64,000 nt of DNA from a virus: IMG/VR virus record IMGVR_UViG_3300047470_000395, positions 61,781 through 125,780 of that record. One strand, given 5' to 3'. Shown one piece after another: positions 1 through 64,000 of the stretch. Positions within the stretch are counted from its first letter, which is position 1. Every line of letters starts with the position of its first letter. The position numbers and the translations under genes are program-made. The notes beneath the pieces were generated by a model. It saw only the letters and a program-made list of their open reading frames with translations. It had not been told where the DNA came from and did no database searches.

Positions 1-135
1 GCGCAGGCGGCGGGAGCGCTCGTCGGCGGTGACCTCAACCTGAACATCGGTGCGGTCGCATCGACTGGAACCGCCCTGGAGGACGCCATGTTCGAGCTGC
101 GCCGTATCCGACTCGGAGGGGGAGCCAATGCGTGA
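1..135 (+). CDS. C-terminal fragment, probably tape measure protein
   Basis: Frame 1 is open to TGA 133-135 (…LVGGDLNLNIG…AMFELRRIRLGGGANA*), overlaps the next start, and lies directly upstream of minor tail genes. Confidence 0.5.
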   Translation, partial: AQAAGALVGGDLNLNIGAVASTGTALEDAMFELRRIRLGGGANA

Positions 136-1171
136 CGGCGAATGGGTCCTCGGCTACTCCCCTTATGACAACTACCCGGGCGCGTCGCTGACGTTCGGCC
201 GCGAGAGGTCCGGCATCTACTGCCTGAGCGAGCCGGACGTCACGTTCGCCGACATGGACCTTTCCGACGCGGCTTTGCCCGGCGAGGACGGTATCCGCAT
301 GGGCCGCGACTACCAGCGGAACGCCACGGTCACGTTCGAGCTGGGCGTCGACGGCGTAGGGGGACCGATTGACCGGCACTGGCCCATGCGCCCGTGGACG
401 CGAGGGACCCGGGTCGGTGACTGGACCGACATCGAGGCGGTGCTCGCCGCCTACAACAAGAAGGACCAGGGGCCGCATCAGTGGGGACTCGACGGCCTGA
501 ACATGCTGCGGCAGGTGTGGCGGGCCGACTCCACCCGTGGGAAGGCCGGCCGCGTCGCCTGGCTCGTACACAGCTCCGGAGGGCGCACCCGCCAGATGTA
601 CGGGCGCCCGAGGAAGTTCGCTGTCTCCCATTCCCGGCTGAGCCGCCAGGGGTACACGCCCGTCGTCTGCGAGTTCGTCGCCGTCGACGATCGCTTCTAC
701 GAGCAGACAGAGAAAGAGGTCGAGCTCTACGACCACCTGTTCCTTGGACTGCCGCCGCGGCCCGGCCGAGTGTCGGGCGGCGGCTGGCTGTTCCAGTCGA
801 AGAAGACCGCGTCATTCCAGCAGCGCGGCACGCTCAACACGTACCCGTACATCGAGATCCACGGGCCGTGTAAGAACCCGAAGGTCACGCTGACCCCGGA
901 ACTGTGGGCGGTGCAGCTCAACATGACGATCGGCGTCGACGAGCACGTCACCATCGACGCCCGCCCGTGGGCGCGGACGGTCACTCACTACAAGGGCTCG
1001 ACGTCGAAGTCGGTGGCGGACAAGCTGACGCGGTCGAGTCCGCGGCTGTCGCAGATGTTCATCCCGCCCGGGTACTGGACGGCTTCGCTGGCCTACACGA
1101 AGTCGACGGTCCGCGCGTTCGAGGGGCCGCGGATCCGGATCGCCTATCGCGACGCGTACTCCTGGTGGTGA
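128..1171 (+). CDS. Phage minor tail (distal-tail-like) protein
   Basis: ATG 128 after GGAGGGGGAG; beta-rich; motifs YGRPRKF and PYIEIHGPCKNP typical of actinophage distal tail proteins; operon position. Confidence 0.7.
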   Translation: MRDGEWVLGYSPYDNYPGASLTFGRERSGIYCLSEPDVTFADMDLSDAALPGEDGIRMGRDYQRNATVTFELGVDGVGGPIDRHWPMRPWTRGTRVGDWTDIEAVLAAYNKKDQGPHQWGLDGLNMLRQVWRADSTRGKAGRVAWLVHSSGGRTRQMYGRPRKFAVSHSRLSRQGYTPVVCEFVAVDDRFYEQTEKEVELYDHLFLGLPPRPGRVSGGGWLFQSKKTASFQQRGTLNTYPYIEIHGPCKNPKVTLTPELWAVQLNMTIGVDEHVTIDARPWARTVTHYKGSTSKSVADKLTRSSPRLSQMFIPPGYWTASLAYTKSTVRAFEGPRIRIAYRDAYSWW

Positions 1172-1235
1172 GCACGCGACAGTAGGCGCCGCGGCCGCCC
1201 ACTCTCTCCTCTCCCTTATGGAGAAGGAGAACGGC

Positions 1236-2204
1236 ATGACGTGGGACGGCATCCCCTGGTTCGTCGAGGGCACCGCAGCGTCCGAGGAGACGATGCGCCT
1301 GATCGTCGAGGCGGCCGTGTCTGGCGGAGAGGGCGTCATCGGCCCCGCTGACCTCCTGGTGACGGCGCTGGACGCCCCGGCCGGCGCGGTCCAGGTGGCA
1401 CCGGGGGCCATAGTGGCGAAGCGCCGCGCGGCCGCGGGCGGCGGGAACCAGTCCTACGCGGCACGGATGCCCACGCTTGAGCAGGTGGACATCGAGCCGA
1501 CTGCCGCCGACGGAGGCAGGTCGGATCTGATCATCGCCAGGGTGGAGGACCCCTACGGCGGGGAGACTTGGCCGGCGCCCGAAGACCCGACGGTCGGCCC
1601 GTACGTCTTCACCCGAGTCATCCCCGACGTGCCGCAAGGCACCACGAGCATCCTCGACATCGACCCCGACTCCACCGCCATCACCCTGGCCCGGGTCGAC
1701 GTGCCAGCGGGGACGACCAACATCACCGCTGGCATGGTCACCAACCTGCGGCAAATCGCGCGGCCGCGGGCGCAGGCCTCGCGTCGGTACCTGCCCGGCG
1801 CCTGGTCGACCCCGGACGACGTCGGCCCCATCACCGACGGGTGGGAGATGTTCCCGCTCGGTGCGACGTGGACGGAGAAGGTGCCGGAGTGGGCGACGCA
1901 CGTGGCCGTGCACGTGTCCATCACGGGCCTGCTCCACCCCGACGCGACGGAGGCCCGCGGCCAGGTACGGGTGTCCTTCGGCGAGCAGCACGGGGTGGGC
2001 ATGCCGTACGGGGCCACCCAGGCGGGCCGGCTCGCCGTCCAGGCCGGGCACAAGTTCCTCCTCGACCCGGCCGACCGCGGGCAGATGCGGGACATCGACA
2101 TCGAGGGCATCGGCACCGCGGGCTTCACCGGTGTGCTGCGCGCCGACGCGTACACGGTGCTGTCGCTCGAGGTGACCTACTCGCAAGAGCCGGTGAGTGC
2201 CTGA
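1236..2204 (+). CDS. Phage minor tail protein
   Basis: SD GAAGGAG; GEGVIGPADLLV…GRSDLIIARVEDP…ITLARVDVPA pattern of actinophage minor tail proteins. Confidence 0.7.
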   Translation: MTWDGIPWFVEGTAASEETMRLIVEAAVSGGEGVIGPADLLVTALDAPAGAVQVAPGAIVAKRRAAAGGGNQSYAARMPTLEQVDIEPTAADGGRSDLIIARVEDPYGGETWPAPEDPTVGPYVFTRVIPDVPQGTTSILDIDPDSTAITLARVDVPAGTTNITAGMVTNLRQIARPRAQASRRYLPGAWSTPDDVGPITDGWEMFPLGATWTEKVPEWATHVAVHVSITGLLHPDATEARGQVRVSFGEQHGVGMPYGATQAGRLAVQAGHKFLLDPADRGQMRDIDIEGIGTAGFTGVLRADAYTVLSLEVTYSQEPVSA

Positions 2205-3403
2205 TGGCCTGGCGGTACATCGCGATGCGCGCGGTGTCCGGCGATTTCCTCGACTGGGACGTCCCGTTCGTCGCCGACTCCCCGCCCAAGCGGGAGCTGA
2301 ACGGGCCCGGCCAGATGACAGGGAAGATCGCACCGGAGTACATGCGGCTGATGGCCAAGCCCGACGGCCTGCCCGTCCTCGCCGAGTGGTCCACCGCTCT
2401 GTTCGCCGAGTTCGAGGGCCGTATCCGGTGGGGCGGACTGATCACGAACATCGCCTTCGAGGGCCAGGCGATGAAGGTCACGTGTGCTGGCTACACCGCC
2501 TACCCCAACGGCATCCCCTACCTCGGTTCCGTGATCCGCTCCGGCGCCAAGATCGCCCAGAAGTGGGCGTACGACGGGAAAGACAAGAACCACGACGGCT
2601 ACATCGACGGCACCCACCCCAAGAAGAAGATGCCGAAGAAGCCCAAAGGCAAGGTCAGTACCCGGTGGGACGCGTACGACATCGTCCGAACCATCTGGGC
2701 CCACCTGCAGGACTACAAGATGGGCAAGCTGGGCGTCACCCTCGACAAGCACGACTCCGGTTACAAGCTCGGCGCCTCGAGCGGCGAGGACCCGTGGGAA
2801 CTGCTGTGGTGGGACAGCCCCGACTGTGGCTCCACGATCACCGACGTGATGAACCTTGCGAAGGGCGATTTCCTCGAGCGGCATTACTGGGACGGCTCGA
2901 AGGAGAAGATCCTCCATCACATCGACCTGGGCACCAGGCGCCTCGGCAAGGCCCGCAACGACCTGCGATTTGCCCAGGGCGAGAACATCATCGAGATCGC
3001 GACCCCCAACTACCAGGGCGATTTTTTCGCGAACAACGTCTACGTGCTGGGGAAGGGGTCGGGGCAGAAGACGGCCCGGGTCCGTGTCGTCGTCGACGAC
3101 AAGCGGCTGCGTCGCGCCCGGATCATCGCCCACAAGAGCACCGCGAACGCGAAGTCGCTGACCGAGTACGGCAAGAAGGAGCGGGCCAGGCACTCGGAAC
3201 AGCTCACGATCCCGTCCATCGCGGTCCGCCACCACCCCAACGCCCCGCTCGGCTCGTGGGCGCTCGGCGACCGCATCCTCGTCCAGGTCGACATCCCGTG
3301 GGTGGGCGAACTCGCCATCTGGCACCGCGTCGTGTCCGAGGAGATCGACCCGGCCGCCGGCACCGCGGTCCTGTCGCTGACCCGCAGCGACTTCTACGGC
3401 TGA
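2204..3403 (+). CDS. Phage minor tail (hub/Gp37-like) protein
   Basis: TGATG coupling; MAWRYIA…IRWGGLI…LRFAQGENI…WALGDRILV. Confidence 0.7.
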   Translation: MAWRYIAMRAVSGDFLDWDVPFVADSPPKRELNGPGQMTGKIAPEYMRLMAKPDGLPVLAEWSTALFAEFEGRIRWGGLITNIAFEGQAMKVTCAGYTAYPNGIPYLGSVIRSGAKIAQKWAYDGKDKNHDGYIDGTHPKKKMPKKPKGKVSTRWDAYDIVRTIWAHLQDYKMGKLGVTLDKHDSGYKLGASSGEDPWELLWWDSPDCGSTITDVMNLAKGDFLERHYWDGSKEKILHHIDLGTRRLGKARNDLRFAQGENIIEIATPNYQGDFFANNVYVLGKGSGQKTARVRVVVDDKRLRRARIIAHKSTANAKSLTEYGKKERARHSEQLTIPSIAVRHHPNAPLGSWALGDRILVQVDIPWVGELAIWHRVVSEEIDPAAGTAVLSLTRSDFYG

Positions 3404-3493
3404 CCAGGCCGCGACACTAACCCCTTCTCCCCTCCACTCTCCCGCCCTGCCCCGGATATCCCGGCGGCCGCGGAGAGATGGAGGGGAGGACGG

Positions 3494-6400
3494 GTGTCGT
3501 CCTTCAACCTGGACGAGCGGGAGAAGGCCAAGCAGTTCGCGTCCTACTTCAAGCAGCTCGAGGACCGCCTGGCCGCGCTCGAGCGCTCTAACCAGCTCAA
3601 CAACGCGAGCATCGAGGGCGGCGCCCTCGACATCTACGACGAGGACGGCGCCCTCAAGGGCTCCGTCGGCGTGCAGGACGACGGCACGGTGGCCTTGGTC
3701 CCCCACCCGGAGAACACCGACCCGCCCCCCACACCGTCCGCGCCGACCGTCGATTCCGCCCTGGCGGGGCTGGACATCACATGGTCCGGCCAGTGGGCCA
3801 ACTCCGAGACCGCGCCCAACGACTTCGCCCTGGTCCAGGTCCACGTCGGCACACCCGCCGACTTCACCCCGAACGCCGCCACCCAGGTCTCGCAGATCAA
3901 CGACGTGACCGGCGGCAAGACGACTGTGCACATCGAGGGCTACGACCCGGTGTGGGTGCGCCTGGTCGCTGTGAACACCGCGGCGCTGGCGGGTGATCCG
4001 TCGGACGCGGTGCAGGGGCAGGCGAGGCAGGCCGTCGGCCAGGACCTGATCGACAACATCATCACTGACGTCAAGATCGCGAACGAGGCGATCACCGAGG
4101 CCAAGATCGCCTTGTCGGCTGTGACCAGCGACAAGATTGCGGCCGGCTCGGTGAACGAGCTGCTCCTGGCCGACGACGCGGTCACCGCGGCGAAGCTCGC
4201 GGCCGCTTCCGTGGGGACGGTCGCCCTCGCCGATGGCGCGGTGCTGGCGGCCAAGCTCGCCGACAACGCGGTCACGCAAGCCAAGGTGGCGGCGAACGCG
4301 GTTACGGAACTCGCCCTCGCGAACTCGGCGGTCACCTCGGCGAAGGTGGCCGTGGGTGCGATCGACTCCACGCGGATCGCGGACGCGGCCGTCACGGCGG
4401 TGAAGATCGGGCAGAACGCGGTCACCGCGGCGAAGCTGGCCGACGGCGCCGTGGGCGTGCTGGCCCTGGCGGATTCCGCGGTCACCTCGGCGAAGGTGGC
4501 CGTGGGTGCGATCGACTCCACGCGGATCGCGGACGCGGCCGTCACGGCAGTGAAGATCGGGCAGAACGCGGTCACCGCGGCGAAGCTGGCCGACGGCGCC
4601 GTGGGCGTACTGGCCCTGGCGGATTCCGCGGTCACCTCGGCCAAGGTCGCTGTCAACGCGATCGACTCCACGAAGATCACGGACGCTGCTGTGACAGCGG
4701 CAAAGATCGGCGCGGCCGCGGTCACCACAGGCAAACTCGCCGCCCAGGCCGTCACGCTCGCCAACCTGTCCGGGGCGCTCGCCGACGTCGCCTCCCAGCG
4801 GTGGGTCGACACGATGGGTGACCCGTCCACCTGGACGGTGGCCGCCCTCAGTACCGGCGGCGCCTTCGACTTCCTCACCGGCATCACCGACGCCCAGACC
4901 GGACAGACCGTCGGCCAGGCCACCGGATTCGCCCGGCTACGCGGCAACACCCTGATCCCGTACGACCCCGACGTCCTCTATCGCATCTCCGCCCGCGTCC
5001 GGATGCCGCAGGCCAGCACCTCCGACGCGGTCTATGTCGGCGTCCTCGGCATCGGCGCGGACGGCGTGACGCTGGTCAACCGCGACGGCTCCAACTCCGT
5101 GAACAGCCACTACTACCCGGCTGCGTCCGGGAAGGCCGTCGCGAACTCGGACGGCTGGGTCACGGTCGTCGGGTTCATGAAGGGCCGGGCCGCCTCTGGT
5201 GTCTCGGGCAGTGCCGGCCCGAACAACGACCCACGCTCCGCGGGCCTGGTGAACGCGGGCGTGCGGTTCATCAGCCCGTACATCTGGCTCAACTACAACC
5301 AGCAGTCCAGCGGGTCCTCGAAGATGCAGATGGACTACGTCGCGATCGAGGCCCTGAAAACCGGCGTGGTCGACACGATCAACCTGTCGTCCGGCGCGGT
5401 CACGGCCCCGGCCATCGCGACGGACGCTGTGATCGCCGGAAAGATCGCGGCCGACGCCATCACCGCGCGGGAACTTGCGGCGAACTCGGTCACGGCCGCG
5501 GAGCTCTCCGCCGGGTCGGTCACGGCGGCCGCCATCGCGGCGGGAACCATCACGGCCGGGCAGCTCGCCGCGAACTCCGTCACCGCGACGCAGATAGCCG
5601 CGGGCAGCGTGCAGACGGCGGCCCTGGCCGCCGACGCCGTGGCGGCCGGAAAGATCGCGGCCGACGCCATCACCGCGCGAGAGTTGGCCGCGAACTCGGT
5701 GACGGCCGCGGAGCTCTCCGCCGGGTCGGTCACGGCGGCCGCCATCGCGGCGGGAACCATCACGGCCGGGCAACTGGCCGCGAACTCCGTCACCGCGACG
5801 CAGATAGCCGCGGGGGCGGTGCAGGCTGGAGCCCTGGCCGCCGACGCCGTGGCGGCCGGCAAGGTGGCCGCGGACGCGATCACCGCGCGGGAGCTCGCCG
5901 CGGGGTCGGTCACGGCCTCCGAGATATCCGCCGGCTCCGTCACCGCCAACGCCATTGCCGCCGGATCGGTCACCACGGACAAGCTGACCGTCGTAGCGGG
6001 CTCCAACGTCCTCAACGATCCCAGTTTCGAGGGCGCCTACGCCGCCTCGGTGGCCGCAAAGTTCTCCTCGTACGTCGCCCAGGACCTCACGTTCGGCAAC
6101 GGCTCGGCGGCCAGCCTGAAGTTCACGACGGACGGCACCGCAGCCTGGCGCGCGGCCGAGCTCGCACTCCTGACGATCCTCCCCGGGGACCAGCTCCACA
6201 TCGGCGTCGACTACTACGCCTCGACGAACTGGGTCGGCGCTGGTGGCGAGATCAACATTCAGATCCGGTGGGAGTCCGAGGGCGGCACCATCCTGTCGTA
6301 CAGCAAGACCGACAGCCGTACGACCGCGCCCACCCTCGGCGCGTGGACGCGACTGCAGGGCACCTACACCGCTCCCGCCACCGCTGTACGCGCCCGCATC

Positions 6401-9154
6401 CGTATCGAGACCGGCCTGGTCACGGCCGGCACCGTGTCGTTCGACAACGCTGTATGCCGCCCGATCGTCCCCGGGGTGCAGATCGCCGACGGTGCGATCA
6501 CCACGCCCAAGATGGTCGCCGGGTCCATCCAGGGCGACCGGATCGCGGTCAACACCCTGAACGCCGACCGCATCGTGTCCGGCTCGATCACCACGAGCCA
6601 GCTCAACGTCACCACCGCGGCGAGCGTGCTGCAGAAGTTCTACGACGTCGGCGCGGACGCAGCGAAGTGGCGCACCAGCGGCTCGAGCACGACCACCACG
6701 ACCACGCCCACGAACCTGACGTCGGTCCAGGTTGCCGACGCCCAGGCCGGCGGATCGGTCATGCGAGCGGTCGCCCAGGTCTCCGCGGCTTGGCGGCCGG
6801 ACATGCTCATCCCGTTCGACCCGAACGTCCTCTATCGCATCTCCGCCGTCGTCCGGCAGACCGTCGCGGGCAGTGACACCGCGCAGCAGCGGTTCTACAT
6901 GGGCGTGGCCGGCGTGGCAGCGGACGGCACCACCCTGGTCAACACCACCGGCGCCGCCTCCGCAGCCACGCAGCACTACGTCGCCGCCAGCTCCCAGAAC
7001 CTCACCGCGGGCGGCGGATGGCAGCGCTTCACCGGCTACATCAAGGGCTACGCGGCGACTGGCGCCAACGGCACACAGGGCACTGCCCCCTCGCCCACCA
7101 CGCCGGGAGTGCTGCACGCGAACGCCCGCTACATCTCGCCCCTGTTCTACGTGAACTACAGCGGCGGAACCGGCACCGCCGAGATCAGCTCCATCACGGT
7201 CGAAGTCATCGAGACCGGCGCGGTGCAGACCGTCAACATCGCCGATGGCGCCATCACGGCGAACAAGATCCTGGCCAACACCATCACGGCGGACAAGATC
7301 GTCGGCCTGTCCATCACGGGCGACAAGATCGCGGCGAACGCCATCACGACGGACAAGCTAGCGGCGCTGTCTGTCACCGCGGCGCAGCTCGCCGCGAACT
7401 CGGTCACAGCCACGGCCATTCAGGCGGGATCCATCGACGCCACCCACATCAAGGCCGGAGCGATCACCGCCGACCGGCTGTCCCTGGGCACCGACGGCAA
7501 CCTCATCGCCGACCCCAGCTTCGAGGGGGCGATGTCCGACGCTCGGGTCGTCGGGACCACCTACTGGTCGATCGTCACCCCCGGCAACAACACCGCGCGA
7601 GCCCTGCAGGTCAACGCCGCCAACGGCACGGTTATCACCCGCTCCATGACCCTGGCCACGGTGCCGGGGATGCCCGGTCAAAAGCTGTGGCTGTCCCTCG
7701 ACTACTTCGCCTCGACCGACTGGAACGGGCTCCGTATCAGCGTGTACGGGCAGTGGCTGGACGCCGTCGGCAACGTCCTCGACTACAGCACCATCACCAC
7801 GGGCGACAACCTGGCAGTCAAGGGCGCGTGGACCACCATCAGCGGAGTGCCCGACACGGTGGCCCCTGCCGGTGCGACTCAGCTCCGCATTGCGTGCTCC
7901 ACCGTCAACTCCAGCGTGGGCACGGTCCAGTACGACAACGCGTCCGCCCGGATCGTCCTCGCCTCCGGGTTCGCCGGGGCCCGCTCCGAGATCAGCCCCC
8001 GCGGTCTGCAGCTCTTCGACGACAACGGCGACGAGGCCGTCTCCCTGCTGACCGGCCAACCCAACTACCTGACCCTCAGCTCCGACGGACTGCCCGTCGC
8101 GACGATCGACCAGAACGGTGGGGCCTACTTCCAGAGCCTGGCCGTCGCCGACACCCTGACCGTGGGCGGCTCCGACTGGACTACTTTCCTCAACCAGTCG
8201 CCCCGTGGGATCCAAGCAATCAACTTCCAGACCAGCACTCGCACCGCGTCCGCCACAGAAATGGGGTTCGTGGAGCTGGTGGCCGACATCGACGCCACCC
8301 GGATGTACCGAATCGTGTTCGCGGCCCGCGCCAACCCCTCTGTGACTGGCGGCGAGCTGCAGCTACGCCTCCGCGACGGCGGCACCGCCGCGCCAACGAT
8401 CACGAGCACCCAGCGGTACGTCTCCGTCCACCACATGGCCCTCGGCAACTCCTTCACCGCACGCATGGAGTACAACGTCGCGGGCAAGTCGCTCGGCGCC
8501 GGAACGCACCGATTCCTGCTGACCTTCACCAACGCGCTCGGCCCCAGCGGACAGACGTGCACTCTGTCCGGGGCGAGCGACAACCCCGGCTATCTGTATG
8601 TCGAGGACACCGGCCCGTACGTCCCCGCGACCGGTGGCTACAACGACGGTGGCGGCACGGTCGCACAGCCGCCCACGAAGTACACCAAGACCTATAGCGC
8701 CACCTGGTCCGGCTCGTACGCGAACCGCGGCTCGTACAACAGCTATTACGGAAACTCGTGCTACCAGGGCTACTACTCGTCGACGAACGGCACGCAGGCC
8801 AGCCTCATCGGCTTTTCCTCGGCACTCGGGACCGACCTGTCAGGCGCGACGATCGTCAAAGCCGAGGTGTACCTGTACTTCGATCACTGGTACGCCAACG
8901 CCGGCGGAAAGGCCGTCATCAAGGCCCACAGCTTCACCTCCCGACCGTCGACGTTCTCGAGTGATCCCGAGTCACAGACGATCTCCTGGGCCCGCAACGA
9001 AGGCAAATGGGTCGACATCACGGCCGTCTTCGACAGCACCAAGTGGCGCGGCATCGCGCTCGACCCGAACAGCACCTCGTCGACGTACTACGGCCGCGCC
9101 CGCGGCTATGGCCAGACCAACCCCCCGCAGCTCCGCGTCACCTACACCAAGTGA
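3494..9154 (+). CDS. Large tail fibre / host-specificity protein (1886 aa)
   Basis: SD GGAGGA; many ~10-aa AVTAAKIAAG-type repeats alternating with beta-rich globular domains (two related IP(Y/F)DP(D/N)VLYRISA domains, two DPSFEG domains); aromatic-rich C-terminus. Confidence 0.8.
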   Translation: MSSFNLDEREKAKQFASYFKQLEDRLAALERSNQLNNASIEGGALDIYDEDGALKGSVGVQDDGTVALVPHPENTDPPPTPSAPTVDSALAGLDITWSGQWANSETAPNDFALVQVHVGTPADFTPNAATQVSQINDVTGGKTTVHIEGYDPVWVRLVAVNTAALAGDPSDAVQGQARQAVGQDLIDNIITDVKIANEAITEAKIALSAVTSDKIAAGSVNELLLADDAVTAAKLAAASVGTVALADGAVLAAKLADNAVTQAKVAANAVTELALANSAVTSAKVAVGAIDSTRIADAAVTAVKIGQNAVTAAKLADGAVGVLALADSAVTSAKVAVGAIDSTRIADAAVTAVKIGQNAVTAAKLADGAVGVLALADSAVTSAKVAVNAIDSTKITDAAVTAAKIGAAAVTTGKLAAQAVTLANLSGALADVASQRWVDTMGDPSTWTVAALSTGGAFDFLTGITDAQTGQTVGQATGFARLRGNTLIPYDPDVLYRISARVRMPQASTSDAVYVGVLGIGADGVTLVNRDGSNSVNSHYYPAASGKAVANSDGWVTVVGFMKGRAASGVSGSAGPNNDPRSAGLVNAGVRFISPYIWLNYNQQSSGSSKMQMDYVAIEALKTGVVDTINLSSGAVTAPAIATDAVIAGKIAADAITARELAANSVTAAELSAGSVTAAAIAAGTITAGQLAANSVTATQIAAGSVQTAALAADAVAAGKIAADAITARELAANSVTAAELSAGSVTAAAIAAGTITAGQLAANSVTATQIAAGAVQAGALAADAVAAGKVAADAITARELAAGSVTASEISAGSVTANAIAAGSVTTDKLTVVAGSNVLNDPSFEGAYAASVAAKFSSYVAQDLTFGNGSAASLKFTTDGTAAWRAAELALLTILPGDQLHIGVDYYASTNWVGAGGEINIQIRWESEGGTILSYSKTDSRTTAPTLGAWTRLQGTYTAPATAVRARIRIETGLVTAGTVSFDNAVCRPIVPGVQIADGAITTPKMVAGSIQGDRIAVNTLNADRIVSGSITTSQLNVTTAASVLQKFYDVGADAAKWRTSGSSTTTTTTPTNLTSVQVADAQAGGSVMRAVAQVSAAWRPDMLIPFDPNVLYRISAVVRQTVAGSDTAQQRFYMGVAGVAADGTTLVNTTGAASAATQHYVAASSQNLTAGGGWQRFTGYIKGYAATGANGTQGTAPSPTTPGVLHANARYISPLFYVNYSGGTGTAEISSITVEVIETGAVQTVNIADGAITANKILANTITADKIVGLSITGDKIAANAITTDKLAALSVTAAQLAANSVTATAIQAGSIDATHIKAGAITADRLSLGTDGNLIADPSFEGAMSDARVVGTTYWSIVTPGNNTARALQVNAANGTVITRSMTLATVPGMPGQKLWLSLDYFASTDWNGLRISVYGQWLDAVGNVLDYSTITTGDNLAVKGAWTTISGVPDTVAPAGATQLRIACSTVNSSVGTVQYDNASARIVLASGFAGARSEISPRGLQLFDDNGDEAVSLLTGQPNYLTLSSDGLPVATIDQNGGAYFQSLAVADTLTVGGSDWTTFLNQSPRGIQAINFQTSTRTASATEMGFVELVADIDATRMYRIVFAARANPSVTGGELQLRLRDGGTAAPTITSTQRYVSVHHMALGNSFTARMEYNVAGKSLGAGTHRFLLTFTNALGPSGQTCTLSGASDNPGYLYVEDTGPYVPATGGYNDGGGTVAQPPTKYTKTYSATWSGSYANRGSYNSYYGNSCYQGYYSSTNGTQASLIGFSSALGTDLSGATIVKAEVYLYFDHWYANAGGKAVIKAHSFTSRPSTFSSDPESQTISWARNEGKWVDITAVFDSTKWRGIALDPNSTSSTYYGRARGYGQTNPPQLRVTYTK
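4328..4680 (+). repeat. Intragenic 150-bp tandem repeat (~2.3 copies)
   Basis: Near-identical units start at 4328, 4478 and 4628 (AVTSAKVAVGAIDSTRIAD…). Confidence 0.9.
5435..5925 (+). repeat. Intragenic 210-bp tandem repeat (~2.3 copies)
   Basis: KIAADAITARELAANSVTAAELSAG… recurs with a 70-aa period. Confidence 0.9.
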
Positions 9155-9166
9155 GGAAGCCGACCT

Positions 9167-9550
9167 ATGCCCGCGCTACCGATGCCCCTGAACACGATGT
9201 GCGCTCTTGCCTGCGAGAAGTCTTTACTGCCACGCGTGCGCATGGCCATCGCGATCATCGCGCAGGAGGTTTTCGCCGAGTCCAAGGACACCCCCGGGTA
9301 TCCGCTGCGCTGGAACTTGGCGAAGACGGTCCTGAGCCCGACCGAGGCACAAGCCGCGTCGATGATGGTCGGCCTGGTCGTCTACCCGGACTTGCTCGCC
9401 GCGGCCGCGGCCGCCGGAACGACTGATCCCGTGGCCATGGCCGCAGCGATTACCGACGAGCAGCTCCTGGCCGCGATCCGCGCGGGATGGAACGCGGTCT
9501 CCGGCGTCAGCCAGGCCTCGATCGCCGAGACCGTGCAGGCGACGACGTAA
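9167..9550 (+). CDS. Small tail-associated hypothetical protein (has TTA codon)
   Basis: SD GAGG; follows the fibre gene; in-frame TTA at 9224-9226. Confidence 0.65.
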   Translation: MPALPMPLNTMCALACEKSLLPRVRMAIAIIAQEVFAESKDTPGYPLRWNLAKTVLSPTEAQAASMMVGLVVYPDLLAAAAAAGTTDPVAMAAAITDEQLLAAIRAGWNAVSGVSQASIAETVQATT

Positions 9551-9653
9551 AGCCTTCCGGTGTTGCAGCGTTCGGGCTGCGGGGAGCCGCGGACCTTTCG
9601 GGGTCCCGGCTCCCGCGCACCCCAATCTGACGACCGATACCGAGGAGGCGCTC

Positions 9654-10061
9654 ATGGAGTGGCTCACCTCTCTGGCGCCTGTCCTCGCCCCCCTGTCCGG
9701 CATGGTTGGCGTGCTGGGCGGGGCCTGGATGGTGTACCGCCAGACGAGACACAAGACCGACACGGACGCCCGCACCGCGGAAGCCAACACGGCAGTCACC
9801 GCTGTGACGACCGTGACGGAGGGCTTCACCAAACTGCTGGAGCAGCAGCGCGAGACCAACGCGAAGACCCTCGAGCGACTCACCACGGTCGAGGCCCGCG
9901 TCGAGCGCCTCGAGGAGGAACAACGGCAGTGGCGACGGTGGAAGGCCGCCGCGGTGGAGTACATCCACCAGCTCCGCGCCCTGGTCGGCCGGCTCCGCGA
10001 GAGTCCCGCTCCGGCCCCGCCGCGCGAGCTCGCCGAGGACCTGGGCGACAACGCGACGTAA
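9654..10061 (+). CDS. Membrane protein with coiled coil (lysis-cassette type)
   Basis: SD GAGGAGG; N-terminal hydrophobic helix then heptad pattern. Confidence 0.7.
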   Translation: MEWLTSLAPVLAPLSGMVGVLGGAWMVYRQTRHKTDTDARTAEANTAVTAVTTVTEGFTKLLEQQRETNAKTLERLTTVEARVERLEEEQRQWRRWKAAAVEYIHQLRALVGRLRESPAPAPPRELAEDLGDNAT

Positions 10062-10103
10062 GCCGTCGGCCGCGCGCACAGTCCGCCCGTCACGCATCCA
10101 CGC

Positions 10104-10442
10104 ATGAAGGGCAATCCCTTGTCTCCAGTACTCGAAGCACTCGCGAATGGCGGCCAGGTGGGCGCGGTACTGCCGCTGCTCACCGCGGTCGTACAGCGCC
10201 CCGCCTGGTCCGCTCGGTACAAGCAGGTCGTCGCGGTCGTGGCCGCGCTCGTCGCCGGCGTCGCGGCCGTAGCGGCAGACGGCGGCTGGGATCAGTTCCA
10301 GCACGGCAAGCTCACCCTGGCCACCTTCCTCGGCGTCCTGGCGGCCGCCCAGACGTCCTATGACCTGATCTGGAAGCCCAGCAAGATCGCCCCCGTGATC
10401 GAGGCTCTGACGACGCGGAAGGGGGCGCAGCAGGCCGAATAG
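10104..10442 (+). CDS. Putative holin
   Basis: Small, 2-3 hydrophobic helices (VGAVLPLLTAVVQRPAW…), at the end of the tail operon. Confidence 0.6.
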   Translation: MKGNPLSPVLEALANGGQVGAVLPLLTAVVQRPAWSARYKQVVAVVAALVAGVAAVAADGGWDQFQHGKLTLATFLGVLAAAQTSYDLIWKPSKIAPVIEALTTRKGAQQAE

Positions 10443-10778
10443 GGACCATGGGGCCCGCCGGCCCTCCACCTGGCGGGTACCATCTGCAACGAGGTGGCCG
10501 TACTGCCGCCGCGAATACGCGTCTGAGACTCCGGTCAGGTCTATGGGCTGTGACACGCGTTGCTCGTAAGAGCAGGGTGTTCCTCTCGCCCGTGGTCGAC
10601 CTGGCCATCATGGGGCCGACCAACCGGGTGCGCGCAGAGCGCTCGGGGCCGGGGAGTGGTTGCTCCTACGAAGATCCGGCACACGCTATTCGCGACCGTA
10701 CGGTCACCTCACCTGTTTCAGCAGGACCACCAGGGCCCGAGAGCACGGGCCCCACCCGAAGCGGAGGAACACACGCCC

Positions 10779-11600
10779 ATGAGCAACGCGCAGAACGTCG
10801 CCGCCGAGATCGGATACCTGTCCCGGATGGGCGACGACGCGTTCATGGACACCGCCGTTGCCTACGTCATGGGGGACACCGACCCGCGCGTCCCCCGGGC
10901 CATCCAGGGCGCGGCACTCGGATCGCCTCAGCTCGCACCCCGCACTCTCGACGCCCTCGAGACGGCCCTGCGCCGCGCACGGCAGTACAACCCTCTCCAG
11001 GAGGGCGAGACCAAGCGGCAGCAGCAGGCCCGCATCGCGCCGTGGCGGGCGAGGATCCAGGCCGCGACAGGCCCGCTCCAGGACGTCGTCGACGACCTGG
11101 CCCACGAGCACGCGAAGCAGTTGGCCGCTCTCGACGACGACTCGTTTACCGACCGGTTCACCGACTTCATCCTCGGCGAGCCCGCCCCCGCGCCGACTTC
11201 CCAGCGGATCGAGGCGCTCGGCTTCCGATCACACAGAGTGGCTAAGCGGGCGGCGGAAATCTGCCGCCTGATGAACGAGGACCCGGGCCAGTTCCTGCCC
11301 GAGCCCGCGCCGGACGAGAGCCGCACCGCGCGGCAGAAGCGGGTCGAGGAGTTCCGCCGGCGCGTGGAGGCCGAGGCCGCGTTCCTGCGGTACGGCGCCC
11401 AGTACGCGGAGGCGCGCCAGGGCCGGATGCCTAGCGAACCGAACCACCGGCTGCAGGCGCTCAAGCTCCTCGGCAAGGCCCACCCCCAGGAGCTGCTCGA
11501 GCTCCTCCGCCAGGTCCGCGGCGAGGCCCGCGCCACCAAGCAGGACGCGCGCCGCGATGCCAGGGACAGCCGGCGCGCGGCCCAGTCCGGCGCGCGCTGA
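10779..11600 (+). CDS. Hypothetical helical protein
   Basis: ATG 10779 follows an AGAGCA hairpin and GGAGG; typical codon bias. Confidence 0.7.
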   Translation: MSNAQNVAAEIGYLSRMGDDAFMDTAVAYVMGDTDPRVPRAIQGAALGSPQLAPRTLDALETALRRARQYNPLQEGETKRQQQARIAPWRARIQAATGPLQDVVDDLAHEHAKQLAALDDDSFTDRFTDFILGEPAPAPTSQRIEALGFRSHRVAKRAAEICRLMNEDPGQFLPEPAPDESRTARQKRVEEFRRRVEAEAAFLRYGAQYAEARQGRMPSEPNHRLQALKLLGKAHPQELLELLRQVRGEARATKQDARRDARDSRRAAQSGAR

Positions 11601-12330
11601 GGCGCGCTCCCGGCCGACCGCTCCACTTTCAGGGCGCGCCCGATGGCGCGCCCTTCTCCATGTCCGGGCGCGCTTGGGAACCGCGCCGCGCGCGGGAACG
11701 GCGCGGTCCTCGGCGCGCGCCCGGCCGGTCGGCGCGCGGCGCGCCACCTTCCGCGCCGATAGGCGCGCGTCCTCGAGCAGCCCAGCGGCGCGCCTGATCG
11801 CGCGCCGTTCCAGAGCCCGCGCGGAGCTCTCCCGGGGCCGCGCTCGAGGGGCGCGCCACGGCCAGGCGCGCGGCGCGCCATCGGAAATGTGCAGGTCAGA
11901 GTGGCGCGCCCTGGCGCGCCTGCTGTGGCGCGCGTGCGCGCGGTGTCCATGGCGCGGGCGCGCGGCGCGGCCGGATCGGGCGCGCGCGCGATCGGAGGGT
12001 GGGCGCGCGGCGCGGCGCGGGCCTGGCGCGCGCGCACTGGATCGGCGCGCTTGGGCGCGCGCCTGATGGCGCGCCTGGATCGGCGCGCGGCGCGGTCGGG
12101 ATAGCGCGCGCTCTTTCCCAGGGCGCGCCTGGGCGCGGGTGGATCGGCGCGCTTGGGGAACGGCGCGGGCGCGCCCACCGGCCGCGCCTGGAGGGAGGCG
12201 CGCCATTCCTGGGCGCGCGCTTCGGGGAGGCGCGGCGCGGCGCGCGGGCGCGCCTCGAGGTGATGTGACGTGACGAGAGAGGGGGAGCAGCGCGCACCGT
12301 AGAAGCGCGCCCGAGGGGGCCGGGCGCGCG
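11570..12330. repeat. Non-coding GGCGCG/GCGCGC array
   Basis: About 50 CGCG-core units by manual count between two convergent genes. Confidence 0.85.
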
Positions 12331-12345
12331 TCACGTCACGTCACT

Positions 12346-14067
12346 TCACTGCCCGACGGGCGCGCCCTCGAAGTACGGCGCGAACCGCTTAGCGAGCTTC
12401 GGGTCGACCGGCGGAGCCTTCCGGTAGTAGGCGGCGAGCTCCGTCTCTCCTGCCGCCTCGAGGTACTCGACGAGTGCCGGGCGGTGGCCCAGCACGTAGT
12501 TCCGCAGCTCGGGCAGCTCCGGGTCTCCGAGCTCGGAGACCGGCCCCAGGTGCTCACCCTTAGTCAGCATCAAGAGCCGGGCCTGAACCTCCGCCTCCTC
12601 GTACAGGGCCTTGAATGCGAGCTCCTCGCCCCTGTTTCTCCGGGAGGCCGGGCGCGCGGCGGGGGCGGCCTGGGGCTCCTCGGCCTGGCTGGTCTCCTCC
12701 GGGGACTCGCCGGTCGGGGGCTCCTCGTCCTCCGGGTCCGGCGGCGGGGGCGCGGAGTCGTACTCGGCCGGCGGCTCCGGCTCCTCGTGGGCCTGGTGCT
12801 CGCGGGCCTCCTCCGGCTGGGGGTCCTGCGGGGCCGGGCCCGTGCTCGGTGCCTGCTGGGTCGGCTGGCTCCCCTGCCCGGCGGCGGCCGCCTCCGCCTC
12901 CTTCTTCTTGGCCCGCTCCTTGACTGCGGTCAGGGCGCGGGTGATCAGGGCGTCGGCGTTCATCTCCCCCCACAGCTTCGTGCGGGTGGGAATCCGCTCG
13001 AGGGTCCGCTTGCCCCACGTCTCGCGGATGTCGACCAGGCACGCCTCCGGGTCGGTCTGGTCGTTGAGCGCCTTGTGTACGAGGCTGACGACCTCCTGCC
13101 CGGTGAGCTCGGGCGACTGGGGCGCCTGCTGCTGGGGCTGGGCTCCCTGCTGCTGGGGCTGGTTCTGGCGCTGCTGCTGGTTCTGGCGCTGCTGATTCCC
13201 GCGCTGCTGCTCCTGGCGCTGCTCCTGTGCCTGCTCGGCGAGGTACGCCTCCGGCCGGGCCTCGGTGACCTGCCGGGCCGGGGCAGCGTCTTCGAAGCCC
13301 ATGCGGCGGAGCAGAGCGTCGATGCTGAAATTCTCGAACCGCTCGCTCTGGCCGGGCGTGACCTCCCAGTGCAGGGTGCGGACGCCAGTCAGGTACGCCT
13401 CCCCGAGGGCGTGGAGTTCGACGATGGCGTCGACGGCGCCCGGCAGGTTCTTCTCCGTCTTGATCTTCCGGGTCTTGTCCCGGGTCGGCTTGTCGTTCTC
13501 GAAGGCGGTGACGACTTCCTGGCGGGCGAGTAGGAGGGTCGGGCCGGAGTGCCTGCGGAGGTGCCACAGGATCTCGCCCCACCGGTCCTTCGCCCGGTTC
13601 CACAGGTCGTGTCCGACGGTGACGGGGAGGTCGAGGTTCGGGCTGCGGCGGTGGTTGTCCTTCGCGTTCTTCTCTGCACGCCACCGGGCATACAGGGCCT
13701 GTTCGTCGCTGAGCATGTCCCACAGGACCGTCACGTTGTCGAGCACGATCATGTTCCGCTTGCCTTCGACTGCGGGCGGCTGCGCGACGGCCCAGCGGAC
13801 GGCGTCGAGGATGTCCTGGTAGGTGCCATCGTGGGTCACGATCTCGTAGTTGGCCCCGGGGATCCGGCCGTAGTAGTCGGCCGTGCCCTCGGAGCCGCCG
13901 ATCTCGATCCAGAAGGTCATCCCGACCAACTCGGACGCGGTGCCCTCAGCCGCAAGGCGGCTCTTGCCGGTCTTCTCCGGGCCCGCGAGGAGAATCATCG
14001 GCGGGTTGGGGAGGCAAGTCGGCTTCCGGGACGTGCGTGCGCGCTGAGGCGTAGTGATACCAGGCAT
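12346..14067 (-). CDS. AAA-family ATPase (AAA_24/Sak4-like) with Q- and P/E-rich linkers
   Basis: Walker A GPEKTGKS, Walker B IVLDN; ATG 14067 after SD GAGGA. Confidence 0.75.
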   Translation of the reverse strand: MPGITTPQRARTSRKPTCLPNPPMILLAGPEKTGKSRLAAEGTASELVGMTFWIEIGGSEGTADYYGRIPGANYEIVTHDGTYQDILDAVRWAVAQPPAVEGKRNMIVLDNVTVLWDMLSDEQALYARWRAEKNAKDNHRRSPNLDLPVTVGHDLWNRAKDRWGEILWHLRRHSGPTLLLARQEVVTAFENDKPTRDKTRKIKTEKNLPGAVDAIVELHALGEAYLTGVRTLHWEVTPGQSERFENFSIDALLRRMGFEDAAPARQVTEARPEAYLAEQAQEQRQEQQRGNQQRQNQQQRQNQPQQQGAQPQQQAPQSPELTGQEVVSLVHKALNDQTDPEACLVDIRETWGKRTLERIPTRTKLWGEMNADALITRALTAVKERAKKKEAEAAAAGQGSQPTQQAPSTGPAPQDPQPEEAREHQAHEEPEPPAEYDSAPPPPDPEDEEPPTGESPEETSQAEEPQAAPAARPASRRNRGEELAFKALYEEAEVQARLLMLTKGEHLGPVSELGDPELPELRNYVLGHRPALVEYLEAAGETELAAYYRKAPPVDPKLAKRFAPYFEGAPVGQ

Positions 14068-14186
14068 CTGGGTGTTCCTCGCTTCGTGGTTCCCCGGGTT
14101 GCTCTCCCGCGGAGGATGCAACGGCAGAGGCGTTAACCTCTCGCCGTTGCCATCGGCTTACTATTCTACCCGCCTGGTCGGGTAGA

Positions 14187-14600
14187 TCAATGCCGGTTCT
14201 GCAGATCCGCGACGGGAGTTGCAAGTTCTGGGTCCTGGTCTTCGCGGTGCCGCGCATACCAGGCGTCGAGGTCCTCGAGCCCGTCGGCCGCGGCTGCCTT
14301 CTGCTCCTCGGGCATGGCCTTCCACTCGGCGACTGCGTCCTCGTACTCGCCGCGGACCGTGTCCGGGTCCCGGCGGTTGAGGGCCTCCGTGATCTCCGGC
14401 CATGAGGCGCCGCCCAGGGCCTCGGCGAGGACGGCGCGGTCGACGATCTCATTGGCCAACTGCCGGAGCCGGCGGGCCTGCATGATGCGCTCGGCCGGGC
14501 TGGTGGTCTCGGCAGTGGTCGCGACTGCCTGCCGGGCGAGGTCGGACAGGTCGCGGGCTGCGCGGGCTGTGGTGATCCGGGCCAGGATCTCCGGTTCCAT
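14187..14600 (-). CDS. Hypothetical protein, possible HTH
   Basis: GASWPEITEALNR segment; coding-like composition. Confidence 0.55.
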   Translation of the reverse strand: MEPEILARITTARAARDLSDLARQAVATTAETTSPAERIMQARRLRQLANEIVDRAVLAEALGGASWPEITEALNRRDPDTVRGEYEDAVAEWKAMPEEQKAAAADGLEDLDAWYARHREDQDPELATPVADLQNRH

Positions 14601-14678
14601 GGAAGGGTCCGATCATGCAGGCGGCGGGCACCCCAGGTCGGGGGCCCGCCGCTTCGGTACGGGTAGAGGCAGGATGCC

Positions 14679-15926
14679 TTATACGTTCGCTGTGGTCGCG
14701 AGGTCCTCGACGGTGAAGTTCTCGGGGACGGGCACGCCCTGGTCGCTGAGGCAGGCCGCGTACCGCGTCAGAAGCCGGTTGCGGACCTTGCGGCCGTTCT
14801 GCGGGGTCTGGCAGAGGGTGCGGCCGATCTCGGATCCGGTGAGGTCCCCGCCCTTCCCGAAACGCTCGATCTCTCCGGCCTGGAGGGCGGCCACGACCAC
14901 GTTGTACAGCTCCTCTTCCGTGCTCGGGGCCGTGGTCTCCTCGCCCCTGGGGACGTCGACGGGTGCCGTCTCGGCCCGCGCCGGCTGCTGGGGGACGGTT
15001 GCGGTGACGGTGCGCGGCTTCGGGACCGCGGCCGGGGCAACCGCGGCCGGAGCCGGGGCGGGAGCTGCAGCGGGCGGGAGCGCCGGGGCCGCGGCGGGGG
15101 CCGGAGCCTCGAGCGCCTCGACTTCGACGGTCTCGGCCTGCTCGGCGAAGATGCCCGTGGGGTCGATGCCCGCCGCGCGCAGACCGGCCGCGGCCGTCTC
15201 TGCGAGGGGGACGCCGGCGCTGACGAGCTGCAGCGGGAGCAGTGCAGCCACCGGCGCCTTCCGGCGCCAGGCCCGACCGAACCGGCCGCGGAGCTTCGCC
15301 TGGTAGACGAGTCGCTCCTGCTCGAGCTTGAGGACCGTGTCGTACGAGGTGAGCTCCCACAGCTTCATCCGACGCCAGAGCAGGAACGTGGGGAACGGGG
15401 CCAGGAACCAGCGGGCCCAACGGACCTTGTCCATCTTGCGGCGGCGACCGGTGGCCGCGCCGATCCGCACGGCGTACACATGCGCAGCGATCTCGGAGAC
15501 GCCGACCCACAGCAGGGACATGGCGCCGTGCGCGAGTTTCGACCCGAGGGTGTTGCCGGACGCCACGTTGAGCGCGCACGTGATGAGGCTGAGGACCCAC
15601 GGGACGAGCCGCGCCCACCACAGCCTCATGTCCGTGCGGATCAGCAGGAGGTACGCCCCGGTGAACACGGGGATGGCCGAGTCGATGGCGGTGGGCAGGA
15701 TCCACGGCTCGGTGAAGCCCCACCCCGCGGCCTTGGCGGACACGGAGTCAAACGAGGCGTAGAAGCCGAAGCCACCGACGGCGGCGCCACCGAGAGCGAT
15801 GACGCCAACGGCGAGACGCTCCAGGCCGCTGAGGGGCGGTACGCCGGAGTCGGTGGAGGTCTGCGGATCGGGGTCGGTGGGGGCCTTCAGCTCGTCGCCC
15901 TCGCGGGTGCGGTTGAACAGCTTCAA
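14679..15926 (-). CDS. DUF2637-like membrane protein
   Basis: Four TM segments, LPTAID, RWFLAPFPTFLLWRRMKLW, Ala/Pro linker, C-terminal HTH-like region. Confidence 0.7.
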   Translation of the reverse strand: MKLFNRTREGDELKAPTDPDPQTSTDSGVPPLSGLERLAVGVIALGGAAVGGFGFYASFDSVSAKAAGWGFTEPWILPTAIDSAIPVFTGAYLLLIRTDMRLWWARLVPWVLSLITCALNVASGNTLGSKLAHGAMSLLWVGVSEIAAHVYAVRIGAATGRRRKMDKVRWARWFLAPFPTFLLWRRMKLWELTSYDTVLKLEQERLVYQAKLRGRFGRAWRRKAPVAALLPLQLVSAGVPLAETAAAGLRAAGIDPTGIFAEQAETVEVEALEAPAPAAAPALPPAAAPAPAPAAVAPAAVPKPRTVTATVPQQPARAETAPVDVPRGEETTAPSTEEELYNVVVAALQAGEIERFGKGGDLTGSEIGRTLCQTPQNGRKVRNRLLTRYAACLSDQGVPVPENFTVEDLATTANV

Positions 15927-16076
15927 GACGCCTTTCCTCTCGTTCGGGTCTCCCCGGTCGGCTTATGCTCGTGGCCTTCCGGGTCGACCAAACGATATAG
16001 CGTCTTCCGCCTGTTGTGCCTGAACCAGTTCCCACAGTGCGTCAGGGGCGCGGTCATACCGGTCGATTCAGGGCGG

Positions 16077-16895
16077 TCACCAGTCGAGGGGCTCCGCCGG
16101 CTTCCGTCGGTCCGGGCCGATGACCTTCACCAAGTAGGCGGAGGACTCGAGCCGGGACAGCAACCGCTCCCCCAGGATGTCCACCACGCCCAGACCACCG
16201 CCCGGCTGGCTGCGGCTGCGCACGTTGGTCGTGTACGCCGTGGGCCGGCCGGAGGAGATCCGTGCGTCGATCAGGTCGACGGTCTCCTTCTTCGCGGCTG
16301 GGGTGGCGATCTGGTCCATCTCGCCGCAGAGTTCGTCCAGGATGAGGAAATCGCAGGTGGCGAACCTATGGCGGACCTGGTTCTTGGTCAGGTTGTGAGG
16401 AGCCGAGTCCGGTTGAAGCCACGTCAGGTACTTGGAATGCTTGACGAGCAGGGTCCACAGGCCGCGTTCGGCTGCCTCGTTGCCCAGCGCGAGCGCCCCG
16501 GTGGTCTTCCCGCTGCCGATGGGCCCCGGCATGATCATGTTGATGGTGTCGGGGCGTGCGCCCTGTTTCTTCGCCTCCACCAGAGAGCCGAGCCAGTTCT
16601 CGAGCGTCTTCGGCTTCTGGTTCGGGTCCAGGTCACTGAAGCGGAAACGCAGGTACTCGTCATAGCAGGCGTCAATGACGCTGTTGCGCCACGCGTTCAG
16701 CCGCGCGCGGGCCTGCGGCACTGACACGTCCTCCCAGAGGCCGTCTGTGGGTTCGGGCTGCGGCGGTACGCCGAGCTTCGATATGTCGGCGCCGTTGTTC
16801 TCCAGCACCCGGACGATGTGCTGGCTCAGGTCGCCGAGGGCATTCATCCCACGTGCCGGGGCGGCGTGCGGCGCGGTGTCCGTGGTGACCGACAT
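16077..16895 (-). CDS. DnaC/IstB-like helicase-loader ATPase
   Basis: GPIGSGKT, LILDELCGE, TAYTTN, GERLLSRL, GPDRR. Confidence 0.85.
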   Translation of the reverse strand: MSVTTDTAPHAAPARGMNALGDLSQHIVRVLENNGADISKLGVPPQPEPTDGLWEDVSVPQARARLNAWRNSVIDACYDEYLRFRFSDLDPNQKPKTLENWLGSLVEAKKQGARPDTINMIMPGPIGSGKTTGALALGNEAAERGLWTLLVKHSKYLTWLQPDSAPHNLTKNQVRHRFATCDFLILDELCGEMDQIATPAAKKETVDLIDARISSGRPTAYTTNVRSRSQPGGGLGVVDILGERLLSRLESSAYLVKVIGPDRRKPAEPLDW

Positions 16896-16906
16896 CGGGG
16901 AGCTCC

Positions 16907-17896
16907 TTACGGTCGTGCGATGACGCCGAACGTGGCGCCGTCGGAGTCGTCTACGGGTGCGTCACCGGGGGCATCGGGCTGGGCCTCGCCCTGGGTGCCC
17001 CAGGTCGCCGAGTCGCTGTACGGCACGGCACCGTTGGGCCGGGTCGGGGCGATGTGGTTCGTGACGACGCCCAGGGCGTCCTGCCACTGCTGCGCGCTGG
17101 GCAGGTGCTTGCGCGCCCGCAGGAGAGCGTCCGCACACTGGCGCTGTGTGTACCCGGCCGCGAGGGCGGAGCGGACCTGCCCGCGCATGGCGAGGTATCC
17201 GTTCGTCCTGCCGACGTACTTGCCCAGGTGCTTCTCGGCGTGGTCCCACCACCACTTGGAGACCTTCTCGGCCGCGTCGTCGATGGCCTTCTTCTCCTCG
17301 GCCTTCTTGTCCGCCGCGGCCTTCTTCTCCGCGTCGTCGGCGGCCTTCTGCTCCGGGGTCCGGCGGGTGCGCCGCTTCGGTTCGGCCGGCAGCTCCTCGG
17401 CGGCCGCGGGCTCCCCCTCCGCGGGGGCGGGGGGCTCCTCGTCGTGGGGGTCGGGCTCGAACCCGTCGCTGCCCAGGGTGCCGTCCGGGTACTCGACGAG
17501 GAACGTGCCGTCCTCCTGCTCGATGACGGGGACGGCCGGGTCCTTCTGCGAGCTGAAGATGGCGTGGTCGGCGGCCCACTGCGGGACGGGGTACTCGGCG
17601 ACGGACGTGCCCATCACGACCTTGCCGGTGCGCAGACGGCGGCGCTCGAGGCGGTAATAGCCCTTCGCGGCGAGCTCGCGCAGTGCGGTGCGGACGGCCT
17701 CGCGTCCCTCGCGGCCCTCGCCCTTGGAGAGCTGGTCGGAGCGGACCTGCCACCCCTCCTTCTGGTCCAACAGGTAGGTGAGCAGGCCGAGGGCACGGAA
17801 GCTGATGCTCGTGTCCCGGGCGGTCGTCGACTCGACTCGCACGTGGTAGACGCGCCGGGCGACCCGCACCCCTGTGGGATCGGACAGGCGGCTCAT
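16907..17896 (-). CDS. Phage-type HTH replication initiator
   Basis: ISFRALGLLTYLL…GW…EGREAVRTALRELAAKGY winged helix, directly upstream of the DnaC-like gene. Confidence 0.7.
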   Translation of the reverse strand: MSRLSDPTGVRVARRVYHVRVESTTARDTSISFRALGLLTYLLDQKEGWQVRSDQLSKGEGREGREAVRTALRELAAKGYYRLERRRLRTGKVVMGTSVAEYPVPQWAADHAIFSSQKDPAVPVIEQEDGTFLVEYPDGTLGSDGFEPDPHDEEPPAPAEGEPAAAEELPAEPKRRTRRTPEQKAADDAEKKAAADKKAEEKKAIDDAAEKVSKWWWDHAEKHLGKYVGRTNGYLAMRGQVRSALAAGYTQRQCADALLRARKHLPSAQQWQDALGVVTNHIAPTRPNGAVPYSDSATWGTQGEAQPDAPGDAPVDDSDGATFGVIARP

Positions 17897-18234
17897 GCGG
17901 ATGCCTCGCTGGGGGTGTCGTTGGTCAGGCGGAAGTCGGTGCGCTTGAAGCGGCGGCCGGTCTCGTTGCTCAGGTAGCGGTATCGCCGCTCGGCCATGCC
18001 CGCGTTGCGCAACTCCGTGACGGCGCTGCGGATCTGGTGGGAGTTCAGCCCGAGGCCGGTGTAGATGGACGCGAGGTCGACCCACTCGCCGTCAGGGTGG
18101 AGGGCGAGCTGGAAGAGAACACGGTGCGCACGGTCGGACAGGCGCCGAGTGCGGGTGTGCGTGGTGGTCATGGTGCTGGTCCCTGGGGAGAGGGGTCCGG
18201 CCGTGAGGGGCCGGATCCGGGCGGCTGTCGTCAC
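17893..18234 (-). CDS. Small winged-helix protein
   Basis: LSDRAHRVLFQL…IRSAVTELRNAGM; 4-bp start/stop overlaps on both sides. Confidence 0.65.
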   Translation of the reverse strand: MTTAARIRPLTAGPLSPGTSTMTTTHTRTRRLSDRAHRVLFQLALHPDGEWVDLASIYTGLGLNSHQIRSAVTELRNAGMAERRYRYLSNETGRRFKRTDFRLTNDTPSEASA

Positions 18235-18836
18235 TCGTCGCGCGCGTCAGGCTGCGCCTTGGGCAGCAGCTCCGGCGTCTCCCGCAGTTCGTCGTTGAGG
18301 TCACCGCGCCGGTAGGCGGCCAGCAGGGCGGCCTTGCCTATCGGCTGCTTCTTGAAGGTCTTCCAGGTCCAGGTGACGGTGCCGGTGGGCTTCCCGCCCG
18401 GCACGAACTTGAGACCGGGGATGAGCTCGCCGGACCGCGAGTCGAAGATGGCGCCCGTCTCCGGGTCGCGCTGCGCGTGTTGGAGAACGGCCGTCTCGAA
18501 CGACTTCTTCCGGACGATGACGACGTCGTACTCGCCCTTGTCCTCCGCGTACTCGTCGAATGCGGCTTCGTCGTCGATCTCGAACCGGTCGCGGGTCTTG
18601 TTGACCTTGTAGTGGCCGATCTCTTCGCCGCCGACGGTGATGAAGAGGTCCGACTGCTTCCGCTCGAGGAACGCCTGGACGAGGGGGTCCTTCGGGGCGT
18701 TCACCTTCGGGGCGATCGTCGCCGTCTGGTGTTCGGTCATGGCGCGGGCGAGTGCCCCGATGAGCCCGAGAGTGGTCAGGGACTGCGTAGGGGCCGACTC
18801 TTCGGCCGTGGCGCCGTCGGTGACGTCATGCGACAT
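18231..18836 (-). CDS. Hypothetical phage protein
   Basis: SD GAGGA; first gene of the replication operon. Confidence 0.7.
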   Translation of the reverse strand: MSHDVTDGATAEESAPTQSLTTLGLIGALARAMTEHQTATIAPKVNAPKDPLVQAFLERKQSDLFITVGGEEIGHYKVNKTRDRFEIDDEAAFDEYAEDKGEYDVVIVRKKSFETAVLQHAQRDPETGAIFDSRSGELIPGLKFVPGGKPTGTVTWTWKTFKKQPIGKAALLAAYRRGDLNDELRETPELLPKAQPDARDE

Positions 18837-18984
18837 CTCGGTGTTCCTCTCTTTCCCCGGACGCCTGGCCCAGGGTTCTGGTCCTCCCGGGCTGGTGTTC
18901 GGGGCGCGTCACCTTGGGGTACGTCGCCGGCCGATTTTTGTTACACCTAGGCCCAGGTAGCTGGGTTGCTCTCCCAACTGAGCC

Positions 18985-19004
18985 GAATAGTACACCCAGG
19001 GCAA
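18985..19004 (-). promoter_or_regulatory. Conserved promoter-like box TTGCCCTGGGTGTACTATTC
   Basis: One of 9 copies; upstream of the replication operon. Confidence 0.7.
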
Positions 19005-19266
19005 CGCGATGTGGAGGGCGCGACACAAGCGCCGCGTCCGTCTACGTTCCTCGCGGCTCTGCAGCATCCGGCGACGTCACCGGGAGCTGCGGGGCCCCGG
19101 CTCCGCCCCATCCGGAACGAGGGCGGAACCGGCCCGGCGGCGGGTGAGGGTCGGCCATGACGGCATCGTCCCGCTTGCGAGGCGGGGCGCCGCGGTAGAA
19201 GTCCGCGGGCTCGCAGCCCTCACCCGCTGCCGGACACCGACCGCATGGGAGAGGAACGCACCAGCC

Positions 19267-19899
19267 GTGACCGAGACGATCGCCGCCCCGCGCTACATCG
19301 CCTACGTGCCGCTCACCGACCTGTCCCCCGCGCCCCGAAACCCGAAGCGGCACGAACTCGAGCTCATCATCGCGTCGATCGACATGCACGGCCTGGTCGA
19401 GATACCCGTCGTCGACGAGCGGACCCAGCAGACCCTCCACGGCCACGGCCGCCGCGAGTCCCTGCTGGAGATGCAGAACCGCGGGATGCGCGTCCCGAGC
19501 GGCGTCGTCGTCGACGAAGACGGCGGCTGGCTGGTCCCCATCCTGCGCGGCTGGCACTCGAGGAACGACGCCGAGGCGGAGGCCCTGGCCATCAAACTCA
19601 ACCGGCTGCCCGGCGAGGGCGGATGGGACGCCCGCGAGCTCGCCGAGATCCTCGAGGACCTGGCGACGAACGAGGTCGAGCTGTTCGACTCCCTGGCCAT
19701 CCCGCACGACGAGATCGACAAGATGCTCGGCCAGGTCGACCCGGAGACCCTGCCCGGCGGCGGCCGCGAGGACGAGACGCCCCTGCTCCACCTGCCCGAC
19801 GACGGAGAGCGCGGCGACGGACTCAGCCCCGACGACGAGTGCCGCGCACCGCACACGACGTGCCCGGCCTGCGGGCACCTGTTCACCTCCAGCCGCTGA
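19267..19899 (+). CDS. ParB-like domain protein with C-terminal CxxC
   Basis: LSPAPRNPKRH…PVVDERT…HGHGRR…CPACGH. Confidence 0.75.
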   Translation: MTETIAAPRYIAYVPLTDLSPAPRNPKRHELELIIASIDMHGLVEIPVVDERTQQTLHGHGRRESLLEMQNRGMRVPSGVVVDEDGGWLVPILRGWHSRNDAEAEALAIKLNRLPGEGGWDARELAEILEDLATNEVELFDSLAIPHDEIDKMLGQVDPETLPGGGREDETPLLHLPDDGERGDGLSPDDECRAPHTTCPACGHLFTSSR

Positions 19900-19919
19900 C
19901 CGCCTCCCGAGGAACGCCC

Positions 19920-20564
19920 ATGTCCACCCGACGCAAGGCACGCCGGCCCGAGAGCCGCAGCGGTCGCCCACGCCTGCTCTCCGAAGAGGTGGAGGCCCGT
20001 CTCGTCGCGGCCTCCCGCACGGGCGTTGCCGTCGAGCTGGCCGCCGAGATGGCCGGCATCTCCCGCTCCACGTTCCTGGCGTGGATGGCCCGCGGCCGCG
20101 CCGAGGTCGACGCCCGCGAGGAAGGCCAGAAACCCAACCCGGCCGAAGAGGAGTACGCGGCCCTGTTCGAGAAGGTCCGCACCGCCCGCGCCACCGCGGG
20201 CGCGCGCGCCATGATGAACATTCGCAGGGTCGCGGACGGCGGCATCGTCACCAAGGTCACCACCCGCAAGTTCCGCGACTCCGTCACCGGCGAGATCGTC
20301 GAGGAAACCGTCGAGGACCGCACGCCCCCGGACTGGCGCGCTGACGCCTGGTACCTCGAGCGCCAACACCGCGACGCCTACGGCAAGGACGCGACACTCG
20401 CCCTCGAGATCACCGGCCTCGGCGACGTCCCGGCCGGCGCCGACGAGGGGGCCGTCGACCTGGCCGCGCTCGCCGAGCGCCTGGACCGCACCCTGTTCTC
20501 GGTCAAGTACCCGCCGGAGCTCGAGGACGGCAGCGTCGTCGACGCCGAAGTGGTCGACGAGTGA
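19920..20564 (+). CDS. Terminase small-subunit-like HTH protein
   Basis: GRPRLL…AAEMAGISRSTFLAWMARG…DWRADAWYLER; follows the ParB-like gene. Confidence 0.55.
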   Translation: MSTRRKARRPESRSGRPRLLSEEVEARLVAASRTGVAVELAAEMAGISRSTFLAWMARGRAEVDAREEGQKPNPAEEEYAALFEKVRTARATAGARAMMNIRRVADGGIVTKVTTRKFRDSVTGEIVEETVEDRTPPDWRADAWYLERQHRDAYGKDATLALEITGLGDVPAGADEGAVDLAALAERLDRTLFSVKYPPELEDGSVVDAEVVDE

Positions 20565-20666
20565 CCCCGCAACTGCCCGCGTCGGCCCCGCAAGGCAGCA
20601 CGCGACGTTAACCACCCACGCCATGCACGGTGCCCCCTCCTGATCTCCAGCACCGGAGGGAACACC

Positions 20667-21584
20667 GTGACCACCGCGTATTACCCGGGAGCCGATCTCT
20701 CGCTCGACTTCACGAAGTCGTACAAGGGCGACCTGATGGACCCCGACAAGGTCCTCCTGCACACCACCGAGGGGACCACCCTCGTCGACTACTCCAAGGG
20801 CGCCGAGGCCCCGAACATCACGGCGCGGCCGAACTTCGCCAAGAAGCGGCTGGACTGGTTCCAGCACTACGCGTTCGACCGTTCAGCGCGCGCCCTGGTC
20901 AACAAGGCCGGCGGCGTGGAGACCAACACCGAGGACGTGGTCCAGGTCGAGCTCATCGGCACCTGCGACCCCGCGCACCGCAAGACCTGGGGCAAGCTGC
21001 AGGCGGGCGTGCATTACATCTTCTGGCCGGAGGCCCCGGACTGGGCGCTCGACGACCTGGCCGACTTCCTGGCGTGGCAGAACGTCAAGAACGGCGTCCC
21101 GCTGACCACGCCGAAGGACTGGCTCCCGTACCCGTCCTCGTACGGCAACAGCCGTGTGCGGATGACGTTCGCGGAGTGGCGCGCCGCGAAGGGCGTGCTC
21201 GGGCACATGCACCCCCCGGAGAACGTGCACGGCGACCCCGGGAACATCGCGATCGCCGCGCTCCTCTCCTCGGCGAAGATCAAGGCCGCGGCCCTCAAGG
21301 GCGGTTCTACCGGCGGCGGCACGTCCACCCCGGCGCCGAAGCCGTCGCCGCCGTTCCCGGGCGCCCAGTACTTCGGGCCGGGCAAGAGCAACGCCCACAT
21401 CACGGCCCTGGGCAAGCAGCTCGTGAAGAAGGGATACGGCAAGTTCTACACCTCCGGCCCCGGCCCGAAGTGGAGCGACGCGGACCGTAAGAATGTGCGT
21501 GCCTTCCAGCTCGCGCACGCCTCACTCGCGGGTGACGCCGACGGCATCCCCGGCCCGAAGACGTGGAAGCTGCTGTTCTCCTGA
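20667..21584 (+). CDS. Endolysin: amidase plus peptidoglycan-binding domain
   Basis: LLHTTEG, VQVELIG, LGHMHPPENVHGDPG; C-terminal PFPG…FGPG…ADGIPGPKTW. Confidence 0.85.
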   Translation: MTTAYYPGADLSLDFTKSYKGDLMDPDKVLLHTTEGTTLVDYSKGAEAPNITARPNFAKKRLDWFQHYAFDRSARALVNKAGGVETNTEDVVQVELIGTCDPAHRKTWGKLQAGVHYIFWPEAPDWALDDLADFLAWQNVKNGVPLTTPKDWLPYPSSYGNSRVRMTFAEWRAAKGVLGHMHPPENVHGDPGNIAIAALLSSAKIKAAALKGGSTGGGTSTPAPKPSPPFPGAQYFGPGKSNAHITALGKQLVKKGYGKFYTSGPGPKWSDADRKNVRAFQLAHASLAGDADGIPGPKTWKLLFS

Positions 21585-21641
21585 CTTCCCCTCGGCCGGC
21601 CCGCACCCGCGGGCCGGTCCCCGACTCCTGAAAGGCCGGCT

Positions 21642-22109
21642 GTGGCAGGCGAGACCGTCATCACCGTCATCGGAAACCTGGTCGACGACCCCGAACTCCG
21701 CTTCACTCCCTCTGGCGCCGCGGTGGCCAAGTTCCGCATCGCCTCGACTCCCCGCACCTTCGACCGGCAGACCAATGAGTGGAAGGACGGCGAGAGCCTG
21801 TTCCTGACCTGCGCCGTGTGGCGGCAGGCGGCCGAGAACGTCGCCGAGTCCCTGCAGCGCGGGATGCGCGTCATCGTCCAGGGCCGTCTCAAGCAGCGGT
21901 CCTACGAGGACCGTGAGGGCGTCAAGCGCACCGTCTACGAGCTGGATGTCGAGGAGGTCGGCGCGAGCCTGCGCAACGCCACCGCGAAGGTCACCAAGAC
22001 CAGCGGGGGCGGCGGGGGCAACGGGGTACAGCGGTCGACACCGGCCGCGGGCCGCCCGGCCGCTGACGACGCGTGGGCGGTCCCGGGCGGGGACGAGCCG
22101 CCGTTCTAG
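21642..22109 (+). CDS. ssb: Single-stranded DNA-binding protein
   Basis: [25 protein letters not shown]… with DEPPF tail. Confidence 0.97.
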
Positions 22110-22120
22110 CCGTGCGCACA

Positions 22121-22158
22121 CGAGAGGGGCCCCGGACCGTCGTCCAGGGCCCCTCTCG
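22121..22158. terminator. Bidirectional terminator-like hairpin
   Basis: CGAGAGGGGCCC…GGGCCCCTCTCG between convergent genes. Confidence 0.7.
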
Positions 22159-22163
22159 GCTGT

Positions 22164-23786
22164 TCAGGCGGCTGCAGGCACGGTCCAGGCAGACGCCAGG
22201 ATGAGCAAGTCGTCGCCTTGGTCCTCGTCGGCCGTCGTCTGGTCCTGGCCCGTAGGGGTGGCGGACTCCGAGTTGGTGTCCTGCCCTGGGGGCGTGGCCC
22301 CCTCTGCGGGCGTTTCCACTGGGGCCGGGGTCTCCTCGACCGGCGGGGCTGGCGTCTCCTCCACCGGGGCCGGGGTTTCCACGGGTGTCTCGGTGGCGGG
22401 CGGCGTCTCCTCGACCGGCGGCGTGGCCGTCCCGTCCGGCTGGCTCGGCGTGGGGTCCGAGGCCGGAGGCTGCGTCGGCTCGGCCGGAGGCGGGGTCGTC
22501 TCCACGGGCGGGGGCGGAGTCGCCTGCGCGGGTGGGGTGGTGGGCGTCTCCGCCGGCGGCGTCGTCGGGGTGCTCGGCGTGGACGGAGCCGTCGGCGGGG
22601 TGGTGGGCGTGCTCGGCGTCGACGGGGTGGACGGCGTGGTCGTCTGCACGGGCGGCGTCGTGGTTGTCTGCGCGGGCGGCTGGGGCGTCGTCACCAGCAC
22701 CACACCGCCACCGGTGGCCGGGGGCCGCTCAATGCCGATGGCGAGCGCCACGATGTCGTCACCGCCGGGGCCGCCGTACACGGGCGTCATGTCCAGGCCC
22801 AGCACCAGGCGCGCCGCGACCATCGACGGGGCGTCCGTCGTCGCCACTGCGGGCCGGGCGATGAGCTGGTGCACCTCCTGGCTGTCCAGGCCGAGGGTGC
22901 CCAGAGTGAGGGCGGCGAGCCGCGGCGGGAGCGGGACGGACCCGCCCATCGCGCTCGGGCCCGCGTCCCTGTCCGCCTGCTGCAGCAGCTTCATGTACTC
23001 GGCGATGCGCGCCTGGTCGGTGCCCCACAGCACGTACCGGCCGTGCACCTTCATGTCTTGGTACAGCTCCTGCGACCCGTCCTGACGTGCCCAGGTCTGG
23101 GCATAGTCGGCGTCGTAGAAGATGCGCAGGCCGATCTGCTCGGAGCCGTACGAGAACGTGAAGATCGTCGAATCCGGGCCGGTGGCGGCCTTGGTCGACA
23201 TGACCATGCCGTCGTCGTCGGTGCACTCGGCCTGGAGGGCGCTCACCGGGTTGCATTCGATCTTGCTCGCGCCGGAGAAATAGTCGAACTTGTCGTCGGT
23301 GAACGGGGCGTTCTCGACCGTGTTCCCGGCCGCCTCCGGTGTGACGTCCGGCGCACTGGCCTTCGTGTGGGCGGGCTCGTCGTTGACGATGTTCGTGTAC
23401 CGGCCCAGGGCCCAGCTCGCCGCCAGCGCGGGGAGCAGCGCGGCGACGACGTACGCCTTGCGCCGCCGCTTGCCCGCGGCGGGGAGCTGCTCCGTGGTGG
23501 CGTCGTCCTTGAGGTCGACCGGCGGCCGCTCGACGCGCGGCGGGGTCGGGGCGTTCAGCCCGAGCATGTCGTCGAGGTCGGGAAACTCCGGGCACTGCTC
23601 CCGGATCATCCGCTCGGCGGCCTCCCGGGTGATTCCGGGCAGCACGTTCAGCACGTTGTCCACGGCCCGGGTGTAGGTCTGCCCCTGGCCCATGAACAGC
23701 GTGCGGATGCCGTTCATCCTGAACAGTGCCGCGTCGGCCGGAAAGTCACCGACGACGATGTCGATCTTCTCTGCCGGGCTGCTCAC
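22164..23786 (-). CDS. Single-pass membrane protein with Pro/Thr/Glu-rich tail
   Basis: KRRRK plus TM helix; long PVEETPA/TPSTP repeats. Confidence 0.75.
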   Translation of the reverse strand: MSSPAEKIDIVVGDFPADAALFRMNGIRTLFMGQGQTYTRAVDNVLNVLPGITREAAERMIREQCPEFPDLDDMLGLNAPTPPRVERPPVDLKDDATTEQLPAAGKRRRKAYVVAALLPALAASWALGRYTNIVNDEPAHTKASAPDVTPEAAGNTVENAPFTDDKFDYFSGASKIECNPVSALQAECTDDDGMVMSTKAATGPDSTIFTFSYGSEQIGLRIFYDADYAQTWARQDGSQELYQDMKVHGRYVLWGTDQARIAEYMKLLQQADRDAGPSAMGGSVPLPPRLAALTLGTLGLDSQEVHQLIARPAVATTDAPSMVAARLVLGLDMTPVYGGPGGDDIVALAIGIERPPATGGGVVLVTTPQPPAQTTTTPPVQTTTPSTPSTPSTPTTPPTAPSTPSTPTTPPAETPTTPPAQATPPPPVETTPPPAEPTQPPASDPTPSQPDGTATPPVEETPPATETPVETPAPVEETPAPPVEETPAPVETPAEGATPPGQDTNSESATPTGQDQTTADEDQGDDLLILASAWTVPAAA

Positions 23787-24172
23787 GGTTGGGGATCCTT
23801 CGCTCTGCGCTCTATCACCTCGGCCATGGCCGCGGCGAGGTTCTGCAGGCGGTCGGGGGTGATCTCCTCGATGTCGGACACCACGAGCTCGCCTCCGCCG
23901 GGCAGGGCGATCTCCTCGCGGTGGAGGCTCACGTCCTCCAGGCCGTCGTCGGTGCCGGCGTCGTCGCGGGTCTCAAGCGGGTTCAAGGTCCGCATGAAGG
24001 CCGCCATCATCGCGTCGTGCGTCTGCTGGATCCGCTCGGGGCTGCGTGTGTGGCCCGGGGCAAGGGCTCCCGCGGCCGCCATGGCGCGGCGCGTCTCGAG
24101 GTCGTGAGGAATCGGGCCGCCCTCGAGCGCACGCTCCAGGCGCTCGGCTTCCCTGTCAGCGCGTCCGAACAT
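23783..24172 (-). CDS. Putative anti-sigma (RsbN N-terminus-like)
   Basis: Overlaps the end of the sigma gene; helical pattern recalls the RsbN N-domain (from memory). Confidence 0.45.
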   Translation of the reverse strand: MFGRADREAERLERALEGGPIPHDLETRRAMAAAGALAPGHTRSPERIQQTHDAMMAAFMRTLNPLETRDDAGTDDGLEDVSLHREEIALPGGGELVVSDIEEITPDRLQNLAAAMAEVIERRAKDPQP

Positions 24173-24860
24173 GATGCGCCCTCTCCCTCTCCTGCACGGT
24201 CTCGACCCGAACACCAACAACTCTTCCTCTGTTTGCTGCGATGGTCAGCAGCATCTCCACCAGGTCGGCGGAGGACTCTCCCTCGGGCAAGACCTTCGCC
24301 AGCCGCTTCAAGGAACGGTGTTGAAGAGTACGCACTGCACTCTCGGTCTTTCCCATGATCTGCGCAGTATGCGCAGGAGTGCACCCATCAAAAAATCGGA
24401 GCTGCAGGCATTTACGTTGGTCGGGCTTCAATTCGTTCATGCCCTGGGCGATGGCCTCGGCGACCTGCTTCTGCTCCACCTGCTGCGCTACGGATGCTCC
24501 CGGCCGCGGCCGGTCCAGCATCAGGTCGTCGGCCTGCAGAACCTCGGTGGGCCGGCGCTGCTCCTTGCGCAGGTAGTCGACGGCGGTGTTGCGCGTGATG
24601 GTCGCGAGCCACGCCATGGGCTTCGTGCCCGGCTGGTATCGCGCCACGTTTTGCGCGACCTTGATCCAGACCTCTTGCGCGAGGTCCTCGGAGATGTGCG
24701 GGTCGCGGACGTACTGGCGGACCCAGTTGTGGACCACGGAGTGCAGTCGCATGTAGAGCTCGCTGATGGCCTCGGGCGCCTTGGCGCCGCCTGTGGCTGC
24801 ACGTGCCATGAGCTGGTCAACGGTTACGGATCTGTCAGTCACGGCGTGATGTCCCCCCAT
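24156..24860 (-). CDS. ECF sigma-70 factor, BldN-like
   Basis: SEDLAQEVWIK, AWLATITRNTAVD, LKPDQRKCLQLRFF…IMGKTESAVRTLQHRSLKRLA; the start may be GTG 24842. Confidence 0.85.
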   Translation of the reverse strand: MGGHHAVTDRSVTVDQLMARAATGGAKAPEAISELYMRLHSVVHNWVRQYVRDPHISEDLAQEVWIKVAQNVARYQPGTKPMAWLATITRNTAVDYLRKEQRRPTEVLQADDLMLDRPRPGASVAQQVEQKQVAEAIAQGMNELKPDQRKCLQLRFFDGCTPAHTAQIMGKTESAVRTLQHRSLKRLAKVLPEGESSADLVEMLLTIAANRGRVVGVRVETVQERERAHHVRTR

Positions 24861-25000
24861 GTGCCGGCTGGGCGCCCGATGTGCGGGTCCGAGGACTCAG
24901 AACACCCAACCCGGTACAGGAGGATCATCTTCCGCTGTGGCGCTCAGGAAGCATAACCGGCCATTCTCCGGGCGTCACCGTACGACTGTGCGATGTTCGA

Positions 25001-25085
25001 TTGCCCTGGGCTTACTGTAATCTCGCCGTTGCAGGCGAGCGTCGCGGAGAGCACCGCGGCGAGCGCCAGACCTGAAGAGAAGGAG
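25001..25085 (+). promoter_or_regulatory. Promoter-box variant plus AGAGCA hairpin leader
   Basis: TTGCCCTGGGCTTACTGT, then CGTCGCGG-AGAGCA-CCGCGGCG, then SD AAGGAG. Confidence 0.65.
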
Positions 25086-25092
25086 CACCCCC

Positions 25093-25356
25093 GTGATGAC
25101 GTCGACGCCCGCGGTTGACCAGCCGTCCCACATCGACATGGCCCTGATGCGGTTCCCCCACCAGCAGTGGATCCCGGCGCCGGCCGCGGCCACGCACGTG
25201 GAGAACGTGGGGCTGCCTCGTGAAATCCTGCGGCTGGTGATCCGTACCGGCAAACGCCGTGGTGTCCTACGTATCAAGCGCGTGCCCGACCACGTCGGCT
25301 TCTACGTGATGAGGGTCTCCAAGATGCGCCCCGATGAGGTCACGGCCACGGCCTGA
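25093..25356 (+). CDS. Small basic hypothetical protein
   Basis: SD AAGGAG; preceded by both conserved motifs. Confidence 0.65.
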   Translation: MMTSTPAVDQPSHIDMALMRFPHQQWIPAPAAATHVENVGLPREILRLVIRTGKRRGVLRIKRVPDHVGFYVMRVSKMRPDEVTATA

Positions 25357-25365
25357 CTGATTCTT

Positions 25366-25475
25366 TGGATAACGGGCCTGGGCGCCCCTCCCTCCTTGCC
25401 AGCCGCGCCGTGAGGCGCGTGGGCTGCGCGCGCGAAAAGCACCTAGGAGGAGGGGGCGCCCAGGCCCGTTATCCA
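25366..25475. repeat. Long inverted repeat (31-nt arms) with inner hairpin
   Basis: TGGATAACGGGCCTGGGCGCCCC… / …GGGGCGCCCAGGCCCGTTATCCA. Confidence 0.85.
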
Positions 25476-25536
25476 GGCTCCCCCAGGCGGTAGTAGCTTG
25501 GCACCTCCGACCGACTTCGTGGGTAGGAGCCACACT

Positions 25537-26064
25537 GTGTCTGACCCGTTCGCCGTGCTCGCAGATCCGCTCTTTCAGCAGATCGACCAGGCCCGCGCAG
25601 CAGGTGACGAGTGCGCCGCGGCCGCGGCCCTCGAGGAGCTGCTCGCCCTGTACGTGCGGCTCGGCAGACGCGAGCTGGGCACGGTCGCCGAGCAGAACGA
25701 CTACATCGTCGCCCGGCACCTCGGCTTCGTGCCCGAGGCCCTGCAGCGTCTGGGCGTGACGCCTGCCGATCTCCCGGAGCCTCCCGGCCGCCGGCGTCCC
25801 CCTCCCCCGCCCTCGGCCCCGGCCGTCGTGGAAACGACCGAGATCGCCGAACGCTTCGCCCGCATCGGTGCCGCCGGCGACGGGCCGCCAGAGCGTTTCG
25901 GCGTCGCCTTCCGGCCGCAGGACAACGTCGTGCGGAAGGGGCGCCTGCAGCCCTTCGCCGTGGTCGACACGGACGAGGACGGCCTGCCCGTCGCCTGGTA
26001 CGACACCAGCGAGTGGGCCGAGGTCGTCGCGGACACCGCCAACCGGCTCCGCCTGCCCGACTGA
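25537..26064 (+). CDS. Hypothetical protein
   Basis: SD AGGAG, GTG 25537. Confidence 0.65.
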   Translation: MSDPFAVLADPLFQQIDQARAAGDECAAAAALEELLALYVRLGRRELGTVAEQNDYIVARHLGFVPEALQRLGVTPADLPEPPGRRRPPPPPSAPAVVETTEIAERFARIGAAGDGPPERFGVAFRPQDNVVRKGRLQPFAVVDTDEDGLPVAWYDTSEWAEVVADTANRLRLPD

Positions 26065-26114
26065 CCGCCCGCCCCGGAACTCTCCAGGGCGGGCGACGTC
26101 GTTCACGGGCCGGG

Positions 26115-27245
26115 TCAGCAAGGCTGCGGCACCCGGGCGCACGCCGGGCACAGGTCGCCCTCGGCCTCGACGGGGCGGCCGCACGCCCCCTGCATGCCCT
26201 CGCACTCGTACCGGCGCCGGACCACCGCGTCGCTGCCCGCGGTGTACTGGCGGGGCATCGGGGTCTCGCGGTCCTGGTAGTCGGCGCTGCCGTCGCCCCA
26301 GGTTCGCCGCGGGCCGGGCACGGGCGTGACGAGGAGCTCGCGCAACCGCCCCGCGATCACGGCGCCTACCGTCTTCTGCAGCGGGTCGGGCAGGGGGCGG
26401 GCCAGCCACGGCCACAGCGTCTTGACGTCCCACCCGAGGCGGAACAGCTCGTCGACGACCATGCCCTGATCGGCCAGCACCTTGCCAGCGAGCACCAGCT
26501 CCGGCAGCTCCTGCCCGAGGGCCTGGAGGAACCGCACTCCCTCGGTCAGTTCGATCTCTGCCCGGGGGGACTTCTTGCCGTCCGTCCCTCCCTCCGTTCC
26601 GGGGGCAGCCGTGGAACCTACGGAGGGATGGACGGTTCCCTGATGGTTCTGTGGTGGATCACTGACGGTTAGGGGCTCAACCTGACCCGACCCCGGGCTC
26701 AACTTGGGGGGGAGGTCGGGCTCATCTTGATCCGGGGTCGGGCTCATCTTGAGCTCAGGGTCGGGCTCATCTTGACCCCTCAGCAGGTCAGAGGGGGTGT
26801 CGGGGTTGTCCACAGGGTCGGGCTCATCTTGAGCCATCACCTGGTCAGCGCCCTGTGCGGCGCCCTTCGCCGCCTTCCGCTTCTTCTGCGGCAGGGGGGC
26901 GTCGGCGTCGAAAGTGATCCGCTCGATGACGTTGTCGTCGTAGTCCGTGGGCTTGCGCTTCATCTGGGCCAGGAGCTCGAGGTTCACGCGCGTCAGGTTG
27001 GTGATGGGCTCGCCCGTCTTCGGGTCGAGGCGCCGCTGGGAGGCGATCAGCCTCTTCTCCACCAGCTTCTTCTTCACGCGCTTGACCGTGGCCGGGGACG
27101 TCCCGCAGTCGTCGGCAAGGCGCTGCTGGCCCGGCCAGCAGTACCCGTGATCGTCGGTCCTGTTGCAGTACGCGATCAGGAGCAGCTTCTCGGGTCCGTC
27201 CAGGCCTTCGGCCTCAAGCACCATGGAGATGTGCTTGATGGTCAC
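26115..27245 (-). CDS. HTH replication initiator with internal iterons
   Basis: EKLLLIAYCNRTDDHGYCWPGQQRLADDCGTS; QDEPD repeats encoded by the iterons; C-terminal Cys cluster. Confidence 0.8.
   Translation of the reverse strand: MTIKHISMVLEAEGLDGPEKLLLIAYCNRTDDHGYCWPGQQRLADDCGTSPATVKRVKKKLVEKRLIASQRRLDPKTGEPITNLTRVNLELLAQMKRKPTDYDDNVIERITFDADAPLPQKKRKAAKGAAQGADQVMAQDEPDPVDNPDTPSDLLRGQDEPDPELKMSPTPDQDEPDLPPKLSPGSGQVEPLTVSDPPQNHQGTVHPSVGSTAAPGTEGGTDGKKSPRAEIELTEGVRFLQALGQELPELVLAGKVLADQGMVVDELFRLGWDVKTLWPWLARPLPDPLQKTVGAVIAGRLRELLVTPVPGPRRTWGDGSADYQDRETPMPRQYTAGSDAVVRRRYECEGMQGACGRPVEAEGDLCPACARVPQPC
26670..26832. other. Putative replication origin: iterons plus DnaA box
   Basis: GGTCGGGCTCATCTTGA exact at 26714, 26736, 26759 and 26816, degenerate at ~26670 and 26692; TTGTCCACA at 26806-26814. 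Confidence 0.8.
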
Positions 27246-27535
27246 GCCTGACCCCCCTGGGCGCCGTCGCGGTCGAGGGTCACGCGGTAGGCCGAGCAGA
27301 CGCCGGCGACGTCGCGATGAGCGATCCGCTCGAGGAGGCGCTCCTCGCGGAGCCGTCGGACCACCCGGTTGACGGTGGTCGGGCTCGTGTTGGTGCGCTG
27401 GGCGAGGTTGGCGACGCTCGTGAAGGCCATGCCGTCGGCGTCGGCGAACTGGGCGAGCTGAATCAGCACCAGGCGCTCGACGGGGCGGAGGTCGGCGGGC
27501 GTGTCCAGTGCGAGGCCGACGTGGGTGATGCTCAT
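27242..27535 (-). CDS. Small HTH protein related to the initiator N-domain
   Basis: ERLVLIQLAQFADADGMAFTSVANLAQRT; GTGA overlap with the initiator gene. Confidence 0.75.
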   Translation of the reverse strand: MSITHVGLALDTPADLRPVERLVLIQLAQFADADGMAFTSVANLAQRTNTSPTTVNRVVRRLREERLLERIAHRDVAGVCSAYRVTLDRDGAQGGQA

Positions 27536-27792
27536 GGGATCTCTCTCTATTGGACAGAGAGGGAGGAACTGGGGCACCGCGGGTATCACAGACTGGCGAG
27601 GAACGATGGGGTCCGCGCCGAGCTGCCTGTATGCTCGATGCCAAGCAGTCCCTACCCCCTTTGGCGAGGACCGGGTAGGAAGTTGGGGCGTCAACCGGGC
27701 CAGGTTGATGCCCCTTCTGCGTGTCTGCCGCTACTTTCGGTGTTGGCGATCACACCTTACACCTGCGTCATCCGAACGGTAGGATGGTTGGC

Positions 27793-28023
27793 ATGACGAC
27801 ACCGAAGACGCCGGCCAGGAGCAAGGTCAGCATTACGTTGCCCTATGACCTCGAGCAGCGCGCGAAGGCGGCGGGCGGTAACAACTTCTCCGCCTTTGTG
27901 GAGCAGGCGCTCGAGGAAAAGCTCGTGGCTGACGGCATGTTGGAGTACCAGCGGCTCCGCCACAGCGACCCACTCGACGACGTCTTCGAGGCGCTCGAGG
28001 CCGACCTCGGGGAAGCCGCGTGA
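27793..28023 (+). CDS. Antitoxin (ribbon-helix-helix-like)
   Basis: KVSITLP…NFSAFVEQALEEKL; overlaps the toxin start. Confidence 0.75.
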   Translation: MTTPKTPARSKVSITLPYDLEQRAKAAGGNNFSAFVEQALEEKLVADGMLEYQRLRHSDPLDDVFEALEADLGEAA

Positions 28024-28337
28024 CCGAGATCCAGCGGGGGGCGGTGTGGCGTGTGCCCACCGTGGGCCGGGACCGGACCGTCCTGGTCATCGAGAACAAC
28101 GCCGTGATCCGGCTGCACCCGGGCGGCATCCTGTGCGCCGTCATCCAGGAAGCCGAGGACGCGAGGGACACCCTGGTCACTGTTCCCATCGAGCATCCAG
28201 TGCGCGGCGTCGTCATGGCCCCCGACATCGCCGCCTTCCGGCCTCAACGCTTCGAACAGGGCAAGTTCGAGGGCTACATCTCGGCCGCGGACATGGAGCG
28301 CGTTGAGCGCGCCGTCCGTGCGGTGCTCGACCTGTAG
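28020..28337 (+). CDS. PemK/MazF-family toxin
   Basis: IQRGAVWRV…RTVLVIENN…MERVERAVRAVLDL. Confidence 0.8.
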   Translation: MTEIQRGAVWRVPTVGRDRTVLVIENNAVIRLHPGGILCAVIQEAEDARDTLVTVPIEHPVRGVVMAPDIAAFRPQRFEQGKFEGYISAADMERVERAVRAVLDL

Positions 28338-28384
28338 GCCCGAGCTCTTCGCGCGCCCCCCGCCAACTCCGGCCGGGGGTGTTG

Positions 28385-28834
28385 TCATGCCGGGACCGCG
28401 GCCCAGGTGACCCGGCCGCCGTGGTCGCCCGCGTACTGCCCCACCTCGGACGCGACGCGGCGCACCAGGTACAGGCCCGGCTCCTCCTCCGACGCGGGCA
28501 GGGTGCGGTCCATGTCTCCCACGGACACCGTGACGTGGGCCCCGTCGAACGCGATGGCGCACACCAGGTCGATGCCTGCCCTGTGACGGGCGGTGACGTC
28601 TACCAACTCCGTAAGGACAGCCTGGACGGCTGCACACGTCTCCTCAGCACCGGGCGTCCCGCCCAAGAAGCGAGGCAGCGACATCGCCACCACCGCGCCG
28701 GCCTGCTTCATCGCCTCAACGGGCGTCGCTTCCGGCCCGATGACGAAGTCAACACGGCTTTCCACGGCGCTAGCCCACGGGGCCAACGGGGTCCCGTGTA
28801 CCGGCAGTGCGCGTTCCGGATGCGAAGTCGTCAT
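28385..28834 (-). CDS. Degenerate HATPase_c-like (anti-sigma-type) protein
   Basis: AVLTELV…VTVSVGD…PGLYLVRRVA…GRVTWA. Confidence 0.65.
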   Translation of the reverse strand: MTTSHPERALPVHGTPLAPWASAVESRVDFVIGPEATPVEAMKQAGAVVAMSLPRFLGGTPGAEETCAAVQAVLTELVDVTARHRAGIDLVCAIAFDGAHVTVSVGDMDRTLPASEEEPGLYLVRRVASEVGQYAGDHGGRVTWAAVPA

Positions 28835-28864
28835 TCCTGTCCGTCCCGTTGTGGGCGACCATGT

Positions 28865-28880
28865 TCGAACCTTCGTTCGA
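28865..28880. promoter_or_regulatory. Actinobacterial LexA (SOS) box
   Basis: Perfect TCGAAC-N4-GTTCGA about 30 bp upstream of ATG 28834. Confidence 0.8.
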
Positions 28881-29041
28881 AACCCATCATGCCGGAAGAG
28901 GTGTCGATGCGCTCCTGTGAAAAGGCAGCGTCGGCCCCGCTCGTTCCGGATCCATCTCAGTTGCTACTGTCTGCGTAACCATTACTCAACCCTGTGCCAC
29001 AGTCAACTGATGTTGATGGCAGAAACGAGAGGAACGGCACC

Positions 29042-29671
29042 GTGACCGATGCAGACGCGACACCGACACACCGGGCAGCCGCCGACGCAGGCGCCGCTCT
29101 CGGGGGCTCGTTCGCCGACCGGCTCGACTACCTGTGCAGGAACGACCCGCGAGGGCCGTTCAGCAACGACCAGGTGGCCGCGATGCTGGCGGAAGCGAAC
29201 TTGCCCACGGCTTCCGGGACGTACGTCTGGCAGCTAAGAAGCGGCCGCCGAGATAACCCCACCAAGCACCACATCGAAGGCTTCGCCAGGCTGTTCGGCG
29301 TACCGGTGACGTACTTCTTCGAGGACACCACCGCGCAAGCCGTGAACAAGCTCCTGGCCATGCTCAACGACCTCAAAGCGAAACAGGGAGTCACACCGGA
29401 GCAGCTTCATACCCAACTCGAGTCGCTGAGCCGCCTCCTGGAATCCGGCGTCACCGCGGAGGAGGTCATTACCCAGCTCGAGACCCTGAACCGGCTCAAT
29501 GAGGCGGGCGTCACCCTGGATACCTTGAACCGTTTCGAGGACGCGGGCGTCACAAACATCGCGATGCGCGCCGTCGGCCTCTCCGAACAAGGCCTCATCG
29601 CCGCCGCGGCCATGCTCGACCAGGTCCGTCGTCTCGAAGGACTGCCCGAGTCCAAGCATGATCAGCCCTGA
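29042..29671 (+). CDS. XRE/EspR-like HTH regulator
   Basis: FADRLDYL…YVWQLRSGRRDNPT…LFGVPVTYFF…IAMRAVGLS. Confidence 0.85.
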   Translation: MTDADATPTHRAAADAGAALGGSFADRLDYLCRNDPRGPFSNDQVAAMLAEANLPTASGTYVWQLRSGRRDNPTKHHIEGFARLFGVPVTYFFEDTTAQAVNKLLAMLNDLKAKQGVTPEQLHTQLESLSRLLESGVTAEEVITQLETLNRLNEAGVTLDTLNRFEDAGVTNIAMRAVGLSEQGLIAAAAMLDQVRRLEGLPESKHDQP

Positions 29672-30257
29672 ACCCACCGTGGCCTCTGCCGCACAACCCT
29701 CGGGGAGACCGTCCATGCTGCGCCGCCGCCGTCGACACAACGACGACACCAGCGACCCCGTACGCCGAAACTGCCGTGACTTCGTCCGCGGCCTGCAGCT
29801 CCCTGCCGCCGCCAACGTCCGGGAACTGCGGCCGTTCATGGAGAAGCACATCGGCCAGCCGATACGCCTCCAGCCCGCCGAGGTCGGCGAGTCCGTCCCC
29901 TGCGGCATGTGGATCTCCACCAGCACGGTGAGTTACATCTTCTTCGACCCAGAGACCAGCCCGGCACACCAAGACCACATCATCGGGCACGAATTCGCCC
30001 ACATGCTCAAGGGCCACCGCGGTTCAACAACGCTGCCCAGGCCCGCCGCCGGCGGGCTTCTCGGTCTCCTCGACCCCGCGCTGGTCAAGTCCGTCCTGGG
30101 CCGCACTGACTACACCGAGCACGACGAGCAGGAAGCCGAGATGGTCGGCTCCTTCCTCAAGGCACACACCAACTCCTACCGCCCTCCGGCCCGGAGCGAA
30201 CAGGCGGACCGCATCACGCGCACACTGCTGCGCGGCACACCCCAAGAGAGACCGTGA
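29658..30257 (+). CDS. IrrE/ImmA-like HExxH protein
   Basis: PCGMWI…HQDHIIGHEFAHMLKGH…EQEAE. Confidence 0.75.
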   Translation: MISPEPTVASAAQPSGRPSMLRRRRRHNDDTSDPVRRNCRDFVRGLQLPAAANVRELRPFMEKHIGQPIRLQPAEVGESVPCGMWISTSTVSYIFFDPETSPAHQDHIIGHEFAHMLKGHRGSTTLPRPAAGGLLGLLDPALVKSVLGRTDYTEHDEQEAEMVGSFLKAHTNSYRPPARSEQADRITRTLLRGTPQERP

Positions 30258-31462
30258 AAGACATCCTGCACCCCCTGTGCCTGGTCATCGCCAGCGCGGG
30301 CTTCCTCGTCCTCCTGCGAGACCTCAAGCGTGACCGGCGCGACCGCGCCCTGGTCGCTCTCGCCGCATCGTTTCTGACCTCCGCCCTCAGCTACGCGGTG
30401 TCCATCACATGGGTGTGGGTGCGTGTCGACCAATTCTTCGGAGTCCCGAACATCGTCGTGCCGATAGCCCAGAGTTTCGTGATTCTGGTGCTGGCACTCC
30501 AGAGCAGCGTCCTCGCGTACTGGTCGAAACCGCCAGAGGAGGCCAGCCGCCGCTCCCGCCACCTGCTCATCACCGGCGCGGTCGTGATCGTCGGCATGAC
30601 GGTGCTGTTCGTCCTGCTCACCCCGGCCACCCAGCGGCCAGTCGGTTTCGCGAACTACTACGCCCATGACCCCGCGTACCAGGCGTATGCGCTGCTCTAC
30701 TTCGGCACGTACACGGTCGCTGAAATCTACCTGGCCCGCGCCTGCTGGAAGTACGCCCGCGAAGTCAGCGACCCGTGGATCAGCCGGGGCCTGCGCCTCG
30801 TCACCGTCGGCGCCCTCATCACCCTCGGCTACAGCGGAATCCGCATCGCCGCCGTCGTCGGCGCCAGCGCCGGATTCAGCGTTGATCAACTCAACGACTT
30901 CGCTTGGGCCTGCGGCGACATCGGCGCCACCCTCACCCAAGTCGGCTACTTCATACCCATCGTCGCCACCCGCACCACGGCCACCATCGCGTGGCACCTG
31001 GAACACCACCGGTACCAGCGCCTTGAAAACCTGTGGCAGGCCATGGCGGACGCCGAGCCGAGCATCGTCCTAGAGCAGCCCATCGACGCCTCCGAAGCAC
31101 GGCGCCAACGCCGCTCCGTCGCCTTCGAGCTGTACCGGCGAACCGTCGAGATCCGTGACGGGCAGATCGAGCTCCGCCCCTACCTCGACCCGGCTGCCCG
31201 TGAGGAAGCCGAGCGCCGCCGCCGCGCCTGGTGGCGCTCGAGCGCGCAGTTCGCCGCGGCAGTGACCGCGGACCAGATCCACGCCGCACTCGTCCAGAAG
31301 CAGCACGCGACGGTAGACGAACCGGCTTCCTACGCTGACGCGAACCTGAACACCTCCACCACCAGGAAAGAGCTTCGCCACCTCGCCCGCGTGGCGGCCT
31401 ACTTCACCCCGCCGGCCGCACGCGAGTCGAAGCCGCAAAGCGCCACAGGAGCCCGTACTTGA
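30254..31462 (+). CDS. MAB_1171c-like multi-pass membrane protein
   Basis: About 7 TM helices then LYRRTVEIRDGQIELRPY. Confidence 0.75.
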   Translation: MKDILHPLCLVIASAGFLVLLRDLKRDRRDRALVALAASFLTSALSYAVSITWVWVRVDQFFGVPNIVVPIAQSFVILVLALQSSVLAYWSKPPEEASRRSRHLLITGAVVIVGMTVLFVLLTPATQRPVGFANYYAHDPAYQAYALLYFGTYTVAEIYLARACWKYAREVSDPWISRGLRLVTVGALITLGYSGIRIAAVVGASAGFSVDQLNDFAWACGDIGATLTQVGYFIPIVATRTTATIAWHLEHHRYQRLENLWQAMADAEPSIVLEQPIDASEARRQRRSVAFELYRRTVEIRDGQIELRPYLDPAAREEAERRRRAWWRSSAQFAAAVTADQIHAALVQKQHATVDEPASYADANLNTSTTRKELRHLARVAAYFTPPAARESKPQSATGART

Positions 31463-33042
31463 ACCGCCGCACCCTGCTTGCTGCCGCCGCGACGACCGTC
31501 GCCGCGGCCTCCCTGCCGAACATGGCACACGCCGCCGACGCGACAGACGCGACCAGCGCAAAGGACGTCATGAGCACCACCGCGCCCTACCAGTCCTCCG
31601 CACGCGCACAACTCAAGGCGCTGCGCTATCGGCAGATCACCGCCCGCTCGCTGCTCGACCAGACGCTCGCGCACCTGGCGCAAGTCAATCCCGACCTCAA
31701 CGCCGTGGTGACGCTCGACATCGACGGCGCCCGAGCAGCGGCCGACGCCGCCGACCGTCACCTCGAGACCACCGGCACCACCCTCGGCCCTCTCCACGGC
31801 CTGCCCATCACCGTCAAGGACGCCCTCGAGACCAAGGGCATGCGCACCACCTGTGGGTCCACCAGCCTGACCGACCACGTCCCCGACCAGGACGCCGACG
31901 TCGTCGCCCTGCTGCGCGCGGCCGGCGCCATCATCATCGGCAAGACCAACGTGCCGACCATGTGCCAGGACATCCAGACGTCGAACCCGATCTTCGGCAA
32001 GACGAAGAACCCGTTCGACGCGTCCAAGACCCCAGGCGGCTCCTCCGGCGGCCCGGCCGTGGCTGTCGCCGCGGGCCTCACCGCGCTGGAAGTCGGCTCC
32101 GACCTCGCCGGGTCCCTGCGCCTCCCGGCCGCGTACTGCGGCGTCTACGCCCTGCGCACGTCCCGCGGTGCCGCGCCGATCGTGCCGACCCGCGGCCACA
32201 TCCCGCGGCCGCCGGGCTGGCTCACCAGCTCCGACATGATCACCCTTGGCCCGATCGCCCGCACGGCCGCGGACCTTGACGTCCTCCTGGACGTAATCGC
32301 CGCCCCGGCCCCGGCCGATGGCGCCGCCTGGAGGATCGACCTCCCGGCACCGAAGTTCACCAGCCTGAGCCAGTACCGCGTCGGTATATGGGCAGATGAC
32401 GACTACTGCCGGGTCGACTCCGCCACCCGTGACCTCCTCGACCAGGTCGCCCGGCTCGTCCGCGGCGCCGGCGCCACCGTCGACGACAGCTCCCGGCCCG
32501 TCGACTTCGCCGCTAGCGACAAGCTGTTCCAGCGCCTGATGTACGCCACGGCGTCCGCGTCCGCGAGCGACGAGTCGTTCGCTGCCGACGTCAAGGCGGC
32601 CGATGGGCTCGCCGACGACGACCCCAGCGCCCTTTACCTCAAGTCCCGCACCATGCGGCATCGTGATTGGGCGCGCGCCGACGAGGACCGGCAGAAGCTC
32701 CGCGGTAAGTGGGCCGACTACTTCGCCGAGCACGACATCCTCATCACGCCGGCGGCGCCGACCGCGGCCGTCGACGACCAGACGTCCGTCCCATCGCCCC
32801 AGCGGTACATCACCGTCGACGGCGAAAAGCGCTCGTTCTTCGATCAGACGAGCTGGATCAACCTCGCTGGGCCCGTCGGACTGCCCTCGATCGTGGTCCC
32901 GGCCGGGACCACGGAGAACGGCCTGCCGCTCGCCATCCAGATCATCGGCCCGTACCTGTCCGACCGAACCCTGATCGCCGCCGCCCAGCAGCTCGCCCGC
33001 ATCCTCCCGGCCCCTGCCACCCCGCCCGCATTCACCGCCTAA
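31459..33042 (+). CDS. Amidase-signature amidase with Tat-like signal
   Basis: MNRRTLL…AHA; GPLHGLPITVKD, PGGSSGG, GSDLAGSLR. Confidence 0.9.
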   Translation: MNRRTLLAAAATTVAAASLPNMAHAADATDATSAKDVMSTTAPYQSSARAQLKALRYRQITARSLLDQTLAHLAQVNPDLNAVVTLDIDGARAAADAADRHLETTGTTLGPLHGLPITVKDALETKGMRTTCGSTSLTDHVPDQDADVVALLRAAGAIIIGKTNVPTMCQDIQTSNPIFGKTKNPFDASKTPGGSSGGPAVAVAAGLTALEVGSDLAGSLRLPAAYCGVYALRTSRGAAPIVPTRGHIPRPPGWLTSSDMITLGPIARTAADLDVLLDVIAAPAPADGAAWRIDLPAPKFTSLSQYRVGIWADDDYCRVDSATRDLLDQVARLVRGAGATVDDSSRPVDFAASDKLFQRLMYATASASASDESFAADVKAADGLADDDPSALYLKSRTMRHRDWARADEDRQKLRGKWADYFAEHDILITPAAPTAAVDDQTSVPSPQRYITVDGEKRSFFDQTSWINLAGPVGLPSIVVPAGTTENGLPLAIQIIGPYLSDRTLIAAAQQLARILPAPATPPAFTA

Positions 33043-33075
33043 CCAAGATCATTCTTGCCCAATTGGGCAAGCCCC

Positions 33076-33106
33076 AGGGCCCCGTACGGGTGACGTACGG
33101 GGCCCT
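33076..33106 (+). terminator. Terminator-like hairpin
   Basis: AGGGCCCCGTACG-N5-CGTACGGGGCCCT after the amidase gene. Confidence 0.65.
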
Positions 33107-33180
33107 ATCACGTACCGGACCCGGTACCGATACGGGAGCGCTGCCAGAAACGGGGCGACGGTCTGACTATCGTCCCTCCC

Positions 33181-34020
33181 ATGACGACACCAACAGCCGA
33201 CATCGAGCGGCTCCGGTACGGGCCCTTTACAGGCCCCGCCGATGAGATGCGCATCATCGCGATGTGCAACCAGAAGGGCGGCGTCGGCAAGACGACCACC
33301 ACCATGAACCTCGCCGGCGCGCTCGCCTCCTTCGGAAAGCGCGTTTTGATCGTCGACGGCGACCCCTCGGGAAACCTCACCGACGGGTTCAGGCTCGAGG
33401 GACTCGACGAGGACGAGGGCGATACTCAGGTCGACTGCCTGCTCAAGGGCGCAGACCCGCACCCCCTGGTGGCCAAGCCGTTCGAGAACATCCACGTCCT
33501 GCCGGCCAGCCCGGACATGGTGTTTCTCCCCGCTCGCCTCAGAGAGCGCGGCAACGCGCTGCACGCCCACAAGAAGATGCTCGCCAAGTTCGAGGGTGAG
33601 TACGACTACTGCCTGCTGGACACCCGCCCGGCCATCGACACGGACACCAACTCGATGACCGCGGCCGCGCACGGCGCCCTCATGATGGCCAACACGCACA
33701 AGTGGGCCATGAAGGCCATCGGTTCTCAGCTCGACCAGCACGAATCCATCATGGAAGAACTCGGGCGCACCGACTTCCTTGAAATCGGCATGGTGATCAG
33801 CCTCGCGCTTTACGGACGCGGTGACTTCAACAAGCTGATCCTCAAGCAGCTTCGCCAGCACCCCGACCTGGCGCCCCTGGTAGAGATCCCGTTCCGTGGT
33901 GCCGACCTGGGCGAGGCGGAAGTCGAGGGCAAGCCCGTCCAGATGTACCGGCCGAAGTCCGACACAGCCCAGTACTTCCGCGACATCGCCGTCAAGGGCG
34001 GGCTGGTGGAGGCCGCGTGA
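33181..34020 (+). CDS. parA: ParA-family partition ATPase
   Basis: NQKGGVGKTTT, IVDGDPSGNLT, YDYCLLDTRP. Confidence 0.92.
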   Translation: MTTPTADIERLRYGPFTGPADEMRIIAMCNQKGGVGKTTTTMNLAGALASFGKRVLIVDGDPSGNLTDGFRLEGLDEDEGDTQVDCLLKGADPHPLVAKPFENIHVLPASPDMVFLPARLRERGNALHAHKKMLAKFEGEYDYCLLDTRPAIDTDTNSMTAAAHGALMMANTHKWAMKAIGSQLDQHESIMEELGRTDFLEIGMVISLALYGRGDFNKLILKQLRQHPDLAPLVEIPFRGADLGEAEVEGKPVQMYRPKSDTAQYFRDIAVKGGLVEAA

Positions 34021-34934
34021 CCAAGAACTGGGAAGAAGCGACGAGCTGGGAGACCACCACCAAGCGCCGCGGCGGGGACAAGCTGGCCAAGAACAGCCGC
34101 GTCGCTGACGACGAACGACAGGCCGCCATCGCGGCCGCCGTCGAGGAGGCCAAGCCCGGTCTGCACAAGGTTCCCGACCCCGTTGAGCCCGCCGGGGAGG
34201 GCGCGCTCACCGACGAGGAACAAGTGCGGTACCGGGAATGCCTCGACGGTGTCGACCTGGGCAATCAGGCGTGGTTCATCCAAGGCAAGGCCCTCGACAC
34301 GATCGCCGTGGGCCGACTGTTCCGCGACACCCCACACAAGCTCGAGCCGCACCGCAACTACGAGACGATCGAGGAGTGGGCGCCGCTGGAGAAAGGCATC
34401 TCAGTCGGCGGCTGCAGCAAGCTGCGCGCGGCCTGGGCAATCGGGGAGGTCCTCGCGGCCCGCGGCTTCGACGCCAACCCCGGCCAGGTCCGGGAGATCG
34501 TGCCGGTCCGCAACGCCTTCAACCTGAACGCGGCCATCGCGGTGTACGTCCTGGTCGCCGACACCTGGGGGAAGGACAACGTCACGGCCGAGCGACTACG
34601 CAACACCGTCAAGATGCTGCCCGGCGACCTGCAGCTCGACGAGGACGAGGACGTCGACGCCCTCGCGAAGACCATCAAGGGCGTACTCGTCGAGGAGCTG
34701 CAGCCGGCCGCCTCGCGCGCGATCCCGCCCGCGGTGACCCGGGCCGTCGACAAGCGGGCCATCGGCATCGCGGACGCCCTCAACCGGCCCCGGATCCCCC
34801 GTTCGGAGGTCACCCTTCGGCTCATGGAGGCGTTCGCCGACCCGGAGGACACCACCGTCTACGACGCCGTCCTCGAGCGGATGCAGCAGGCAGAGAAGGA
34901 AGCCAAGAAGGCCGCTAAGAAGGTCATCACGTAG
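34017..34934 (+). CDS. ParA partner, non-canonical DNA-binding protein
   Basis: Coupled to parA; no GxRR ParB box; AWFIQGKAL…RLFR…YETIEEW helical motif. Confidence 0.65.
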   Translation: MTKNWEEATSWETTTKRRGGDKLAKNSRVADDERQAAIAAAVEEAKPGLHKVPDPVEPAGEGALTDEEQVRYRECLDGVDLGNQAWFIQGKALDTIAVGRLFRDTPHKLEPHRNYETIEEWAPLEKGISVGGCSKLRAAWAIGEVLAARGFDANPGQVREIVPVRNAFNLNAAIAVYVLVADTWGKDNVTAERLRNTVKMLPGDLQLDEDEDVDALAKTIKGVLVEELQPAASRAIPPAVTRAVDKRAIGIADALNRPRIPRSEVTLRLMEAFADPEDTTVYDAVLERMQQAEKEAKKAAKKVIT

Positions 34935-34949
34935 GCGCACCACGCACGA

Positions 34950-34994
34950 ACGCACGGAGGCCCGGTCATAGGTGGTGACCGGGCCTCCGTGCGT
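34950..34994. terminator. Bidirectional terminator-like hairpin
   Basis: 19-bp perfect stem ACGCACGGAGGCCCGGTCA / TGACCGGGCCTCCGTGCGT. Confidence 0.75.
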
Positions 34995-35122
34995 GTGGAA
35001 CAGGTGTGCAGCATACGGCAGTTACCTGACCGGAAACTGGCTCACGCCGCGGCGGGCTCAGCCCGCTCCAGTTGGGACTGGACCCGCCGCCACTCGTTCG
35101 GGCGTGAGGATCACCCGCCCGG

Positions 35123-35623
35123 TCACGCGATTTCCATGCCCGCGTGACACGCCGTGTGGTCCCAGCCGACATCCACGGGGTAGCCGCAGAAGCACGTCCC
35201 CTCGACCGATGGCAGGCCCCGCATACGGCGCTGCAGCGCCTGCATCAGCTCGGTGCGGTGAATCCACCCGCGCTCGCTGACCATCTCCAGGACCTCCGCC
35301 TGGCCGCGTTCGTACCCGTCGAACGCCACGTCCCCGCTGGGCATCGGTCCGTGGGTCGCTTCCCACGCCAGGCGCGTTCCGGTCTCCTCCTCGAGCCGGG
35401 CCACGAACCCGTAGATCCGGCTGCACCGCATCTCGTCGAGCTCGTCCAGGCGCCAGATGTTCCGCTCGGCGTCCTGCCACCACGTGTCTTGAAACAACAG
35501 GTCCGACCAGTGCTCGACAGGTAGCCGACGGCCGCGGGTGATCTCGAAGTCTTCGTCGAACCACTGCTCCTCGAGCCAGGCCCGCCGCTCGGCGCGGCCG
35601 CGGCTCAGGCTGGCGCTACCCAC
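35123..35623 (-). CDS. Hypothetical protein
   Basis: SD GGAGG; overlapping operon; C-terminal CxC…HxxC. Confidence 0.65.
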   Translation of the reverse strand: MGSASLSRGRAERRAWLEEQWFDEDFEITRGRRLPVEHWSDLLFQDTWWQDAERNIWRLDELDEMRCSRIYGFVARLEEETGTRLAWEATHGPMPSGDVAFDGYERGQAEVLEMVSERGWIHRTELMQALQRRMRGLPSVEGTCFCGYPVDVGWDHTACHAGMEIA

Positions 35624-35933
35624 GGTGCGCCCTCCTGCCGTACCCGCCCTCGGCCAGGTCCGCGGCCGCCTTCATGATGGCGAGCCCGTCGGGGTGGTCG
35701 TAGACGGCGCGGACGATCGCGTCGTGCCACGCCTGTTGGCCGCGCAGCACCCGGGCCGCCGCGGCGTCCTTGCGGCGGGCGGCCTCGAGCTGCTGCTCGA
35801 TCGTTGGGCAGTGGCAGACCTCGAGGTCGGGGTTCTCCACCCGGGCGTGACACCCGGGGATGAGGTACCGGCCGCCGTGCTCGTCCTCCCACCAGTGGCA
35901 GACCAGGGTGCGGCCCTCGGGCTTACCGGCCAC
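35616..35933 (-). CDS. Hypothetical Cys-containing protein
   Basis: GTG 35933 overlaps the upstream gene end. Confidence 0.6.
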   Translation of the reverse strand: MAGKPEGRTLVCHWWEDEHGGRYLIPGCHARVENPDLEVCHCPTIEQQLEAARRKDAAAARVLRGQQAWHDAIVRAVYDHPDGLAIMKAAADLAEGGYGRRAHRG

Positions 35934-36369
35934 GGTGCGGCGTCCGGTACTTGTGCTCGAGGGTGCCCCGGCGGTGCTGGAGGACTTCGGCAACGACCGC
36001 GGGCCAGTCGACGGCTTGGTACCGCATCTCGGCGTCCGGGTTCTGCTCCCAGTCCGGCGCGTACCTGTCCTCGGTCAGGAGGGCCTCGGCCAGGCACTCG
36101 CCGCACACCACCCCGTCGGCCTCGCTCTGGTACTTGAGCAGCGTCTCCTTGTGGTCCGGGTGCAGCCGCATGTGCCGCCACGTCGCCTCGACGAGGAGAC
36201 GCCGCCAGTCGACGGCCACGGCGACGCGCTCGAGGATCGCGGCCATCGCGTCCGTGACGGCGTCGTACGCCTCGACGGGCATGGTGGCGATTTCGCCGAA
36301 CGAGTAGTGATGCTGCGGGCCGATCACGTCCTGGCGGAGCGACTCGACGACGGCCTTCCGGTTGGGCAT
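35923..36369 (-). CDS. Hypothetical protein
   Basis: ATG 36369; coding-like composition. Confidence 0.65.
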   Translation of the reverse strand: MPNRKAVVESLRQDVIGPQHHYSFGEIATMPVEAYDAVTDAMAAILERVAVAVDWRRLLVEATWRHMRLHPDHKETLLKYQSEADGVVCGECLAEALLTEDRYAPDWEQNPDAEMRYQAVDWPAVVAEVLQHRRGTLEHKYRTPHRGR

Positions 36370-36427
36370 GGGTGTTCCGTTCTCGGTTCGGGGGCGGTTC
36401 GGGGCGGGGAGCGGGGCTTGGGCGGGC

Positions 36428-37102
36428 CTACCGGCCGCGATGCGTCCCGCTGGCCAGGCGGTCGCGTAGCGCGGCACTGGCGGCCTGCTCGTCCTCGGCG
36501 CTGGGCGGCTGGATGTTGAGCGCGGCGAGAACGGCGCTCAGGATCGTGCCCGGGTCGGCGCCCGGTTCGCCGGCGGCGCCCTCGATCGCGTGCCAAGCAC
36601 GGTCGTGCTCGCCCGGGGTGAGCACTCGCGGCGGCTGCACGTCCCCGCCGGTGACCCGCTGTTGTGCGTACTGGGCGGCCGCGGTGAGCGCGTTACGCAG
36701 CTCGGGCAGCCGGCCCGTGAGGACGACGACGCGCACCGTGGCGGCCTCGTCGTCGTCGCTCGCCTGCCGCGTCACCTCGAACGTGGTCCAGGTGCTGCCC
36801 GGCGACACGGCCAGGGTGTCACCGGTGTGGTCGGCGACGCGGTACTCGCTCCGGGCGCGCAGCGGGGCATCGTAGGCGCGGGCCTGCTCGAGCGCGGCGT
36901 CGAGTTCCGCGGCCTGCTCGATCGTGAGCCACATACTGACGACGTCGCCGCCGAGGGCGAGGTTCTCGGCCTCGACCCACACGTACGGGCGCCGGGTCGC
37001 GTCGGTCGCGGTGCGCAGGATCAGCCGGTGGTTCTGTCCGTCGGTGTAGCAGTACGGGTACGTGGGCTGCTCGAGGACGGCGGCGGTCAGGTCGTTGGGC
37101 AT
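36428..37102 (-). CDS. Hypothetical protein
   Basis: SD AGGAG, ATG 37102. Confidence 0.7.
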   Translation of the reverse strand: MPNDLTAAVLEQPTYPYCYTDGQNHRLILRTATDATRRPYVWVEAENLALGGDVVSMWLTIEQAAELDAALEQARAYDAPLRARSEYRVADHTGDTLAVSPGSTWTTFEVTRQASDDDEAATVRVVVLTGRLPELRNALTAAAQYAQQRVTGGDVQPPRVLTPGEHDRAWHAIEGAAGEPGADPGTILSAVLAALNIQPPSAEDEQAASAALRDRLASGTHRGR

Positions 37103-37293
37103 GGTCGTCTCCTGATGACGGACGGGCGGACGGGTCAGGCGGGCTGAGGGAGGGACAGGCTGGGGAGCTCGAGGGGCCACGGCCGGCGGCGGGCGAACTC
37201 GAGGCGGTCCGGCTTCCAGCGGCCGGAGTTGGGCTTGCGGCGGCGGGGCGTGACGTTCCATCGCATGGCGGTGCCTTCCTGGGCGTGCGGTGG

Positions 37294-37584
37294 TCAAGCG
37301 GCCTGGGTGTCGTTCGGGTCGGGCACGATGCGGAGGTGACGCGGGCGGGACTGCTCGCGCTCGCGGGTCTTCTCGGCGGCCACCTGGGCGGACCGCTGGC
37401 GCTTGCGCTGCGAGGCGGCATCCGGCAGACGCCAACCGGCCTGGGCGTCGGTCAGGGCGGCACGGCGCGCGGCCTGCTGCTCCTGGGTCGTCATCAGCGA
37501 CTGTTGGGGCCGGGCCTCGCTGACGGAGTCGCCGAACCTGCCGGTCGGGATGGCCTCGGCCATGAGGCGCTCGTACGGCGTCAT
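37294..37584 (-). CDS. Hypothetical phage protein
   Basis: SD AGGAG; MTPYERLMAEAIPTG start. Confidence 0.65.
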   Translation of the reverse strand: MTPYERLMAEAIPTGRFGDSVSEARPQQSLMTTQEQQAARRAALTDAQAGWRLPDAASQRKRQRSAQVAAEKTREREQSRPRHLRIVPDPNDTQAA

Positions 37585-37656
37585 CTCGCATCTCCTGCCG
37601 GTTGTGCGGGTGGTGGAGCGGGGGCCGGGCGCGCGGCGGCGCCCGGCCGGGTGGGG

Positions 37657-38157
37657 CTACTTCTCCGGGGCGCGGCTGCACCTGCACTTGTGGCTGCAGC
37701 GCTCGCAGTCCTCGCAGATGTCGTGCGGGCAGCAGCCGCACGGCAGGCGGCGGCTGGGCGGCAACGTGCAGTGGTGCGCCGCGTCCTCCTCGGCGGCCGC
37801 GTCGACCTGGTCCAGGCGGGCCACGGCGGCGCGCACGGCGTCGGCGTCGGCGAGCGTCTCGGCCCGCACCGCGACCTCGTGGGCGTCGAGCATGGCCTTC
37901 GCCTGGTCGTGGTAGACCGGCCCGCCGGCCACCGGGGCGACGAGGTGGTTGAAGATCGGGCGGCGGGTCTCCCGGGACGGGCTCTGCGGCGCGGCGCCCA
38001 GCTCGTCGGCCACGTGGTCGAGCCACATGGCGGACGCGAGCACGCCCGTGTGCGTGTTCTCGTGCGCGGTGTCCGGCAACTGCAGCTCCCGCGAGCGCAG
38101 ATACCGGGCGGCCATGCGCAGAACGCGGGCGTCCTGCTGGGTAAAGACGGGGTCCAT
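37657..38157 (-). CDS. Hypothetical protein with Cys-rich C-terminus
   Basis: SD GGAAGGA; CGCCPHDICEDCERCSHKCRC. Confidence 0.65.
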   Translation of the reverse strand: MDPVFTQQDARVLRMAARYLRSRELQLPDTAHENTHTGVLASAMWLDHVADELGAAPQSPSRETRRPIFNHLVAPVAGGPVYHDQAKAMLDAHEVAVRAETLADADAVRAAVARLDQVDAAAEEDAAHHCTLPPSRRLPCGCCPHDICEDCERCSHKCRCSRAPEK

Positions 38158-38231
38158 CGGTGTCCTTCCTCGGACGTGAGTGGTGGAAGTGCCGGGCCGC
38201 CTGGGGGAACGTCGCGGCCCGGACGGCTGTG

Positions 38232-38684
38232 TCAGAACAGGCCGGACTGTCCGGCGGCCTCGAGCGCCAGGCGCTCCGTCTCGGAGGCCTGCTCGGCCTC
38301 CTGGCGGCGGATCTGCGCCACGAGCGGGGCCTGTCGCTGCGCCTCGGCCGTCTTGCGGGCCTGGAGCTCCGCGGACGTCGCCCAGCGCGTCATCACCTCG
38401 TGGTCGGCGAGCTCGGGCACGTCGCCCAGCGCGGTGCACTTGACGTGCGGGCTCTCGAGACGGCCGGTGACCTCGGCCAGGGTCCGGAGCCAGTTCGGGC
38501 CGTACGCGCCGACGATGACGACGAGCGTCCCGGCCGCGTCGAAGCCCTGCCGCAGGGAGAACCCGTCGGCCTCGTGCCGGTCGGGCCCGCCGGCCTTCTG
38601 CTCGTAGACGTCAAGGCCGAGGTCGACCAGTCCGCCCTCGACGAGATGGCGGCGGATCGTCGACGTGCGCGTGGCTCGAGACAT
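38232..38684 (-). CDS. Hypothetical protein ending QSGLF
   Basis: Preceded by AGAGCA hairpin and SD. Confidence 0.75.
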   Translation of the reverse strand: MSRATRTSTIRRHLVEGGLVDLGLDVYEQKAGGPDRHEADGFSLRQGFDAAGTLVVIVGAYGPNWLRTLAEVTGRLESPHVKCTALGDVPELADHEVMTRWATSAELQARKTAEAQRQAPLVAQIRRQEAEQASETERLALEAAGQSGLF

Positions 38685-38818
38685 GGGTGTCCTCGCTTCG
38701 TGGTCTGGGCCGGTGCTCTCCGGCCCGGGGCGGTGCGCCCTGCTCCTGCGCCGGACGGGCCGGTTCAGGGGCGGAGCGCACCGCCCGCCGTGGGGTGGCG
38801 GGCGGTGCTGCGGGCGGG

Positions 38819-39145
38819 CTACGCCAGGGCGACGGTGACCAGGACGTCCGCGAAGTACGTGTCGGGGTGCTCGCCGTCGTTGATCTCGAGGCCCTGGAAC
38901 TCCCAGTCCGCGGCGATGTCCGCGGCGAGCTCGGCGCGGCCCCTGCGCAGCGCGTGACCGTGGCTCACGGCCTCCACCGAGAACCAGTCGAGACCGGTGT
39001 CACGCAGCGACACCCACGCGGCGTTGGAGTTGTCGCCGACGCGGACGACCTCCGGCAGGATGCGGCGGATCTCGAACCCGGCCACCGGGCGGTCGGTGTA
39101 GACGACGGTGAAGCGGCGCAGCGTCTTGTGCAGGGTCAGGGACAT
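38819..39145 (-). CDS. Hypothetical protein
   Basis: Preceded by AGAGCA hairpin and SD, ATG 39145. Confidence 0.7.
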   Translation of the reverse strand: MSLTLHKTLRRFTVVYTDRPVAGFEIRRILPEVVRVGDNSNAAWVSLRDTGLDWFSVEAVSHGHALRRGRAELAADIAADWEFQGLEINDGEHPDTYFADVLVTVALA

Positions 39146-39234
39146 GGGGTTCCTCACTTCGTGGTGGGGGGCCGGTGCTCTCCGGCCCCGGGGGTGGGGC
39201 GCCCACGGCGGGCGCCCCTGGGGAGCTGCTGCGG

Positions 39235-40128
39235 TCAGGCGGCGAGCAGAAGCTGGGGGTCGTCCGGCAGGCTGTTGAGGAGCGCGTTCCGCCATGCGAT
39301 GGCGTACTTCGGGCAGTTGCCGCAGTGCACGTGCTTGCCGACACAGCCGGGCATCGGGGCCCGGTTCACCGCGTTGTAGGACCAGGCCATGGAGTCGGAG
39401 CTGTAGAGCTGGTGGGCGACGCGGCGGAGACCGGTCTTCTTGAAGCCGAAGCCGTGCAGGCGGATGCCCATGGACCAGACGGTTTCGATGATCCGGGCGG
39501 CCTCGTCGGTCTGCTGCAGGCGGCACACGGAGCCGATGCCGACGACGGGTTCGAGCGTGAGGTCGACGCCCACCTGGTCGTACAGGTCGATGCACCGCAG
39601 GTAGTCGTCGAGCGTGCGGCCCTGGATGACCGGCATCCACGGCAGCTCGGAGTCGAGCGTCATCAGGTTCAGGTACGACGCGACGGTCTTGATCTGGTGG
39701 TCGGCGATCGTGAGGCCGGTCTTCGCGAGGATCTCGTCCTCGCACATCCAGTCCTGAATGGCACACATGTCCATCAGGCCGATCTCGTCGTGGTACCGGC
39801 GCGCCGCCGCGGCGTACGTGTACGGCGAGACCGTCCAACGGCCGTGCTGCGACAGCTCCGTGAACCCGCGGGAGTCGAGCATCCACGGGGTGACGGCGCG
39901 CGGCAGGGTCTTACGGTCGGCCAGGCGCCCGTGGGAGACGCACAGCGGGATGCAGTCGTTGCCGAACTCTTCGCGGGCGAGCCAAGACGGCTGGTGCGTG
40001 CCCAGGTACGTCACGCGGTCGAAGTCGGCGAACCAACGGCGGTCGGCGTAGACGGGCGCGGGGCGCTTTGCCTGGGGCTGCGCATTCGCCGCCGGGGCGG
40101 GAATGTCGAAGAGTGCGGCATTGGCCAT
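39235..40128 (-). CDS. TGT/DpdA-like guanine transglycosylase-fold protein
   Basis: LDSRGF, QDWMCE, PVIQG, GIGSVC, LHGFG, SSDSMAW, plus a Cys/His cluster, in TGT motif order. Confidence 0.7.
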   Translation of the reverse strand: MANAALFDIPAPAANAQPQAKRPAPVYADRRWFADFDRVTYLGTHQPSWLAREEFGNDCIPLCVSHGRLADRKTLPRAVTPWMLDSRGFTELSQHGRWTVSPYTYAAAARRYHDEIGLMDMCAIQDWMCEDEILAKTGLTIADHQIKTVASYLNLMTLDSELPWMPVIQGRTLDDYLRCIDLYDQVGVDLTLEPVVGIGSVCRLQQTDEAARIIETVWSMGIRLHGFGFKKTGLRRVAHQLYSSDSMAWSYNAVNRAPMPGCVGKHVHCGNCPKYAIAWRNALLNSLPDDPQLLLAA

Positions 40129-40197
40129 GGTGTTCCTCGCTTCGTGGTCCGTTGGCGGTGCTCTCCGCCAACACGAGGAATAGTACACCCTGGGCAA
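40129..40197 (-). promoter_or_regulatory. Full leader module (promoter box, AGAGCA hairpin, ACCACGAA, SD)
   Basis: TTGCCCAGGGTGTACTATTC-CTCGT-GTTGGCGG AGAGCA CCGCCAAC-GGACCACGAAGCGAGGA. Confidence 0.8.
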
Positions 40198-40272
40198 CAC
40201 GTGGGGTAGGGGTACGGGGAAACGGAAGCGGGGGACCGCCCACCAGGACGACCCCCCGCGGTGCGGGCCGGC

Positions 40273-40860
40273 TCAGCCCTCCGGGGTCAGGAACACCGCG
40301 GCCCGGCCGTCGTCGTAGCGCAGCCGCAGCGTCCGCCCGTCCGTATGCCGGTCCAGCCGCATCCCGTTCTCGGCGAGCGCCTCGGCCACCCTGTGCGCCA
40401 CCTGGTCCCCGGGCACGGCCTGGCCCTCGACGACGTCGCCGACCGTGACCCGGTACGCCGTGCCCGGGTCGACGATCTGGGCCGCGATACCGGCGCGCTG
40501 GTGCTCCGAGTACACCGGCGTGCCCGCGGCTTCCCGTACCCACTCCCGCGGAGGCAGGGCGGGCAGGCCCAGGACGTCGGTCCAGCCGTCCAGCAGCCAC
40601 ACGGTGGTGCCCTCGACGGGTCCGCGCTTGCGGATGGCGGGCGTGCCGTCCATGCGGAGCCGGTCCCCCGTCACATGCACCGTGCCAGACGCCGGGTCGG
40701 ACGCCATGCGGGCCGCGGTGATCCGGAGCTGGTACGGGCGGGCGTTCGGGATCCCCGACAGGGCCTCCGTCACCGTGATGGTCCGGCCCACCAGAGCGCG
40801 CACCGCCTCCGGCTGCTCGTCGAGGTCCTCGGGCTGTTCAGGCATCGTCGTCGTCTCCAT
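40273..40860 (-). CDS. Hypothetical protein
   Basis: Coding-like ORF in the left arm. Confidence 0.65.
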   Translation of the reverse strand: METTTMPEQPEDLDEQPEAVRALVGRTITVTEALSGIPNARPYQLRITAARMASDPASGTVHVTGDRLRMDGTPAIRKRGPVEGTTVWLLDGWTDVLGLPALPPREWVREAAGTPVYSEHQRAGIAAQIVDPGTAYRVTVGDVVEGQAVPGDQVAHRVAEALAENGMRLDRHTDGRTLRLRYDDGRAAVFLTPEG

Positions 40861-40923
40861 CGGGAAGGGGTCGGGGGCCAGTCTGCCCGCGCCGGAGCGG
40901 GCCCGGCGCGGGCATGGGGTAGA

Positions 40924-42018
40924 TCAGGCGGCCAGGCCGTACAACGTGACCTGACGGACGCGGTACTTGGTCGTCGCGGCCTGGCCGATGTGCACGGCCA
41001 TCGCGGTCCCGGCCGGCGGCCGCGCGGCGGGTCCCTCGGCCTCCTCGAGCGCCTGGGCGCGTCGGATGATCTCCCGCATCGACAACCCCTTCTTGAAGTC
41101 GGCCCCGACGGTGACTTCGGTCCGGGCGTACGCCGCGGCGAGCTCCGGCACCCGACGGGCACCGTTCACCAAGTCGCTGTTGCACCCGAGGACACAGAAA
41201 ACGCAGCTCAGGCGCCGGTTTCCCCAGTCGTATGCCGGGTGGTACGGCAGACGCGACCGGGCTATCTCCTGCCACACCTTCCGGTCGCTCCACGCGTGGA
41301 TCGGGCGCCAGGTGACGACGTGCCGCTTCCCGTTGCTCGCCCCGCGGTTGATCTCCACCTCGGCGAGCTGCGCCCGCGCGGTGCTCTCCGCGGCCCGCTG
41401 GCCGATGCACTCCAGGATTCGCACGGGACGGCCCAGGTCGCCCAGCTCGGCGACCAGCCGCGTGTACAGGGTCCGGATCGGGCCCCGCTTCGCGTCCGGG
41501 GTGCACCAGCGTGCAGCACTCGACGGCCAGGCCGGGGCAACCTTCGCCGTGGCCGGGTCCTCGCCGCGCTCCCGCGCCTCCTCTTCGGCCTTCGCCTTCA
41601 GCTTGCCGTACCGGATCTCGACGCGGTCGAGGAGATCGGCGCCCTTCGCCTGGACCACCTCGAACCGGCGGACCCCGGCGAGCGCGGCCTGGAGCTCGGC
41701 GAGCTCGCGCGTCCCTTCCCACTCGACCCGGCCCAAGTCCGCGTGGACGACGACGACCTTGTGCAGCATCCCCAGGGCCTTCGCGCGCCGCACGACGTAC
41801 GACAGCATCGCCTGACTGTCCTTGCCGCCACTGCTCGAGATGACGACCCAGTCCGCGTCTCGGATCATCTCGTCCGGCACGGTCGTCGACGGCTCGAGGG
41901 GCACGGACGCGTGCACCGTCTTCCGCCGCTTCGGCTTGGGCTTCGCCGGCGCTGCGACCACGGGGGCGGCGTGCGGGCTCTGGATGGCGGGGAGGTCGAA
42001 CAGGGCGGCGGTCTGCAT
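40924..42018 (-). CDS. PAPS-reductase-family (PP-loop) protein
   Basis: SSSGGKDSQA, HADLGRVEW, RWCT…KRGP, GQRAAES…R, RPIHAWS, RLSCVFC. Confidence 0.85.
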   Translation of the reverse strand: MQTAALFDLPAIQSPHAAPVVAAPAKPKPKRRKTVHASVPLEPSTTVPDEMIRDADWVVISSSGGKDSQAMLSYVVRRAKALGMLHKVVVVHADLGRVEWEGTRELAELQAALAGVRRFEVVQAKGADLLDRVEIRYGKLKAKAEEEARERGEDPATAKVAPAWPSSAARWCTPDAKRGPIRTLYTRLVAELGDLGRPVRILECIGQRAAESTARAQLAEVEINRGASNGKRHVVTWRPIHAWSDRKVWQEIARSRLPYHPAYDWGNRRLSCVFCVLGCNSDLVNGARRVPELAAAYARTEVTVGADFKKGLSMREIIRRAQALEEAEGPAARPPAGTAMAVHIGQAATTKYRVRQVTLYGLAA

Positions 42019-42108
42019 GGCGGGCGTCCTCGAGGGCGTGGAGCGGGCGGAGCGGGGCGGGGAGCGGGAGCGGGGGGCGCAGCACGGGCCGCGCCCCCTG
42101 GGGGGCCG

Positions 42109-42555
42109 TCAGCGGTACCAGTGGCCGAACTGGTTGCGGCGGGTCACGTACATCTCGGCGTGCTCCTCGTCGCGCCACTCGCACGGGGGCAGCGCGTAGC
42201 GGACGACCGCGCCGAACCGGCAGGTGGATACGACGGTCGCCGTGTCGCCGTCGTGAAGGGTGATCACGTCGCCGGTCTCCAGCCCCAGGAAGTCCGGGGT
42301 CGGCGCGCTCGCTTCGTTCCTCCACCAGGCGCCCCACGCCTTCGGCGCGTGCGGGGACCTCGAGAGCGGCGCGAACTGGTCGCCGGGCCGGTAGTCGATC
42401 CACTCGATGGTGTCCGCCTTCGGGCTGTACAGGTGCTCACGGTCGTACGCGGCCGGGACGCTCGAGACGGGCAGCTCTCCCAGGGCGAGCGGCCTACGGG
42501 CCTTCGCGGGGGCCGGGGCGGCGGGGACGACGTCGAACAGGGCGAGGGTCTGCAT
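42109..42555 (-). CDS. Hypothetical protein starting MQTLALFD
   Basis: SD GGAGG, ATG 42555. Confidence 0.7.
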   Translation of the reverse strand: MQTLALFDVVPAAPAPAKARRPLALGELPVSSVPAAYDREHLYSPKADTIEWIDYRPGDQFAPLSRSPHAPKAWGAWWRNEASAPTPDFLGLETGDVITLHDGDTATVVSTCRFGAVVRYALPPCEWRDEEHAEMYVTRRNQFGHWYR

Positions 42556-42645
42556 GGGGGTCCTCCAGGACGTGAGGCGGGCGGAGAAGGGGGCTGAGGG
42601 GCCGGGGCGCACCGTGCGGGCTGCGCCCCGCCCCGGGGGGAGCTG

Positions 42646-43527
42646 CTAGCCGTTCCAGGCCGCGCGGATGTCGGCGACGAACTTGGCGGCCGCGGCGGTC
42701 GCGCTCGCCGGGTCGGCGTTCGGGTCGCACCGGTGGATGACGGCCTCGGCCGCGCCGTTGTTGAACCGGATCTGCCAGGTACCGGCCCAGTGCTCCATGG
42801 GCGCGTCGACGAACACCCAGTCCTCATGGGCCTCGTAGATGAAGGCGACGAGCTGGGGCGTCCCAACGCCGGGGAAGTCGCTGCCGGTCACGGGGATGAC
42901 CAGCCACGAGTTACCGGCGTCCTCGTCGGCGTGCGCGGTGATGCCGTGCTCGGCGAGCGCCGCGGTCATCCGCTCGCGGGCCGTGGGCGCCGGGGGCGTG
43001 AGGATGAGCCGCGCCAGACGCTCCCGGCCGGTGCGGTCGCACTCCCGGAACTCCTCCACGGTCCAGCCGGCCACCCGGAACAGGTCGGCGTACTCGTGGA
43101 TGGTCCGCTCCTCCTCGGCGGCGTCCACCGTGGCGGGCTGGTGCTCGCGGCGGAACCCCAGCACCACCTCACCGGTCTCGCGGCGCGGGTCCAGGTCGGC
43201 CCCGGCGCTGATGCACTGGTCCCGGTCGTTGAACGCGGCGAGCGGCTGCCCGTCGTGGGTAAGCAGGCGGACGGCCGCCTTCACCTGGGGCACGTCGGTG
43301 CTCTCGGGCAGGCAGCCGAAGGAGTACGGCGCGGCCTCGCCCGCCAGACGCATGAAGACCAGTCCACCCGCCCCGGGAGTTGCCGCGCGCACCTTCGGGT
43401 CCTCGTCGGCGGCCTTGAGCGCCCGCTCGTACGTGTCGGCCTTCACCTGGCTGATCAGGTTGCCCTCGCGGTCCTTGATGGCCCACCAGCAGACGGACTC
43501 GACGGGGGTGGTGGCGGTGTTCGGCAT
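42646..43527 (-). CDS. Hypothetical protein
   Basis: SD GAGGAG. Confidence 0.7.
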   Translation of the reverse strand: MPNTATTPVESVCWWAIKDREGNLISQVKADTYERALKAADEDPKVRAATPGAGGLVFMRLAGEAAPYSFGCLPESTDVPQVKAAVRLLTHDGQPLAAFNDRDQCISAGADLDPRRETGEVVLGFRREHQPATVDAAEEERTIHEYADLFRVAGWTVEEFRECDRTGRERLARLILTPPAPTARERMTAALAEHGITAHADEDAGNSWLVIPVTGSDFPGVGTPQLVAFIYEAHEDWVFVDAPMEHWAGTWQIRFNNGAAEAVIHRCDPNADPASATAAAAKFVADIRAAWNG

Positions 43528-43620
43528 GGCGGAGTTCTCCTCGGTGAGGCGTGGCGAGCTGGGGGAGGGTGCCGGGGCGCGGCGCGTACGGTCGCGCCCC
43601 GGCGGTAGGGACCGGACCGG

Positions 43621-44037
43621 TCAGACGACGTCGGTGGCGGTGAAGTGGTCGGCCAGGCCGCGACCGGCGCGCTCGGCCTCCAGGCGCACGGCGGCGTCGT
43701 ACACGGCCTCGATCACCGCGCGGGTGTCGTGGTCGACGACGTACCACTTGCCGCCACGGCCGCCCGTCCAGAAGTCGAGCGCGTACCGGGTCGCCAGGGT
43801 GGCGGGCTCCAGGTACTCGACGACGCGGATGGTCTGGCCCCACGCGCCGTCGGCGGCACGGATGCCGGACTCGCGCAGGACCTTGCCGCCCGCGATGTTG
43901 AAGGCGTACGCCTCGTGCTGCTCGCGGGGGACGGTGGTCGTGTAGATCCGGTGGTGCATGACGGCGCGGGGCTCGCCGTACTGCTCGGTCAGCTCCCACC
44001 AGGGCTTCATGGCGGCCTCTACGGGGGCAACGCTCAT
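43621..44037 (-). CDS. Hypothetical protein
   Basis: Follows a full leader module. Confidence 0.7.
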   Translation of the reverse strand: MSVAPVEAAMKPWWELTEQYGEPRAVMHHRIYTTTVPREQHEAYAFNIAGGKVLRESGIRAADGAWGQTIRVVEYLEPATLATRYALDFWTGGRGGKWYVVDHDTRAVIEAVYDAAVRLEAERAGRGLADHFTATDVV

Positions 44038-44107
44038 AGGGGTGTTCCTCCTTCGTGGTCTGGCGGGTGCTCTCCCGCCAACACAGAGAATAGTACACCC
44101 TGGGCAA
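44038..44107 (-). promoter_or_regulatory. Full leader module
   Basis: Box 44088-44107; hairpin TGGCGGG AGAGCA CCCGCCA; ACCACGAAGGAGGA. Confidence 0.8.
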
Positions 44108-44212
44108 TGATGGGTAGGGGTTCCCCAGGAAAACCCACGGGTGATGGCCCCGGGATTCCCTCCGGCTGTGCATTCGGGGGAGTCCCGGGGCTCTACCTGC
44201 CCGGGGGAGCTG

Positions 44213-45184
44213 CTACGCGGCCGGGGCGTACCGCCGGCGCTCGGCGTCCACCGACGGGATGACGACGCGAGTGATCCCGTCGGCGAACCGCTCCGCCATC
44301 GGCCGCGGCTTCGGCCACGGGGCACGGCGGGGCTTCACCGGCATGGGCGGGGGCACCACCAGCGGCGGCCGGGCCACCGACACGGGGAACAAGCCCTCCT
44401 GTCCGTCCTGCTCGGCCCGCACGGCGTCCACCTCGTCGGCCTCCCGCAGCACCGCGGCGTGAGCCTGCTCGAACAGCTCCACCCGCTCCGCCTCCAGGCG
44501 CTCCGCCTCCATCCGGGCGGCCTCCGCACGGGCCAGGCGCTCCGCCTCGGCGACGACCGCGGGCACCATCCGCGCCCGGAGGGCCGTCACCGCGCTGTCG
44601 TCGGCCTGCTCGAGGTCCACACCGCCCACGGCGGCCCACACCTCCTCGGCGACGGCCCCGTGCTGCTCCCACAGCGGCCGGGAGCTGCTCCGCGCCTCCA
44701 CGGGCCGCGTACGGGCCCCCAGACGCTGCGCCAGGGCGTGCAGGACGTCCGCGCGGAACTCCCGGACCCGCACGCGCATCGTCGACGCGTCCTCGTACTC
44801 CAGGAACGCCTCGGCGGCCGCGGAGCGCTTCCACACGCCGAACACACGGACCGCCCGGGTCGCCAGGGCCTCCACCTCGTCCAGGACCCGCTCGAGGGCC
44901 ACCAGGTACCCGGCGACCGCCCGCGCGTCGCCCTGCACCGTCAGCCGCCGGTCGTCCAGGCCGCCGTACCGCTCATCGGTCCCGCACATCTCCTTGTAGT
45001 ACGACCACCGGGGGTTCAGCTTGAAGGGGGTCGCCGCCTCCACCCCGTGGACGTCGGCCAGGGCCCACGCCACGTCGTGGTGCTGCTTCGCCCGACGCTT
45101 CGACGCCGCGGGGAACGCCAGGTCGACGGTGAACCGGCCCGGGGCCGACTCGTACGGGCGGGGGAACTCCACATGCGCGCTCAT
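44213..45184 (-). CDS. Hypothetical protein
   Basis: Preceded by AGAGCA hairpin; ATG 45184. Confidence 0.7.
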   Translation of the reverse strand: MSAHVEFPRPYESAPGRFTVDLAFPAASKRRAKQHHDVAWALADVHGVEAATPFKLNPRWSYYKEMCGTDERYGGLDDRRLTVQGDARAVAGYLVALERVLDEVEALATRAVRVFGVWKRSAAAEAFLEYEDASTMRVRVREFRADVLHALAQRLGARTRPVEARSSSRPLWEQHGAVAEEVWAAVGGVDLEQADDSAVTALRARMVPAVVAEAERLARAEAARMEAERLEAERVELFEQAHAAVLREADEVDAVRAEQDGQEGLFPVSVARPPLVVPPPMPVKPRRAPWPKPRPMAERFADGITRVVIPSVDAERRRYAPAA

Positions 45185-45269
45185 GCGCTCTCTCTTTCGT
45201 GGTGCGGCGGTGCTCTCCGCCGCGGGGGGAACCGGCCCGCGAACACGGACCGGAGACAAGGGGGACGAC

Positions 45270-45623
45270 TCAGCCGCGGCGCAGCGCACGGGCCACACGG
45301 ACCAGCCAGCACGCGCGCCGGCTGCCGCGGTACTCGTACGCCCGGACCATCGCGGCGACCGTCCGCGGGTCCGGCGACTGGTGCCACTCCACGGTGAGGA
45401 CCAGACGTTCCCGCAGCTCCTCATTCGGCCGCTCCAGGGCGAGCGTCGCCCCGGCCGGGGTGATCTGCCAGAGCATCCACACGCGGTCTGTGTCGTACGC
45501 GCGCTGCCGGGTGTCCGTCGACCGCGCCGGGCGCAGACCCAGCAGACCGGCGACCGCGTCCGTGAACGCCACGAACGACTTCGGGCCGGGCAGATGCGAC
45601 GGAAGCCAAGGGGGCAGAGGCAT
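45270..45623 (-). CDS. Hypothetical protein
   Basis: SD GGAAGG. Confidence 0.5.
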   Translation of the reverse strand: MPLPPWLPSHLPGPKSFVAFTDAVAGLLGLRPARSTDTRQRAYDTDRVWMLWQITPAGATLALERPNEELRERLVLTVEWHQSPDPRTVAAMVRAYEYRGSRRACWLVRVARALRRG

Positions 45624-45817
45624 GACGGGCTAGAACCTTCCTCGGAGCGCCCCGCAGCGCCCCGACGCACCGGACGACCGGGCAGGGGCTGACAGGGCTT
45701 GGAGAGCGGGTTTCTGGACTTTCTGGACCGTCCACACGCGCGCGGGCGTGTAAGGCGGCTCGAGGGGCTCGAGGGGTGCCGCCCGACCCGTTCGGCCGGG
45801 CGGCACCGGTGGCCGAC

Positions 45818-47671
45818 TCAGGCGGACGCGTACGTCACGGGGACGTCGACGCGGAACATGGCGGCGAGCACCTTGCGCGCGTTGGCGGCGGCGTCCTCGC
45901 GGCCGTCCCGCTTGCGGAAGTTGACGACGATCGGCGGGTGCGCCGGGCAGTGCCCGAGTGCCGTGTCGACTCCGGCGGTGATCCGGGCGGTGACGTTCCA
46001 TCCGCTGCGGGCGTCGCTGCGGCAGACGACGCGGACGGTGGGCGTGCCGGTCTCGATGGCCTGCAGCTCCTCCGGGGCGGCGTCGGCGGCGTTGTAGGCC
46101 TGGGCGGCGGTGCGGATGGTGTCGGCGGTGGCGGGCATGTCCGTGCCGTGGATCCGGTGGGCGTGCGGGGCGATGGCCAGGATCACCGCGCGGGCCTGCT
46201 CGACGGCGGCGCGCGCCTGGTCGTGGGCGGCGTTGCGGGCGGGGAGGGTGCTGGCGGTGCGCAGCGACTCCCACGCGTCCTCGACGGCGCCGCGCGCCTC
46301 GACGATCGCCAGGTGCTGCTCGCCGGGCGCGTGCTTGCCCAGGGTGAGCAGGTGGCGGCCGAGGTCCTCGAGGTCGCGGGGCGCGGAGACGGACACGGTG
46401 GCCTCGTAGGCGGCCAGCGCGGCGTACAGGGTCCCGGCGGCGGGGGCGGGGTCCTCGGCGGCGACGGTGCCGAACACGGCGTCCAGGGAGGCGCGGGTAA
46501 CCATCAGGTGCATGTCCGGCGGGAAGGTGCTGCCGGTCGTGCTCTCGTCGTGGCTGCGGAACGTCCAGGTGGGACGGACCCAGGGCGCGCCGGGGCCGAC
46601 GAACGCCGTGACGGCGGAGACGGTGCGGGTCTCGCCCATGTGCGCGTGGATCACGTCCATGCCGGGGCGGATCATGTCGGCGCGGACGGGGAGCGCCGAA
46701 CCGTCGGCGATGGCCTGGAAGGTCTCGGCGTAGTACGCGGCCAGCTCCGCGTCGATGTCGCCGGTCAGTTCGGCGTCCGTGGGGCGCTCCGTCGGGGTGG
46801 GGAACGTGTCGCCGGGGGTGGCGGGGCGCAGGTACACGGTCCGGCCGTCGCGGTAGACGATGTGGGCGGTCGACTTGCACGCGGACATCCGCTTGACGGT
46901 GCGCTTCACCAGCGGCTGCATCATCGCGGCGTTGATCTCGTCCAGGGCCTGGCGGGTCGGGATGATCTCGGTGGGGCCGTCGTTGACGATCCGGACGTGC
47001 TGGCGCTCCTCGGCGGGCGCGGCGGCGGGGGCCGGCTGCGGGACGTACCGGCGGTTCTCCACGACGATGGCGCGGTCGGCGGGGTCCTGGTGGAACGGCT
47101 GCCGCTTGAAGCGCAGGTTCGACACGATCTTGCGGACGTGGGCGGCGGGGATGCCGTCGTGCTTGCGCTCCTCGCCGACGTACACCGCGTGCGGCGCGTC
47201 GACGACGTCGTCGGTGGTGGGCAGCGCCTCCAGCTTCGCGGGGGGCTTGCTCCACAGGCGGATGGACACCGGCTCGACACCGCGCAGGCGCATCGGGGAC
47301 AGGCGGTTGGACAGGCGCACGGAGATCGCGTCGGTGAGCTGCTTATCCCAGCCGCGCGGGTCGCGGTCGCCGCCCTCGACGATCTCGTCACGCAGGGCGT
47401 GCACCTCGTCGGTGGTCATGTGGTGGAGCTGCTCGCGGATGGCCCAGTACCGCTCATCCGGCGTGAAGATGACGCGGACGCGCTCCGACTCGGCGTCCCG
47501 GCGGATGATGCGGCGGACGGTCTCCTTGTTCGCCTTGCCCTGCTCCTTGTCGGCGTCGCGGCTCATCACGGCGTCCACCAGGTCGTGGGTGACGACGCGG
47601 CCGTTGTGCAGCGTGGCAGCGATGAAGACCTGAAGCGCCATTCCTTCGGCGCGGTCGGTAGCAGTCAGCAT
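45818..47671 (-). CDS. Large mosaic hypothetical protein, first gene of the left arm
   Basis: ATG 47671 after a hairpin variant and GGAGG. Confidence 0.75.
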   Translation of the reverse strand: MLTATDRAEGMALQVFIAATLHNGRVVTHDLVDAVMSRDADKEQGKANKETVRRIIRRDAESERVRVIFTPDERYWAIREQLHHMTTDEVHALRDEIVEGGDRDPRGWDKQLTDAISVRLSNRLSPMRLRGVEPVSIRLWSKPPAKLEALPTTDDVVDAPHAVYVGEERKHDGIPAAHVRKIVSNLRFKRQPFHQDPADRAIVVENRRYVPQPAPAAAPAEERQHVRIVNDGPTEIIPTRQALDEINAAMMQPLVKRTVKRMSACKSTAHIVYRDGRTVYLRPATPGDTFPTPTERPTDAELTGDIDAELAAYYAETFQAIADGSALPVRADMIRPGMDVIHAHMGETRTVSAVTAFVGPGAPWVRPTWTFRSHDESTTGSTFPPDMHLMVTRASLDAVFGTVAAEDPAPAAGTLYAALAAYEATVSVSAPRDLEDLGRHLLTLGKHAPGEQHLAIVEARGAVEDAWESLRTASTLPARNAAHDQARAAVEQARAVILAIAPHAHRIHGTDMPATADTIRTAAQAYNAADAAPEELQAIETGTPTVRVVCRSDARSGWNVTARITAGVDTALGHCPAHPPIVVNFRKRDGREDAAANARKVLAAMFRVDVPVTYASA

Positions 47672-47946
47672 CTGGGGTTCCTCCGGTTCGTGGTCTGGCC
47701 GGGGATGCTCGCCCCGGCCCCGCCTTAGTGGCGTCCGCTGACCGTACCGCCCTCCCCTCGAATACGCAACCCAGGGCAATCGGAGAGTGTGAAGAGCTCG
47801 AGAGTTCGTGGCGCTCACCTGGGTATCTCGAGGAATCTCAACGCGGGGGGTTGCGTCAAATTGCCTTGGGTGTACTGTTCTTCTCAGCGGTTCACACCGC
47901 AGCCCCGGAGAGCACCGGGGCGAGACCACGAAACGAGGAACACCCG
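47672..47946. promoter_or_regulatory. Divergent control region with back-to-back leader modules
   Basis: Boxes at 47760-47779(-) and 47861-47880(+); hairpins at 47697-47719(-) and 47902-47921(+). Confidence 0.8.
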
Positions 47947-48282
47947 ATGATCACTAAGGCCACCGACACCCCCCGCGCCACCGTCACCCTGGAGAAGGAC
48001 CCCACCGCCATCGTCTGGTTCCTGGCCGTCGTCACCGACATGGCCACCCCCGCCGCCCGGGTCCACGAACTGATCGTCACCTTCGAGGCCTCGTACGACT
48101 CCCAGGTGGAGGCGGCGCACCGCCTGGCCGAGACGATCGACGGCGCCACCGTGGAGATCCTGTTCGCCGGTGACCGGTCCGAGGCGTACGGCGTGGCCCG
48201 CACCGGCCAGGACTTCGACGGGATGCTCGACCTGTGGCTCGCCCAGCAGCCCCCGGCCGTGTGCATCGAACAGATCGTCTGA
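47947..48282 (+). CDS. Hypothetical acidic protein
   Basis: Follows a leader module. Confidence 0.75.
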   Translation: MITKATDTPRATVTLEKDPTAIVWFLAVVTDMATPAARVHELIVTFEASYDSQVEAAHRLAETIDGATVEILFAGDRSEAYGVARTGQDFDGMLDLWLAQQPPAVCIEQIV

Positions 48283-48429
48283 CCTCCCCCGCACCCGCAC
48301 CGCCCGCCATCCCCCCTGGCGGGCGGTGCGCCCCGCCCCCGGGGCCGGCTGTCTGGCCGGAACGGGCGCAGGGCGCACCGCCCCACACCGTCCCGGAGAG
48401 CACCGGGGCCCGGACCACGAAGGAACACC

Positions 48430-48975
48430 ATGCGCAGCTTCCGCCTCTCGGCCGTCCTCACCCGCCGCCCCCGCCCGGTCGTGATCGCGCTCGCCGGACT
48501 CGCCGCCACCGTCGCCGCCCTGGTCGCCACCTACGGCGGCACCTACAGCGGCGCCAACGCGGGCGCCACCCTCGGCCCGGCCGGTTGCTTCGTCGGCATC
48601 GAGTGGCGCGGTGAGCCGGGCGTGTACGGCTCCTGCACCGGCGCCGACACGGACGCCGCGCCGCAGCCGACCCCCGCCCCGGCCCCGGTCGCCCCGGCCG
48701 CCGACGACGTCGTCACCGCGTACAACGCCGGGTGGAAGGCGGGCGTCGACGCCCTCGGCAACGGGACCACGCCGACGTACCCGGACGTCGTCGGCGACGC
48801 GAACGACCCGGGCACCGTCGCGTGGGCGGACGGCTGGATCGACGGCCAGGCGGACGCCCTCGGCGACGACAACCGCGACGGCCGGATCGAAGAGGACGAG
48901 TCCGGGTGGGACTGCCACCGCATGGGCAACCGCGTGTGCGGCGCGCAGCGCGACGCAAGCCACACCAGCCGCTGA
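48430..48975 (+). CDS. Secreted or membrane protein with DxNxDG loop
   Basis: N-terminal hydrophobic helix; DDNRDGRIEEDESGWDC…CG. Confidence 0.75.
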   Translation: MRSFRLSAVLTRRPRPVVIALAGLAATVAALVATYGGTYSGANAGATLGPAGCFVGIEWRGEPGVYGSCTGADTDAAPQPTPAPAPVAPAADDVVTAYNAGWKAGVDALGNGTTPTYPDVVGDANDPGTVAWADGWIDGQADALGDDNRDGRIEEDESGWDCHRMGNRVCGAQRDASHTSR

Positions 48976-49046
48976 CCTACCCACCGCCCCGCCGGGGCGC
49001 GCGCCCCGCGCCCCGGCCCCCTTCGCCCCGGAAGGCACCGCACGCC

Positions 49047-49349
49047 ATGCCCAGCGCCCCCCTCACCCCCGCCCAGACCGCCCAGCTCGGCGACGCCGTC
49101 GGCCGGATCGCCGCGTACGCCGCCCGCTCCCTCGTCGACACGTACCCGCACCTGAACCTCGAGCAGCTCGTCGAGACGTTCACCCGCCCCGTGGCCATCG
49201 ACGGGACCGCCCGCCGCTACCTGGCCGCCCTCGAGAGCGGCGCCACGCCCGCCGACGCCGCCGGGCGCGCCGGGGTCGCACTCATCCGCGCATGGGCGGA
49301 CGCCCGCCTTGCCGCCCAGGCCGCCGCCCAGGCCGCCCGCACCGCCTGA
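49047..49349 (+). CDS. Hypothetical protein
   Basis: SD GGAAGG. Confidence 0.65.
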   Translation: MPSAPLTPAQTAQLGDAVGRIAAYAARSLVDTYPHLNLEQLVETFTRPVAIDGTARRYLAALESGATPADAAGRAGVALIRAWADARLAAQAAAQAARTA

Positions 49350-49421
49350 CCTACCCGACCACCCCCGCCGGGGCGCCACGCCGCGCCCCGGCCCCGCACA
49401 ACCCCGAGAGGACACCACGCC

Positions 49422-49868
49422 ATGGCCCGGAAGATGAGCGCCACCGAGCGAGCCGCCCGCGACGTCGTGAACAAGTACGTCCGCGACGGCCTGATGGAGC
49501 GCGGGCAGGCCAACCGCGCGATCCGCGACGGCCTGCACATCGCCGAGACGACCGTTCGCCGCGAGTACGTCGAGAAGGGGTGGGGCTCCGCCCTGTACTA
49601 CGGCGGGAAGGTCGCCGCGGCCCGCGAGGATTTCGACGCCGCCCGGCCCGGCTCCATCGCCCAGCGCGTGAAGGGAACGCGGCTGCTGGCCACGGAGATA
49701 TACGCGGCCGTGTTCGCCGTCGTGGAGGCCGAGGAGGGCCCCCGCGAGGGCGCGGAGCAGCTCACCCCCGGCCAGGCCGAGGAGGTCATGGCCACCGTGC
49801 GCGACACCGCCCGGGAGCTGCGCGAGGAAGCGGCCGCCCCCGCCCGCCGGTTCACCACCGCTGCCTGA
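49422..49868 (+). CDS. Hypothetical protein
   Basis: SD GAGGA. Confidence 0.7.
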   Translation: MARKMSATERAARDVVNKYVRDGLMERGQANRAIRDGLHIAETTVRREYVEKGWGSALYYGGKVAAAREDFDAARPGSIAQRVKGTRLLATEIYAAVFAVVEAEEGPREGAEQLTPGQAEEVMATVRDTARELREEAAAPARRFTTAA

Positions 49869-49942
49869 CAGCCCGCCCCGGCCGGGCGCCCCTGCTGCGC
49901 CCGGCCCCGCACCCGGCACCGTCCCGAGACAGGAGAGACCCC

Positions 49943-50164
49943 GTGAGCACTGCCCCCGACTGGTTCACGATGAGCCGCGCCGACTTCGACCCGACCGCCA
50001 CGCTCGCCCTGGTAGAGGCCCGCGACGTCACCCGCCGCGTGGAGGCCGTGGAGCACGCGAACGGCACCGACGCCCTGTTCGGGGACGAGCCGCGCCCCGC
50101 CCGCCCGACCCGCCGCAAAGCGCCGGCTGTCGCGGCCGGACCGGAGGCCGACGCCCTGTTCTGA
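49943..50164 (+). CDS. Small protein with two DALF motifs
   Basis: SD AGGAG, GTG 49943. Confidence 0.6.
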   Translation: MSTAPDWFTMSRADFDPTATLALVEARDVTRRVEAVEHANGTDALFGDEPRPARPTRRKAPAVAAGPEADALF

Positions 50165-50275
50165 CGGGCGGGAACAGTACGCCGAGGGCAGCGCGCCCGA
50201 TCACCTCCGGGATGGTCGGGTGCGTTCCCATCTGCGGAAACTCGGATTTGATCAGGTGAAGTGTTCCCCCAGGGG

Positions 50276-50346
50276 TTGCCCAGGGTGTACTATTCAGGGG
50301 TTGGCGGAGAGCACCGCCGACAGACCACGAACTGAGGGAGCACCCC
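50276..50346 (+). promoter_or_regulatory. Full leader module
   Basis: Box 50276-50295; GTTGGCGG AGAGCA CCGCCGAC; ACCACGAA; GAGGGAG. Confidence 0.8.
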
Positions 50347-50724
50347 ATGGCATCTGCCCGCACCGTCCTCCGCAACCGCGTCCGCGACAACCGCGCCGCC
50401 TCCCGCGCCCGCCGCGCCACGGCCCGCGCCGCCCGCGCCGTCCGCGTCTCCGCCCGCTCCATCACCACGCACGTCATCGCCACCGGCGCCGACACCGCCA
50501 CCGTGAAGGGCGTCGTCAAGGCGCTGCAGGGCGTCGCCAAGACCGCCCGCGCCAACGGCCTCAAGGGCAAGCGGGTCCGCATCCGCCGCACCGCCCAGGG
50601 CTTCAAGCGTCACGCCGTCACCGCCTACCGGTACACCCGCGCCCAGGTCGCGCAGATCGCCGCCGCCTACAAGCCGCGCAAGGCCGAGTACAAGGCCATC
50701 CGCGCCGCGCTGATCGCCGCCTGA
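50347..50724 (+). CDS. Highly basic Arg/Lys/Ala-rich protein
   Basis: Very few acidic residues; strong codon bias. Confidence 0.75.
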   Translation: MASARTVLRNRVRDNRAASRARRATARAARAVRVSARSITTHVIATGADTATVKGVVKALQGVAKTARANGLKGKRVRIRRTAQGFKRHAVTAYRYTRAQVAQIAAAYKPRKAEYKAIRAALIAA

Positions 50725-50804
50725 CCCCACCCCTGAACCGCCGGGGCGCGGCCCTCCCCCGCCGCGCCCCGGCCCCCCGCTCGACACACCGGAGACGAGA
50801 CACC

Positions 50805-51314
50805 GTGACCAGCACCGCCGCATACCGCCAGGCCGCACAGCGCGCCCGCACCATCGCCGAGATCGCCCGCGACCGCTTCGCCGACGGCCCGATCCGCGCC
50901 GCCATCCTCACGATCGCCGCGTCCATGGACGAGGCCGCCCGCGAACTCGACGCCGCCGCGATCACCGCGCCCGCCGAGGTGCCCGACTCGGCCGCCATGG
51001 AGGTGTTCATGGCCGAGCAGTACGCCGTGGACTGCCCGGCCGCCCGGTTCCCCGCCCTGATGGGCGAGTACGTCCTGGCGCCGATCGGCGGCCGCACGCT
51101 GCCCATGCCCGACGCGCTGCGCCCCCTCGACGCCGCGCACGCCGTCCGGGAGACGGACCTGGTCAACCGGCTGGAGCAGCTCCACGCGGACACCGCTTGG
51201 CAGGCCGACTACCCGGACCAGTGGCTGCGCACCGTCCTGATGGTCTGGCAGAAGCACATGCGCCTGGCCGACGAGGTCCGCGTGCACAACGGCCGCCCCT
51301 GCAACCAGCGCTGA
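50805..51314 (+). CDS. Hypothetical protein
   Basis: SD GGAG, GTG 50805. Confidence 0.7.
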   Translation: MTSTAAYRQAAQRARTIAEIARDRFADGPIRAAILTIAASMDEAARELDAAAITAPAEVPDSAAMEVFMAEQYAVDCPAARFPALMGEYVLAPIGGRTLPMPDALRPLDAAHAVRETDLVNRLEQLHADTAWQADYPDQWLRTVLMVWQKHMRLADEVRVHNGRPCNQR

Positions 51315-51414
51315 CCGCCCGTCCGCCGGGCGGGGGCGTCACAGGATGCGCCCGCCCGGCGTACTACCCGACGAGAGCACGTCGGGCCCGACCACACACC
51401 GGAGGAACACCCTC

Positions 51415-51642
51415 GTGGACGACATCGCCCGGGACCCGGGCAACGACTCCTCTGCGGAGCGCTGCGCCGCCTACGCCCGCCCGGCCTGGGAGCTGTACGC
51501 CGCCGCGCACGAAGGCGTGACCCTCGCCGACCTGATCAGCGACCTTCTGCACCTCGCCGACCGGCTGCCCGACGAGCAGGACAAGGGCGCTGACGCCATC
51601 CTCGCCCGCGCCCTGCGCGACTACGACGCCGAGCGCCCGTAG
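51415..51642 (+). CDS. Small hypothetical protein
   Basis: Hairpin plus GGAGG; DLISDLLHLAD motif. Confidence 0.7.
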   Translation: MDDIARDPGNDSSAERCAAYARPAWELYAAAHEGVTLADLISDLLHLADRLPDEQDKGADAILARALRDYDAERP

Positions 51643-51775
51643 AGCCGTCGCGCCCCGGGGCCCGGACGTACGAGCCGCCCCGGGGCGCGACGCAAGCCCC
51701 ACCCGAACGACCCAATGCCCCGGCCGGAGAGCACCGCGCCGGAACCGCCACCACGAAGAGAAGGAACACCCGACA

Positions 51776-52606
51776 GTGACCGTGCCCGCAGTCGCCCACG
51801 CGACCACCGCCGCCCCGCTCGCCGCCCTCCTGCCCGCCCGCCGCCGCAAGCCCTGGACCGTCGGCCCCGCCCCGTACGGCATCCGCAACCACGCCGCCAC
51901 CTCCCGGATCACCGACGGCCGCCGCGCCCTGCTCGTCGTCGAGGAGGGGAACCGGGTGGAGCTGTACGCCGAGCGCCCCGACATGTTCCCCGTCACCCCC
52001 GACGCCGTCGCCGACTCCACCGACCCGGCCTCCGTCGCCACGCTCGCCGCGCGCGCCCTGCGCTGGATCCTGCCCAGCCTCGACGCCGACGCCACCCACG
52101 CCATCGCCAAAGAGGGGGGATGGCAGCAGGTCGAGCACCACAAGGGCACCGTCCTGACGGAGTTCGGGTTCCACCTGATCGACCACGGCGCCCACCCCCG
52201 CAGCGTGATGCGGACCGACGGGCCCGGCCTGACGTGGACGGCCAACAGTGGCGCCGAGTGGGGCGTGTGGACGTACGGGGTCGCCGCGAACTTCCACCTG
52301 ACCTACGAGGGCCCCGTGAGCGGCCTGTACGGCGCGCTGCCGGTCCTGCTGCCCCCGCTGGGCGCCCACACCTCCACGGACGCCGGTAGCCCGTTCACGC
52401 GCCACCTGACCGACCGGTTCCCGCAGCTCCACCCGGTCGACGCCGACGAGGTCGAGTTCGGCGGCTACCAGGACCTGCACGGCTGGATCGCGCTTCCCTC
52501 CCGCGCCGAGCTGGGCGACCCCGTCGACGACGACACCCCCGTCTGCGCCCAGGTCGGCCCCGTGGGCGTCGACTTCCTGCTCGCCGCCGCCGCGCACCTG
52601 TCCTGA
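51776..52606 (+). CDS. Hypothetical protein (paralog A)
   Basis: Hairpin plus SD; resembles the next gene. Confidence 0.75.
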   Translation: MTVPAVAHATTAAPLAALLPARRRKPWTVGPAPYGIRNHAATSRITDGRRALLVVEEGNRVELYAERPDMFPVTPDAVADSTDPASVATLAARALRWILPSLDADATHAIAKEGGWQQVEHHKGTVLTEFGFHLIDHGAHPRSVMRTDGPGLTWTANSGAEWGVWTYGVAANFHLTYEGPVSGLYGALPVLLPPLGAHTSTDAGSPFTRHLTDRFPQLHPVDADEVEFGGYQDLHGWIALPSRAELGDPVDDDTPVCAQVGPVGVDFLLAAAAHLS

Positions 52607-52674
52607 CCCTCCCTCGCCCGGCCGCGCCCCCGCCCCTCCGCCGGGGGCGCGGCCCCCTCGAAAGGCCCCACGAC

Positions 52675-53514
52675 ATGAGCACCGTCACCGCCCCCGCCCG
52701 TCCCACCTGCCGCGCCCAGACCCTCGCCGAGCACGTCGCCGCTCTCCTGCCGCAGCGAGCCGGCGTTCCGTGGACCGTCGAGCCGTACACCGCCTGGTGG
52801 ACCGTCCGGTACCCCGCCGCCCGCCTGGTGCAGGGCAGGCGCGCCCTGGTCCTGGTGGCGCGCACCTGGGACACCGAGATCGGGTGGCAGCTCCCCGGCC
52901 GTGAGCCGACCCGCCCGGATCTCCGGATCGACCGCACGGCCCCGGCCGCCGTCGCCCGCGACGTGCTGCGCCTGGTGCTGCCCGTCGTCGACGACGAAGC
53001 CGCCCACGCCCTCGAGGACGGCGCCCGTGCCCGCCGCGGAGCGCTCGTCGAGATCGGCACCGCGATGCGCGCCCAGGGAGCTGCCACGTACGAGCGGGCC
53101 GGTCTCCTGGTGAACACCGCGTGCATCGTGTGGTCCTCGAGCGGGCTCCGCTACTCGGCCACCCTGCACGGCACCAACCCCGTGGCGTCCGTCCAGATCC
53201 AGGGCCCGGTGCGCGCCCTCGAGCGGGCCGTCTCGCACTTCCTGCCCGCGGCCGCGTCCGGCCGCCCGATCATCCCGGCCGGGATCCGCGGCCGCCTCGA
53301 GCGGCGCATGGCCAACGTCCTCGCCCGGCATGGCCACGTCGAGCAGCTCGACGGCAAGGGCCTCGCGTTCGGCGAGAAGTCCGGCCCGTACGGGCACGTC
53401 GCCCCCGCCCCCGACTCGGCCGCCCGCGCCCACGACAACACGCTCGCGTCCGTCGACGTCCACGGCGTCGGCGTCGACTTCCTGCTCTCCCTCGCCCCGC
53501 ACCTGGCGCGATGA
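52675..53514 (+). CDS. Hypothetical protein (paralog B)
   Basis: Shares AALLPxR…PWTV, GPV and VGVDFLL…HL with the previous gene. Confidence 0.75.
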   Translation: MSTVTAPARPTCRAQTLAEHVAALLPQRAGVPWTVEPYTAWWTVRYPAARLVQGRRALVLVARTWDTEIGWQLPGREPTRPDLRIDRTAPAAVARDVLRLVLPVVDDEAAHALEDGARARRGALVEIGTAMRAQGAATYERAGLLVNTACIVWSSSGLRYSATLHGTNPVASVQIQGPVRALERAVSHFLPAAASGRPIIPAGIRGRLERRMANVLARHGHVEQLDGKGLAFGEKSGPYGHVAPAPDSAARAHDNTLASVDVHGVGVDFLLSLAPHLAR

Positions 53515-53570
53515 CTTGCCGCGCCCCGGGGGCCGGATCCCGGGGCGCGCCCCTTCCGGAAGGACACCCT

Positions 53571-54017
53571 GTGACCACCGCCCCGCTGTCCCCGATCGCC
53601 GACCTGTTCGCCGCCGAGGACAAGGCCCGCCAGGTCGCCCGCGACATGCTGCCGCTCCTCGCCGCGACGCTCCGCGCCCAGTTCCCGACCGGCGCCCACC
53701 TCGCCCTGTACCGCGGCCCGGACGGAGAGCTGAGCTACCACTCCGTGCGCGATGCCCGGGGTACGGCCGTCTTCACGTTCGCCGAGTGCTGGTGGAAGGC
53801 TGGCCCGTTCCCGCGCCCGGTCCCGGCCGACGTCGCCGCCCTGTGGGGCGACCACGACCCCACCTCGCCCGCCGTGGTGCTGTCGATGATCCAGCAGGTC
53901 GACCAACACGGCGTCCTGTCGTTCCTCCCGGCCGCGGCCATGTGGCCGGGCGAGGAGGACCTGGACCTGACGCCCGTCGGCCTCCCGCTCGCCGAGCCGG
54001 AGCCGACGCGCCCCTAA
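53571..54017 (+). CDS. Hypothetical protein
   Basis: SD GGAAGGA. Confidence 0.65.
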   Translation: MTTAPLSPIADLFAAEDKARQVARDMLPLLAATLRAQFPTGAHLALYRGPDGELSYHSVRDARGTAVFTFAECWWKAGPFPRPVPADVAALWGDHDPTSPAVVLSMIQQVDQHGVLSFLPAAAMWPGEEDLDLTPVGLPLAEPEPTRP

Positions 54018-54118
54018 ACCGCCCGCGGGCGGGCCCCTGCAACAGCTCGGGGCCCGCCCGCGTTCCTTGCTGCGCCTGGCCTTCCCGGGGCCGCCGCCCG
54101 CATCGAGGAGATCCCCAA

Positions 54119-54676
54119 GTGAGCCGCCACTCCCGCACCAAGCCCAACCGGCACGACCGCCAGGCCCGGCACGCCGGGTTCGACGCGCTGCTGCCGCGCC
54201 TCAAGCGGGGCACGCTCACCCGGGAGGAGGCCGCCCTCCTGGCCGCGTACGTCCTCGAGGAGCGGCGCCTGGGCGAGAAGACCCGCCGGTCCCTGACCGC
54301 CACGACCCGGAGCCTCGCCGCGCACCGGGAGGCCGCCGACGCCGCGATACGGGAGGCCGAGGAGACGGGCGAGCTGCACCGTGTCGCCGTCGCCGAGGCA
54401 CTCGACGCGCCGTCCGACAGTCCGTGGACCGCACTCGTCGGCCGCGCCCGGGACGCGCAGCACTGGGCCGGGCGTGCCCGGAGCGACGTCGGGCAGGCCG
54501 AGCAGCTCCGCGAGCAGTTGCGCCGGTCGGAGGAGGCGCGGGCAACGCTGCGGGGGCGTCTGGCCGAAGCCCTGGGGCGCGGCCGGCTGCGGGTCGAGTG
54601 CCTGACGGGGGACCCGGTCGCCCTGGGCCGGATCGTCGCCGACAGTCTCCGGCGCTCACCGCAGCATCTCGGCTGA
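54119..54676 (+). CDS. Hypothetical coiled-coil protein
   Basis: SD GAGGAG. Confidence 0.65.
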   Translation: MSRHSRTKPNRHDRQARHAGFDALLPRLKRGTLTREEAALLAAYVLEERRLGEKTRRSLTATTRSLAAHREAADAAIREAEETGELHRVAVAEALDAPSDSPWTALVGRARDAQHWAGRARSDVGQAEQLREQLRRSEEARATLRGRLAEALGRGRLRVECLTGDPVALGRIVADSLRRSPQHLG

Positions 54677-54751
54677 GACACCCCAGGAACCCCAGGAACG
54701 CGCAGCCCATGGCAACGGGCTGCGCGTTCCTGCTGTTCCCACACACCACCA

Positions 54752-54826
54752 TTGCCCAGGGTGTACTATTCGGCGTGTTGGTGGAGAGCGCCGCCGACGA
54801 GGACCACGAACGAAGAGGAACACCAG
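54752..54826 (+). promoter_or_regulatory. Full leader module
   Basis: Box 54752-54771; GTTGGTGG AGAGCG CCGCCGAC; ACCACGAA; GAGGA. Confidence 0.8.
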
Positions 54827-56146
54827 ATGCGGACCCTGCCCCCCGCGGTCGCCACCGCCGTTCACATCGCCACCCTCGCCCGCAAGAACGGCCTGCCGAT
54901 CCCGCCGAAGGTGTACGCCGTCCTGGAGGCCGCCGCGAACCCGTGGCCCGCCGAGTGGCTCCTCGCCCCGCTCCCCGGCGACCCGATCCGCGTGGTCGAG
55001 CTGTTCGCCGGTCCCGGCGGCTGGTCCGAGGGCCTCGCCGTCGTCCTCGGCGTCAAGGTCGACGCCGTCGGCGTGGACCTCTCCAAGGACGCCTGCGCCA
55101 CCGCCCGCGCCGCCGGACACCGCCGCATCTGCGCCGACATCACCACCCTGGACCCCGAGCACTACGCCCTGCGCCACACCCGCGGCCTGATCGTCTCCCC
55201 GCCGTGCCCCTCGTTCTCCCCGGCCGGGAAGCACTCCGGGCTGGAGGAGGCGAACATCTTCACCCTGTGCCGCGTCCTCGCCCAGACCTCCGAGGCAGGC
55301 GGCTTCCTCCCCGGCAACGAGCTGGACGACTGGTGCGAGGGCTGCGACACCTGCGACGAGCTGGGCTACCACGACGGGTTCGCCCCGCGCTCCGGCGTCA
55401 CCTGGGACGAGCTGCGCTCTCAGCTCGCCCCGCTCACCGACCCCCGCATCGGCCTCATGGCGGAGCTGCTGTTCTGGGCATTCGGCATGCAGGCCGCGGG
55501 CGCGCCCCTCCAGTTCGTCGCGATGGAGCAGTCCAGCCGCCTGCCGCAGCAGATCCTCGACGACATCCGCCTGGAGCTGCGCGGCGGCCAGGAAGAGGGA
55601 GAGTGGTACTGGAGCACCGAGGGCATCCTCGAAGCCTCCGAGTTCGGTCTCGCCTCCCGCCGCGAGCGGGTGTTCTTCCTGGCCTCCCGCCGCCTGGCCT
55701 ACCTGCCCACGCCCGCCGAGGACGTCCACCGGACCACGATGGCGCAGGCCCTCGGCTGGAAGGAGGGCGAGCGGATCAACACCCGCGGCGTCCGCCCGAT
55801 CGACCCGGCCACCGGCCGCGCCAAGGGCGGGAACGAGTTCTCCGCCGACAAGCCGTCCAACTGCCTCACCGGCAAGGCCCGCACCTGGAAGCGCGTCAGC
55901 GACGGTCTGCGCCTCACCCCGAACGAGGCCGGTCTCCTCGTCGGCTTCCGCCGCTCGTACCCCGGTGAGGGTTCCCGCACGAGCGTGTTCCAGCAGCTCG
56001 CCGACGTCGTCCCCCCGGTGATGGCGGCGCGGGTGCTCGCCCAGTTCTTCGACGTCGACGGGGAGGCCCTGGCCGCTGACTACCTGTGCCAGCTCTACCG
56101 GCTGCACGAGTACCTCGACGCCGAGGACTACGACACGGTGGCCTGA
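54827..56146 (+). CDS. Orphan DNA (cytosine-5) methyltransferase
   Basis: ELFAGPGG (motif I), SPPCPSFS (IV), MEQ (VI), RRERVF (VIII), QQLADVVPP (X); CxxCxxC insertion. Confidence 0.9.
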   Translation: MRTLPPAVATAVHIATLARKNGLPIPPKVYAVLEAAANPWPAEWLLAPLPGDPIRVVELFAGPGGWSEGLAVVLGVKVDAVGVDLSKDACATARAAGHRRICADITTLDPEHYALRHTRGLIVSPPCPSFSPAGKHSGLEEANIFTLCRVLAQTSEAGGFLPGNELDDWCEGCDTCDELGYHDGFAPRSGVTWDELRSQLAPLTDPRIGLMAELLFWAFGMQAAGAPLQFVAMEQSSRLPQQILDDIRLELRGGQEEGEWYWSTEGILEASEFGLASRRERVFFLASRRLAYLPTPAEDVHRTTMAQALGWKEGERINTRGVRPIDPATGRAKGGNEFSADKPSNCLTGKARTWKRVSDGLRLTPNEAGLLVGFRRSYPGEGSRTSVFQQLADVVPPVMAARVLAQFFDVDGEALAADYLCQLYRLHEYLDAEDYDTVA

Positions 56147-56241
56147 CCCACCGGCCGCCCGGCCCCCGCCCTCACCGGCGGGGGCCGCCGTCGTTCCCGG
56201 CCCCGTGCAACAGCCCGCCGCCGTACACCGTTCCCCCGGTC

Positions 56242-56538
56242 ATGAGCCTGCCGATACCGCCCCACGCCGCGCCGTACGCCCCGTTCGCCCCACCCGTGAC
56301 CCTCAGCGCCACCGTCACCGTGAACGGCCTGGAGATCGGCGCGCAGGAGTGCGTGGACCCCCACGCCTGGGCCGCCATGTCGACCGACCCGGCCGCCGTC
56401 GCCGCGTACGAGCGCCTCGTCCTGCAGCGCCTGGGCGCCGCCCTGGTGAAGCACCTGGCCCCGGCCGTCACCGTCGACGTCCCCGCCGTGCCGGTCCGGG
56501 CCGATCGTCAGACCGCCGACGTACGCTCCGAAGCATGA
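56242..56538 (+). CDS. Hypothetical protein
   Basis: ATGA overlap with the next gene. Confidence 0.55.
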   Translation: MSLPIPPHAAPYAPFAPPVTLSATVTVNGLEIGAQECVDPHAWAAMSTDPAAVAAYERLVLQRLGAALVKHLAPAVTVDVPAVPVRADRQTADVRSEA

Positions 56539-56957
56539 GCACCCCCACCCCTTCCCCGGAGGAGACTCCGTTCGATCCGCACGCCTTCCCCGTCGACCTG
56601 GTCGACGCGCAGCGCGAGCTCGCCGAGGCGTACACCGCGCTGCACACGCTGCAGAAGCGGCTCCCCTGGTCCCGGGAGCCTCACCCCGGATGGCCGGACG
56701 TGGAGGACCGGGGCAGGGAGCGAGCCGGCCGCGCGGCCTCCCCCGGCTGGGACCCGGCCGACGCCGCGGCGTACGACAAGCTGTGGGAGGACCTGCGGGA
56801 AGCGGCGGCCGTGGTCCAGGGGCACCGGTGGTGGAGTACCTGCCGGGTCAACGGGCTCGAGGGCGCGGCCCTGGTCGACGTCCGCCAGGCCCTCAAGACC
56901 GCGAAGGGCGCCGTCCCGGCCGCCCTCGAGCGCGCGGACGTCACCGCGGCCGCCTGA
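56535..56957 (+). CDS. Hypothetical phage protein
   Basis: FPVDLVDAQREL…LPWSREP. Confidence 0.65.
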   Translation: MSTPTPSPEETPFDPHAFPVDLVDAQRELAEAYTALHTLQKRLPWSREPHPGWPDVEDRGRERAGRAASPGWDPADAAAYDKLWEDLREAAAVVQGHRWWSTCRVNGLEGAALVDVRQALKTAKGAVPAALERADVTAAA

Positions 56958-57046
56958 CCGGCGTTCCTGTCCGACCGGCCCCCAGAGCGGGGAAGGGGTA
57001 CAGGGCGGCCCACACGGGGCGCGCCCCCGCTCGAGAGGGGCCCACC

Positions 57047-57256
57047 GTGGCTCTCCCCGTCCGCACCTACCTGGTGACCAACGCCCGCGCCCTGTTCGGC
57101 CCGGGTGCGCGCATCGTCGTCCGCAGCACGGCCCCGGCCGGTGCCGTCGTCGACGACGTCTTCCGCGGCCGCGCCATCCGCGTGGAGCTCACCGACACCC
57201 CGCTGCCCGCGTACGGCGACGTCTACGCCGCGGAGCTGCAGCTCCCCCGCCTGTAG
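57047..57256 (+). CDS. Small hypothetical protein
   Basis: SD GAGGGG, GTG 57047. Confidence 0.5.
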   Translation: MALPVRTYLVTNARALFGPGARIVVRSTAPAGAVVDDVFRGRAIRVELTDTPLPAYGDVYAAELQLPRL

Positions 57257-57278
57257 CCGGAACGCCCCTGCGGCCCTG

Positions 57279-57623
57279 TCAGCCTCCGGCAGGGCCGCGC
57301 CGGGGCATGTCCCCCTGCCGCTCCTCGTCGACGCCCTGGGATGGCGCGGAGTCGCTCCGGCGGGCCACGCGCAACCCCGGCTGTGGCCACTGGTACGTGA
57401 GGATCCGGACCGTCGTGTCCCCGTGCAGGTCGACCTCGACCTGGTAGCGGGTGCTGCCGTCGGCCCAGGTCTGCCGCGCCACGACCGGCGCGTTCCGCCA
57501 CTTCCCGCCGGACATCACCTGCAGCGCCGGGCGGTCCGTGCGAGGCCACGTCCACACCTCCGGCCGCGGCCCGTCTTCCTGGCGCCACGGCCGGGCCGGT
57601 ACCGCGTCCGGGATCTCTGCCAT
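57279..57623 (-). CDS. Small beta-rich hypothetical protein
   Basis: SD GGAGG, ATG 57623. Confidence 0.65.
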   Translation of the reverse strand: MAEIPDAVPARPWRQEDGPRPEVWTWPRTDRPALQVMSGGKWRNAPVVARQTWADGSTRYQVEVDLHGDTTVRILTYQWPQPGLRVARRSDSAPSQGVDEERQGDMPRRGPAGG

Positions 57624-57709
57624 GCCTCCGACTGTAGGCAGCGCGCGACGCAAGGCGTAGCAGGCCCCCACGATCCGCGGCCTTACCCGTCCGTCCGGAA
57701 GGCCCCGCC

Positions 57710-58081
57710 GTGAAGACCCACCGCCCGCAGTCCGAGCAGCACTCCCGCCTGGTCGTCGCCCTCGGTGCTGGCCTGCTCGTGTTCGCCCTGGTGGTGCTGT
57801 TCGCCGCCCTGGTCGCCGACGACGACGACAGCGACAGCAGCTCCCACCGCTGCCCGGGGTACGCCGTCGGCACCGTCGACCCGTACACCTGCCTCCCCTA
57901 CAGCCACGCCCACGGGCACGGGCACGGCGGAGGGGCGACGGCCAACCGCCCCGGGAGCAGCGCCCGCCGGCCCGCGCAGCCTTCGCGGCCGAAGGCGCCC
58001 GCCGTGAAGGTCCCGGCCGCGCCCAAGGCACCGGCGCCCAAGGCCCCTGCCGCGCCCCCGCGGCTCTCCCTGCGGAAGTGA
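57710..58081 (+). CDS. Membrane-anchored protein with Cys pair
   Basis: TM helix, C…C, Pro/Lys-rich tail. Confidence 0.65.
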   Translation: MKTHRPQSEQHSRLVVALGAGLLVFALVVLFAALVADDDDSDSSSHRCPGYAVGTVDPYTCLPYSHAHGHGHGGGATANRPGSSARRPAQPSRPKAPAVKVPAAPKAPAPKAPAAPPRLSLRK

Positions 58082-58150
58082 CCGCGCGACACAAGCCGTC
58101 CCGGCCCGGCACCGTCCGCGCGCCTGCTCACCCCATACGGAAGGAACCCC

Positions 58151-58501
58151 GTGTCTGACACCGCCCCGGCCTCGGACGAGCTCGAGCTGATCTCCGACAA
58201 CCGCTGTGTGCGCTACAACCGCGCGATCCTCGCCCTGCTCCTGGTGAACCTCGCCGCCACCGTCGGGTTCGGCGTCCTCGGCGTGCACGACCGCGACCAG
58301 GCGGCGAAGCCGAACCCGAAGCCGTCGCACACCGCGACGTCGACCCCCAGGCCGAGCGCGACCCCGAGCGCGCCGGAGCCGTCCGGCCCGTCCACCCCGC
58401 TCCCGTCGCTGACCATGCCCCCGGACCCGTCGGGCACCGCGTGCAACATCTTCGACCCCGAGTGCGACAGCGGCTCCAGCACCGGCGGCGCCTCGAGCTG
58501 A
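58151..58501 (+). CDS. Membrane-anchored Pro/Ser/Thr-rich protein
   Basis: SD AAGGA; TM helix; CNIFDPEC. Confidence 0.65.
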   Translation: MSDTAPASDELELISDNRCVRYNRAILALLLVNLAATVGFGVLGVHDRDQAAKPNPKPSHTATSTPRPSATPSAPEPSGPSTPLPSLTMPPDPSGTACNIFDPECDSGSSTGGASS

Positions 58502-58707
58502 CCCCCTCCGCACTGCTGCGCCCCGGCCGGACGACTCCCCGGCCGGGGCGCAGTCATGTCCGGGCCCGCCCGCGGCCGGCCCAGGGTGACCGGCCAGTAA
58601 CCGAGCGGCGGACACAAAACCTCCACATCAGGAAGGGTGCGCCTCCGCTCGCCGCACGTCCGCGGCCGCCGACCGGTGGCCACGTGCCGCGGGCAGAAAG
58701 GAGCAGC

Positions 58708-59175
58708 GTGCAACCGCACGTCATGAAGGCCATGCACGACTGGCGCATGAGCTGGGACGACCAGCAGTTCGCCGCCCAACACGCCTTCACCACGGCGTTC
58801 CCCGCCCTCACCCCGGCGGAGAAGTGCCAGTGCTACGGCCCCACCCTGCGCTGGGAAACCCCCAGCGAGGGCCAGGGCAAGGTGTGCTTGGACGACCACG
58901 GGCGCGCCACGATCGAATTCGAGCGCGTCCCCAAGGCCGCGGTCGGCCAGGCCATGAAGGAGACATGGGGCGCCGACTGGTTCGACGAGGGCCCCGGCGG
59001 GTTCGCCGAGGCGGAGCCAGGCAGCTACCACTACGAGGACGAGCAGTCGTACGCGGAGTACGAGTTCGACGTCCACGACGACGGGACCGTCACGTTCGGG
59101 ATCTCCTACGTGAAGATCGACGACATCGTGACGATCCTCGACGAGCTCGAGCAGGCCCTGGCCGTGCACCGCTGA
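58708..59175 (+). CDS. Acidic hypothetical protein
   Basis: SD AAAGGAG. Confidence 0.7.
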   Translation: MQPHVMKAMHDWRMSWDDQQFAAQHAFTTAFPALTPAEKCQCYGPTLRWETPSEGQGKVCLDDHGRATIEFERVPKAAVGQAMKETWGADWFDEGPGGFAEAEPGSYHYEDEQSYAEYEFDVHDDGTVTFGISYVKIDDIVTILDELEQALAVHR

Positions 59176-59184
59176 CCCGGGCGC

Positions 59185-59232
59185 GAGGTGACGTGACGCG
59201 GTGCCCGGATCCGTACCGCATCACGTCACCTG
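59185..59232. repeat. GTGAC inverted-repeat site (16-N16-16)
   Basis: GAGGTGACGTGACGCG-N16-CGCATCACGTCACCTG. Confidence 0.85.
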
Positions 59233-59252
59233 CCCCCGGCAGAATGGGCGGC

Positions 59253-59801
59253 ATGGACTCCGCCGTCGCGTTCACCGCCGCCCTGGCCATCACCGCCGTG
59301 GGCGGGATCGTGGCCCACCGCATGATGCGCGTCAGCACGTCCGCGGCCGTCCCCCGGCCGGTCGTCGACGGCCAGGCGCTGAGGCGTACGCACGAGCGGC
59401 GCGCAGAGACGTACACCGAGTTCTCCACGACCGCGGGCCAGATCGCCGCCACGGTCATGCTGTGGCCGCACCTGCCGCAGGCCGCCCGACCCCACGCGCT
59501 CGACCAGGCACGCGCCCACCTGCAGAAGCTGTGCGCCCAGCACGCGGCAGTGCTGGCCGACTCCGACACGGGCATCCGGGACGCTGCCGCCGCGGTCGTC
59601 GCCGACTCCGAGCGGCTCGTCGACGCGCTCGTCCTGGACGCCGACCCGGGCCCGGAGGAGCTGCGCCTCGCCGCGGCGCAGGACCTCACCCTGCCGTTCC
59701 TCCGGGCGTGCCGGGAGTACCTCGAGGCCGAGTCCGAACGGCACTTCGGTCTCCACCCCGCCGCCGGGCGCAGCCTGTTCGGCCGCCTCTCCCCGAGGTG
59801 A
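59253..59801 (+). CDS. Membrane-anchored helical protein
   Basis: N-terminal TM helix then HERRAETYTEF. Confidence 0.65.
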   Translation: MDSAVAFTAALAITAVGGIVAHRMMRVSTSAAVPRPVVDGQALRRTHERRAETYTEFSTTAGQIAATVMLWPHLPQAARPHALDQARAHLQKLCAQHAAVLADSDTGIRDAAAAVVADSERLVDALVLDADPGPEELRLAAAQDLTLPFLRACREYLEAESERHFGLHPAAGRSLFGRLSPR

Positions 59802-59842
59802 CGTGACGCGCCCAGAGCTGCGGATTCGCGTCACGTCACCTC
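59795..59842. repeat. GTGAC inverted-repeat site (perfect 16-N16-16)
   Basis: GAGGTGACGTGACGCG-N16-CGCGTCACGTCACCTC. Confidence 0.9.
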
Positions 59843-59896
59843 ACGGCGCACCGTAGCGCGCGACGCAAGCCGCGCCCGTTCGTACGGTCCGCGGTC

Positions 59897-60250
59897 ATGT
59901 CTCCGACCGCCGTACTGCCCCGCACCCGGATCGCCGGCCTCGCGGCCCGCGCCCGGAACATCGTGGACTCCGGCCTGGTCTCCCGCACGGCGGCTGTCCC
60001 CGACTGGCCCGCCCGCCTGGACCAGCTCCACCACCTGACCGCGACCCCCGCCGCCGACCGGGGCGCCGCAATCGCACGGCTCGACGACCGCGTCCTGTGC
60101 GACCTCCTGATCCTGTCGTACCTGCACAACGGCACCCCGTACGCCCTGTGGGCGGACAACCTCGCCGGGTTCGCCGAGGACGTCCTGGGCGCGCCGACGT
60201 GGGCGCACCTGCAGACGTTCGTCGACTTCCTGGCGCGGAGGGACCGATGA
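59897..60250 (+). CDS. Hypothetical protein
   Basis: ATGA overlap with the next gene. Confidence 0.6.
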   Translation: MSPTAVLPRTRIAGLAARARNIVDSGLVSRTAAVPDWPARLDQLHHLTATPAADRGAAIARLDDRVLCDLLILSYLHNGTPYALWADNLAGFAEDVLGAPTWAHLQTFVDFLARRDR

Positions 60251-60696
60251 AGAACTGGCCCCAGAAATATCGGACCCGCCGCATTGGGCGGCGTGCATGG
60301 CTCACGAGCAAGGTCCACCCGCCGGTCAACAACGACGGCATCACCATTCGAACCTGGCGCCTGTTCGCTTTCCCCGTCGACCTCGACTTTGCGCTGGTCA
60401 CGCTCGCCCCGCGAGCAGAGTTCGGTCGCAGAGGCCAGCGTGCTCCCGGCACGTGGAGACGAGCCCTGACGAACTGGTGGCGGTACAGCGGATGGGCGGG
60501 AACGTCCTACTGCCCGGACCGTCCGAACCTGCGGAACGGGGTTGGCCTGGTCGTCCCCTGCCTCCAACTGAGTCTGAACTGGACGACCGACCGGCAGCGC
60601 GCTGTCATATCAGCCCACTCGCTGGAGGCCTGCGCGGCGTGCGAAGAGGAGCAGCGGCGCTTGTGGGAACGCTGGCGGGCGCAGGGCACGACGTAA
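60247..60696 (+). CDS. Hypothetical protein
   Basis: SD GGAGG. Confidence 0.55.
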   Translation: MKNWPQKYRTRRIGRRAWLTSKVHPPVNNDGITIRTWRLFAFPVDLDFALVTLAPRAEFGRRGQRAPGTWRRALTNWWRYSGWAGTSYCPDRPNLRNGVGLVVPCLQLSLNWTTDRQRAVISAHSLEACAACEEEQRRLWERWRAQGTT

Positions 60697-60799
60697 GCCC
60701 CCGCCCCCGTCCACTCTCCCCGCCTCGCCCCAGGGTGCGCCCACCAGGGCCGTGAACACCGCGGTCCGGCACCCCGGGGCAGGCGAGGAGACCAGTGCT

Positions 60800-61156
60800 G
60801 TGAAGGCACGACGGCGAACCGGGCCCACCGACGTGGTGAAGGCGATCGTCTACGACCGGGACGGCGGCGCGTGCGTGCGCTGCAACGGTCGGCAGGACTT
60901 GACCATCCACCACCGCGTGAACCGCGGCATGGGCGGCGCGCGGGAGGCGTGGATCAACCAGGCGCACAACCTGCTGCTCGTGTGCACGGTGTGCAACTCC
61001 TGGTTCGAGGACAACCCGCGGGAGTCATACACGGCGGGGTGGAAGGTCCGCCGGCCGGAGCTGCCCGGCGAGGTCCTGGTGCGCTACCCCGACGGCCGCG
61101 ACTACGTGCTCACCCCCGACGGTGTGCGCTCCACGACCGTGGCGGCCGCCCGATGA
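60800..61156 (+). CDS. HNH endonuclease
   Basis: VYDRDGGACVRC…LTIHHR…NLLLVCTVCN. Confidence 0.85.
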   Translation: MKARRRTGPTDVVKAIVYDRDGGACVRCNGRQDLTIHHRVNRGMGGAREAWINQAHNLLLVCTVCNSWFEDNPRESYTAGWKVRRPELPGEVLVRYPDGRDYVLTPDGVRSTTVAAAR

Positions 61157-61599
61157 AACTCCCCCGCGTCTTCCGCTTCCCCCGCCCGTTCTGGACCGAG
61201 AAGCGGGTACGTCGCGCCTCGCGCGCCCTGACCGTGGCGTTCATCGCCCTGGACCTGGTACTCATCGCGCTCGCCTGGTACCTGTGGCCCGTGCCGTACC
61301 TGGTCACGGCCGCATACACCGTGTGGATGGCGCTGACGTGGGTCAAGCGGCCGCACTTCCTGGACTTCGGACGGTTCACCGCTGGCGTGTGGCCGGTACG
61401 ACCGGACATGAATACGCCGATCCTCGGTCTCTTCTGGGCGCGGCACGGCAACGGCGCCAAGGGTCCGAAGGCTGGCCTCGAGCTCGTGATCGGCAGCCAC
61501 GGCATGGGCGTCTTCGCCCTGGTGCCGCGCAGCGAATGGCCCGCCTACAAGCAGGCGAAGGCCAAGCGGCGCGCCCGGCGGAAGGAGCTCGAGGTATGA
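61153..61599 (+). CDS. Membrane protein
   Basis: Two TM helices; ATGA overlaps on both sides. Confidence 0.65.
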   Translation: MKLPRVFRFPRPFWTEKRVRRASRALTVAFIALDLVLIALAWYLWPVPYLVTAAYTVWMALTWVKRPHFLDFGRFTAGVWPVRPDMNTPILGLFWARHGNGAKGPKAGLELVIGSHGMGVFALVPRSEWPAYKQAKAKRRARRKELEV

Positions 61600-61856
61600 G
61601 CCCCCGCCACCGGATGCAGCGCACGATGCGCGCCCCTCGAGGTCTGCGCCTGGGCCCGATCTGGCTGTGGGCTGCGCGCGTCCCGCAGGGACCGGCCCTC
61701 GGGTACGGGCCGATCGCGACGACCGACACTCCCCGCAACCCAGCTCCCGGCCAGCAGTACATGCGCGAGGGCAGCGGCCGCGTCCTGGTCCTGGGCGGCA
61801 TCGCGTTCGCGGTGCTCCGCTGCAGGTCAGTGCCCGTGCCCGCGCGGCACTCCTGA
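61596..61856 (+). CDS. Small hypothetical protein
   Basis: ATGA overlap. Confidence 0.5.
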   Translation: MSPRHRMQRTMRAPRGLRLGPIWLWAARVPQGPALGYGPIATTDTPRNPAPGQQYMREGSGRVLVLGGIAFAVLRCRSVPVPARHS

Positions 61857-61864
61857 CAGGGTGA

Positions 61865-61884
61865 TTTACCTGGGTGTACTATTC
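61865..61884 (+). promoter_or_regulatory. Promoter-box variant
   Basis: TTTACCTGGGTGTACTATTC. Confidence 0.7.
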
Positions 61885-61964
61885 TCCGCGTTGTGGCGGG
61901 ATGGGGCTTCCCCAGCCGCCGCAGCCGGCGCAAGACCGCGCCACGGAAACGGAGAACAGCCACC

Positions 61965-62585
61965 ATGCCCAAGGCTGGGATTACCTACGGCCCGCGCATC
62001 GCGGCCCCGGACTACGAGCAGATCGCCCGTGACGCCGAGCGCCAGGTCCTTGAGGAGCTCGGCCTCGAGCGCGCCGAGGACCTGGTCGCCAAGGCGCGCC
62101 CCGACACCCTGGTCGTCAAGGCCGCGGAAGTCCTGCAGCAGGCGGACGCGGAGCTCGCGGCCTACCTCGGCGACCGGGACCGGGCGCTCGCACACCTGTG
62201 GTTCTACGAGCAGCGCCTGGGCCTGTCGAAGACCGTGGGCCTGACGAACATCGGCTTCCGCCAGATCCTCGCGAAGATGATGGTCGGCGACAAACGGGGC
62301 GCGCTGCCGGCGAACCTGTCGAACGAGGAGCTTGTCCAGGCCGCGGAGGCGGCAGGCATCGAGCGCGTCGAGAACGCCGAGGCGAAGCTCCTGGAGACGG
62401 CCCCGATCGTGTTCGCCGCCCGGACCCGCCGGGACGTCGCCGTGCGCTACATGCAAGAGGCAGTGCTCGCCCTCTCGCAGGAGCCCTACGGCTGGTCGCC
62501 CGACCGGATCGCCGAACACGCGGGCGTCCACCGTGACTTGATCTACAAGCAGCGCAGGACGGCCCGGAAGCGCCACGGCATGTGA
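61965..62585 (+). CDS. Putative HTH DNA-binding protein
   Basis: C-terminal GWSPDRIAEHAGVHRDLIYKQRR. Confidence 0.7.
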   Translation: MPKAGITYGPRIAAPDYEQIARDAERQVLEELGLERAEDLVAKARPDTLVVKAAEVLQQADAELAAYLGDRDRALAHLWFYEQRLGLSKTVGLTNIGFRQILAKMMVGDKRGALPANLSNEELVQAAEAAGIERVENAEAKLLETAPIVFAARTRRDVAVRYMQEAVLALSQEPYGWSPDRIAEHAGVHRDLIYKQRRTARKRHGM

Positions 62586-62602
62586 CCTCCACCAGCTCCA
62601 CC

Positions 62603-62631
62603 AACCGGCCCCACAGGGCCGGTTCTTTTTT
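62603..62631 (+). terminator. Intrinsic terminator
   Basis: AACCGGCCC-CACA-GGGCCGGTT then CTTTTTT. Confidence 0.85.
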
Positions 62632-62910
62632 GTGCTCTCCCGCAGGTCATACCGGGGACGGGTTCCTGGGCCCCGGTCACCGGAGACGGGTTACCGGGCG
62701 CCGGTTTAGCGGTCGCCGGAGTTCCGGCCCCCGGGTAACTGGGCCCCTTTAGTAAGAAGATCAAGTACATCCATCAAGTCTGTTCCGATGCCTTCGCTTC
62801 GCTCAGGCATCGGCGGGTGCTGGGGCTTGCTAGAGCTCGAGCGCCGAAAGGCGCAGCAGCGGCAGGGGAGCGGTTGTCACAGAATCCGATCACCTGGCGT
62901 TCCCCCGGGC

Positions 62911-63765
62911 ATGACGATGCGACCCATGCCCACCCGCACGATGCTCCCGCCGAACCTCACCCGGCACTACTACGAGACGCAGCGGCAGGCCGCCGCGGGG
63001 GCGGGTCAGGAGACCATCCCCTGGTTCCGGCTCACCGCGGAGCAGCGGGCAGCCGTCGACGAGGACGTGGAGGCCTTCCGGCGCGCGATACGGCAGGCCG
63101 AGGAGGAGCAGGACCTCATCGCCCAGTACAACGCCCCGCCCGCCTCCGACATCCCGGCCGCCGAGGACAGCCCCCGCCCGGAGCCCTGCGCCTGCATGGG
63201 CTGCACGCTGCGCGCCACGTTCACCGAGCTGCTGAAGGAGGCGTACAAGCCCCTCGGCCTGACCGTGTCGGAGCCCAGTGGCCCGCTCGAGCCGTTCGCC
63301 GTCAACGTGATCCCGCTCGACACCCGCCGCTGGGGCGTACCGCTGACCCGCGAGGAGGAGGCCCGCCTGGCGGCCGCCACCGACGAGGCATTCGGGAAGC
63401 TGACCCTCATCACCGCCGGCATCGACTTCGCCGTCCTGACGGGCCCCACCCCCATGGGCCCGACCACCTTCGGGCCCACCGAGCCCAAGTCGAAGGACGC
63501 CATACGCCGTGAGCGCGCCGATGCCGTGTCCCGGCTGATCCGGCAGTGGGAGGCCGACGGCCGCCCGCTCAAGGTCATCTATCCGCCGGAGCCGATCAAG
63601 TTCGAGTCGACGTTCCGCCCCGGCTGGATCGACACGGCCGCGCTCGAGAAGGATCTCCGCCGCCGGTACGGGCGCCCGTTCGAGGCCATGCGCCGCGAGT
63701 ACTGGGCGGGATTGAAGATCGCGCCCCAGGACCCGCTCAAGGGTGTAACGGATTTCTTCGGCTGA
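62911..63765 (+). CDS. Hypothetical protein
   Basis: Coding-like ORF; start uncertain (62911 or 62926). Confidence 0.65.
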   Translation: MTMRPMPTRTMLPPNLTRHYYETQRQAAAGAGQETIPWFRLTAEQRAAVDEDVEAFRRAIRQAEEEQDLIAQYNAPPASDIPAAEDSPRPEPCACMGCTLRATFTELLKEAYKPLGLTVSEPSGPLEPFAVNVIPLDTRRWGVPLTREEEARLAAATDEAFGKLTLITAGIDFAVLTGPTPMGPTTFGPTEPKSKDAIRRERADAVSRLIRQWEADGRPLKVIYPPEPIKFESTFRPGWIDTAALEKDLRRRYGRPFEAMRREYWAGLKIAPQDPLKGVTDFFG

Positions 63766-64000
63766 CGTACTACAGGTGTGGCTGGCTGACAGACCCCGAA
63801 TCGCTCCCGGGTAAAGCAGCCCCAGCCAGCACCCCCCCTAAGACCGGGCGCGGTCCCGCTCCACCTCCCCGGAGCGGGACCGCCCCCGGCAAGACTTCCG
63901 GCACCCACGCTGATCCCTTCCCCGGGTGGCGTCTCCAAAGGAGTGCCGGACCCCGGGGGCCGGGGCGCGGGGGGGGGGGGGGGACCGGGGGCGCGCGGCC

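Follow-up and report, generated by a model that had tools for sequence, protein, structure and literature searches.

Hairpins at the 5' terminus stabilise bacterial mRNAs, nut sites comprise a boxB and a boxA part, and the stoperators of mycobacteriophage L5 are oriented, intergenic sites present in multiple copies. The leader described here occurs 16 times in a 64,000-nt stretch of DNA (the window) that makes up the latter half of a virus record of 125,780 bp from a Streptomyces phage-plasmid of about 126 kb. It opens with a hairpin whose stem, 6-10 bp long, is free in sequence and whose loop of 6-7 nt always contains GAGC. A short spacer leads to a single-stranded box rich in C and A (core CC-N(0-2)-CGAA), after which come an AGGA-type Shine-Dalgarno (SD) sequence, a spacer rich in A and C, and the start codon. 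On balance, this arrangement probably represents a post-transcriptional mRNA leader cassette of about 50 nt, marking, in a Gilgamesh-like phage-plasmid of Streptomyces, a regulon of about 19 non-structural genes that are unrelated to one another.

Relatives of the virus record include Streptomyces phage Gilgamesh and complete, circular plasmids of 125-130 kb from Streptomyces. The element is temperate and plasmid-like; ParA/ParB and integrases are annotated in Gilgamesh, and an FtsK-like translocase is encoded by the element. The whole record (G000) carries 19 leader copies, and 12 relatives carry the family in 9-19 copies each. A covariance-model search of G000 defines a leader-free stretch at record positions 17,116 to 72,510, in which the structural genes sit. 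The leader-bearing genes probably act early or in establishment.

In four whole Streptomyces host genomes, 60 of 61 model matches among the best 150 of about 15,000 candidates per genome lie on the approximately 125-kb element contig. A pattern that omits the SD gave the same picture in these genomes, with 34 of 42 matches on contigs of about 125 kb and 1 for a reversed control; the 8 matches off the element contigs have no stem evident by eye. The frequency in host chromosomes is clearly not equal to that on the element. The leader motif is a regulatory signal absent from the RNA family catalogue: there is no Rfam family match, either at the gathering score or at E<=5, and no published description of the motif was found in the literature searched.

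The first-pass annotation had claimed 16 hairpin copies in the window, and all 16 were recovered at the positions and on the strands it gave. A covariance model (R1; 51 positions, 7 pairs), applied to the window without filters, listed 93 matches at E<=10; the copies reach 25.7-56.1 bits, and the best match outside the 16 has 17.1 bits. The SD-free pattern gave the same picture as R1. The linear box, said to follow most of the hairpins, is found in its exact form ACCACGAA 12 times in the window, every time inside a leader, and in G000 13 of 14 exact occurrences are inside leaders. AGAGCA occurs 28 times in the window against 18.7 +/- 3.7 expected, and comparison of coordinates with the copies places 14 of the 28 in leader loops. 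The loop variants also hold as described (AGAGCG at 54777, AGAGCAA at 14091 and 18959, CGAGCAT at 47697), as do the two imperfect stems, with a bulge or mismatch in 14091- and 51720+.

The promoter-like box claimed for half of the copies is present before 8 of the 16, six of which follow a box within two mismatches of GGTGTACTATTC, while two more (25040+ and 47697-) follow diverged versions. For instance, the 20-nt box TTGCCCTGGGTGTACTATTC (18985-19004, minus strand) lies upstream of copy 18959- (18933-18982; 25.7 bits), an atypical copy with the stem AGTTGGG/CCCAGCT and the loop AGAGCAA. This copy is the weakest member and has no linear box ACCACGAA; about 97 nt of extra leader separate it from its gene, a 201-aa ORF (18231-18836, minus strand) with a weak PHROG match to Mu Gam-like proteins. 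Further boxes of this type directly precede copies 40151- (box 40178-40197, minus strand), 44061- (box 44088-44107, minus strand), 50300+ (box 50276-50295, plus strand) and 54777+ (box 54752-54771, plus strand). Copy 40151- (40125-40174; 56.1 bits) combines the stem TGTTGGCGG/CCGCCAACG, loop AGAGCA and ACCACGAA before a DpdA-family gene (39235-40128, minus strand; Pfam DpdA, 6.8e-80). The same loop and linear box are found in copy 44061- (44036-44083; TTGGCGGG/CCCGCCAG; 45.7 bits), before a 138-aa ORF, and in copy 50300+ (50298-50347; GTTGGCGG/CCGCCGAC; 51.3 bits), before a 125-aa ORF. In the case of copy 54777+ (54775-54826; 43.5 bits), the stem TGTTGGTGG/CCGCCGACG includes three U-G pairs, the loop is AGAGCG, and ACCACGAA precedes a gene for a C5 DNA methyltransferase (54827-56146, plus strand; Pfam DNA_methylase, 1.6e-17).

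For three promoter-linked copies the gap between promoter box and hairpin is 20-40 nt. These are copy 25040+ (25038-25093; diverged promoter box 25001-25020; 36.4 bits), with the stem CGTCGCGG/CCGCGGCG, loop AGAGCA and a degenerate linear box AGACCTGAA before an 87-aa ORF; copy 47697- (47671-47721; diverged promoter box 47760-47779; 42.2 bits), with the loop CGAGCAT, stem GGCCGGGG/CCCCGGCC and ACCACGAA before a 617-aa ORF; and copy 47902+ (47899-47948; promoter box 47861-47880, plus strand; 53.3 bits), which is divergent from 47697- and has the stem GCCCCGG/CCGGGGC, loop AGAGCA and ACCACGAA before a 111-aa ORF. A box of the same type at 61865-61884 (plus strand) is without a leader hairpin of this family, and no sigma-70 consensus promoter was found in 38000-56000. 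The 5'-terminal position of the hairpin would depend on a reading of TACTAT as a -10 element.

Among the remaining copies, 10733+ (10730-10776; 34.7 bits) has the stem GGGCCCG/CGGGCCC, loop AGAGCA, the box variant CACCCGAA and an SD before a 273-aa ORF (10779-11600). Copy 14091- (14067-14115), identified by R1 (42.9 bits) and by its fold, has the loop AGAGCAA, a stem with one mismatch or bulge and the box ACCACGAA, and precedes a gene for a 573-aa AAA_24-like ATPase (12346-14067, minus strand; Pfam). The loop AGAGCA and ACCACGAA recur in copies 38707- (38681-38729; GGGCCGG/CCGGCCC; 54.8 bits), which is without a promoter box and precedes a 150-aa ORF; 39168- (39142-39191; GGGGCCGG/CCGGCCCC; 54.4 bits), which follows a G+C-rich hairpin without a T-run and precedes a 108-aa ORF; 45204- (45180-45226; GCGGCGG/CCGCCGC; 37.7 bits), where the linear box adjoins the stem before a 323-aa ORF; and 48390+ (48387-48437; GTCCCGG/CCGGGGC, with one U-G pair; 46.9 bits), before a 181-aa ORF. 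Copy 51367+ (51364-51414; 43.6 bits) has the stem CCCGACG/CGTCGGG, loop AGAGCA and the box variant ACCACACA before a 75-aa ORF, and copy 51720+ (51718-51773), again identified by R1 (33.9 bits) and by its fold, has the bulged stem CCGGCCGG/CCGCGCCGG, loop AGAGCA, a 7-nt spacer and ACCACGAA before a 276-aa ORF.

Covariation of the stem is strong. Paired cells make up 86.0% for the 16 window copies; shuffling gave 57.4 +/- 3.6%, and none of 500 shuffles reached the real value. Seven of eight pairs have changes on both sides, and sliding the stem partner lowers pairing to 37-59%. When the set is widened to five genomes (83 copies, 77 of them distinct), the values are 88.7% against 62.9 +/- 1.6% when shuffled (0 of 500 as high), with changes on both sides in six of seven pairs; both shuffle tests are inflated by kinship among the copies. 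The 77 distinct copies include 51 distinct stems, diverse within every genome and with pairing kept, and the loop core GAGC is invariant (77/77). When G000 leaders are set beside the upstream sequence that matches them best in another genome (73 pairings, part of them paralogous), 85 stem positions have changed, of which 73 are still paired (47 by double and 26 by single changes) and 12 are broken. At least 7 of the 47 double changes are at syntenic, orthologous leaders, as in 51367+, where GACG/CGTC becomes GGCG/CGCC in the orthologues. Single-copy folding z-scores are modest (-3.4 to +0.7), as expected at a G+C content of 70%, and the case for structure is therefore carried by covariation and not by folding energy. 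The hairpin is nonetheless present in the minimum free energy and centroid folds of all 16 window copies, with the box and SD mostly unpaired in the centroids.

The non-Watson-Crick pairs of the stem, described earlier as mostly G-U on the sense strand, number 48 G-U/U-G against 3 A-C/C-A in the 77 distinct copies, an excess that places the fold on the sense strand and favours RNA over duplex DNA. Every one of the 16 window copies, 18959- included, lies on the sense strand of the gene that follows it, and this orientation is kept through four strand switches in 44 kb. In 15 of the 16 the match reaches, at its 3' end, the start codon of an ORF that encodes 75 aa or more, a closeness that is partly built in, since R1 spans the SD and start region. 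For 57 of 81 copies the distance from the loop start to the start codon is 36-40 nt, and for 52 of 72 the CGAA ends 12-16 nt ahead of that codon. In Gilgamesh, 14 of 16 strong matches abut start codons annotated independently in its record. The strand switches that track gene direction and the fixed start-codon distance favour RNA over single-stranded DNA. The spacer A(A/G)CACC or AACCCC precedes 69% of 13 leader genes and 5% of 111 others. No similarity was found among the downstream proteins of one genome, and leaders are 74-86% conserved where the proteins fall to 35-38% identity or are without a detectable match; judged from these comparisons, duplication of the genes does not account for the family.

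The linear box differs between lineages. At orthologous leaders it is ACCACGAA in 13 of 19 copies of G000 and 14 of 19 of the related genome G001; in a second relative, G003, it is ACCA[A/G]CGAA in 9 of 17 copies, and in the related plasmids W03 and W04 it is CCCGAA in 11 of 12 and 15 of 16 copies, respectively. Concerted shifts of the box from lineage to lineage, alongside stems that remain varied, suggest a trans reader that evolves with it, and lend indirect support to the suggestion that the leader is read by an element-encoded factor. Gene conversion among short cassettes could also have changed the box in concert, but the diversity of the adjacent stems speaks against it. Conservation of the loop could likewise reflect a structural or host-factor requirement in place of a reader that the element encodes.

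The structured cis-regulatory RNA proposed in the first-pass annotation is supported by the covariation, the sense orientation, the restriction to the element and the lack of an Rfam match. Its action would be post-transcriptional, at the translation-initiation region. In promoter-linked copies the hairpin would be at, or a few nucleotides from, the 5' end, and in the remaining copies it would come right after upstream hairpins, shielding the mRNA from 5'-end-dependent decay and insulating the start region, with the G-poor box and spacer leaving the ribosome-binding site accessible. Loop (GAGC) and box may form a joint address for a trans-acting factor, most likely element-encoded, that would switch all members of the regulon together, in translation or in stability; the direction of such a switch, and whether translation, stability or processing is the process affected, we can only infer.

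A passive expression cassette would need no dedicated reader, the hairpin being a 5' stabiliser or insulator, the box and spacer keeping a strong ribosome-binding site open, and the loop and box being kept for RNA-intrinsic reasons or because the ribosome, an RNase or another general component of the host requires them. The geometry suits a start-region module, the SD is unpaired in centroid folds, the single-stranded parts are A/C-rich, 5'-terminal hairpins have the stabilising role noted above, and no RNA-binding domain was found among the window proteins searched (30 with Pfam, 20 with PHROGs). This possibility is nonetheless doubtful, as a mere stabiliser needs no fixed loop (GAGC in 77/77, against 51 stem forms), an unchanging host component would not predict lineage-wise change of the box, and the near absence of the motif from host chromosomes indicates that no host regulon uses the leader; neither box nor loop has complementarity to the 16S rRNA of a carrier host or a matching rRNA hairpin. 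If a host enzyme were involved, the purine-C steps of the box beside the hairpin could be actinobacterial RNase E cleavage sites, cutting polycistronic transcripts to gene-sized units or timing mRNA decay. The mycobacterial enzyme cuts single-stranded RNA directly before a cytidine and weakly favours a purine on the 5' side of the cut, which fits these steps; the A|C steps of the box fall in an unpaired stretch, and the 8 of 16 copies without a promoter box are placed after other hairpins. Transfer of this preference from mycobacteria to Streptomyces is, however, presumed, and so weak a context preference leaves the invariant GAGC loop and the lineage-specific box spacing unexplained. Such processing is unlikely as the main role, although compatible with a leader that is read in trans.

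Least likely of the options in the first-pass annotation, and very improbable, is a nut-like site for processive antitermination, whereby hairpin and linear box load a factor on RNA polymerase for read-through of the inter-cassette hairpins. The order of the parts and the G+C-rich hairpins without T-runs ahead of several copies are suggestive of it, but polymerase loading does not need the placement of the 16-19 sites per genome, each fused to the SD and at a fixed 36-40 nt from a start codon, and copies are found at the first gene after a promoter and at internal genes alike. Furthermore, the lambda boxA 8-mer is not enriched: with one mismatch it matches 13 times where 23.3 are expected, never beside a leader. 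There is just as little likelihood that the signal acts as DNA, either as a stoperator-like repressor site on the duplex or as a single-stranded hairpin, for example on the lagging-strand template, serving as a priming or binding signal. The temperate, plasmid-like character of the element, with the partition and integrase genes annotated in Gilgamesh, would accord with this, and G-T pairs are possible in single-stranded DNA of the sense strand. However, a duplex site needs no covarying stem with wobble on one strand (48 against 3), the distance to the start codon is fixed, and the four orientation flips in 44 kb, each with the local gene, suit transcription and not replication. FtsK-like translocases in Streptomyces go with double-stranded DNA transfer, and the one encoded here speaks against the single-stranded form.

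The mRNA leader that we favour nevertheless shares formal traits with both of these systems. As in nut sites, where the boxB hairpin is accompanied by a linear boxA part, a hairpin is followed by a conserved linear box, and like the L5 stoperators the leader copies are oriented, intergenic and numerous.

All 16 copies of the roughly 50-nt leader that the first-pass annotation had listed in the window were found where it had placed them. A covariance model made from these copies (R1; 51 positions and 7 pairs, covering the hairpin, the box and the Shine-Dalgarno (SD) region) was run unfiltered over the window, and scored the copies at 25.7-56.1 bits and everything else at 17.1 bits or less; the model was calibrated quickly, and its E-values are rough. 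The order of the parts is a stem of free sequence, a GAGC loop, a spacer, the box, the SD, a further spacer and the start codon. The exact box ACCACGAA occurs 12 times in the window, every time inside a leader (12/12), and one of the 14 exact boxes in the full virus record (G000) lies outside the leaders. G000 in full carries 19 copies, the three beyond the window all being in the left arm, the stretch of the structural genes (record positions 17,116-72,510) having zero copies. Two other GAGC-loop hairpins, both within coding sequence and without box or SD, are probably chance matches: that at 55404-55431 (-), with an 11-bp stem and the loop AGAGCG, is antisense inside the methylase gene, and that at 41377-41392 (-), with a 5-bp stem and the loop AGAGCA, scores 17.1 bits.

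The suggestion that the stems covary is borne out, as 86.0% of stem cells are paired in the 16 copies as against 57.4% after shuffling, with seven of eight pairs changed on both sides. For a larger set of 83 copies (77 distinct) from G000, three related virus records and the Streptomyces phage Gilgamesh, the corresponding values are 88.7% and 62.9%, a level of pairing reached by 0 of 500 shuffles and compared with 28-57% in slid registers, kinship among the copies inflating these shuffle statistics. The 77 distinct copies have 51 different stems in a loop-anchored count, with arms of 6-10 bp in 72/77 and no arm consensus. The loop is 6-7 nt long, and GAGC is present in 77/77 (AGAGCA in 51, AGAGCAA in 14, CGAGCAT in 5, AGAGCG in 4, AGAGCAG in 2 and AGAGCTA in 1).

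Among the non-Watson-Crick stem pairs of the same 77 copies, G-U or U-G accounts for 48 and A-C or C-A for 3. A duplex DNA site would show no such asymmetry, which argues that selection on the helix acts on the sense strand alone. Comparison of every G000 leader with the upstream sequence that matched it best in another genome gave 73 pairings, including some between paralogues, in which 85 stem positions had changed, leaving 73 still paired and 12 broken. Compensation between orthologues is seen, for instance, ahead of the 75-aa ORF at 51367+, where GACG/CGTC has become GGCG/CGCC, and ahead of the DpdA gene, where GGCGG/CCGCC has become GGTGG/CCACC. The folding energy of single copies is unremarkable at this G+C content (z of -3.4 to +0.7); the hairpin is present in the MFE and centroid folds of 16/16 copies, in whose centroids the box and SD are largely unpaired.

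The leader is in sense orientation to the downstream gene in 16/16 window copies, over four strand switches, as had been stated. With start codons that are approximate in our own gene calls, the loop starts 36-40 nt ahead of the start codon in 57/81 copies, and the CGAA of the box ends 12-16 nt ahead of it in 52/72. In Gilgamesh, 14 of the 16 strong R1 matches abut an independently annotated start codon. In the case of the Gilgamesh leader at 118217-118268, the annotated methylase start (118223) falls inside the hairpin, and the start implied by the leader is ~45 nt downstream; the leader can thus give exact start codons, as for this methylase. Between the leader at 9007-9054 and the annotated FtsK-like gene downstream there are 138 nt, a gap that may represent a short ORF or a longer leader missing from the Gilgamesh annotation. 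An A/C-rich spacer between SD and start codon was found in 69% of 13 leader genes and in 5% of 111 others, gene starts again being approximate. This spacer, together with the fixed start distance, indicates that the conserved unit is the entire ~50-nt leader.

The proteins encoded downstream of the leaders within one genome have no relation to each other, so the repeat is not a trace of gene duplication, and several leaders are 74-86% identical where the proteins have only 35-38% or no detectable identity. The leader genes with a family match are those for a DpdA-type transglycosylase in the stretch 39235-42018 (-) (Pfam DpdA family, 6.8e-80), an AAA_24-type ATPase (Pfam), a C5 DNA methyltransferase at 54827-56146 (+) (Pfam), a Mu Gam-like protein at 18231-18836 (-) (a weak PHROGs match) and, in the left arm, an FtsK-like translocase; the other leader genes are orphans in Pfam and PHROGs. 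Searches of 30 window proteins against Pfam, and of 20 of these against PHROGs, returned DpdA, PAPS reductase, C5 methylase, AAA_24, DUF2637, an ECF-type sigma factor, a weak wHTH and a weak Mu Gam-like match, and no RNA-binding domain. The PAPS-reductase-domain protein is encoded in the same stretch 39235-42018 (-), and genes of genome-protection type within or beside the leader regulon comprise DpdA, this protein, the C5 DNA methyltransferase and the weak Gam-like match. The ECF-type sigma factor gene at 24156-24860 (-) (Pfam Sigma70_r2 8.1e-20, r4 about 1e-11) is an orthologue of the Gilgamesh gene annotated as a sigma factor.

G000 is 125,780 bp long and an estimated 97% complete, and the window has a G+C content of ~70%. 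Parts of the window have ~81% DNA identity to Gilgamesh (129,136 bp; MN234216), the record of which annotates ParA- and ParB-like proteins, two tyrosine integrases, an FtsK-like translocase and a sigma factor. Similar DNA is found on complete circular Streptomyces plasmids of 125,380, 126,621 and 129,653 bp, and on separate ~125-kb contigs in several Streptomyces assemblies. Given a phage relative, circular plasmids and separate contigs, the element is best described as a member of a temperate phage-plasmid family.

At E<=0.001, R1 finds 19 matches in G001, 14 in G002, 17 in G003 and 9 in G004 (a 29-kb fragment), all related virus records, and 17, 12 and 16 on the circular plasmids W02, W03 and W04. 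At E<=0.01, Gilgamesh has 20 matches, 16 of them above 25 bits, and the element contigs of four whole genomes have 16, 13, 15 and 16; over 13 elements, more than 200 model matches were tallied. An equal frequency in host chromosomes is refuted, as 60 of 61 R1 matches among the best 150 first-look candidates per genome were on the ~125-kb contig in these four genomes of 7.4-9.9 Mb each, the one match off the element contigs scoring 28.7 bits. A fifth genome, found through a chance pattern match, has zero R1 matches. An exhaustive search of the same four genomes (33.7 Mb) with a pattern free of SD and start codon (GAGAGCA, 6-24 nt, CCACGAA) gave 42 matches, with 34 on the four element contigs (~0.5 Mb in total) and 8 elsewhere, a density ~280x higher on the elements; the reversed control gave 1, and the 8 off-element matches have no stem evident by eye. 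Loose pattern scans of viral and genome collections gave mostly chance single matches among the matches listed, of which R1 confirmed only contigs of related elements.

The related virus record G005 (125,903 bp) has homologous structural genes (32-81% amino acid identity), and nearly all of the non-structural arm genes are absent from it. No leader copy and no over-represented leader loop was found in G005, in a scan that recovers AGAGCA in positive controls. Because G005 keeps the structural genes without the arm genes and the motif, the arms and the leader system seem to be exchanged as a block. With nearly all non-structural genes missing, this comparison is too coarse to pick out a factor that reads the leader.

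The box differs between lineages. It reads ACCACGAA at 13/19 copies in G000 and 14/19 in G001; in G003 it reads ACCAACGAA or ACCAGCGAA at 9/17, with ACCACGAA kept at 4 copies, and on plasmids W03 and W04 it reads CCCGAA followed by (C)GAAGGAAC at 11/12 and 15/16, respectively, with ACCACGAA absent from both. The leaders compared are largely orthologous, being recognised by their upstream modules and stems, and many dispersed sites have therefore changed the CC-to-CGAA spacing (0, 1 or 2 nt) in parallel. Next to the changing boxes, stem sequences still vary and the loop keeps its GAGC. Gene conversion would probably have made the stems uniform as well, and is thus disfavoured; co-evolution of the box with a trans-acting reader would be the simpler account of these sequences.

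Eight of the 16 window copies follow a promoter-like box, as claimed, with six close matches and two that have diverged. The six leader-linked boxes are close to TTGCC(C/T)(A/T)GGGTGTACT(A/G)TTC, and the consensus over seven boxes, at 18985-19004 (-), 40178-40197 (-), 44088-44107 (-), 47861-47880 (+), 50276-50295 (+), 54752-54771 (+) and 61865-61884 (+), is a contiguous 20 nt, TT(G/T)(C/A)C(C/T)nnGGTGTACT(A/G)TTC. The TTGCCC-like part is only 6 nt from TACTAT, which rules out sigma-70 spacing, and no sigma-70 consensus promoter was found in 38000-56000. On plasmids W03 and W04 the box reads ...ATTGCTGTACTGTTC. The hairpin begins 3-5 nt past the promoter-like box at copies 40151-, 44061-, 50300+ and 54777+, and the 7-bp motif stem of copy 18959- begins 7 nt past it. 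The box at 61865-61884 (+) is followed, within 61865-61930, by a different, larger hairpin (GTTGTGGCGGG...CCAGCCGCCGCAGC) in place of a GAGC-loop leader, and Gilgamesh, G001, G002 and G003 have this hairpin conserved at the equivalent position.

Copies free of the promoter-like box have recurring upstream modules, at 38730-38775 (-), 48345-48385 (+), 51670-51715 (+) and 51320-51362 (+). For instance, GGGCGCAGGGCGCACCGCC stands ahead of two different leaders, GGGGCGCGACGCAAGCC stands ahead of 51720+ and recurs in relatives, and 51367+ is preceded by a 10-bp hairpin whose loop contains GTCACAG. Such modules may act as terminators, as processing sites or as promoters of a second type.

We favour, with moderate confidence, the view that the leader is a post-transcriptional cassette that acts at the translation-initiation region and is read in trans. 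Support comes from the RNA-type helix with its invariant loop, the fixed start-codon distance, the open, G-poor box and SD, the restriction to elements and the lineage-specific box variants. At the promoter-linked copies, the hairpin would lie at the very 5' end of the RNA, assuming that TACTAT is the -10 element and that transcription starts 6-8 nt later, and there it may shield the mRNA from 5'-end-dependent decay. A protein, probably element-encoded, would bind the loop and box and switch the regulon, whether by activation, repression or timed decay. A more specific proposal, tentative and in our judgement possible rather than probable, is that the leaders are operators of an element-encoded RNA-binding regulator that recognises a GAGC hexaloop on any stem plus a CC-N(0-2)-CGAA box, and that switches ~19 early, establishment or anti-defence genes post-transcriptionally in widespread ~125-kb Streptomyces phage-plasmids. 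The putative regulon of ~19 genes includes those for DpdA, the C5 methylase and the Gam-like protein. If the operator proposal is true, the three box spacings (0, 1 and 2 nt) would represent natural orthogonal reader-operator pairs.

Other explanations can be weighed against such a cassette. Lambda-type nut sites, made up of boxA and boxB, combine on the nascent RNA a linear box and a small hairpin whose loop is sequence-specific, and are few and promoter-proximal in each genome. The leader likewise is a small hairpin with a fixed loop and a linear box, but nut-like antitermination fits poorly with copies that are fused to start codons, as the order of the parts differs and each genome has 16-19 sites, all of them joined to a start region; the boxA 8-mer was not enriched in a search, with none beside the leaders. 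A DNA-level element could resemble the L5-type stoperator, an asymmetric duplex DNA site that is bound by the phage repressor and oriented with transcription, and the orientation and intergenic position of the leaders are compatible with this. It too fits poorly, given that the wobble pairs are one-sided, a bias not expected for a DNA site, and that the strand goes with the local gene. A role in RNA processing is compatible with the data. Mycobacterial RNase E cleaves unpaired RNA on the 5' side of cytidines, frequently within 5' UTRs, according to one study (PMC10641625), and the box offers steps of the kind cut by this enzyme.

Several other identities were considered. None of four terminator-like sites in 38000-56000 is a leader, and, rather than being intrinsic terminators, leader stems are followed by an ACC...CGAA box and SD, with eight copies downstream of a promoter-like box. 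Pairing of box or loop with the 16S rRNA of a carrier host reaches at best 7 nt, including one wobble, and no hairpin with a leader-type loop is present in the 16S, spacer or 23S of a host genome carrying a related element; rRNA pairing is therefore rejected. A kissing sRNA gains no support, as no intergenic hairpin of G000 has a loop complementary to AGAGCA and one of the 14 exact boxes of G000 lies outside the leaders. Some leader stems directly precede ACCA; tRNA or tRNA mimicry was rejected as a general reading, as ARAGORN finds neither a tRNA nor a tmRNA in the window and anything from 0 to 7 nt separates the stem from ACCA. The atypical copy at 18959-18990 (-) reads GGCTCAGTTGGGAGAGCAACCCAGC, contains GCTCAGTTGGGAGAGCA, which we take to resemble a tRNA D-arm, and could fold either way.

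If upheld, the leader would represent a new structured cis-regulatory RNA family, and with more than 200 matches over 13 elements and clear covariation it is depositable as such. To our knowledge, almost nothing is known of post-transcriptional control in Streptomyces phages and phage-plasmids. The leader flags a coherent set of mostly orphan non-structural genes, and the natural series of box variants makes the search for a reader tractable through swaps across lineages. A compact, context-insulating leader for high-G+C hosts would also be of use in engineering Streptomyces. The first-pass annotation had not recognised the motif as described; consistent with this, Rfam 15 gave 0 matches at gathering score in the whole window, and at E<=5 on 38000-56000 it gave 5 weak matches, none on a leader. 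In the literature searched, which leaves out subscription journals, phagesdb pages and supplementary files, no description of the leader and no Gilgamesh paper was found.

Three known arrangements share parts of this design. The PeSL (promoter-early stem-loop) cassettes of T4-type phages are modules of promoter and stem-loop repeated between early genes, and they resemble the leaders in that modules are kept while the flanked genes swap or diverge (leaders 74-86%, proteins 35-38% or none). They differ in that half of the leader copies are without a promoter box, no sigma-70 consensus was found, and the hairpin here comes after the promoter as part of the leader itself, fused to box and SD at a fixed start distance. 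The operators of T4 RegA, which acts on many early mRNAs, and of Mu Com, which acts on mom, are translational operators of phage post-transcriptional regulators. Here too unrelated, probably early mRNAs have a common element at the translation-initiation region, which would let one protein control them jointly, but the leader is a covarying hairpin plus box rather than a linear AU-rich site. The 5'-terminal stabiliser hairpins of the E. coli ompA leader and of an early RNA of B. subtilis phage SP82 likewise combine a stable hairpin at or near the 5' end, as predicted here, with an open ribosome-binding site after it; those are single cases without a conserved loop, whereas the leaders form a family of many copies that share an invariant loop core and are accompanied by a box.

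Of the phenomena described so far, the SAS/ESAS repeats of cluster K mycobacteriophages come closest. According to two reports (PMC3203893, PMC12699233), the SAS has a 13-bp consensus, GGGATAGGAGCCC (<=2 mismatches), lies 3-8 bp upstream of start codons with the ribosome-binding region included, and occurs 11-19 times per genome, at non-structural genes only and in one orientation. An inverted repeat lies upstream of roughly half of the SAS, their consensus varies by sub-lineage, and the ESAS consists of paired imperfect 17-bp inverted repeats with a consensus and a variable spacer of 4-13 bp; the function of both, open since 2011, was still so in 2025 (same reports). The leaders too are multi-copy, with 12-19 per complete element, occur at non-structural genes only, in one orientation and immediately ahead of starts, and vary in consensus between sub-lineages. 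The SAS 13-mer has 0 matches in the window at <=2 mismatches, and the phage group, host genus and genome size are different. Compared with the ESAS, with its 17-bp consensus arms and variable spacer, the leader has arms of 6-10 bp without consensus and a fixed loop, a combination that is typical of an RNA hairpin and the opposite of the ESAS pattern. Judged by sequence, the leader is not a member of the SAS/ESAS family. It may be classed as a repeated start-associated motif of actinobacteriophages, a second and structurally clearer example beside that of cluster K, and one for which the evidence for action as RNA is unusually clear.

What the first reader, a model, noticed from the sequence alone, without database searches (positions are those of the whole stretch)
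35123..62585. 27-kb bidirectional early/establishment gene array built from reusable leader and terminator modules
Seen: about 45 mostly small unknown genes, nearly all in two arms diverging from back-to-back modules at 47.7-47.9 kb. They are punctuated by promoter boxes, AGAGCA hairpins and recurring GCCGGGGCGC…GCGCCCCGGC hairpins (e.g. ~48990, ~49367, ~50740, ~43571). The few recognisable genes modify or cut DNA. Inference: a host-takeover or anti-defence region expressed on entry, with cassettes shuffled through the repeats. It is a candidate source of new anti-defence proteins.
Basis: inference. Interest (0 to 1): 0.8.

Follow-up and report, generated by a model that had tools for sequence, protein, structure and literature searches.

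The report
Modular accessory-gene arms of a Streptomyces phage-plasmid
The right end of a 126-kb Streptomyces phage-plasmid holds two back-to-back strings of about 45 small, mostly unknown genes that are wired together by a few re-used promoter, RNA-hairpin leader and terminator-like modules, and whose gene content changes cassette by cassette between relatives.

Summary
The window is the right 64 kb of a 125.8-kb relative of Streptomyces phage Gilgamesh, one of a large family of ~125-133-kb phage-plasmids. Bases 35123-62585 hold 45 genes in two arms diverging at 47.7-47.9 kb. They carry six clear copies and one degenerate copy of a 20-bp promoter-like box. They also carry 12 copies of a covarying AGAGCA-loop 5' leader hairpin, which is absent from Rfam and almost confined to the element. 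Strong GC hairpins follow most genes. Four of 45 proteins have a recognisable function, and all four act on DNA: DpdA, a PAPS-reductase-like partner, a C5-methyltransferase and an HNH nuclease.

Gene content is mosaic. Near-identical variants differ by single cassettes, and one cassette sits on opposite arms in different relatives. The box/leader regulon also drives replication and transfer genes, and it differs from the promoter class in front of virion genes. The distal plus arm (57.7-61.9 kb) carries that late-type promoter class. Expression on entry, anti-defence function and repeat-mediated shuffling remain untested; one junction examined showed no repeat.

The scan had already noted the leader and the box on this genome. 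The closest analogue is the SAS/ESAS system of Cluster K mycobacteriophages.

The parts
35123..47671 (-). Minus arm: 18 genes, running from fam19 (617 aa, next to the divergence point) down to the gene next to parAB
   Evidence: GC3 gene calls; spacers; synteny families
47672..47946 (.). Divergent control region: back-to-back promoter-like boxes (47760-47779 minus, degenerate; 47861-47880 plus), each followed by a leader hairpin
47947..57256 (+). Proximal plus arm: 17 genes, nearly all monocistronic and separated by GC hairpins
57279..62585 (+). Distal plus arm: one minus-strand gene (57279-57623), then 10 plus-strand genes, partly overlapping by 4 nt. Late-type promoter motifs end at 57674 and 58115, with a variant before 59897. 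Includes the HNH nuclease. Probably late or packaging-linked.
40178..40197 (-). 20-bp promoter-like box (P-box) in front of dpdA
44088..44107 (-). P-box in front of fam16
50276..50295 (+). P-box in front of fam25 (arginine-rich protein)
54752..54771 (+). P-box in front of the C5 methyltransferase
61865..61884 (+). P-box variant in front of fam46; followed by a different, longer hairpin
38682..38729 (-). Leader module (stem, AGAGCA loop, stem, ACCACGAA, SD, ATG) of fam10
   Evidence: cmsearch E 1.4e-15
39143..39191 (-). Leader module of fam11
40126..40174 (-). Leader module of dpdA
44035..44083 (-). Leader module of fam16
45182..45226 (-). Leader module of fam17
47669..47721 (-). Leader module of fam19 (variant loop)
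47899..47949 (+). Leader module of fam20
48387..48432 (+). Leader module of fam21
50298..50349 (+). Leader module of fam25 (best score, 68.7 bits)
51364..51417 (+). Leader module of the 75-aa gene at 51415
51718..51778 (+). Leader module of the first fam29 paralog
54775..54829 (+). Leader module of the C5 methyltransferase (loop AGAGCG)
39235..40128 (-). DpdA (DNA guanine transglycosylase for 7-deazaguanines); the N-terminus carries an ALFD motif
   Evidence: Pfam PF23859, E 6.8e-80
40924..42018 (-). PP-loop PAPS-reductase-like protein; same phyletic pattern as DpdA
   Evidence: Pfam PF01507, 4.5e-14; phrog_424
54827..56146 (+). C5 cytosine DNA methyltransferase
   Evidence: Pfam PF00145, 1.6e-17
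60800..61156 (+). HNH endonuclease
   Evidence: phrog_740, 5e-28
50347..50724 (+). fam25: conserved 125-aa protein, pI 12, with an arginine-rich N-terminus; function unknown
40242..40921 (-). fam13 cassette (gene 40273-40845 plus one spacer); absent from a ~99%-identical metagenomic variant and from L022
49357..49920 (+). fam23 cassette (upstream spacer, gene 49422-49868, own hairpin). It lies on the minus arm, inverted, in Gilgamesh and CP107934. It is replaced in run X2.
43571..43603 (.). GCCGGGGCGC...GCGCCCCGGC hairpin (further copies at 48991-49017, 49367-49392 and 50740-50773)
62603..62631 (+). The only canonical stem-plus-T-tract terminator of the array; it closes the plus arm
   Evidence: read

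Best explanation
The region is the accessory, non-structural part of a Gilgamesh-like Streptomyces phage-plasmid.

Shown:
- It is built as two divergent strings of single-gene cassettes.
- A handful of near-identical promoter-like boxes, with a core that resembles a -10 element, start transcription.
- At four boxes a 7-9-bp hairpin with the conserved loop AGAGCA begins 5-6 nt after the box, so it would sit at or near the 5' end of the RNA. It is followed by ACCACGAA, a strong Shine-Dalgarno sequence and the start codon.
- The same leader also sits in front of cassettes that have no box. It stays with its gene family across relatives, and its stem covaries.
- Most genes end in a strong GC hairpin without a U-tract. 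Only the end of the plus arm has a canonical terminator.
- Gene content turns over cassette by cassette.

Inferred:
- The boxes are read by the host RNA polymerase, early or in the plasmid state. The element's ECF-type sigma factor serves the separate late class.
- The GC hairpins attenuate transcription or protect 3' ends rather than stop it fully.
- The leader hairpin is a cis-acting RNA element that stabilises the 5' end and/or is the handle of a regulator, so that about 18 non-structural genes form one regulon.
- The payload includes replication-coupled DNA modification (DpdA with its PP-loop partner, and a C5 methyltransferase) that protects the element's DNA from restriction.
- The other roughly 40 proteins are candidates for establishment or counter-defence, but nothing shows this yet.
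- The last ~5 kb of the plus arm belongs to the late, packaging side.
For: Identity of the element:
- The window is the right end of a 125,780-bp virus record estimated 97% complete.
- It is 81% identical over 59% of a 12-kb query to phage Gilgamesh.
- ParA is present. Large-terminase homologues lie on 7 Streptomyces plasmid records of 125-133 kb. Circular relatives show the same layout.
- 38 of 100 listed fam19 clusters have their longest contig at 124-133 kb.

Modules.

Leader:
- 69 hits at E<=1e-5 in 430,628 bases, of which 18 are in this genome and 12 in the region.
- 89.2% of cells are paired against 59.4% in shuffles. Six of 7 pairs show changes on both sides. The covariation score is 0.60 against 0.17, and slid controls reach at most 0.15.
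- Compensatory changes occur between orthologous leaders, for example in fam10, fam12 and fam19.
- All 12 leaders fold into the hairpin, with the SD mostly unpaired in the centroid structures.
- No Rfam match.
- The leader is kept with families 12, 16, 19, 20, 25, 29, 32 and 53 in every compared relative that has the gene.
- In five whole Streptomyces genomes the hits sit almost only on the element: 16 of 19, 16 of 18, 11 of 12, 9 of 12 and 9 of 13.

Regulon class:
- The late motif has 14 hits against 1.4 expected, and 11 of them lie outside the array, on the plus strand in the packaging, structural and lysis part of the genome.
- The sigma factor is of ECF type.
- The box or leader also precedes an IstB-like ATPase operon, an AAA_24-like ATPase and, through an 18-codon upstream ORF, an FtsK/SpoIIIE translocase.

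Cassette turnover.

DNA modification:
- DpdA at E 6.8e-80.
- DpdA and the PAPS-like protein share one phyletic pattern.
- No QueC, PTPS or GTP cyclohydrolase I in the element.
- Phage DpdA-dependent 7-deazaguanines protect DNA from restriction (PMC6884629, passages read).
Against: - No RNA run holds the element, so timing, transcript ends and processing are all inferred.
- A consensus sigma-70 scan finds no promoter in 35-55 kb, and the box has no shared -35. Its role as a promoter is itself an inference.
- Late-type motifs occur inside the block at 57674 and 58115, and one at 43566 may be chance.
- 41 of 45 proteins have no recognisable function. Neither Pfam (all 45 proteins) nor PHROGs (20 of them) named a known anti-defence family beyond the DNA-modification enzymes, and PADLOC was not run.
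- The covariation alignment was fitted to the model, and the sequences are related.
- In Hutinet et al. a 'DpdA-only' mycobacteriophage had unmodified DNA, so modification here is not assured.
- Only 150 of more than 12,000 first-look candidates per genome were scored.
Confidence: 0.6

Rival explanations
1. This is a plasmid-state ('moron') array. The cassettes are expressed constitutively while the element is carried as a plasmid, and they serve host fitness or exclusion of other elements rather than entry.
For: - Each cassette has its own terminator-like hairpin, and several have their own promoter-like box, which is the layout of phage morons (recalled: Juhala et al. 2000).
- The relatives are maintained as circular plasmids.
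- The -10-like box could be read by the housekeeping sigma factor at any time.
Against: - The same box/leader system drives replication-type and translocase genes.
- No repressor-independent expression has been shown.
- Nothing tells entry from carriage without RNA data.
Confidence: 0.25
2. The AGAGCA element works on DNA, not RNA. It would be an oriented operator, like the stoperators of Cluster A mycobacteriophages, where a repressor bound in spacers silences both arms during carriage.
For: - The sites lie in spacers and always point with transcription.
- At four boxes the site starts 5-6 nt after the box, a typical operator position.
- The box-linked copies share an almost palindromic 22-mer.
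Against: - The stem sequence varies freely while pairing is kept, including between orthologues. A protein that reads duplex DNA would not need this.
- The fixed distance to the SD and start codon points to the RNA.
Confidence: 0.12
3. The leader hairpin is a nut- or put-like antitermination signal. It lets polymerase that starts at a few boxes read through the many GC hairpins, as in the two early arms of phage lambda.
For: - There are two divergent arms, hairpins close to the promoters, about 40 terminator-like hairpins and only about 7 boxes.
- A conserved arginine-rich protein, fam25, is encoded in the arm.
Against: - Leaders are tied to start codons and also occur far from any box.
- fam25 was not found, with this query, in two genomes that have 18 and 12 leader hits, nor in CP108666.
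- The fam25 fold gave no meaningful match: best Z 5.3, rmsd 3.0 A, 60 residues aligned.
Confidence: 0.12
4. This is an ordinary mosaic non-structural arm. The shared modules are inherited or converged strong expression signals and play no part in gene exchange. Cassettes move by illegitimate recombination followed by selection at gene borders.
For: - The fam13 junction shows no repeat or microhomology; the window's insert replaces 8 nt of L022.
- Breakpoints at gene borders are the rule in mosaic phages (recalled: Hendrix and colleagues).
Against: - Spacers that flank the variable slot between fam21 and fam24 are about 91% alike over 34 nt.
- The fam23 cassette moved together with both flanking hairpins and is more similar (85-88%) than its neighbours (about 70-80%).
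- Palindromic hairpins read alike on both strands, which would allow exchange between the mirrored arms (inference).
Confidence: 0.35

Closest known systems
[quoted passage not shown] 2011, PMC3203893; passages read)
   Same: - A phage-specific motif fused to the SD just upstream of start codons, with an inverted repeat just before it.
- 11-19 copies per genome, confined to the non-structural arm.
- Kept with the same gene families across relatives and absent from the host.
- Function still unverified in 2025 (PMC12699233, passages read).
   Different: - No sequence likeness: the SAS consensus has 0 matches in the window.
- Here the loop is conserved and the stem varies, whereas in ESAS the 17-bp arms are conserved and the spacer varies.
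- Here there is clear covariation for an RNA hairpin.
- Here the motif is combined with a 20-bp promoter-like box and lies on two divergent arms of a phage-plasmid.
Stoperators of Cluster A mycobacteriophages (L5 gp71 sites; recalled, and mentioned in PMC3203893)
   Same: Many short oriented sites in spacers, all pointing with transcription.
   Different: Stoperators are 13-bp duplex DNA sites without hairpin covariation and without a link to start codons.
Lambda early arms with nut sites and N antitermination (recalled)
   Same: Two divergent early arms, promoter-proximal RNA hairpins with a conserved loop, and several terminators to read through.
   Different: - Leaders here are start-codon-linked and far more numerous.
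- No boxA was identified.
- No N-like partner co-occurs consistently.
Morons of lambdoid phages (recalled)
   Same: Single genes bracketed by their own expression signals and inserted between other genes; variable between relatives.
   Different: Here they form the whole of two long arrays, and they share one family of signals.
Anti-defence islands in the leading region of conjugative plasmids (Samuel et al. 2024, PMC11541004; search listing and abstract only)
   Same: - Co-oriented runs of small, mostly unknown genes with DNA methyltransferases on a mobile element.
- Some genes here (fam19, the PAPS-like protein, C5 methyltransferases) also lie beside transfer genes of the conjugative plasmid CP108666.
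   Different: - Streptomyces transfer uses a double-strand FtsK-like translocase (recalled).
- No ssDNA promoter and no known anti-defence family such as ArdA was seen.
- Entry order is unknown for this phage.
DpdA-only phages (third group of Hutinet et al. 2019, PMC6884629; passages read)
   Same: DpdA is present without QueC, QueD or FolE in the element.
   Different: DpdA here is tied to a PAPS-reductase-like PP-loop protein, and both carry an N-terminal ALFD motif.

Membership tests
SAS/ESAS-type start-associated regulatory motif | Conserved asymmetric motif that includes the SD, a few bases upstream of start codons | tested here: met
   The model ends at the ATG, and the predicted ATG equals the called start for the matched genes (one of them lies 51 nt away)
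SAS/ESAS-type start-associated regulatory motif | The Cluster K consensus sequence GGGATAGGAGCCC | tested here: not met
   0 matches with up to 2 mismatches. This is an analogue, not a member.
SAS/ESAS-type start-associated regulatory motif | Restricted to non-structural genes, kept with gene families, absent from the host | tested here: met
Structured cis-regulatory RNA (any Rfam family) | Match to a curated covariance model | tested here: not met
   An E-value scan of 33-64 kb gave one unrelated sub-threshold hit, at 63234-63350
Lambda-type nut/N antitermination | Promoter-proximal hairpin plus a co-occurring arginine-rich RNA-binding protein | tested here: inconclusive
   The hairpin is present. 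The candidate fam25 was not found in 3 of 5 records or genomes searched, including two rich in leaders.
Cluster A stoperator-like DNA operator | Oriented duplex DNA site bound by the repressor, with no need for pairing | tested here: inconclusive
   The orientation fits. Stem covariation argues for RNA. Binding is not testable here.
Phage-plasmid | Virion genes plus partition genes on one replicon, with relatives kept as extrachromosomal circles | tested here: met
   ParA; Gilgamesh virion genes and ParA/ParB; TerL on circular 125-133-kb plasmid records
DpdA DNA transglycosylase | Pfam PF23859 above the curated cut-off | tested here: met
   268.6 bits against a cut-off of 27
DpdA DNA transglycosylase | 7-deazaguanine present in the element's DNA | not testable with these tools
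   Needs LC-MS/MS of virion or plasmid DNA
Plasmid leading-region anti-defence island | Known anti-defence genes (ArdA, KlcA, PsiB, Acr and the like) and ssDNA promoters next to oriT | tested here: inconclusive
   Pfam on 45 of 45 proteins named none of them apart from a methyltransferase. ssDNA promoters and oriT were not tested.
Moron | Single gene with its own promoter and terminator | tested here: inconclusive
   Terminator-like hairpins follow 25 of 35 genes, but there are only about 7 boxes for 45 genes

The most novel reading that the evidence does not exclude
The AGAGCA leader would be a new class of cis-regulatory RNA that defines a regulon of about 18 genes in a widespread but unstudied family of Streptomyces phage-plasmids.

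A factor encoded by the element (not yet identified; fam25 is a weak candidate) would bind the conserved loop and the ACCACGAA tract. It would switch the whole accessory, replication and transfer gene set on or off after transcription. This would be the RNA counterpart of a phage repressor, deciding between silent carriage and establishment.

Because the leader travels with each cassette, any gene captured with it would join the regulon at once. That would make the arms a plug-in platform for counter-defence genes.
Probability: 0.25. Interest if true: 0.75.

Novelty: new variant of a known kind. Interest (0 to 1): 0.55.

Why it matters
Phage-plasmids of about 127 kb related to Gilgamesh appear in dozens of Streptomyces genomes. 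I found no paper on them: a full-text search for 'Streptomyces phage' with 'Gilgamesh' gave 0 papers, and the 12 papers listed for 'phage-plasmid' with 'Streptomyces' do not treat this family.

The arms give a defined, bounded set of roughly 40 unknown proteins per element. That set turns over quickly and sits beside DNA-modification genes, which makes it a sensible place to screen for counter-defence or host-takeover functions in an industrially important genus.

The leader hairpin is a clean, covarying, element-specific RNA motif with an easy experimental handle. It may also throw light on the long-unexplained SAS/ESAS motifs of mycobacteriophages. The box, leader and hairpin parts could serve as compact expression parts for Streptomyces.

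Tried and rejected
Scans that do not work on this DNA:
- A naive ORF list and a first GC3 filter were replaced by the gene caller. At 70-76% GC, six-frame ORF lists are useless.
- The consensus sigma-70 and terminator scan found 0 promoters, and 3 terminator-like sites against 2.1 expected. It does not capture these signals.

Search for a trans-acting RNA: no free-standing sequence complementary to the loop or to ACCACGAA exists. ACCACGAA occurs once outside leader sites.

Protein function:
- The PDB sequence search gave nothing for fam19, fam17 or fam29.
- The protein atlas gave only unnamed clusters for fam25 and nothing usable for fam19.
- The fam19 model (pLDDT 86, pTM 0.40) had no Foldseek match at E<=0.001. 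VIA matched only generic four-helix bundles over residues 404-507 (best Z 12.1, rmsd 3.5 A, 97 residues aligned). The model is over 400 residues and single domains were not folded, so other parts are barely tested.
- The fam25 model (pLDDT 89, pTM 0.78) had no Foldseek match. The best VIA Z was 5.3 (rmsd 3.0 A, 60 residues aligned, ParA2 N-terminal region), which is below a meaningful level.
- Complex prediction with S. coelicolor DnaN and DpdA residues 1-40 gave no verdict.

Expression: no RNA holder is listed among 24 runs. The many short-sided joints in read-laying table 5 (side 20-25) were ignored as cross-matches, as the tool warns. Only long bridging contigs from table 8 were used.

Literature:
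- phiC31 early promoters and conserved inverted repeats: the search listed 5 papers, none on the subject. My memory of those elements is too vague to use.
- Motif strings: 353 papers hold at least one of three strings. The 10 listed are unrelated primer-type hits, and the rest were not seen.
- The IGUA paper (PMC13659240) does not concern this family.

Not done:
- PADLOC was not run.
- PHROGs was run on 20 of 45 proteins only.
- Supplements of papers were not opened.
- The whole-genome leader scans score only 150 first-look candidates per genome.

Full report
WHAT THE DNA IS

The window is G000:C1:61781-125780, the right 64 kb of a 125,780-bp virus record that is estimated 97% complete. It has 66-77% G+C.

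A 12-kb query from the middle of the finding matches only Streptomyces phage Gilgamesh among 50,697 phage records, at 81% identity over 59% of the query. It matches pieces of 9 Streptomyces plasmid records.

Gilgamesh (129,136 bp) is annotated with virion genes, two tyrosine integrases, an FtsK-like translocase, ParA, ParB and a sigma factor.

The large-terminase protein of this genome has full-length homologues (65-76% identity, at least 94% covered) on seven Streptomyces plasmid records of 125-133 kb. Three of them (CP108533, CP107934, CP109288; circular) show the same ParA, divergent-arm and terminase layout.

Of the 100 listed clusters of fam19 homologues, 38 have their longest contig between 124 and 133 kb. 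The element therefore belongs to a large family of Streptomyces phage-plasmids. I found no paper on it.

CHECK OF THE OBSERVATION

Six-frame ORF lists are meaningless at this G+C, so I called genes by third-position G+C, with start choice by SD.

In 35123-62585 there are 45 genes:
- 18 on the minus strand (35123-47671);
- 26 on the plus strand (47947-62585);
- one minus-strand gene (57279-57623) inside the plus arm.

One 34-aa call was dropped as spurious. ParA (33247-34020) and its partner lie just left of the block.

After the stop codon comes a GC hairpin 10-20 nt on, then in some spacers a 20-bp box, then in some a short hairpin with the loop AGAGCA, then ACCACGAA, an SD and the start codon.

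- The GCCGGGGCGC...GCGCCCCGGC hairpin occurs at 43571, 48991, 49367 and 50740 (4 matches against 0.00 expected).
- The box core occurs 7 times against 0.03 expected, six of them in the block.

A hairpin of -25 kcal/mol or stronger follows 25 of 35 array genes with a spacer of 40 nt or more. This compares with 25 of 61 other genes and 15% of random windows.

Only one hairpin, after the last gene of the plus arm (62603-62631), has a proper T-tract.

The modules recur on both arms in transcription sense, so they are mirror images on the DNA.

THE LEADER HAIRPIN

Fifteen of the 55 AGAGCA words in the genome have a flanking stem of 5 bp or more, and 14 of these precede a start codon.

I aligned 39 instances from this genome, Gilgamesh and three plasmids and built a covariance model from them. 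The model finds 69 sites at E<=1e-5 in 430,628 bases. Eighteen are in this genome: 15 in the window, of which 12 in the block, and 3 in the left half.

On that alignment:
- 89.2% of cells pair, against 59.4% in shuffles.
- 6 of 7 pairs change on both sides.
- The covariation score is 0.60 against 0.17, with 0 of 500 shuffles as high.
- Sliding the partner by 1-3 columns drops the score to 0.15 or less.

The alignment was fitted to the model, which favours the structure. Orthologous leaders, however, show plain compensatory changes: C:G to U:A in fam10 and fam12, and wholly different stems in fam19.

All 12 leaders of the block fold into the hairpin, and the SD stays mostly unpaired in the centroid structures. 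Z-scores run from -0.4 to -3.6, with 8 of 12 at -2 or below. Simple SD occlusion is therefore unlikely.

Rfam has nothing like it. ACCACGAA is almost exclusive to leader sites, and no antisense partner exists.

The leader stays with its gene. Families 12 (DpdA), 16, 19, 20, 25, 29, 32 (methyltransferase) and 53 carry it in every compared relative that has the gene.

In five whole Streptomyces genomes the hits lie almost only on the element:
- 16 of 19 on one contig;
- 16 of 18 on one contig;
- 11 of 12 within 42 kb of a chromosome;
- 9 of 12 on one contig;
- 9 of 13 on one contig.

Only 150 first-look candidates per genome were scored in that search.

The conjugative plasmid CP108666 has a single copy, in front of its fam19 homologue.

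THE BOX AND THE TWO PROMOTER CLASSES

Across relatives the conserved part of the box is GGTGTACTATTC. The upstream half drifts. The box holds a TAnnnT-type hexamer but has no shared -35, and the consensus scan sees no sigma-70 promoter.

At four boxes the hairpin starts 5-6 nt after the box. A transcript would therefore begin at or near the foot of the hairpin. This is an inference.

I tested it:
- It has 14 strict hits against 1.4 in shuffles.
- 11 lie outside the array, all on the plus strand, and 9 of them end 7-76 nt before a called same-strand start.
- The other two overlap the start of their gene: one ends 4 nt inside a 135-aa gene, the other about 10 nt inside the giant gene.
- The genes they precede include the large terminase and the lysin homologue.

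The element's sigma factor is of ECF type. It is the natural candidate for this late class, again by inference.

The box/leader system also precedes an operon with an IstB/DnaC-like ATPase (box at 18985-19004). It precedes an AAA_24-like ATPase, though that Pfam hit lies below the curated cut-off. Through an 18-codon upstream ORF it also precedes an FtsK/SpoIIIE translocase. So it marks the non-structural gene set.

Two late-type motifs lie inside the block, in front of the genes at 57710 and 58151. A variant lies before 59897.

The genes from 59897 to 61856 partly overlap by 4 nt and include an HNH endonuclease (phrog_740, 5e-28). In circular relatives this arm runs straight on into the large terminase gene. 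The last ~5 kb is thus more likely late.

GENE CONTENT AND CASSETTE TURNOVER

Pfam on all 45 proteins gives three hits above the curated cut-off:
- DpdA (E 6.8e-80);
- PAPS_reduct (4.5e-14);
- C5 DNA methylase (1.6e-17).

PHROGs on 20 proteins adds the HNH nuclease and two families of unknown function.

I compared the block with Gilgamesh and three plasmids:
- The shared genes keep their order.
- Only 13 of 45 genes are in all four relatives, and 4 are in none.
- The slot between fam21 and fam24 holds 0, 1, 2 or 4 genes, depending on the element.
- fam6, fam24 and fam41 are duplicated in one element or another.
- fam23 lies on the plus arm here and in CP109288, but on the minus arm, inverted, in Gilgamesh and CP107934.

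The fam23 match runs from 7 nt after the preceding stop codon to 52 nt after its own stop. It is 85-88% identical, against roughly 70-80% for the flanking backbone.

Of 209 blastn segment ends against nine relatives, 94 (45%) fall in spacers, which make up 14% of the block (binomial p about 1e-27). The relatives are not independent.

The closest IMG/VR relative (L022, 88-95% identical) lacks exactly the fam13 gene plus one spacer. A contig of run X2 that is about 99% identical over 2.2 kb bridges 40241 to 40922 with 22 other letters between. Another X2 contig replaces 49396-49875, the fam23 ORF, with about 470 letters. X2 and X4 replace 43335-43561 with 327 letters.

At the fam13 junction I see no repeat or microhomology. 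By contrast, the spacers around the variable fam22/fam23 slot are about 91% alike over 34 nt. Exchange through the repeats is possible at some sites and not shown at any.

WHAT THE PAYLOAD MAY DO

DpdA and the PAPS-reductase-like PP-loop protein have the same phyletic pattern: both are in this element, Gilgamesh and CP107934, and both are absent from the other two. They are neighbours.

The element has no QueC, PTPS or GTP cyclohydrolase I. It therefore resembles the 'DpdA-only' phages of Hutinet et al. 2019. In that paper DpdA-dependent 7-deazaguanines protect phage DNA from restriction, but one DpdA-only mycobacteriophage was unmodified (passages read).

DpdA, the PAPS-like protein and the next protein (fam15) all begin M-x-x-[AL]-A-L-F-D followed by a Pro/Ala-rich linker. 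They are the only 3 of 149 proteins that do. fam10 ends in QSGLF, and fam17 holds QEGLF. These resemble sliding-clamp-binding motifs (recalled consensus QL[SD]LF).

fam19, the PAPS-like gene and C5 methyltransferases also lie next to transfer genes on the conjugative plasmid CP108666. That fits a general establishment role on mobile elements, but it is weak evidence.

fam25 is a conserved 125-aa protein with pI 12, 31 Lys+Arg and an arginine-rich N-terminus, and it has the best leader. It was not found, with this query, in two genomes rich in leaders or in CP108666. It is therefore a poor candidate for an obligatory leader-binding factor.

VERDICT

- The architecture is real, non-random and conserved across a large family of elements.
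- The leader is a new, well-supported RNA motif whose closest analogue is the unexplained SAS/ESAS system of Cluster K mycobacteriophages.
- The block is a fast-evolving accessory region with DNA-modification genes. It is under a regulon separate from the late genes, except for its last ~5 kb.
- Expression on entry, anti-defence roles for the unknown proteins and repeat-mediated shuffling remain hypotheses.
- The same scan had already noted the leader family and the 20-bp box on this genome. It had also noted the DpdA/PP-loop pair, the clamp-like motifs and the phage-plasmid nature on look-alike genomes.

Noticed in passing
window 40105-40128, 41995-42018, 42532-42555 (minus strand N-termini); also the C-terminus of 38232-38684: DpdA, the PAPS-reductase-like protein and fam15 all start M-x-x-[AL]-A-L-F-D followed by a Pro/Ala linker (3 of 149 proteins). 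fam10 ends in QSGLF and fam17 holds QEGLF. These look like sliding-clamp-binding motifs and suggest DNA modification tethered to the replisome. The complex prediction with DnaN gave no verdict.
   Followed up: partly
G000 10248-10311 (locus L018), minus strand: The leader in front of the FtsK/SpoIIIE-like translocase gene is followed by an 18-codon upstream ORF. Its stop abuts the GTG start of the translocase gene, which suggests translational coupling.
   Followed up: partly
window 24156-24860 (-) and the genome-wide CGCGAC-N19-CANNNT sites: The element encodes an ECF-type sigma factor. A fixed-spacing motif (14 strict hits against 1.4 expected) precedes the terminase, structural and lysis genes, in some cases within 10 nt of the start, so those mRNAs may be leaderless.
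   Followed up: partly
window 38685-38818 (-) and 48283-48429 (+): These two spacers, one on each arm, are homologous over most of their ~130 nt. Each holds a long-range hairpin that encloses a second hairpin, upstream of the leader. They precede unrelated genes (fam10 and fam21).
   Followed up: no
window 51776-52606 and 52675-53514: Tandem paralogues (fam29, 276 and 279 aa) are kept as a pair in all five compared elements. Only the first carries the leader. Their pI values are 5.5 and 10.3.
   Followed up: no
window 14147-14166 (+), and Gilgamesh 74788: A variant of the 20-bp box (5 mismatches) is conserved in Gilgamesh. It points against the flanking minus-strand genes and could drive an antisense transcript.
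   Followed up: no
window 45818-47671 (fam19) homologues: fam19 homologues range from 343 to 997 aa, with conserved ends and a variable middle. The model has several confident domains but no informative fold match.
   Followed up: partly
CP109288 record 17678-18115 (locus L015): One relative carries a gene annotated 'replication/maintenance protein RepL' in the variable region between the sigma-factor gene and parA. The replicon of the family is otherwise unidentified.
   Followed up: no
window 63938-64000 (right end of the record): The record ends in a run of 15 G within very GC-rich sequence. blastn-short found no repeat shared between the first and last 3 kb.
   Followed up: no

Follow-up and report, generated by a model that had tools for sequence, protein, structure and literature searches.

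In the window, the whole 64,000-nucleotide stretch of phage DNA analysed here, a DpdA-like enzyme and a PP-loop enzyme are encoded one gene apart, and both belong to families that, taken as wholes, carry a terminal motif of the QL(S/D)LF type. We infer this terminal LF motif to be a binding motif for the host β-clamp (DnaN), and the case is evenly balanced as to whether the two proteins, each mobile on its own and tethered to the clamp, modify newly replicated DNA, likely blunting restriction. The terminal clamp-like motif on DpdA and PP-loop enzymes is the new point: no prior report of a clamp motif on DpdA or on phage DNA-modification enzymes was found in the full-text literature, subscription journals lying outside the coverage. 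The features are collected in Table 1.

Table 1. Features of the DpdA/PP-loop locus and of the methyltransferase gene (positions in the window).
Feature	Positions	Strand	Basis or remark
150-aa protein ending ...GQSGLF	38232..38684	-	C-terminal clamp-like motif
DpdA-like DNA transglycosylase gene, 297 aa	39235..40128	-	PF23859, phrog_1279, Foldseek
H266-x2-C269-x2-C272 of DpdA, putative Zn site	39313..39333	-	invariant in DpdA alignment
D245-S246 of DpdA (SSDSMAWS), second invariant Asp motif	39391..39396	-	DpdA alignment
DSRGF of DpdA, D85-F89, first catalytic-Asp motif	39862..39876	-	D85 and S86 invariant in 78 sequences
DpdA N-terminal ANAALFDIP, residues 2-10, clamp-motif-like	40099..40125	-	kept in Streptomyces homologs
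DpdA leader	40129..40197	-	promoter-like box 40178-40197, hairpin 40152-40171, ribosome-binding site
orf195, intervening gene	40273..40860	-	one-gene gap between DpdA and PP-loop genes
PP-loop/PAPS-reductase-fold enzyme, 364 aa	40924..42018	-	PF01507, phrog_424, PADLOC, Foldseek
C272-x2-C275 of PP-loop enzyme	41194..41205	-	invariant in alignment; aligns with CxxC of APS reductase 2goy
PP-loop S63-G-G-K-D-S68	41815..41832	-	S63, G65, D67 and S68 invariant in 58 sequences
PP-loop enzyme N-terminal QTAALFDLP, residues 2-10, clamp-motif-like	41989..42015	-	kept in homologs
orf148, small protein	42109..42555	-	N-terminal MQTLALFDVV
Methyltransferase leader module	54752..54826	+	box, hairpin, ribosome-binding site
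Orphan C5 DNA methyltransferase	54827..56146	+	PF00145, PADLOC MTase_II

The element is a Gilgamesh-like temperate Streptomyces phage-plasmid. The whole phage record comprises 125,780 bp (CheckV 97%), and the element shares 83% nucleotide identity with Streptomyces phage Gilgamesh, which carries ParA/ParB and two tyrosine integrases and whose annotation holds neither a polymerase nor a clamp. DnaN domain 3 had no match anywhere in the phage record. The DpdA/PP-loop locus is part of the leftward accessory-gene array of the element, and gp114–gp117 of Gilgamesh form the orthologous syntenic block, in which both enzymes are 86% identical in amino-acid sequence to those of the window and the same trio of N-terminal motifs is found. 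An earlier note on this DNA considered the pair possibly new; however, Gilgamesh gp114 and gp116 are already so annotated, the published names being generic, and the stand-alone DpdA has also been published. The intervening orf195, which had no match in Pfam, PHROG, NCBIfam or PADLOC, varies among relatives and is missing between the pair in loci L006, L090, L091 and others. The small protein orf148 mostly accompanies the PP-loop gene among related loci; it had no family match in the same four collections and gave only sub-0.9 matches to unnamed clusters in an ESM Atlas search. A Pfam scan of 14 other window ORFs returned no family beyond a weak HTH, and the gene arrays showed no partner of the ParB/DpdB kind. 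The 24 listed public sequencing runs with the element are all DNA, with no RNA run among them.

The DpdA-like enzyme is encoded in an ORF spanning 39235–40200, in which the ATG at 40128 is the likely true start. It matched the Pfam model PF23859 'DpdA' with an E value of 8.7e-80 and 268.2 bits (gathering cut-off 27) and phrog_1279 with 4.7e-82; PG1 gp20 scores 466 bits with this Pfam model, whereas Rosebush gp2 has no match to it. When the AF2 model (pLDDT 91, with residues 1–8 below 50) was compared with the PDB by Foldseek, the DNA preQ0 insertase DpdA 7ui4 was the best match (E 2.1e-6, TMq 0.50), followed by ArcTGT and TGT, with 115 matches at E≤0.001 and TMq values of 0.50–0.60 for the leading ones. 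This bears out the TGT fold that the earlier note had claimed for a stand-alone gene with a DSRGF motif. Searched by sequence, the PDB gave no match to the protein alone, and a homolog profile did not retrieve 7ui4 or any other chain at E values up to 10. The window protein retains the two Asp motifs as well as the His/Cys site, and C202 is likewise invariant in 78 sequences. By motif order, these invariant Asp, His and Cys residues would correspond to the catalytic residues of TGT, with D245 as the probable nucleophile.

The arginine of DSRGF, which the earlier note had singled out, turns out to be a quirk of one sublineage rather than a family trait, and DSRGF as the mark of a new subfamily was ruled out: of the 78 aligned homologs, 74 have G at residue 87 and only 3 have R. 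Among the fetched loci, DSRGF is confined to the sublineage of the window (L002, which is the window's own record, L006, L007, L089 and L114), while Gilgamesh and the other fetched DpdA loci have DSGGF. As a neighbour of the catalytic Asp, G87R could impair the window's DpdA copy; it persists in five records with DpdA proteins 92–100% identical to that of the window.

The window DpdA is a member of the known 'singleton DpdA' clade of actinophages (NCBI 'DUF7221 / DpdA family'), to which Orion gp20 and PG1 gp20 belong. Orion gp20 is 47% identical to it (E 3e-83), both being PF23859 proteins, and the clade likewise consists of stand-alone, moron-like genes in phages without preQ0 genes. In contrast to PG1 and Orion, the window protein has an N-terminal extension of ~40 aa with the LF motif; it also has DSRGF in place of the DSGGF of the clade and lies beside a PP-loop enzyme, as in no mycobacteriophage record. 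Stand-alone DpdA genes are widespread, with 408 phage records and 32 of 301 Streptomyces genomes found in this search. Mycobacteriophages account for 399 records with DpdA, where the gene is placed like a moron, either reversed within the structural operon (PG1, Orion) or beside the integrase (MacnCheese). With the characterised insertases, namely Salmonella bDpdA 7ui4, phage DpdA1/DpdA2 and Rosebush gp2, the window DpdA has the TGT fold in common, but the likeness is structural only (BLASTP E 0.11 against Rosebush gp2), and the window locus has no DpdB/DpdC and no FolE/QueC/QueD/QueE context.

The preQ0, dpdC and dndD genes that the earlier note had found lacking in the window are absent from the whole phage record too. 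Across its 125,780 bp there was no QueC (PF06508), PTPS/QueD or GTP cyclohydrolase I (FolE), no DUF328/DpdC (PF03883), no DndD and no cysteine desulfurase (Aminotran_5). The one radical-SAM protein of the phage (715 aa), encoded outside the window, is MoaA/PqqE-like, and its best 25 NCBIfam matches include no QueE model. On the host side, QueC was found in 6 of the 32 DpdA-positive Streptomyces genomes and never close to the DpdA gene, and five host genomes with related elements gave only weak partial PP-loop matches. PreQ0 made by phage or host is unlikely as the base inserted by DpdA. Phages with a DpdA but no preQ0 genes have puzzled others before: 76 are described in PMC6884629, where Orion virion DNA is also stated to contain no 7-deazaguanine by LC-MS/MS. 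Orion being the only tested member of the singleton clade, the writer activity of the clade is putative. DpdA-only phages are tabulated in PMC6884629 and PMC10516641, and Gilgamesh-like phages may already figure in those tables.

The second protein is a PP-loop enzyme of the DndC/TtuA/APS-reductase kind, closest to the ATP-dependent sulfur-transferases DndC, BrxP and TtuA. It matched PF01507 (E 4.5e-14) and phrog_424 (7.8e-30), and in PADLOC it gave partial matches to BrxP (2.3e-14), DndC (2.6e-8) and SspD (1.3e-5). All of its NCBIfam matches fall far below the cut-offs, with 28.1 versus 290.4 bits for TIGR03183 (DndC), and a CysH-level score is not reached (NF002537, 37.6 versus 154 bits; TIGR02057, 26.4 versus 254 bits). 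With the AF2 model (pLDDT 90.8, N-terminus of low confidence), Foldseek retrieved the APS/PAPS reductases 2goy, 6vpu and 1sur at E ~3e-7 and also TtuA. The SGGKDS protein that the earlier note placed one gene from DpdA is indeed intact, and C172 (41503–41505), together with C272 and C275, makes up a conserved Cys triad which may bind an Fe–S cluster. The fold and the conserved cysteines suggest a sulfur-transfer role. The protein has no ECGLH-type motif, the C-terminal signature with the catalytic Cys of PAPS/APS reductase (CysH). It has the SGGKDS motif, the PAPS-reductase fold and the cysteines in common with DndC/SspD (DNA phosphorothioation), BrxP (type-4 BREX) and TtuA (tRNA thiolase); however, its profile scores against DndC, SspD and BrxP are weak, the phage has no DndD or cysteine desulfurase to go with it, and instead of partner proteins it has a terminal clamp-like motif. 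A role as QueC analogue was also considered and ruled out, since there is no PF06508 match and QueC 2pg3 appears only at Foldseek rank 45.

The clamp-binding consensus is given as QL(S/D)LF in PMC9690074, and the copies in the window are variants of it, QTAALF in the PP-loop enzyme, QTLALF in orf148 and ANAALF in DpdA, where a Pro/Ala/Lys linker of ~30 aa follows. Of the 106 PP-loop homologs, 68 have Qxx(x)[LM]F or QLxL[FL] within 30 aa of the N-terminus, with QLSLF, QLALF, QLTLF and QLDLF among the variants, while the remaining 31,000 aa of these proteins contain no such motif; three of 19 non-actinobacterial homologs start with QLDLF, QTGLF or QNPLF. An N-extension is present in 45 DpdA homologs, and in 31 of them an LF motif falls among the first 30 residues. 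At the other end of the protein, the strict pattern Qx(1-3)[LM]F occurs in the last 22 aa of 14 of 69 distinct viral DpdAs against 16 of 4028 other ORFs, and a relaxed terminal motif in 37 of the 69 against 108 of the 4028; the DpdAs of K-cluster mycobacteriophages, for instance, end in ...TLFDVA and ...ALFTVDELAAA. The 150-aa protein is the sole one of 59 coding-like window ORFs with the strict tail motif. Since the motif sits at either terminus within one family and on three unrelated array proteins, it behaves as a docking motif, whereas an element of the fold would stay put.

Several observations count against the clamp reading. About half of the viral DpdAs lack the motif even by the relaxed pattern, those of B1-cluster mycobacteriophages (PG1, Orion) have no terminal motif, the window's DpdA motif is without the consensus Q, and the C5 methyltransferase, an undoubted DNA enzyme of the same array, bears no clamp-like motif at either end. 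A complex prediction of S. coelicolor DnaN (Swiss-Prot reference) with DpdA residues 1–40, read without controls, had a best score of 0.31 against a mark of 0.34 and speaks neither for nor against binding. In favour of the clamp reading are the low-confidence N-termini of both AF2 models and the host NucS: PMC6159521 describes NucS as a documented clamp client of Actinobacteria, and two Streptomyces genomes encode a NucS with the C-terminus ...KLRLF. Actinobacterial NucS/EndoMS and the eukaryotic Dnmt1–PCNA pair resemble the proposed arrangement in their terminal motif and nascent-DNA logic (PMC6159521, PMC9690074); these proteins are clamp-docked, whereas binding by the window enzymes is only predicted from sequence.

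It is rather unlikely that the LF motif serves another purpose than clamp binding, either as a different docking signal (such as one for packaging, proteolysis or a phage partner) or as a by-product of cassette-like gene-start duplication. A 35-nt DNA repeat (family D4) does cover the first codons of the three genes with 74–83% identity, the DpdA version in the window is without Q, and the ...AA ending of many of these proteins hints at other terminal signals. However, duplication at the DNA level is insufficient, since it leaves unexplained the variation of the motif at the protein level among canonical forms (QLSLF, QLDLF, QLALF and others), its shift to the C-terminus in other lineages and its occurrence in non-actinobacterial homologs. 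It is doubtful, too, that the DpdA clade erases or exchanges bases instead of writing 7-deazaguanine, swapping damaged, adducted or foreign-modified guanine for plain guanine in counter-defence against host enzymes that target guanine or as a prophage defence against deazaguanine-modified phages. Such activity would fit the lack of 7-deazaguanine in Orion DNA (PMC6884629), the absence of preQ0 genes from the phage and the scarcity of QueC in DpdA-positive Streptomyces genomes. The moron-like gene positions in mycobacteriophages and the conserved catalytic residues fit as well, but no adduct-making partner was identified. TGT-family enzymes are moreover known as base exchangers that bring in modified bases. 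That the database labels are literally right, so that the first enzyme would be a queuine tRNA-ribosyltransferase with tRNA as its substrate and the second a PAPS reductase encoded by an auxiliary metabolic gene of sulfate assimilation, is highly improbable: apart from the names themselves, all that speaks for it is that the PP-loop enzyme finds its closest structural matches in APS/PAPS reductases, whereas most hosts searched lack QueC, the PP-loop is intact with no ECGLH-type motif, the DndC, BrxP and SspD profiles also match, and both proteins carry terminal clamp-like motifs.

How closely the two enzymes depend on each other can be judged from their linkage. The genes are linked far beyond chance in Streptomyces and Nonomuraea elements: of 301 Streptomyces genomes, 6 have them side by side and one more has remnants, and they are neighbours in Nonomuraea too. 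Gene order flips between loci, and six divergent loci have only these two genes in common. ParB_N proteins lie near the pair in loci L104, L110 and L111; neither these nor the C5-methyltransferase and 405–545-aa neighbours of the pair elsewhere have a window homolog (tblastn, E≤1e-3). Adjacency kept through order flips, at identities down to 28–38% and despite turnover of all other neighbours, would suit an obligate pathway in which the base inserted by DpdA is produced or matured by the PP-loop enzyme, or modified by it once in the DNA, comparable to QueC/TGT, DpdA/DpdC or Cap9/Cap10. So would the co-divergence of the two proteins (r = 0.87 for pairwise identities over 55 non-independent pairs), the N-terminal motif common to both and the occurrence of Cap10, a TGT-like protein with a QueC-like partner, among the structural matches of DpdA (9ntn_B, rank 39). 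Nevertheless, an obligate pathway is unlikely, as a PP-loop homolog is missing from the surrounding 10 kb in 76 of 80 viral DpdA loci, and DpdA from 75 of 78 viral loci with the PP-loop gene; none of the 399 DpdA-bearing mycobacteriophage records is among the 23 phage records matching the PP-loop protein. Even within the Gilgamesh-like family, four loci contain DpdA only (L007, L094, L103, L114) and two the PP-loop gene only (L012, L015). The co-occurrence analysis proposed by the earlier note confirms the linkage in Streptomyces and Nonomuraea, while in viral loci the partners are mostly apart. The two do not form the obligate 'minimal system' that had been supposed: both genes come with a terminator-like hairpin, leader and start region of their own, and either is usually found alone. 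The linkage is old but facultative.

In the preferred reading of separately mobile, clamp-tethered enzymes, DpdA would be a TGT-fold guanine transglycosylase transcribed separately from the PP-loop enzyme, and both would act on DNA. The LF motif and the disordered Pro/Ala/Lys linker would tether DpdA, the PP-loop enzyme and orf148 to host DnaN, whereby the DNA of the element, and unavoidably that of the host, would be modified post-replication. The outcome would most likely be blunted restriction in new hosts. That DNA is the substrate, that the chemistry involves sulfur and that the enzymes counter restriction is presumed here from the features described above. A more specific version, in which the clamp clients write a non-preQ0 modification on nascent DNA, possibly a sulfur-containing guanine produced by DpdA exchange and PP-loop/Fe–S thiolation, is distinctly improbable; if true, it would explain why no known 7-deazaguanine goes with Orion-type DpdAs, and many phage 'cysH' auxiliary genes would be DNA-modification enzymes. 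The singleton DpdA clade has been without an assigned function since the negative Orion result of 2019. If it holds, a conserved motif for docking on the clamp would offer a first way into the mechanism of the stand-alone DpdA, with replicating DNA as the substrate, and would explain how DpdA can do without an ATPase of the DpdB type. Its presence on phage 'PAPS reductases' also puts their routine annotation as auxiliary genes of sulfur metabolism in doubt and points to DNA thiolation.

The orphan C5 methyltransferase reported in the earlier note is present in the window as well. It matched PF00145 with E 1.9e-17 and PADLOC MTase_II with 2.1e-21, and its 51.4 bits against TIGR00675 lie under the cut-off of 100.65. 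The full leader module that had been described for this gene and for DpdA was recovered at both. Allowing up to 3 mismatches, the window contains 7 copies of the 20-nt box TTGCCCAGGGTGTACTATTC, whereas 100 shuffles give an expectation of 0; the DpdA ATG is preceded by a copy 50 nt upstream, and the methyltransferase ATG by one 56 nt upstream. Both boxes are followed by a similar hairpin and a ribosome-binding site, so that the common leader extends over ~70 nt.

The virus record comprises 125,780 bp and is 97% complete according to CheckV, and the window represents its second half (61781-125780) with a G+C content of about 70%. Window positions 36000-48000 are 83.4% identical to Streptomyces phage Gilgamesh (129 kb, host S. 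lividans) across 63% of the region length, and patchily resemble 125-140-kb Streptomyces plasmids. The Gilgamesh genome encodes ParA/ParB, two tyrosine integrases and an FtsK-like translocase; its annotation contains no DNA polymerase, clamp or preQ0 gene. Based on these similarities and this gene content, the element is a temperate phage-plasmid. Homologs of both enzymes studied here stem in many cases from 125-135-kb Streptomyces contigs, and such elements are therefore widespread. Between roughly 47.9 and 35 kb of the window lies a minus-strand array of short units. The DSRGF and SGGKDS motifs, by which the earlier note had recognized a TGT/DpdA-like and a PAPS-reductase-like enzyme, were both located as described, and its orphan C5 methyltransferase gene was confirmed.

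Coordinates of the features discussed (window-based; the radical-SAM gene is placed on the phage record itself, G000, and on the fetched locus L207)
Feature	Position	Strand	Remark
150-aa protein, no known family	38232-38684	-	C-terminus ...GQSGLF, clamp-like
DpdA	39235-40128	-	ORF list extends to 40200; ATG at 40128 sits after ribosome-binding site
orf195	40273-40860	-	
PP-loop enzyme	40924-42018	-	PF01507 E 4.5e-14; phrog_424 7.8e-30
orf148	42109-42555	-	
C5 methyltransferase	54827-56146	+	
20-nt promoter-like box copies	18985-19004, 40178-40197, 44088-44107	-	
20-nt promoter-like box copies	47861-47880, 50276-50295, 54752-54771, 61865-61884	+	
Radical-SAM protein	G000:C1:23665-25812 (L207 190-2337)		First half of phage; MoaA/PqqE/SPASM-like domain at residues 430-600

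The folds and family placement of the two enzymes are hardly in doubt. The DpdA-like protein matches PF23859 'DpdA' (E 8.7e-80) and phrog_1279. Its AlphaFold2 model (pLDDT 91) has the Salmonella DNA preQ0 insertase DpdA (7ui4) as best PDB match, followed by archaeosine TGTs and bacterial/eukaryotic TGTs; the TGT fold on which the earlier reading depended is thus present. Throughout the alignment of 78 homologs, D85-S86, D245-S246, C202, H266, C269 and C272 are invariant. DSRGF, in which R replaces G, occurs in 3 of these sequences and in four related loci (L006, L007, L089 and L114); it is limited to the window's own sublineage, and Gilgamesh has DSGGF.

Its sequence places the protein in the 'singleton' clade, outside the characterised DpdAs. 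A tblastn search retrieved 408 phage records, 399 of them mycobacteriophages at about 47% identity. The clade member Orion gp20 shares 47% identity with the window protein (E 3e-83), and PF23859 scores 466 bits on another member, PG1 gp20. In contrast, Rosebush gp2, a DpdA located in a complete preQ0 operon, is not matched by PF23859 and reaches a BLASTP E of 0.11 against the window protein, whose phage record lacks such genes. The singleton-clade profile matched no PDB chain. According to Hutinet et al. 2019 (PMC6884629), 76 DpdA-only phages were counted and clustered by host, no 7-deazaguanine was found in Orion DNA, and the DpdA-only function was left open; a 2023 follow-up defined bDpdA and DpdA1-4 and left the singletons unresolved (PMC10516641).

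The model of the second enzyme (pLDDT 90.8) best matches APS/PAPS reductases, with the Fe-S tRNA thiolase TtuA next. Its PP-loop is intact and invariant in homologs, as are C172, C272 and C275; in the alignment the CxxC falls on the CxxC by which APS reductase binds its cluster. CysH-type enzymes possess a C-terminal catalytic motif, which was not found here. The profiles of BrxP, DndC and SspD in PADLOC and of DndC in NCBIfam match the enzyme weakly, all far under cut-offs, and the DndC partners DndD and cysteine desulfurase are not encoded by the phage. In our reading, the enzyme is an ATP-dependent and probably Fe-S-dependent transferase resembling DndC and TtuA; it is neither a QueC nor an enzyme of sulfate assimilation.

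No QueC, PTPS/QueD or GTP cyclohydrolase I is encoded in the whole phage record, and its single radical-SAM protein, outside the window, is 715 aa long and MoaA/PqqE-like, not QueE-like, which extends the absence of preQ0 genes noticed in the window to the complete phage. The long N-terminal region of this protein matches no known family. In five Streptomyces genomes with related elements, the QueC model gave weak, partial PP-loop matches only. Among 301 Streptomyces genomes, 32 have QueC (E<=1e-15) and 32 the DpdA family, only 6 hold both, and in these 6 QueC is never near DpdA. Since the phage lacks preQ0 genes and QueC is rare in DpdA-bearing Streptomyces genomes, preQ0 made by phage or host is probably not the usual DpdA substrate.

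A PP-loop homolog (E<=1e-20) was detected in 21 of the 301 Streptomyces genomes, including one flagged as unpublished (G135). In six of these, a DpdA gene is found no more than 3.5 kb away (G072, G171, G196, G131, G112 and G075), and a seventh, G152, keeps remnants of both genes. A Nonomuraea locus (L107) also holds the pair, whose proteins are 38% and 37% identical to those of the window. In six divergent loci, the two genes are the sole ones common to all; they occur in either order, 0.2 to 2.6 kb apart. The pairwise identities of the two proteins correlate with r = 0.87 across 11 paired loci, although the 55 pairs are not independent. Neighbours of the pair in other loci include C5 methyltransferases and ParB_N proteins, which makes these DNA-modification neighbourhoods. 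On the other hand, among 80 viral contigs that carry this DpdA clade just 4 contain a PP-loop homolog within 10 kb, and only 3 of 78 viral contigs with a PP-loop homolog have DpdA. No mycobacteriophage is among the 23 phage records matching the PP-loop protein, and some members of the Gilgamesh-like family hold just one of the two genes. The linkage is real, old and facultative; the minimal system proposed earlier holds as a recurrent association, not as an obligate one, and a coupled DpdA/PP-loop pathway is unlikely.

The ParB_N-domain proteins near the pair in other Streptomyces elements (520-670 aa; L104 17513-19528, L110 3437-4999, L111 1940-3538) are reminiscent of DpdB and of DNA-modifying phage enzymes that depend on ParB; the window yielded no such protein. 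A protein of 405-545 aa without a Pfam family adjoins DpdA in three divergent loci (L108 11666-13303, L109 10734-12293, L111 9599-10816), with 39-77% identity among the three copies, and may be an alternative partner.

The two enzymes and orf148 share similar N-termini (MANAALFDIP in DpdA, MQTAALFDLP in the PP-loop enzyme and MQTLALFDVV in orf148), each followed by a Pro/Ala/Lys-rich stretch that is disordered in models. This start is absent from all other coding-like ORFs of the 64-kb window. Of the PP-loop homologs, 106 have 15 or more residues ahead of the PP-loop, and 68 of these contain Qxx(x)[LM]F or QLxL[FL] within the first 30 residues, among other forms as QTATLF (18), QLALF (9), QTAALF (7), QLTLF (7), QQLSLF (5), QLDLF and QLSLF, compared with zero matches across their remaining 31,000 residues. 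Outside the Actinobacteria, 3 of 19 viral homologs have QLDLF, QTGLF or QNPLF at the start. An LF motif is near the start of 31 of the 45 DpdA homologs having an N-extension; many without one carry it C-terminally (...RQLALF, ...GEQLELFA, ...RQLDLFAAAAA, ...SQLDLFGKAAA), and K-cluster mycobacteriophage DpdAs end in ...ELTLFDVA. In the last 22 residues, the strict motif occurs in 14/69 distinct viral DpdAs vs 16/4028 other ORFs of the same loci, and the relaxed motif in 37/69 vs 108/4028. Across the homologs, its behaviour is that of a docking motif.

In bacteria, beta-clamp-binding motifs follow the consensus QL(S/D)LF and are usually terminal (PMC9690074), and actinobacterial NucS is a documented clamp client via its C-terminus (PMC6159521); in two Streptomyces genomes NucS ends in ...KLRLF. 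The phage encodes no clamp gene. Because of this, the match to the consensus and the NucS precedent, we propose that DpdA and the PP-loop enzyme probably dock on host DnaN.

Once the element has entered a host, or while it is maintained like a plasmid, the array would be transcribed from repeated leaders, and clamps remaining on newly replicated DNA would recruit both enzymes. DpdA might swap guanine for some other base, and the PP-loop enzyme might adenylate, and probably thiolate, a DNA position; along with the action of the orphan methyltransferase, this would make the DNA harder to recognise for restriction systems of the next host. DNA is the favored substrate of the enzymes. The case for an anti-restriction purpose is evenly balanced. 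As a gene pair this is not new: both genes belong to known families and have annotated orthologs in Gilgamesh, and DpdA without its pathway is a published puzzle. Within the full-text literature searched, what appears new is that the singleton-DpdA and phage PAPS-reductase-like clades share a clamp-like motif at their termini, that DpdA and the PP-loop gene are recurrently linked in elements of actinomycetes, and the construction of PF23859 'DpdA' around functionally uncharacterised singletons instead of characterised insertases.

At their C-termini, DpdA (39235-39243) ends in ...QLLLAA and the PP-loop enzyme (40924-40932) in ...YGLAA; 7 of 59 coding-like ORFs of the window end in AA. Many viral DpdA relatives (loci L128-L204) end in ...AA, ...VA or ...AS directly after the clamp-like motif. 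Such endings could be an ssrA-like degradation signal or simply reflect composition. The Gilgamesh gp122 homolog (44213-45238, minus strand) has an internal ...DGQEGLFPV... about 60 residues before its C-terminus, followed by a Pro-rich tail, which may be a further LF-type motif.

The leader module described earlier proved real: the box TTGCCCAGGGTGTACTATTC has 7 copies in the window vs 0 expected, and the DpdA and methyltransferase genes are each preceded by the box, then a near-identical hairpin and a ribosome-binding site. Upstream of the PP-loop gene and orf148 there is only a terminator-like hairpin plus ribosome-binding site. Of the leader, the 150-aa protein gene has the hairpin and the ribosome-binding site; it has no clear Gilgamesh counterpart at that place. 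Box, conserved hairpin (GTTGGCGGAGAGCACCGCCAAC type) and ribosome-binding site precede selected genes of two arrays diverging near 47.9 kb. The repeated box may act as a promoter specific to the phage, combined with an operator or RNA hairpin, and Gilgamesh encodes a sigma factor of its own (gp92).
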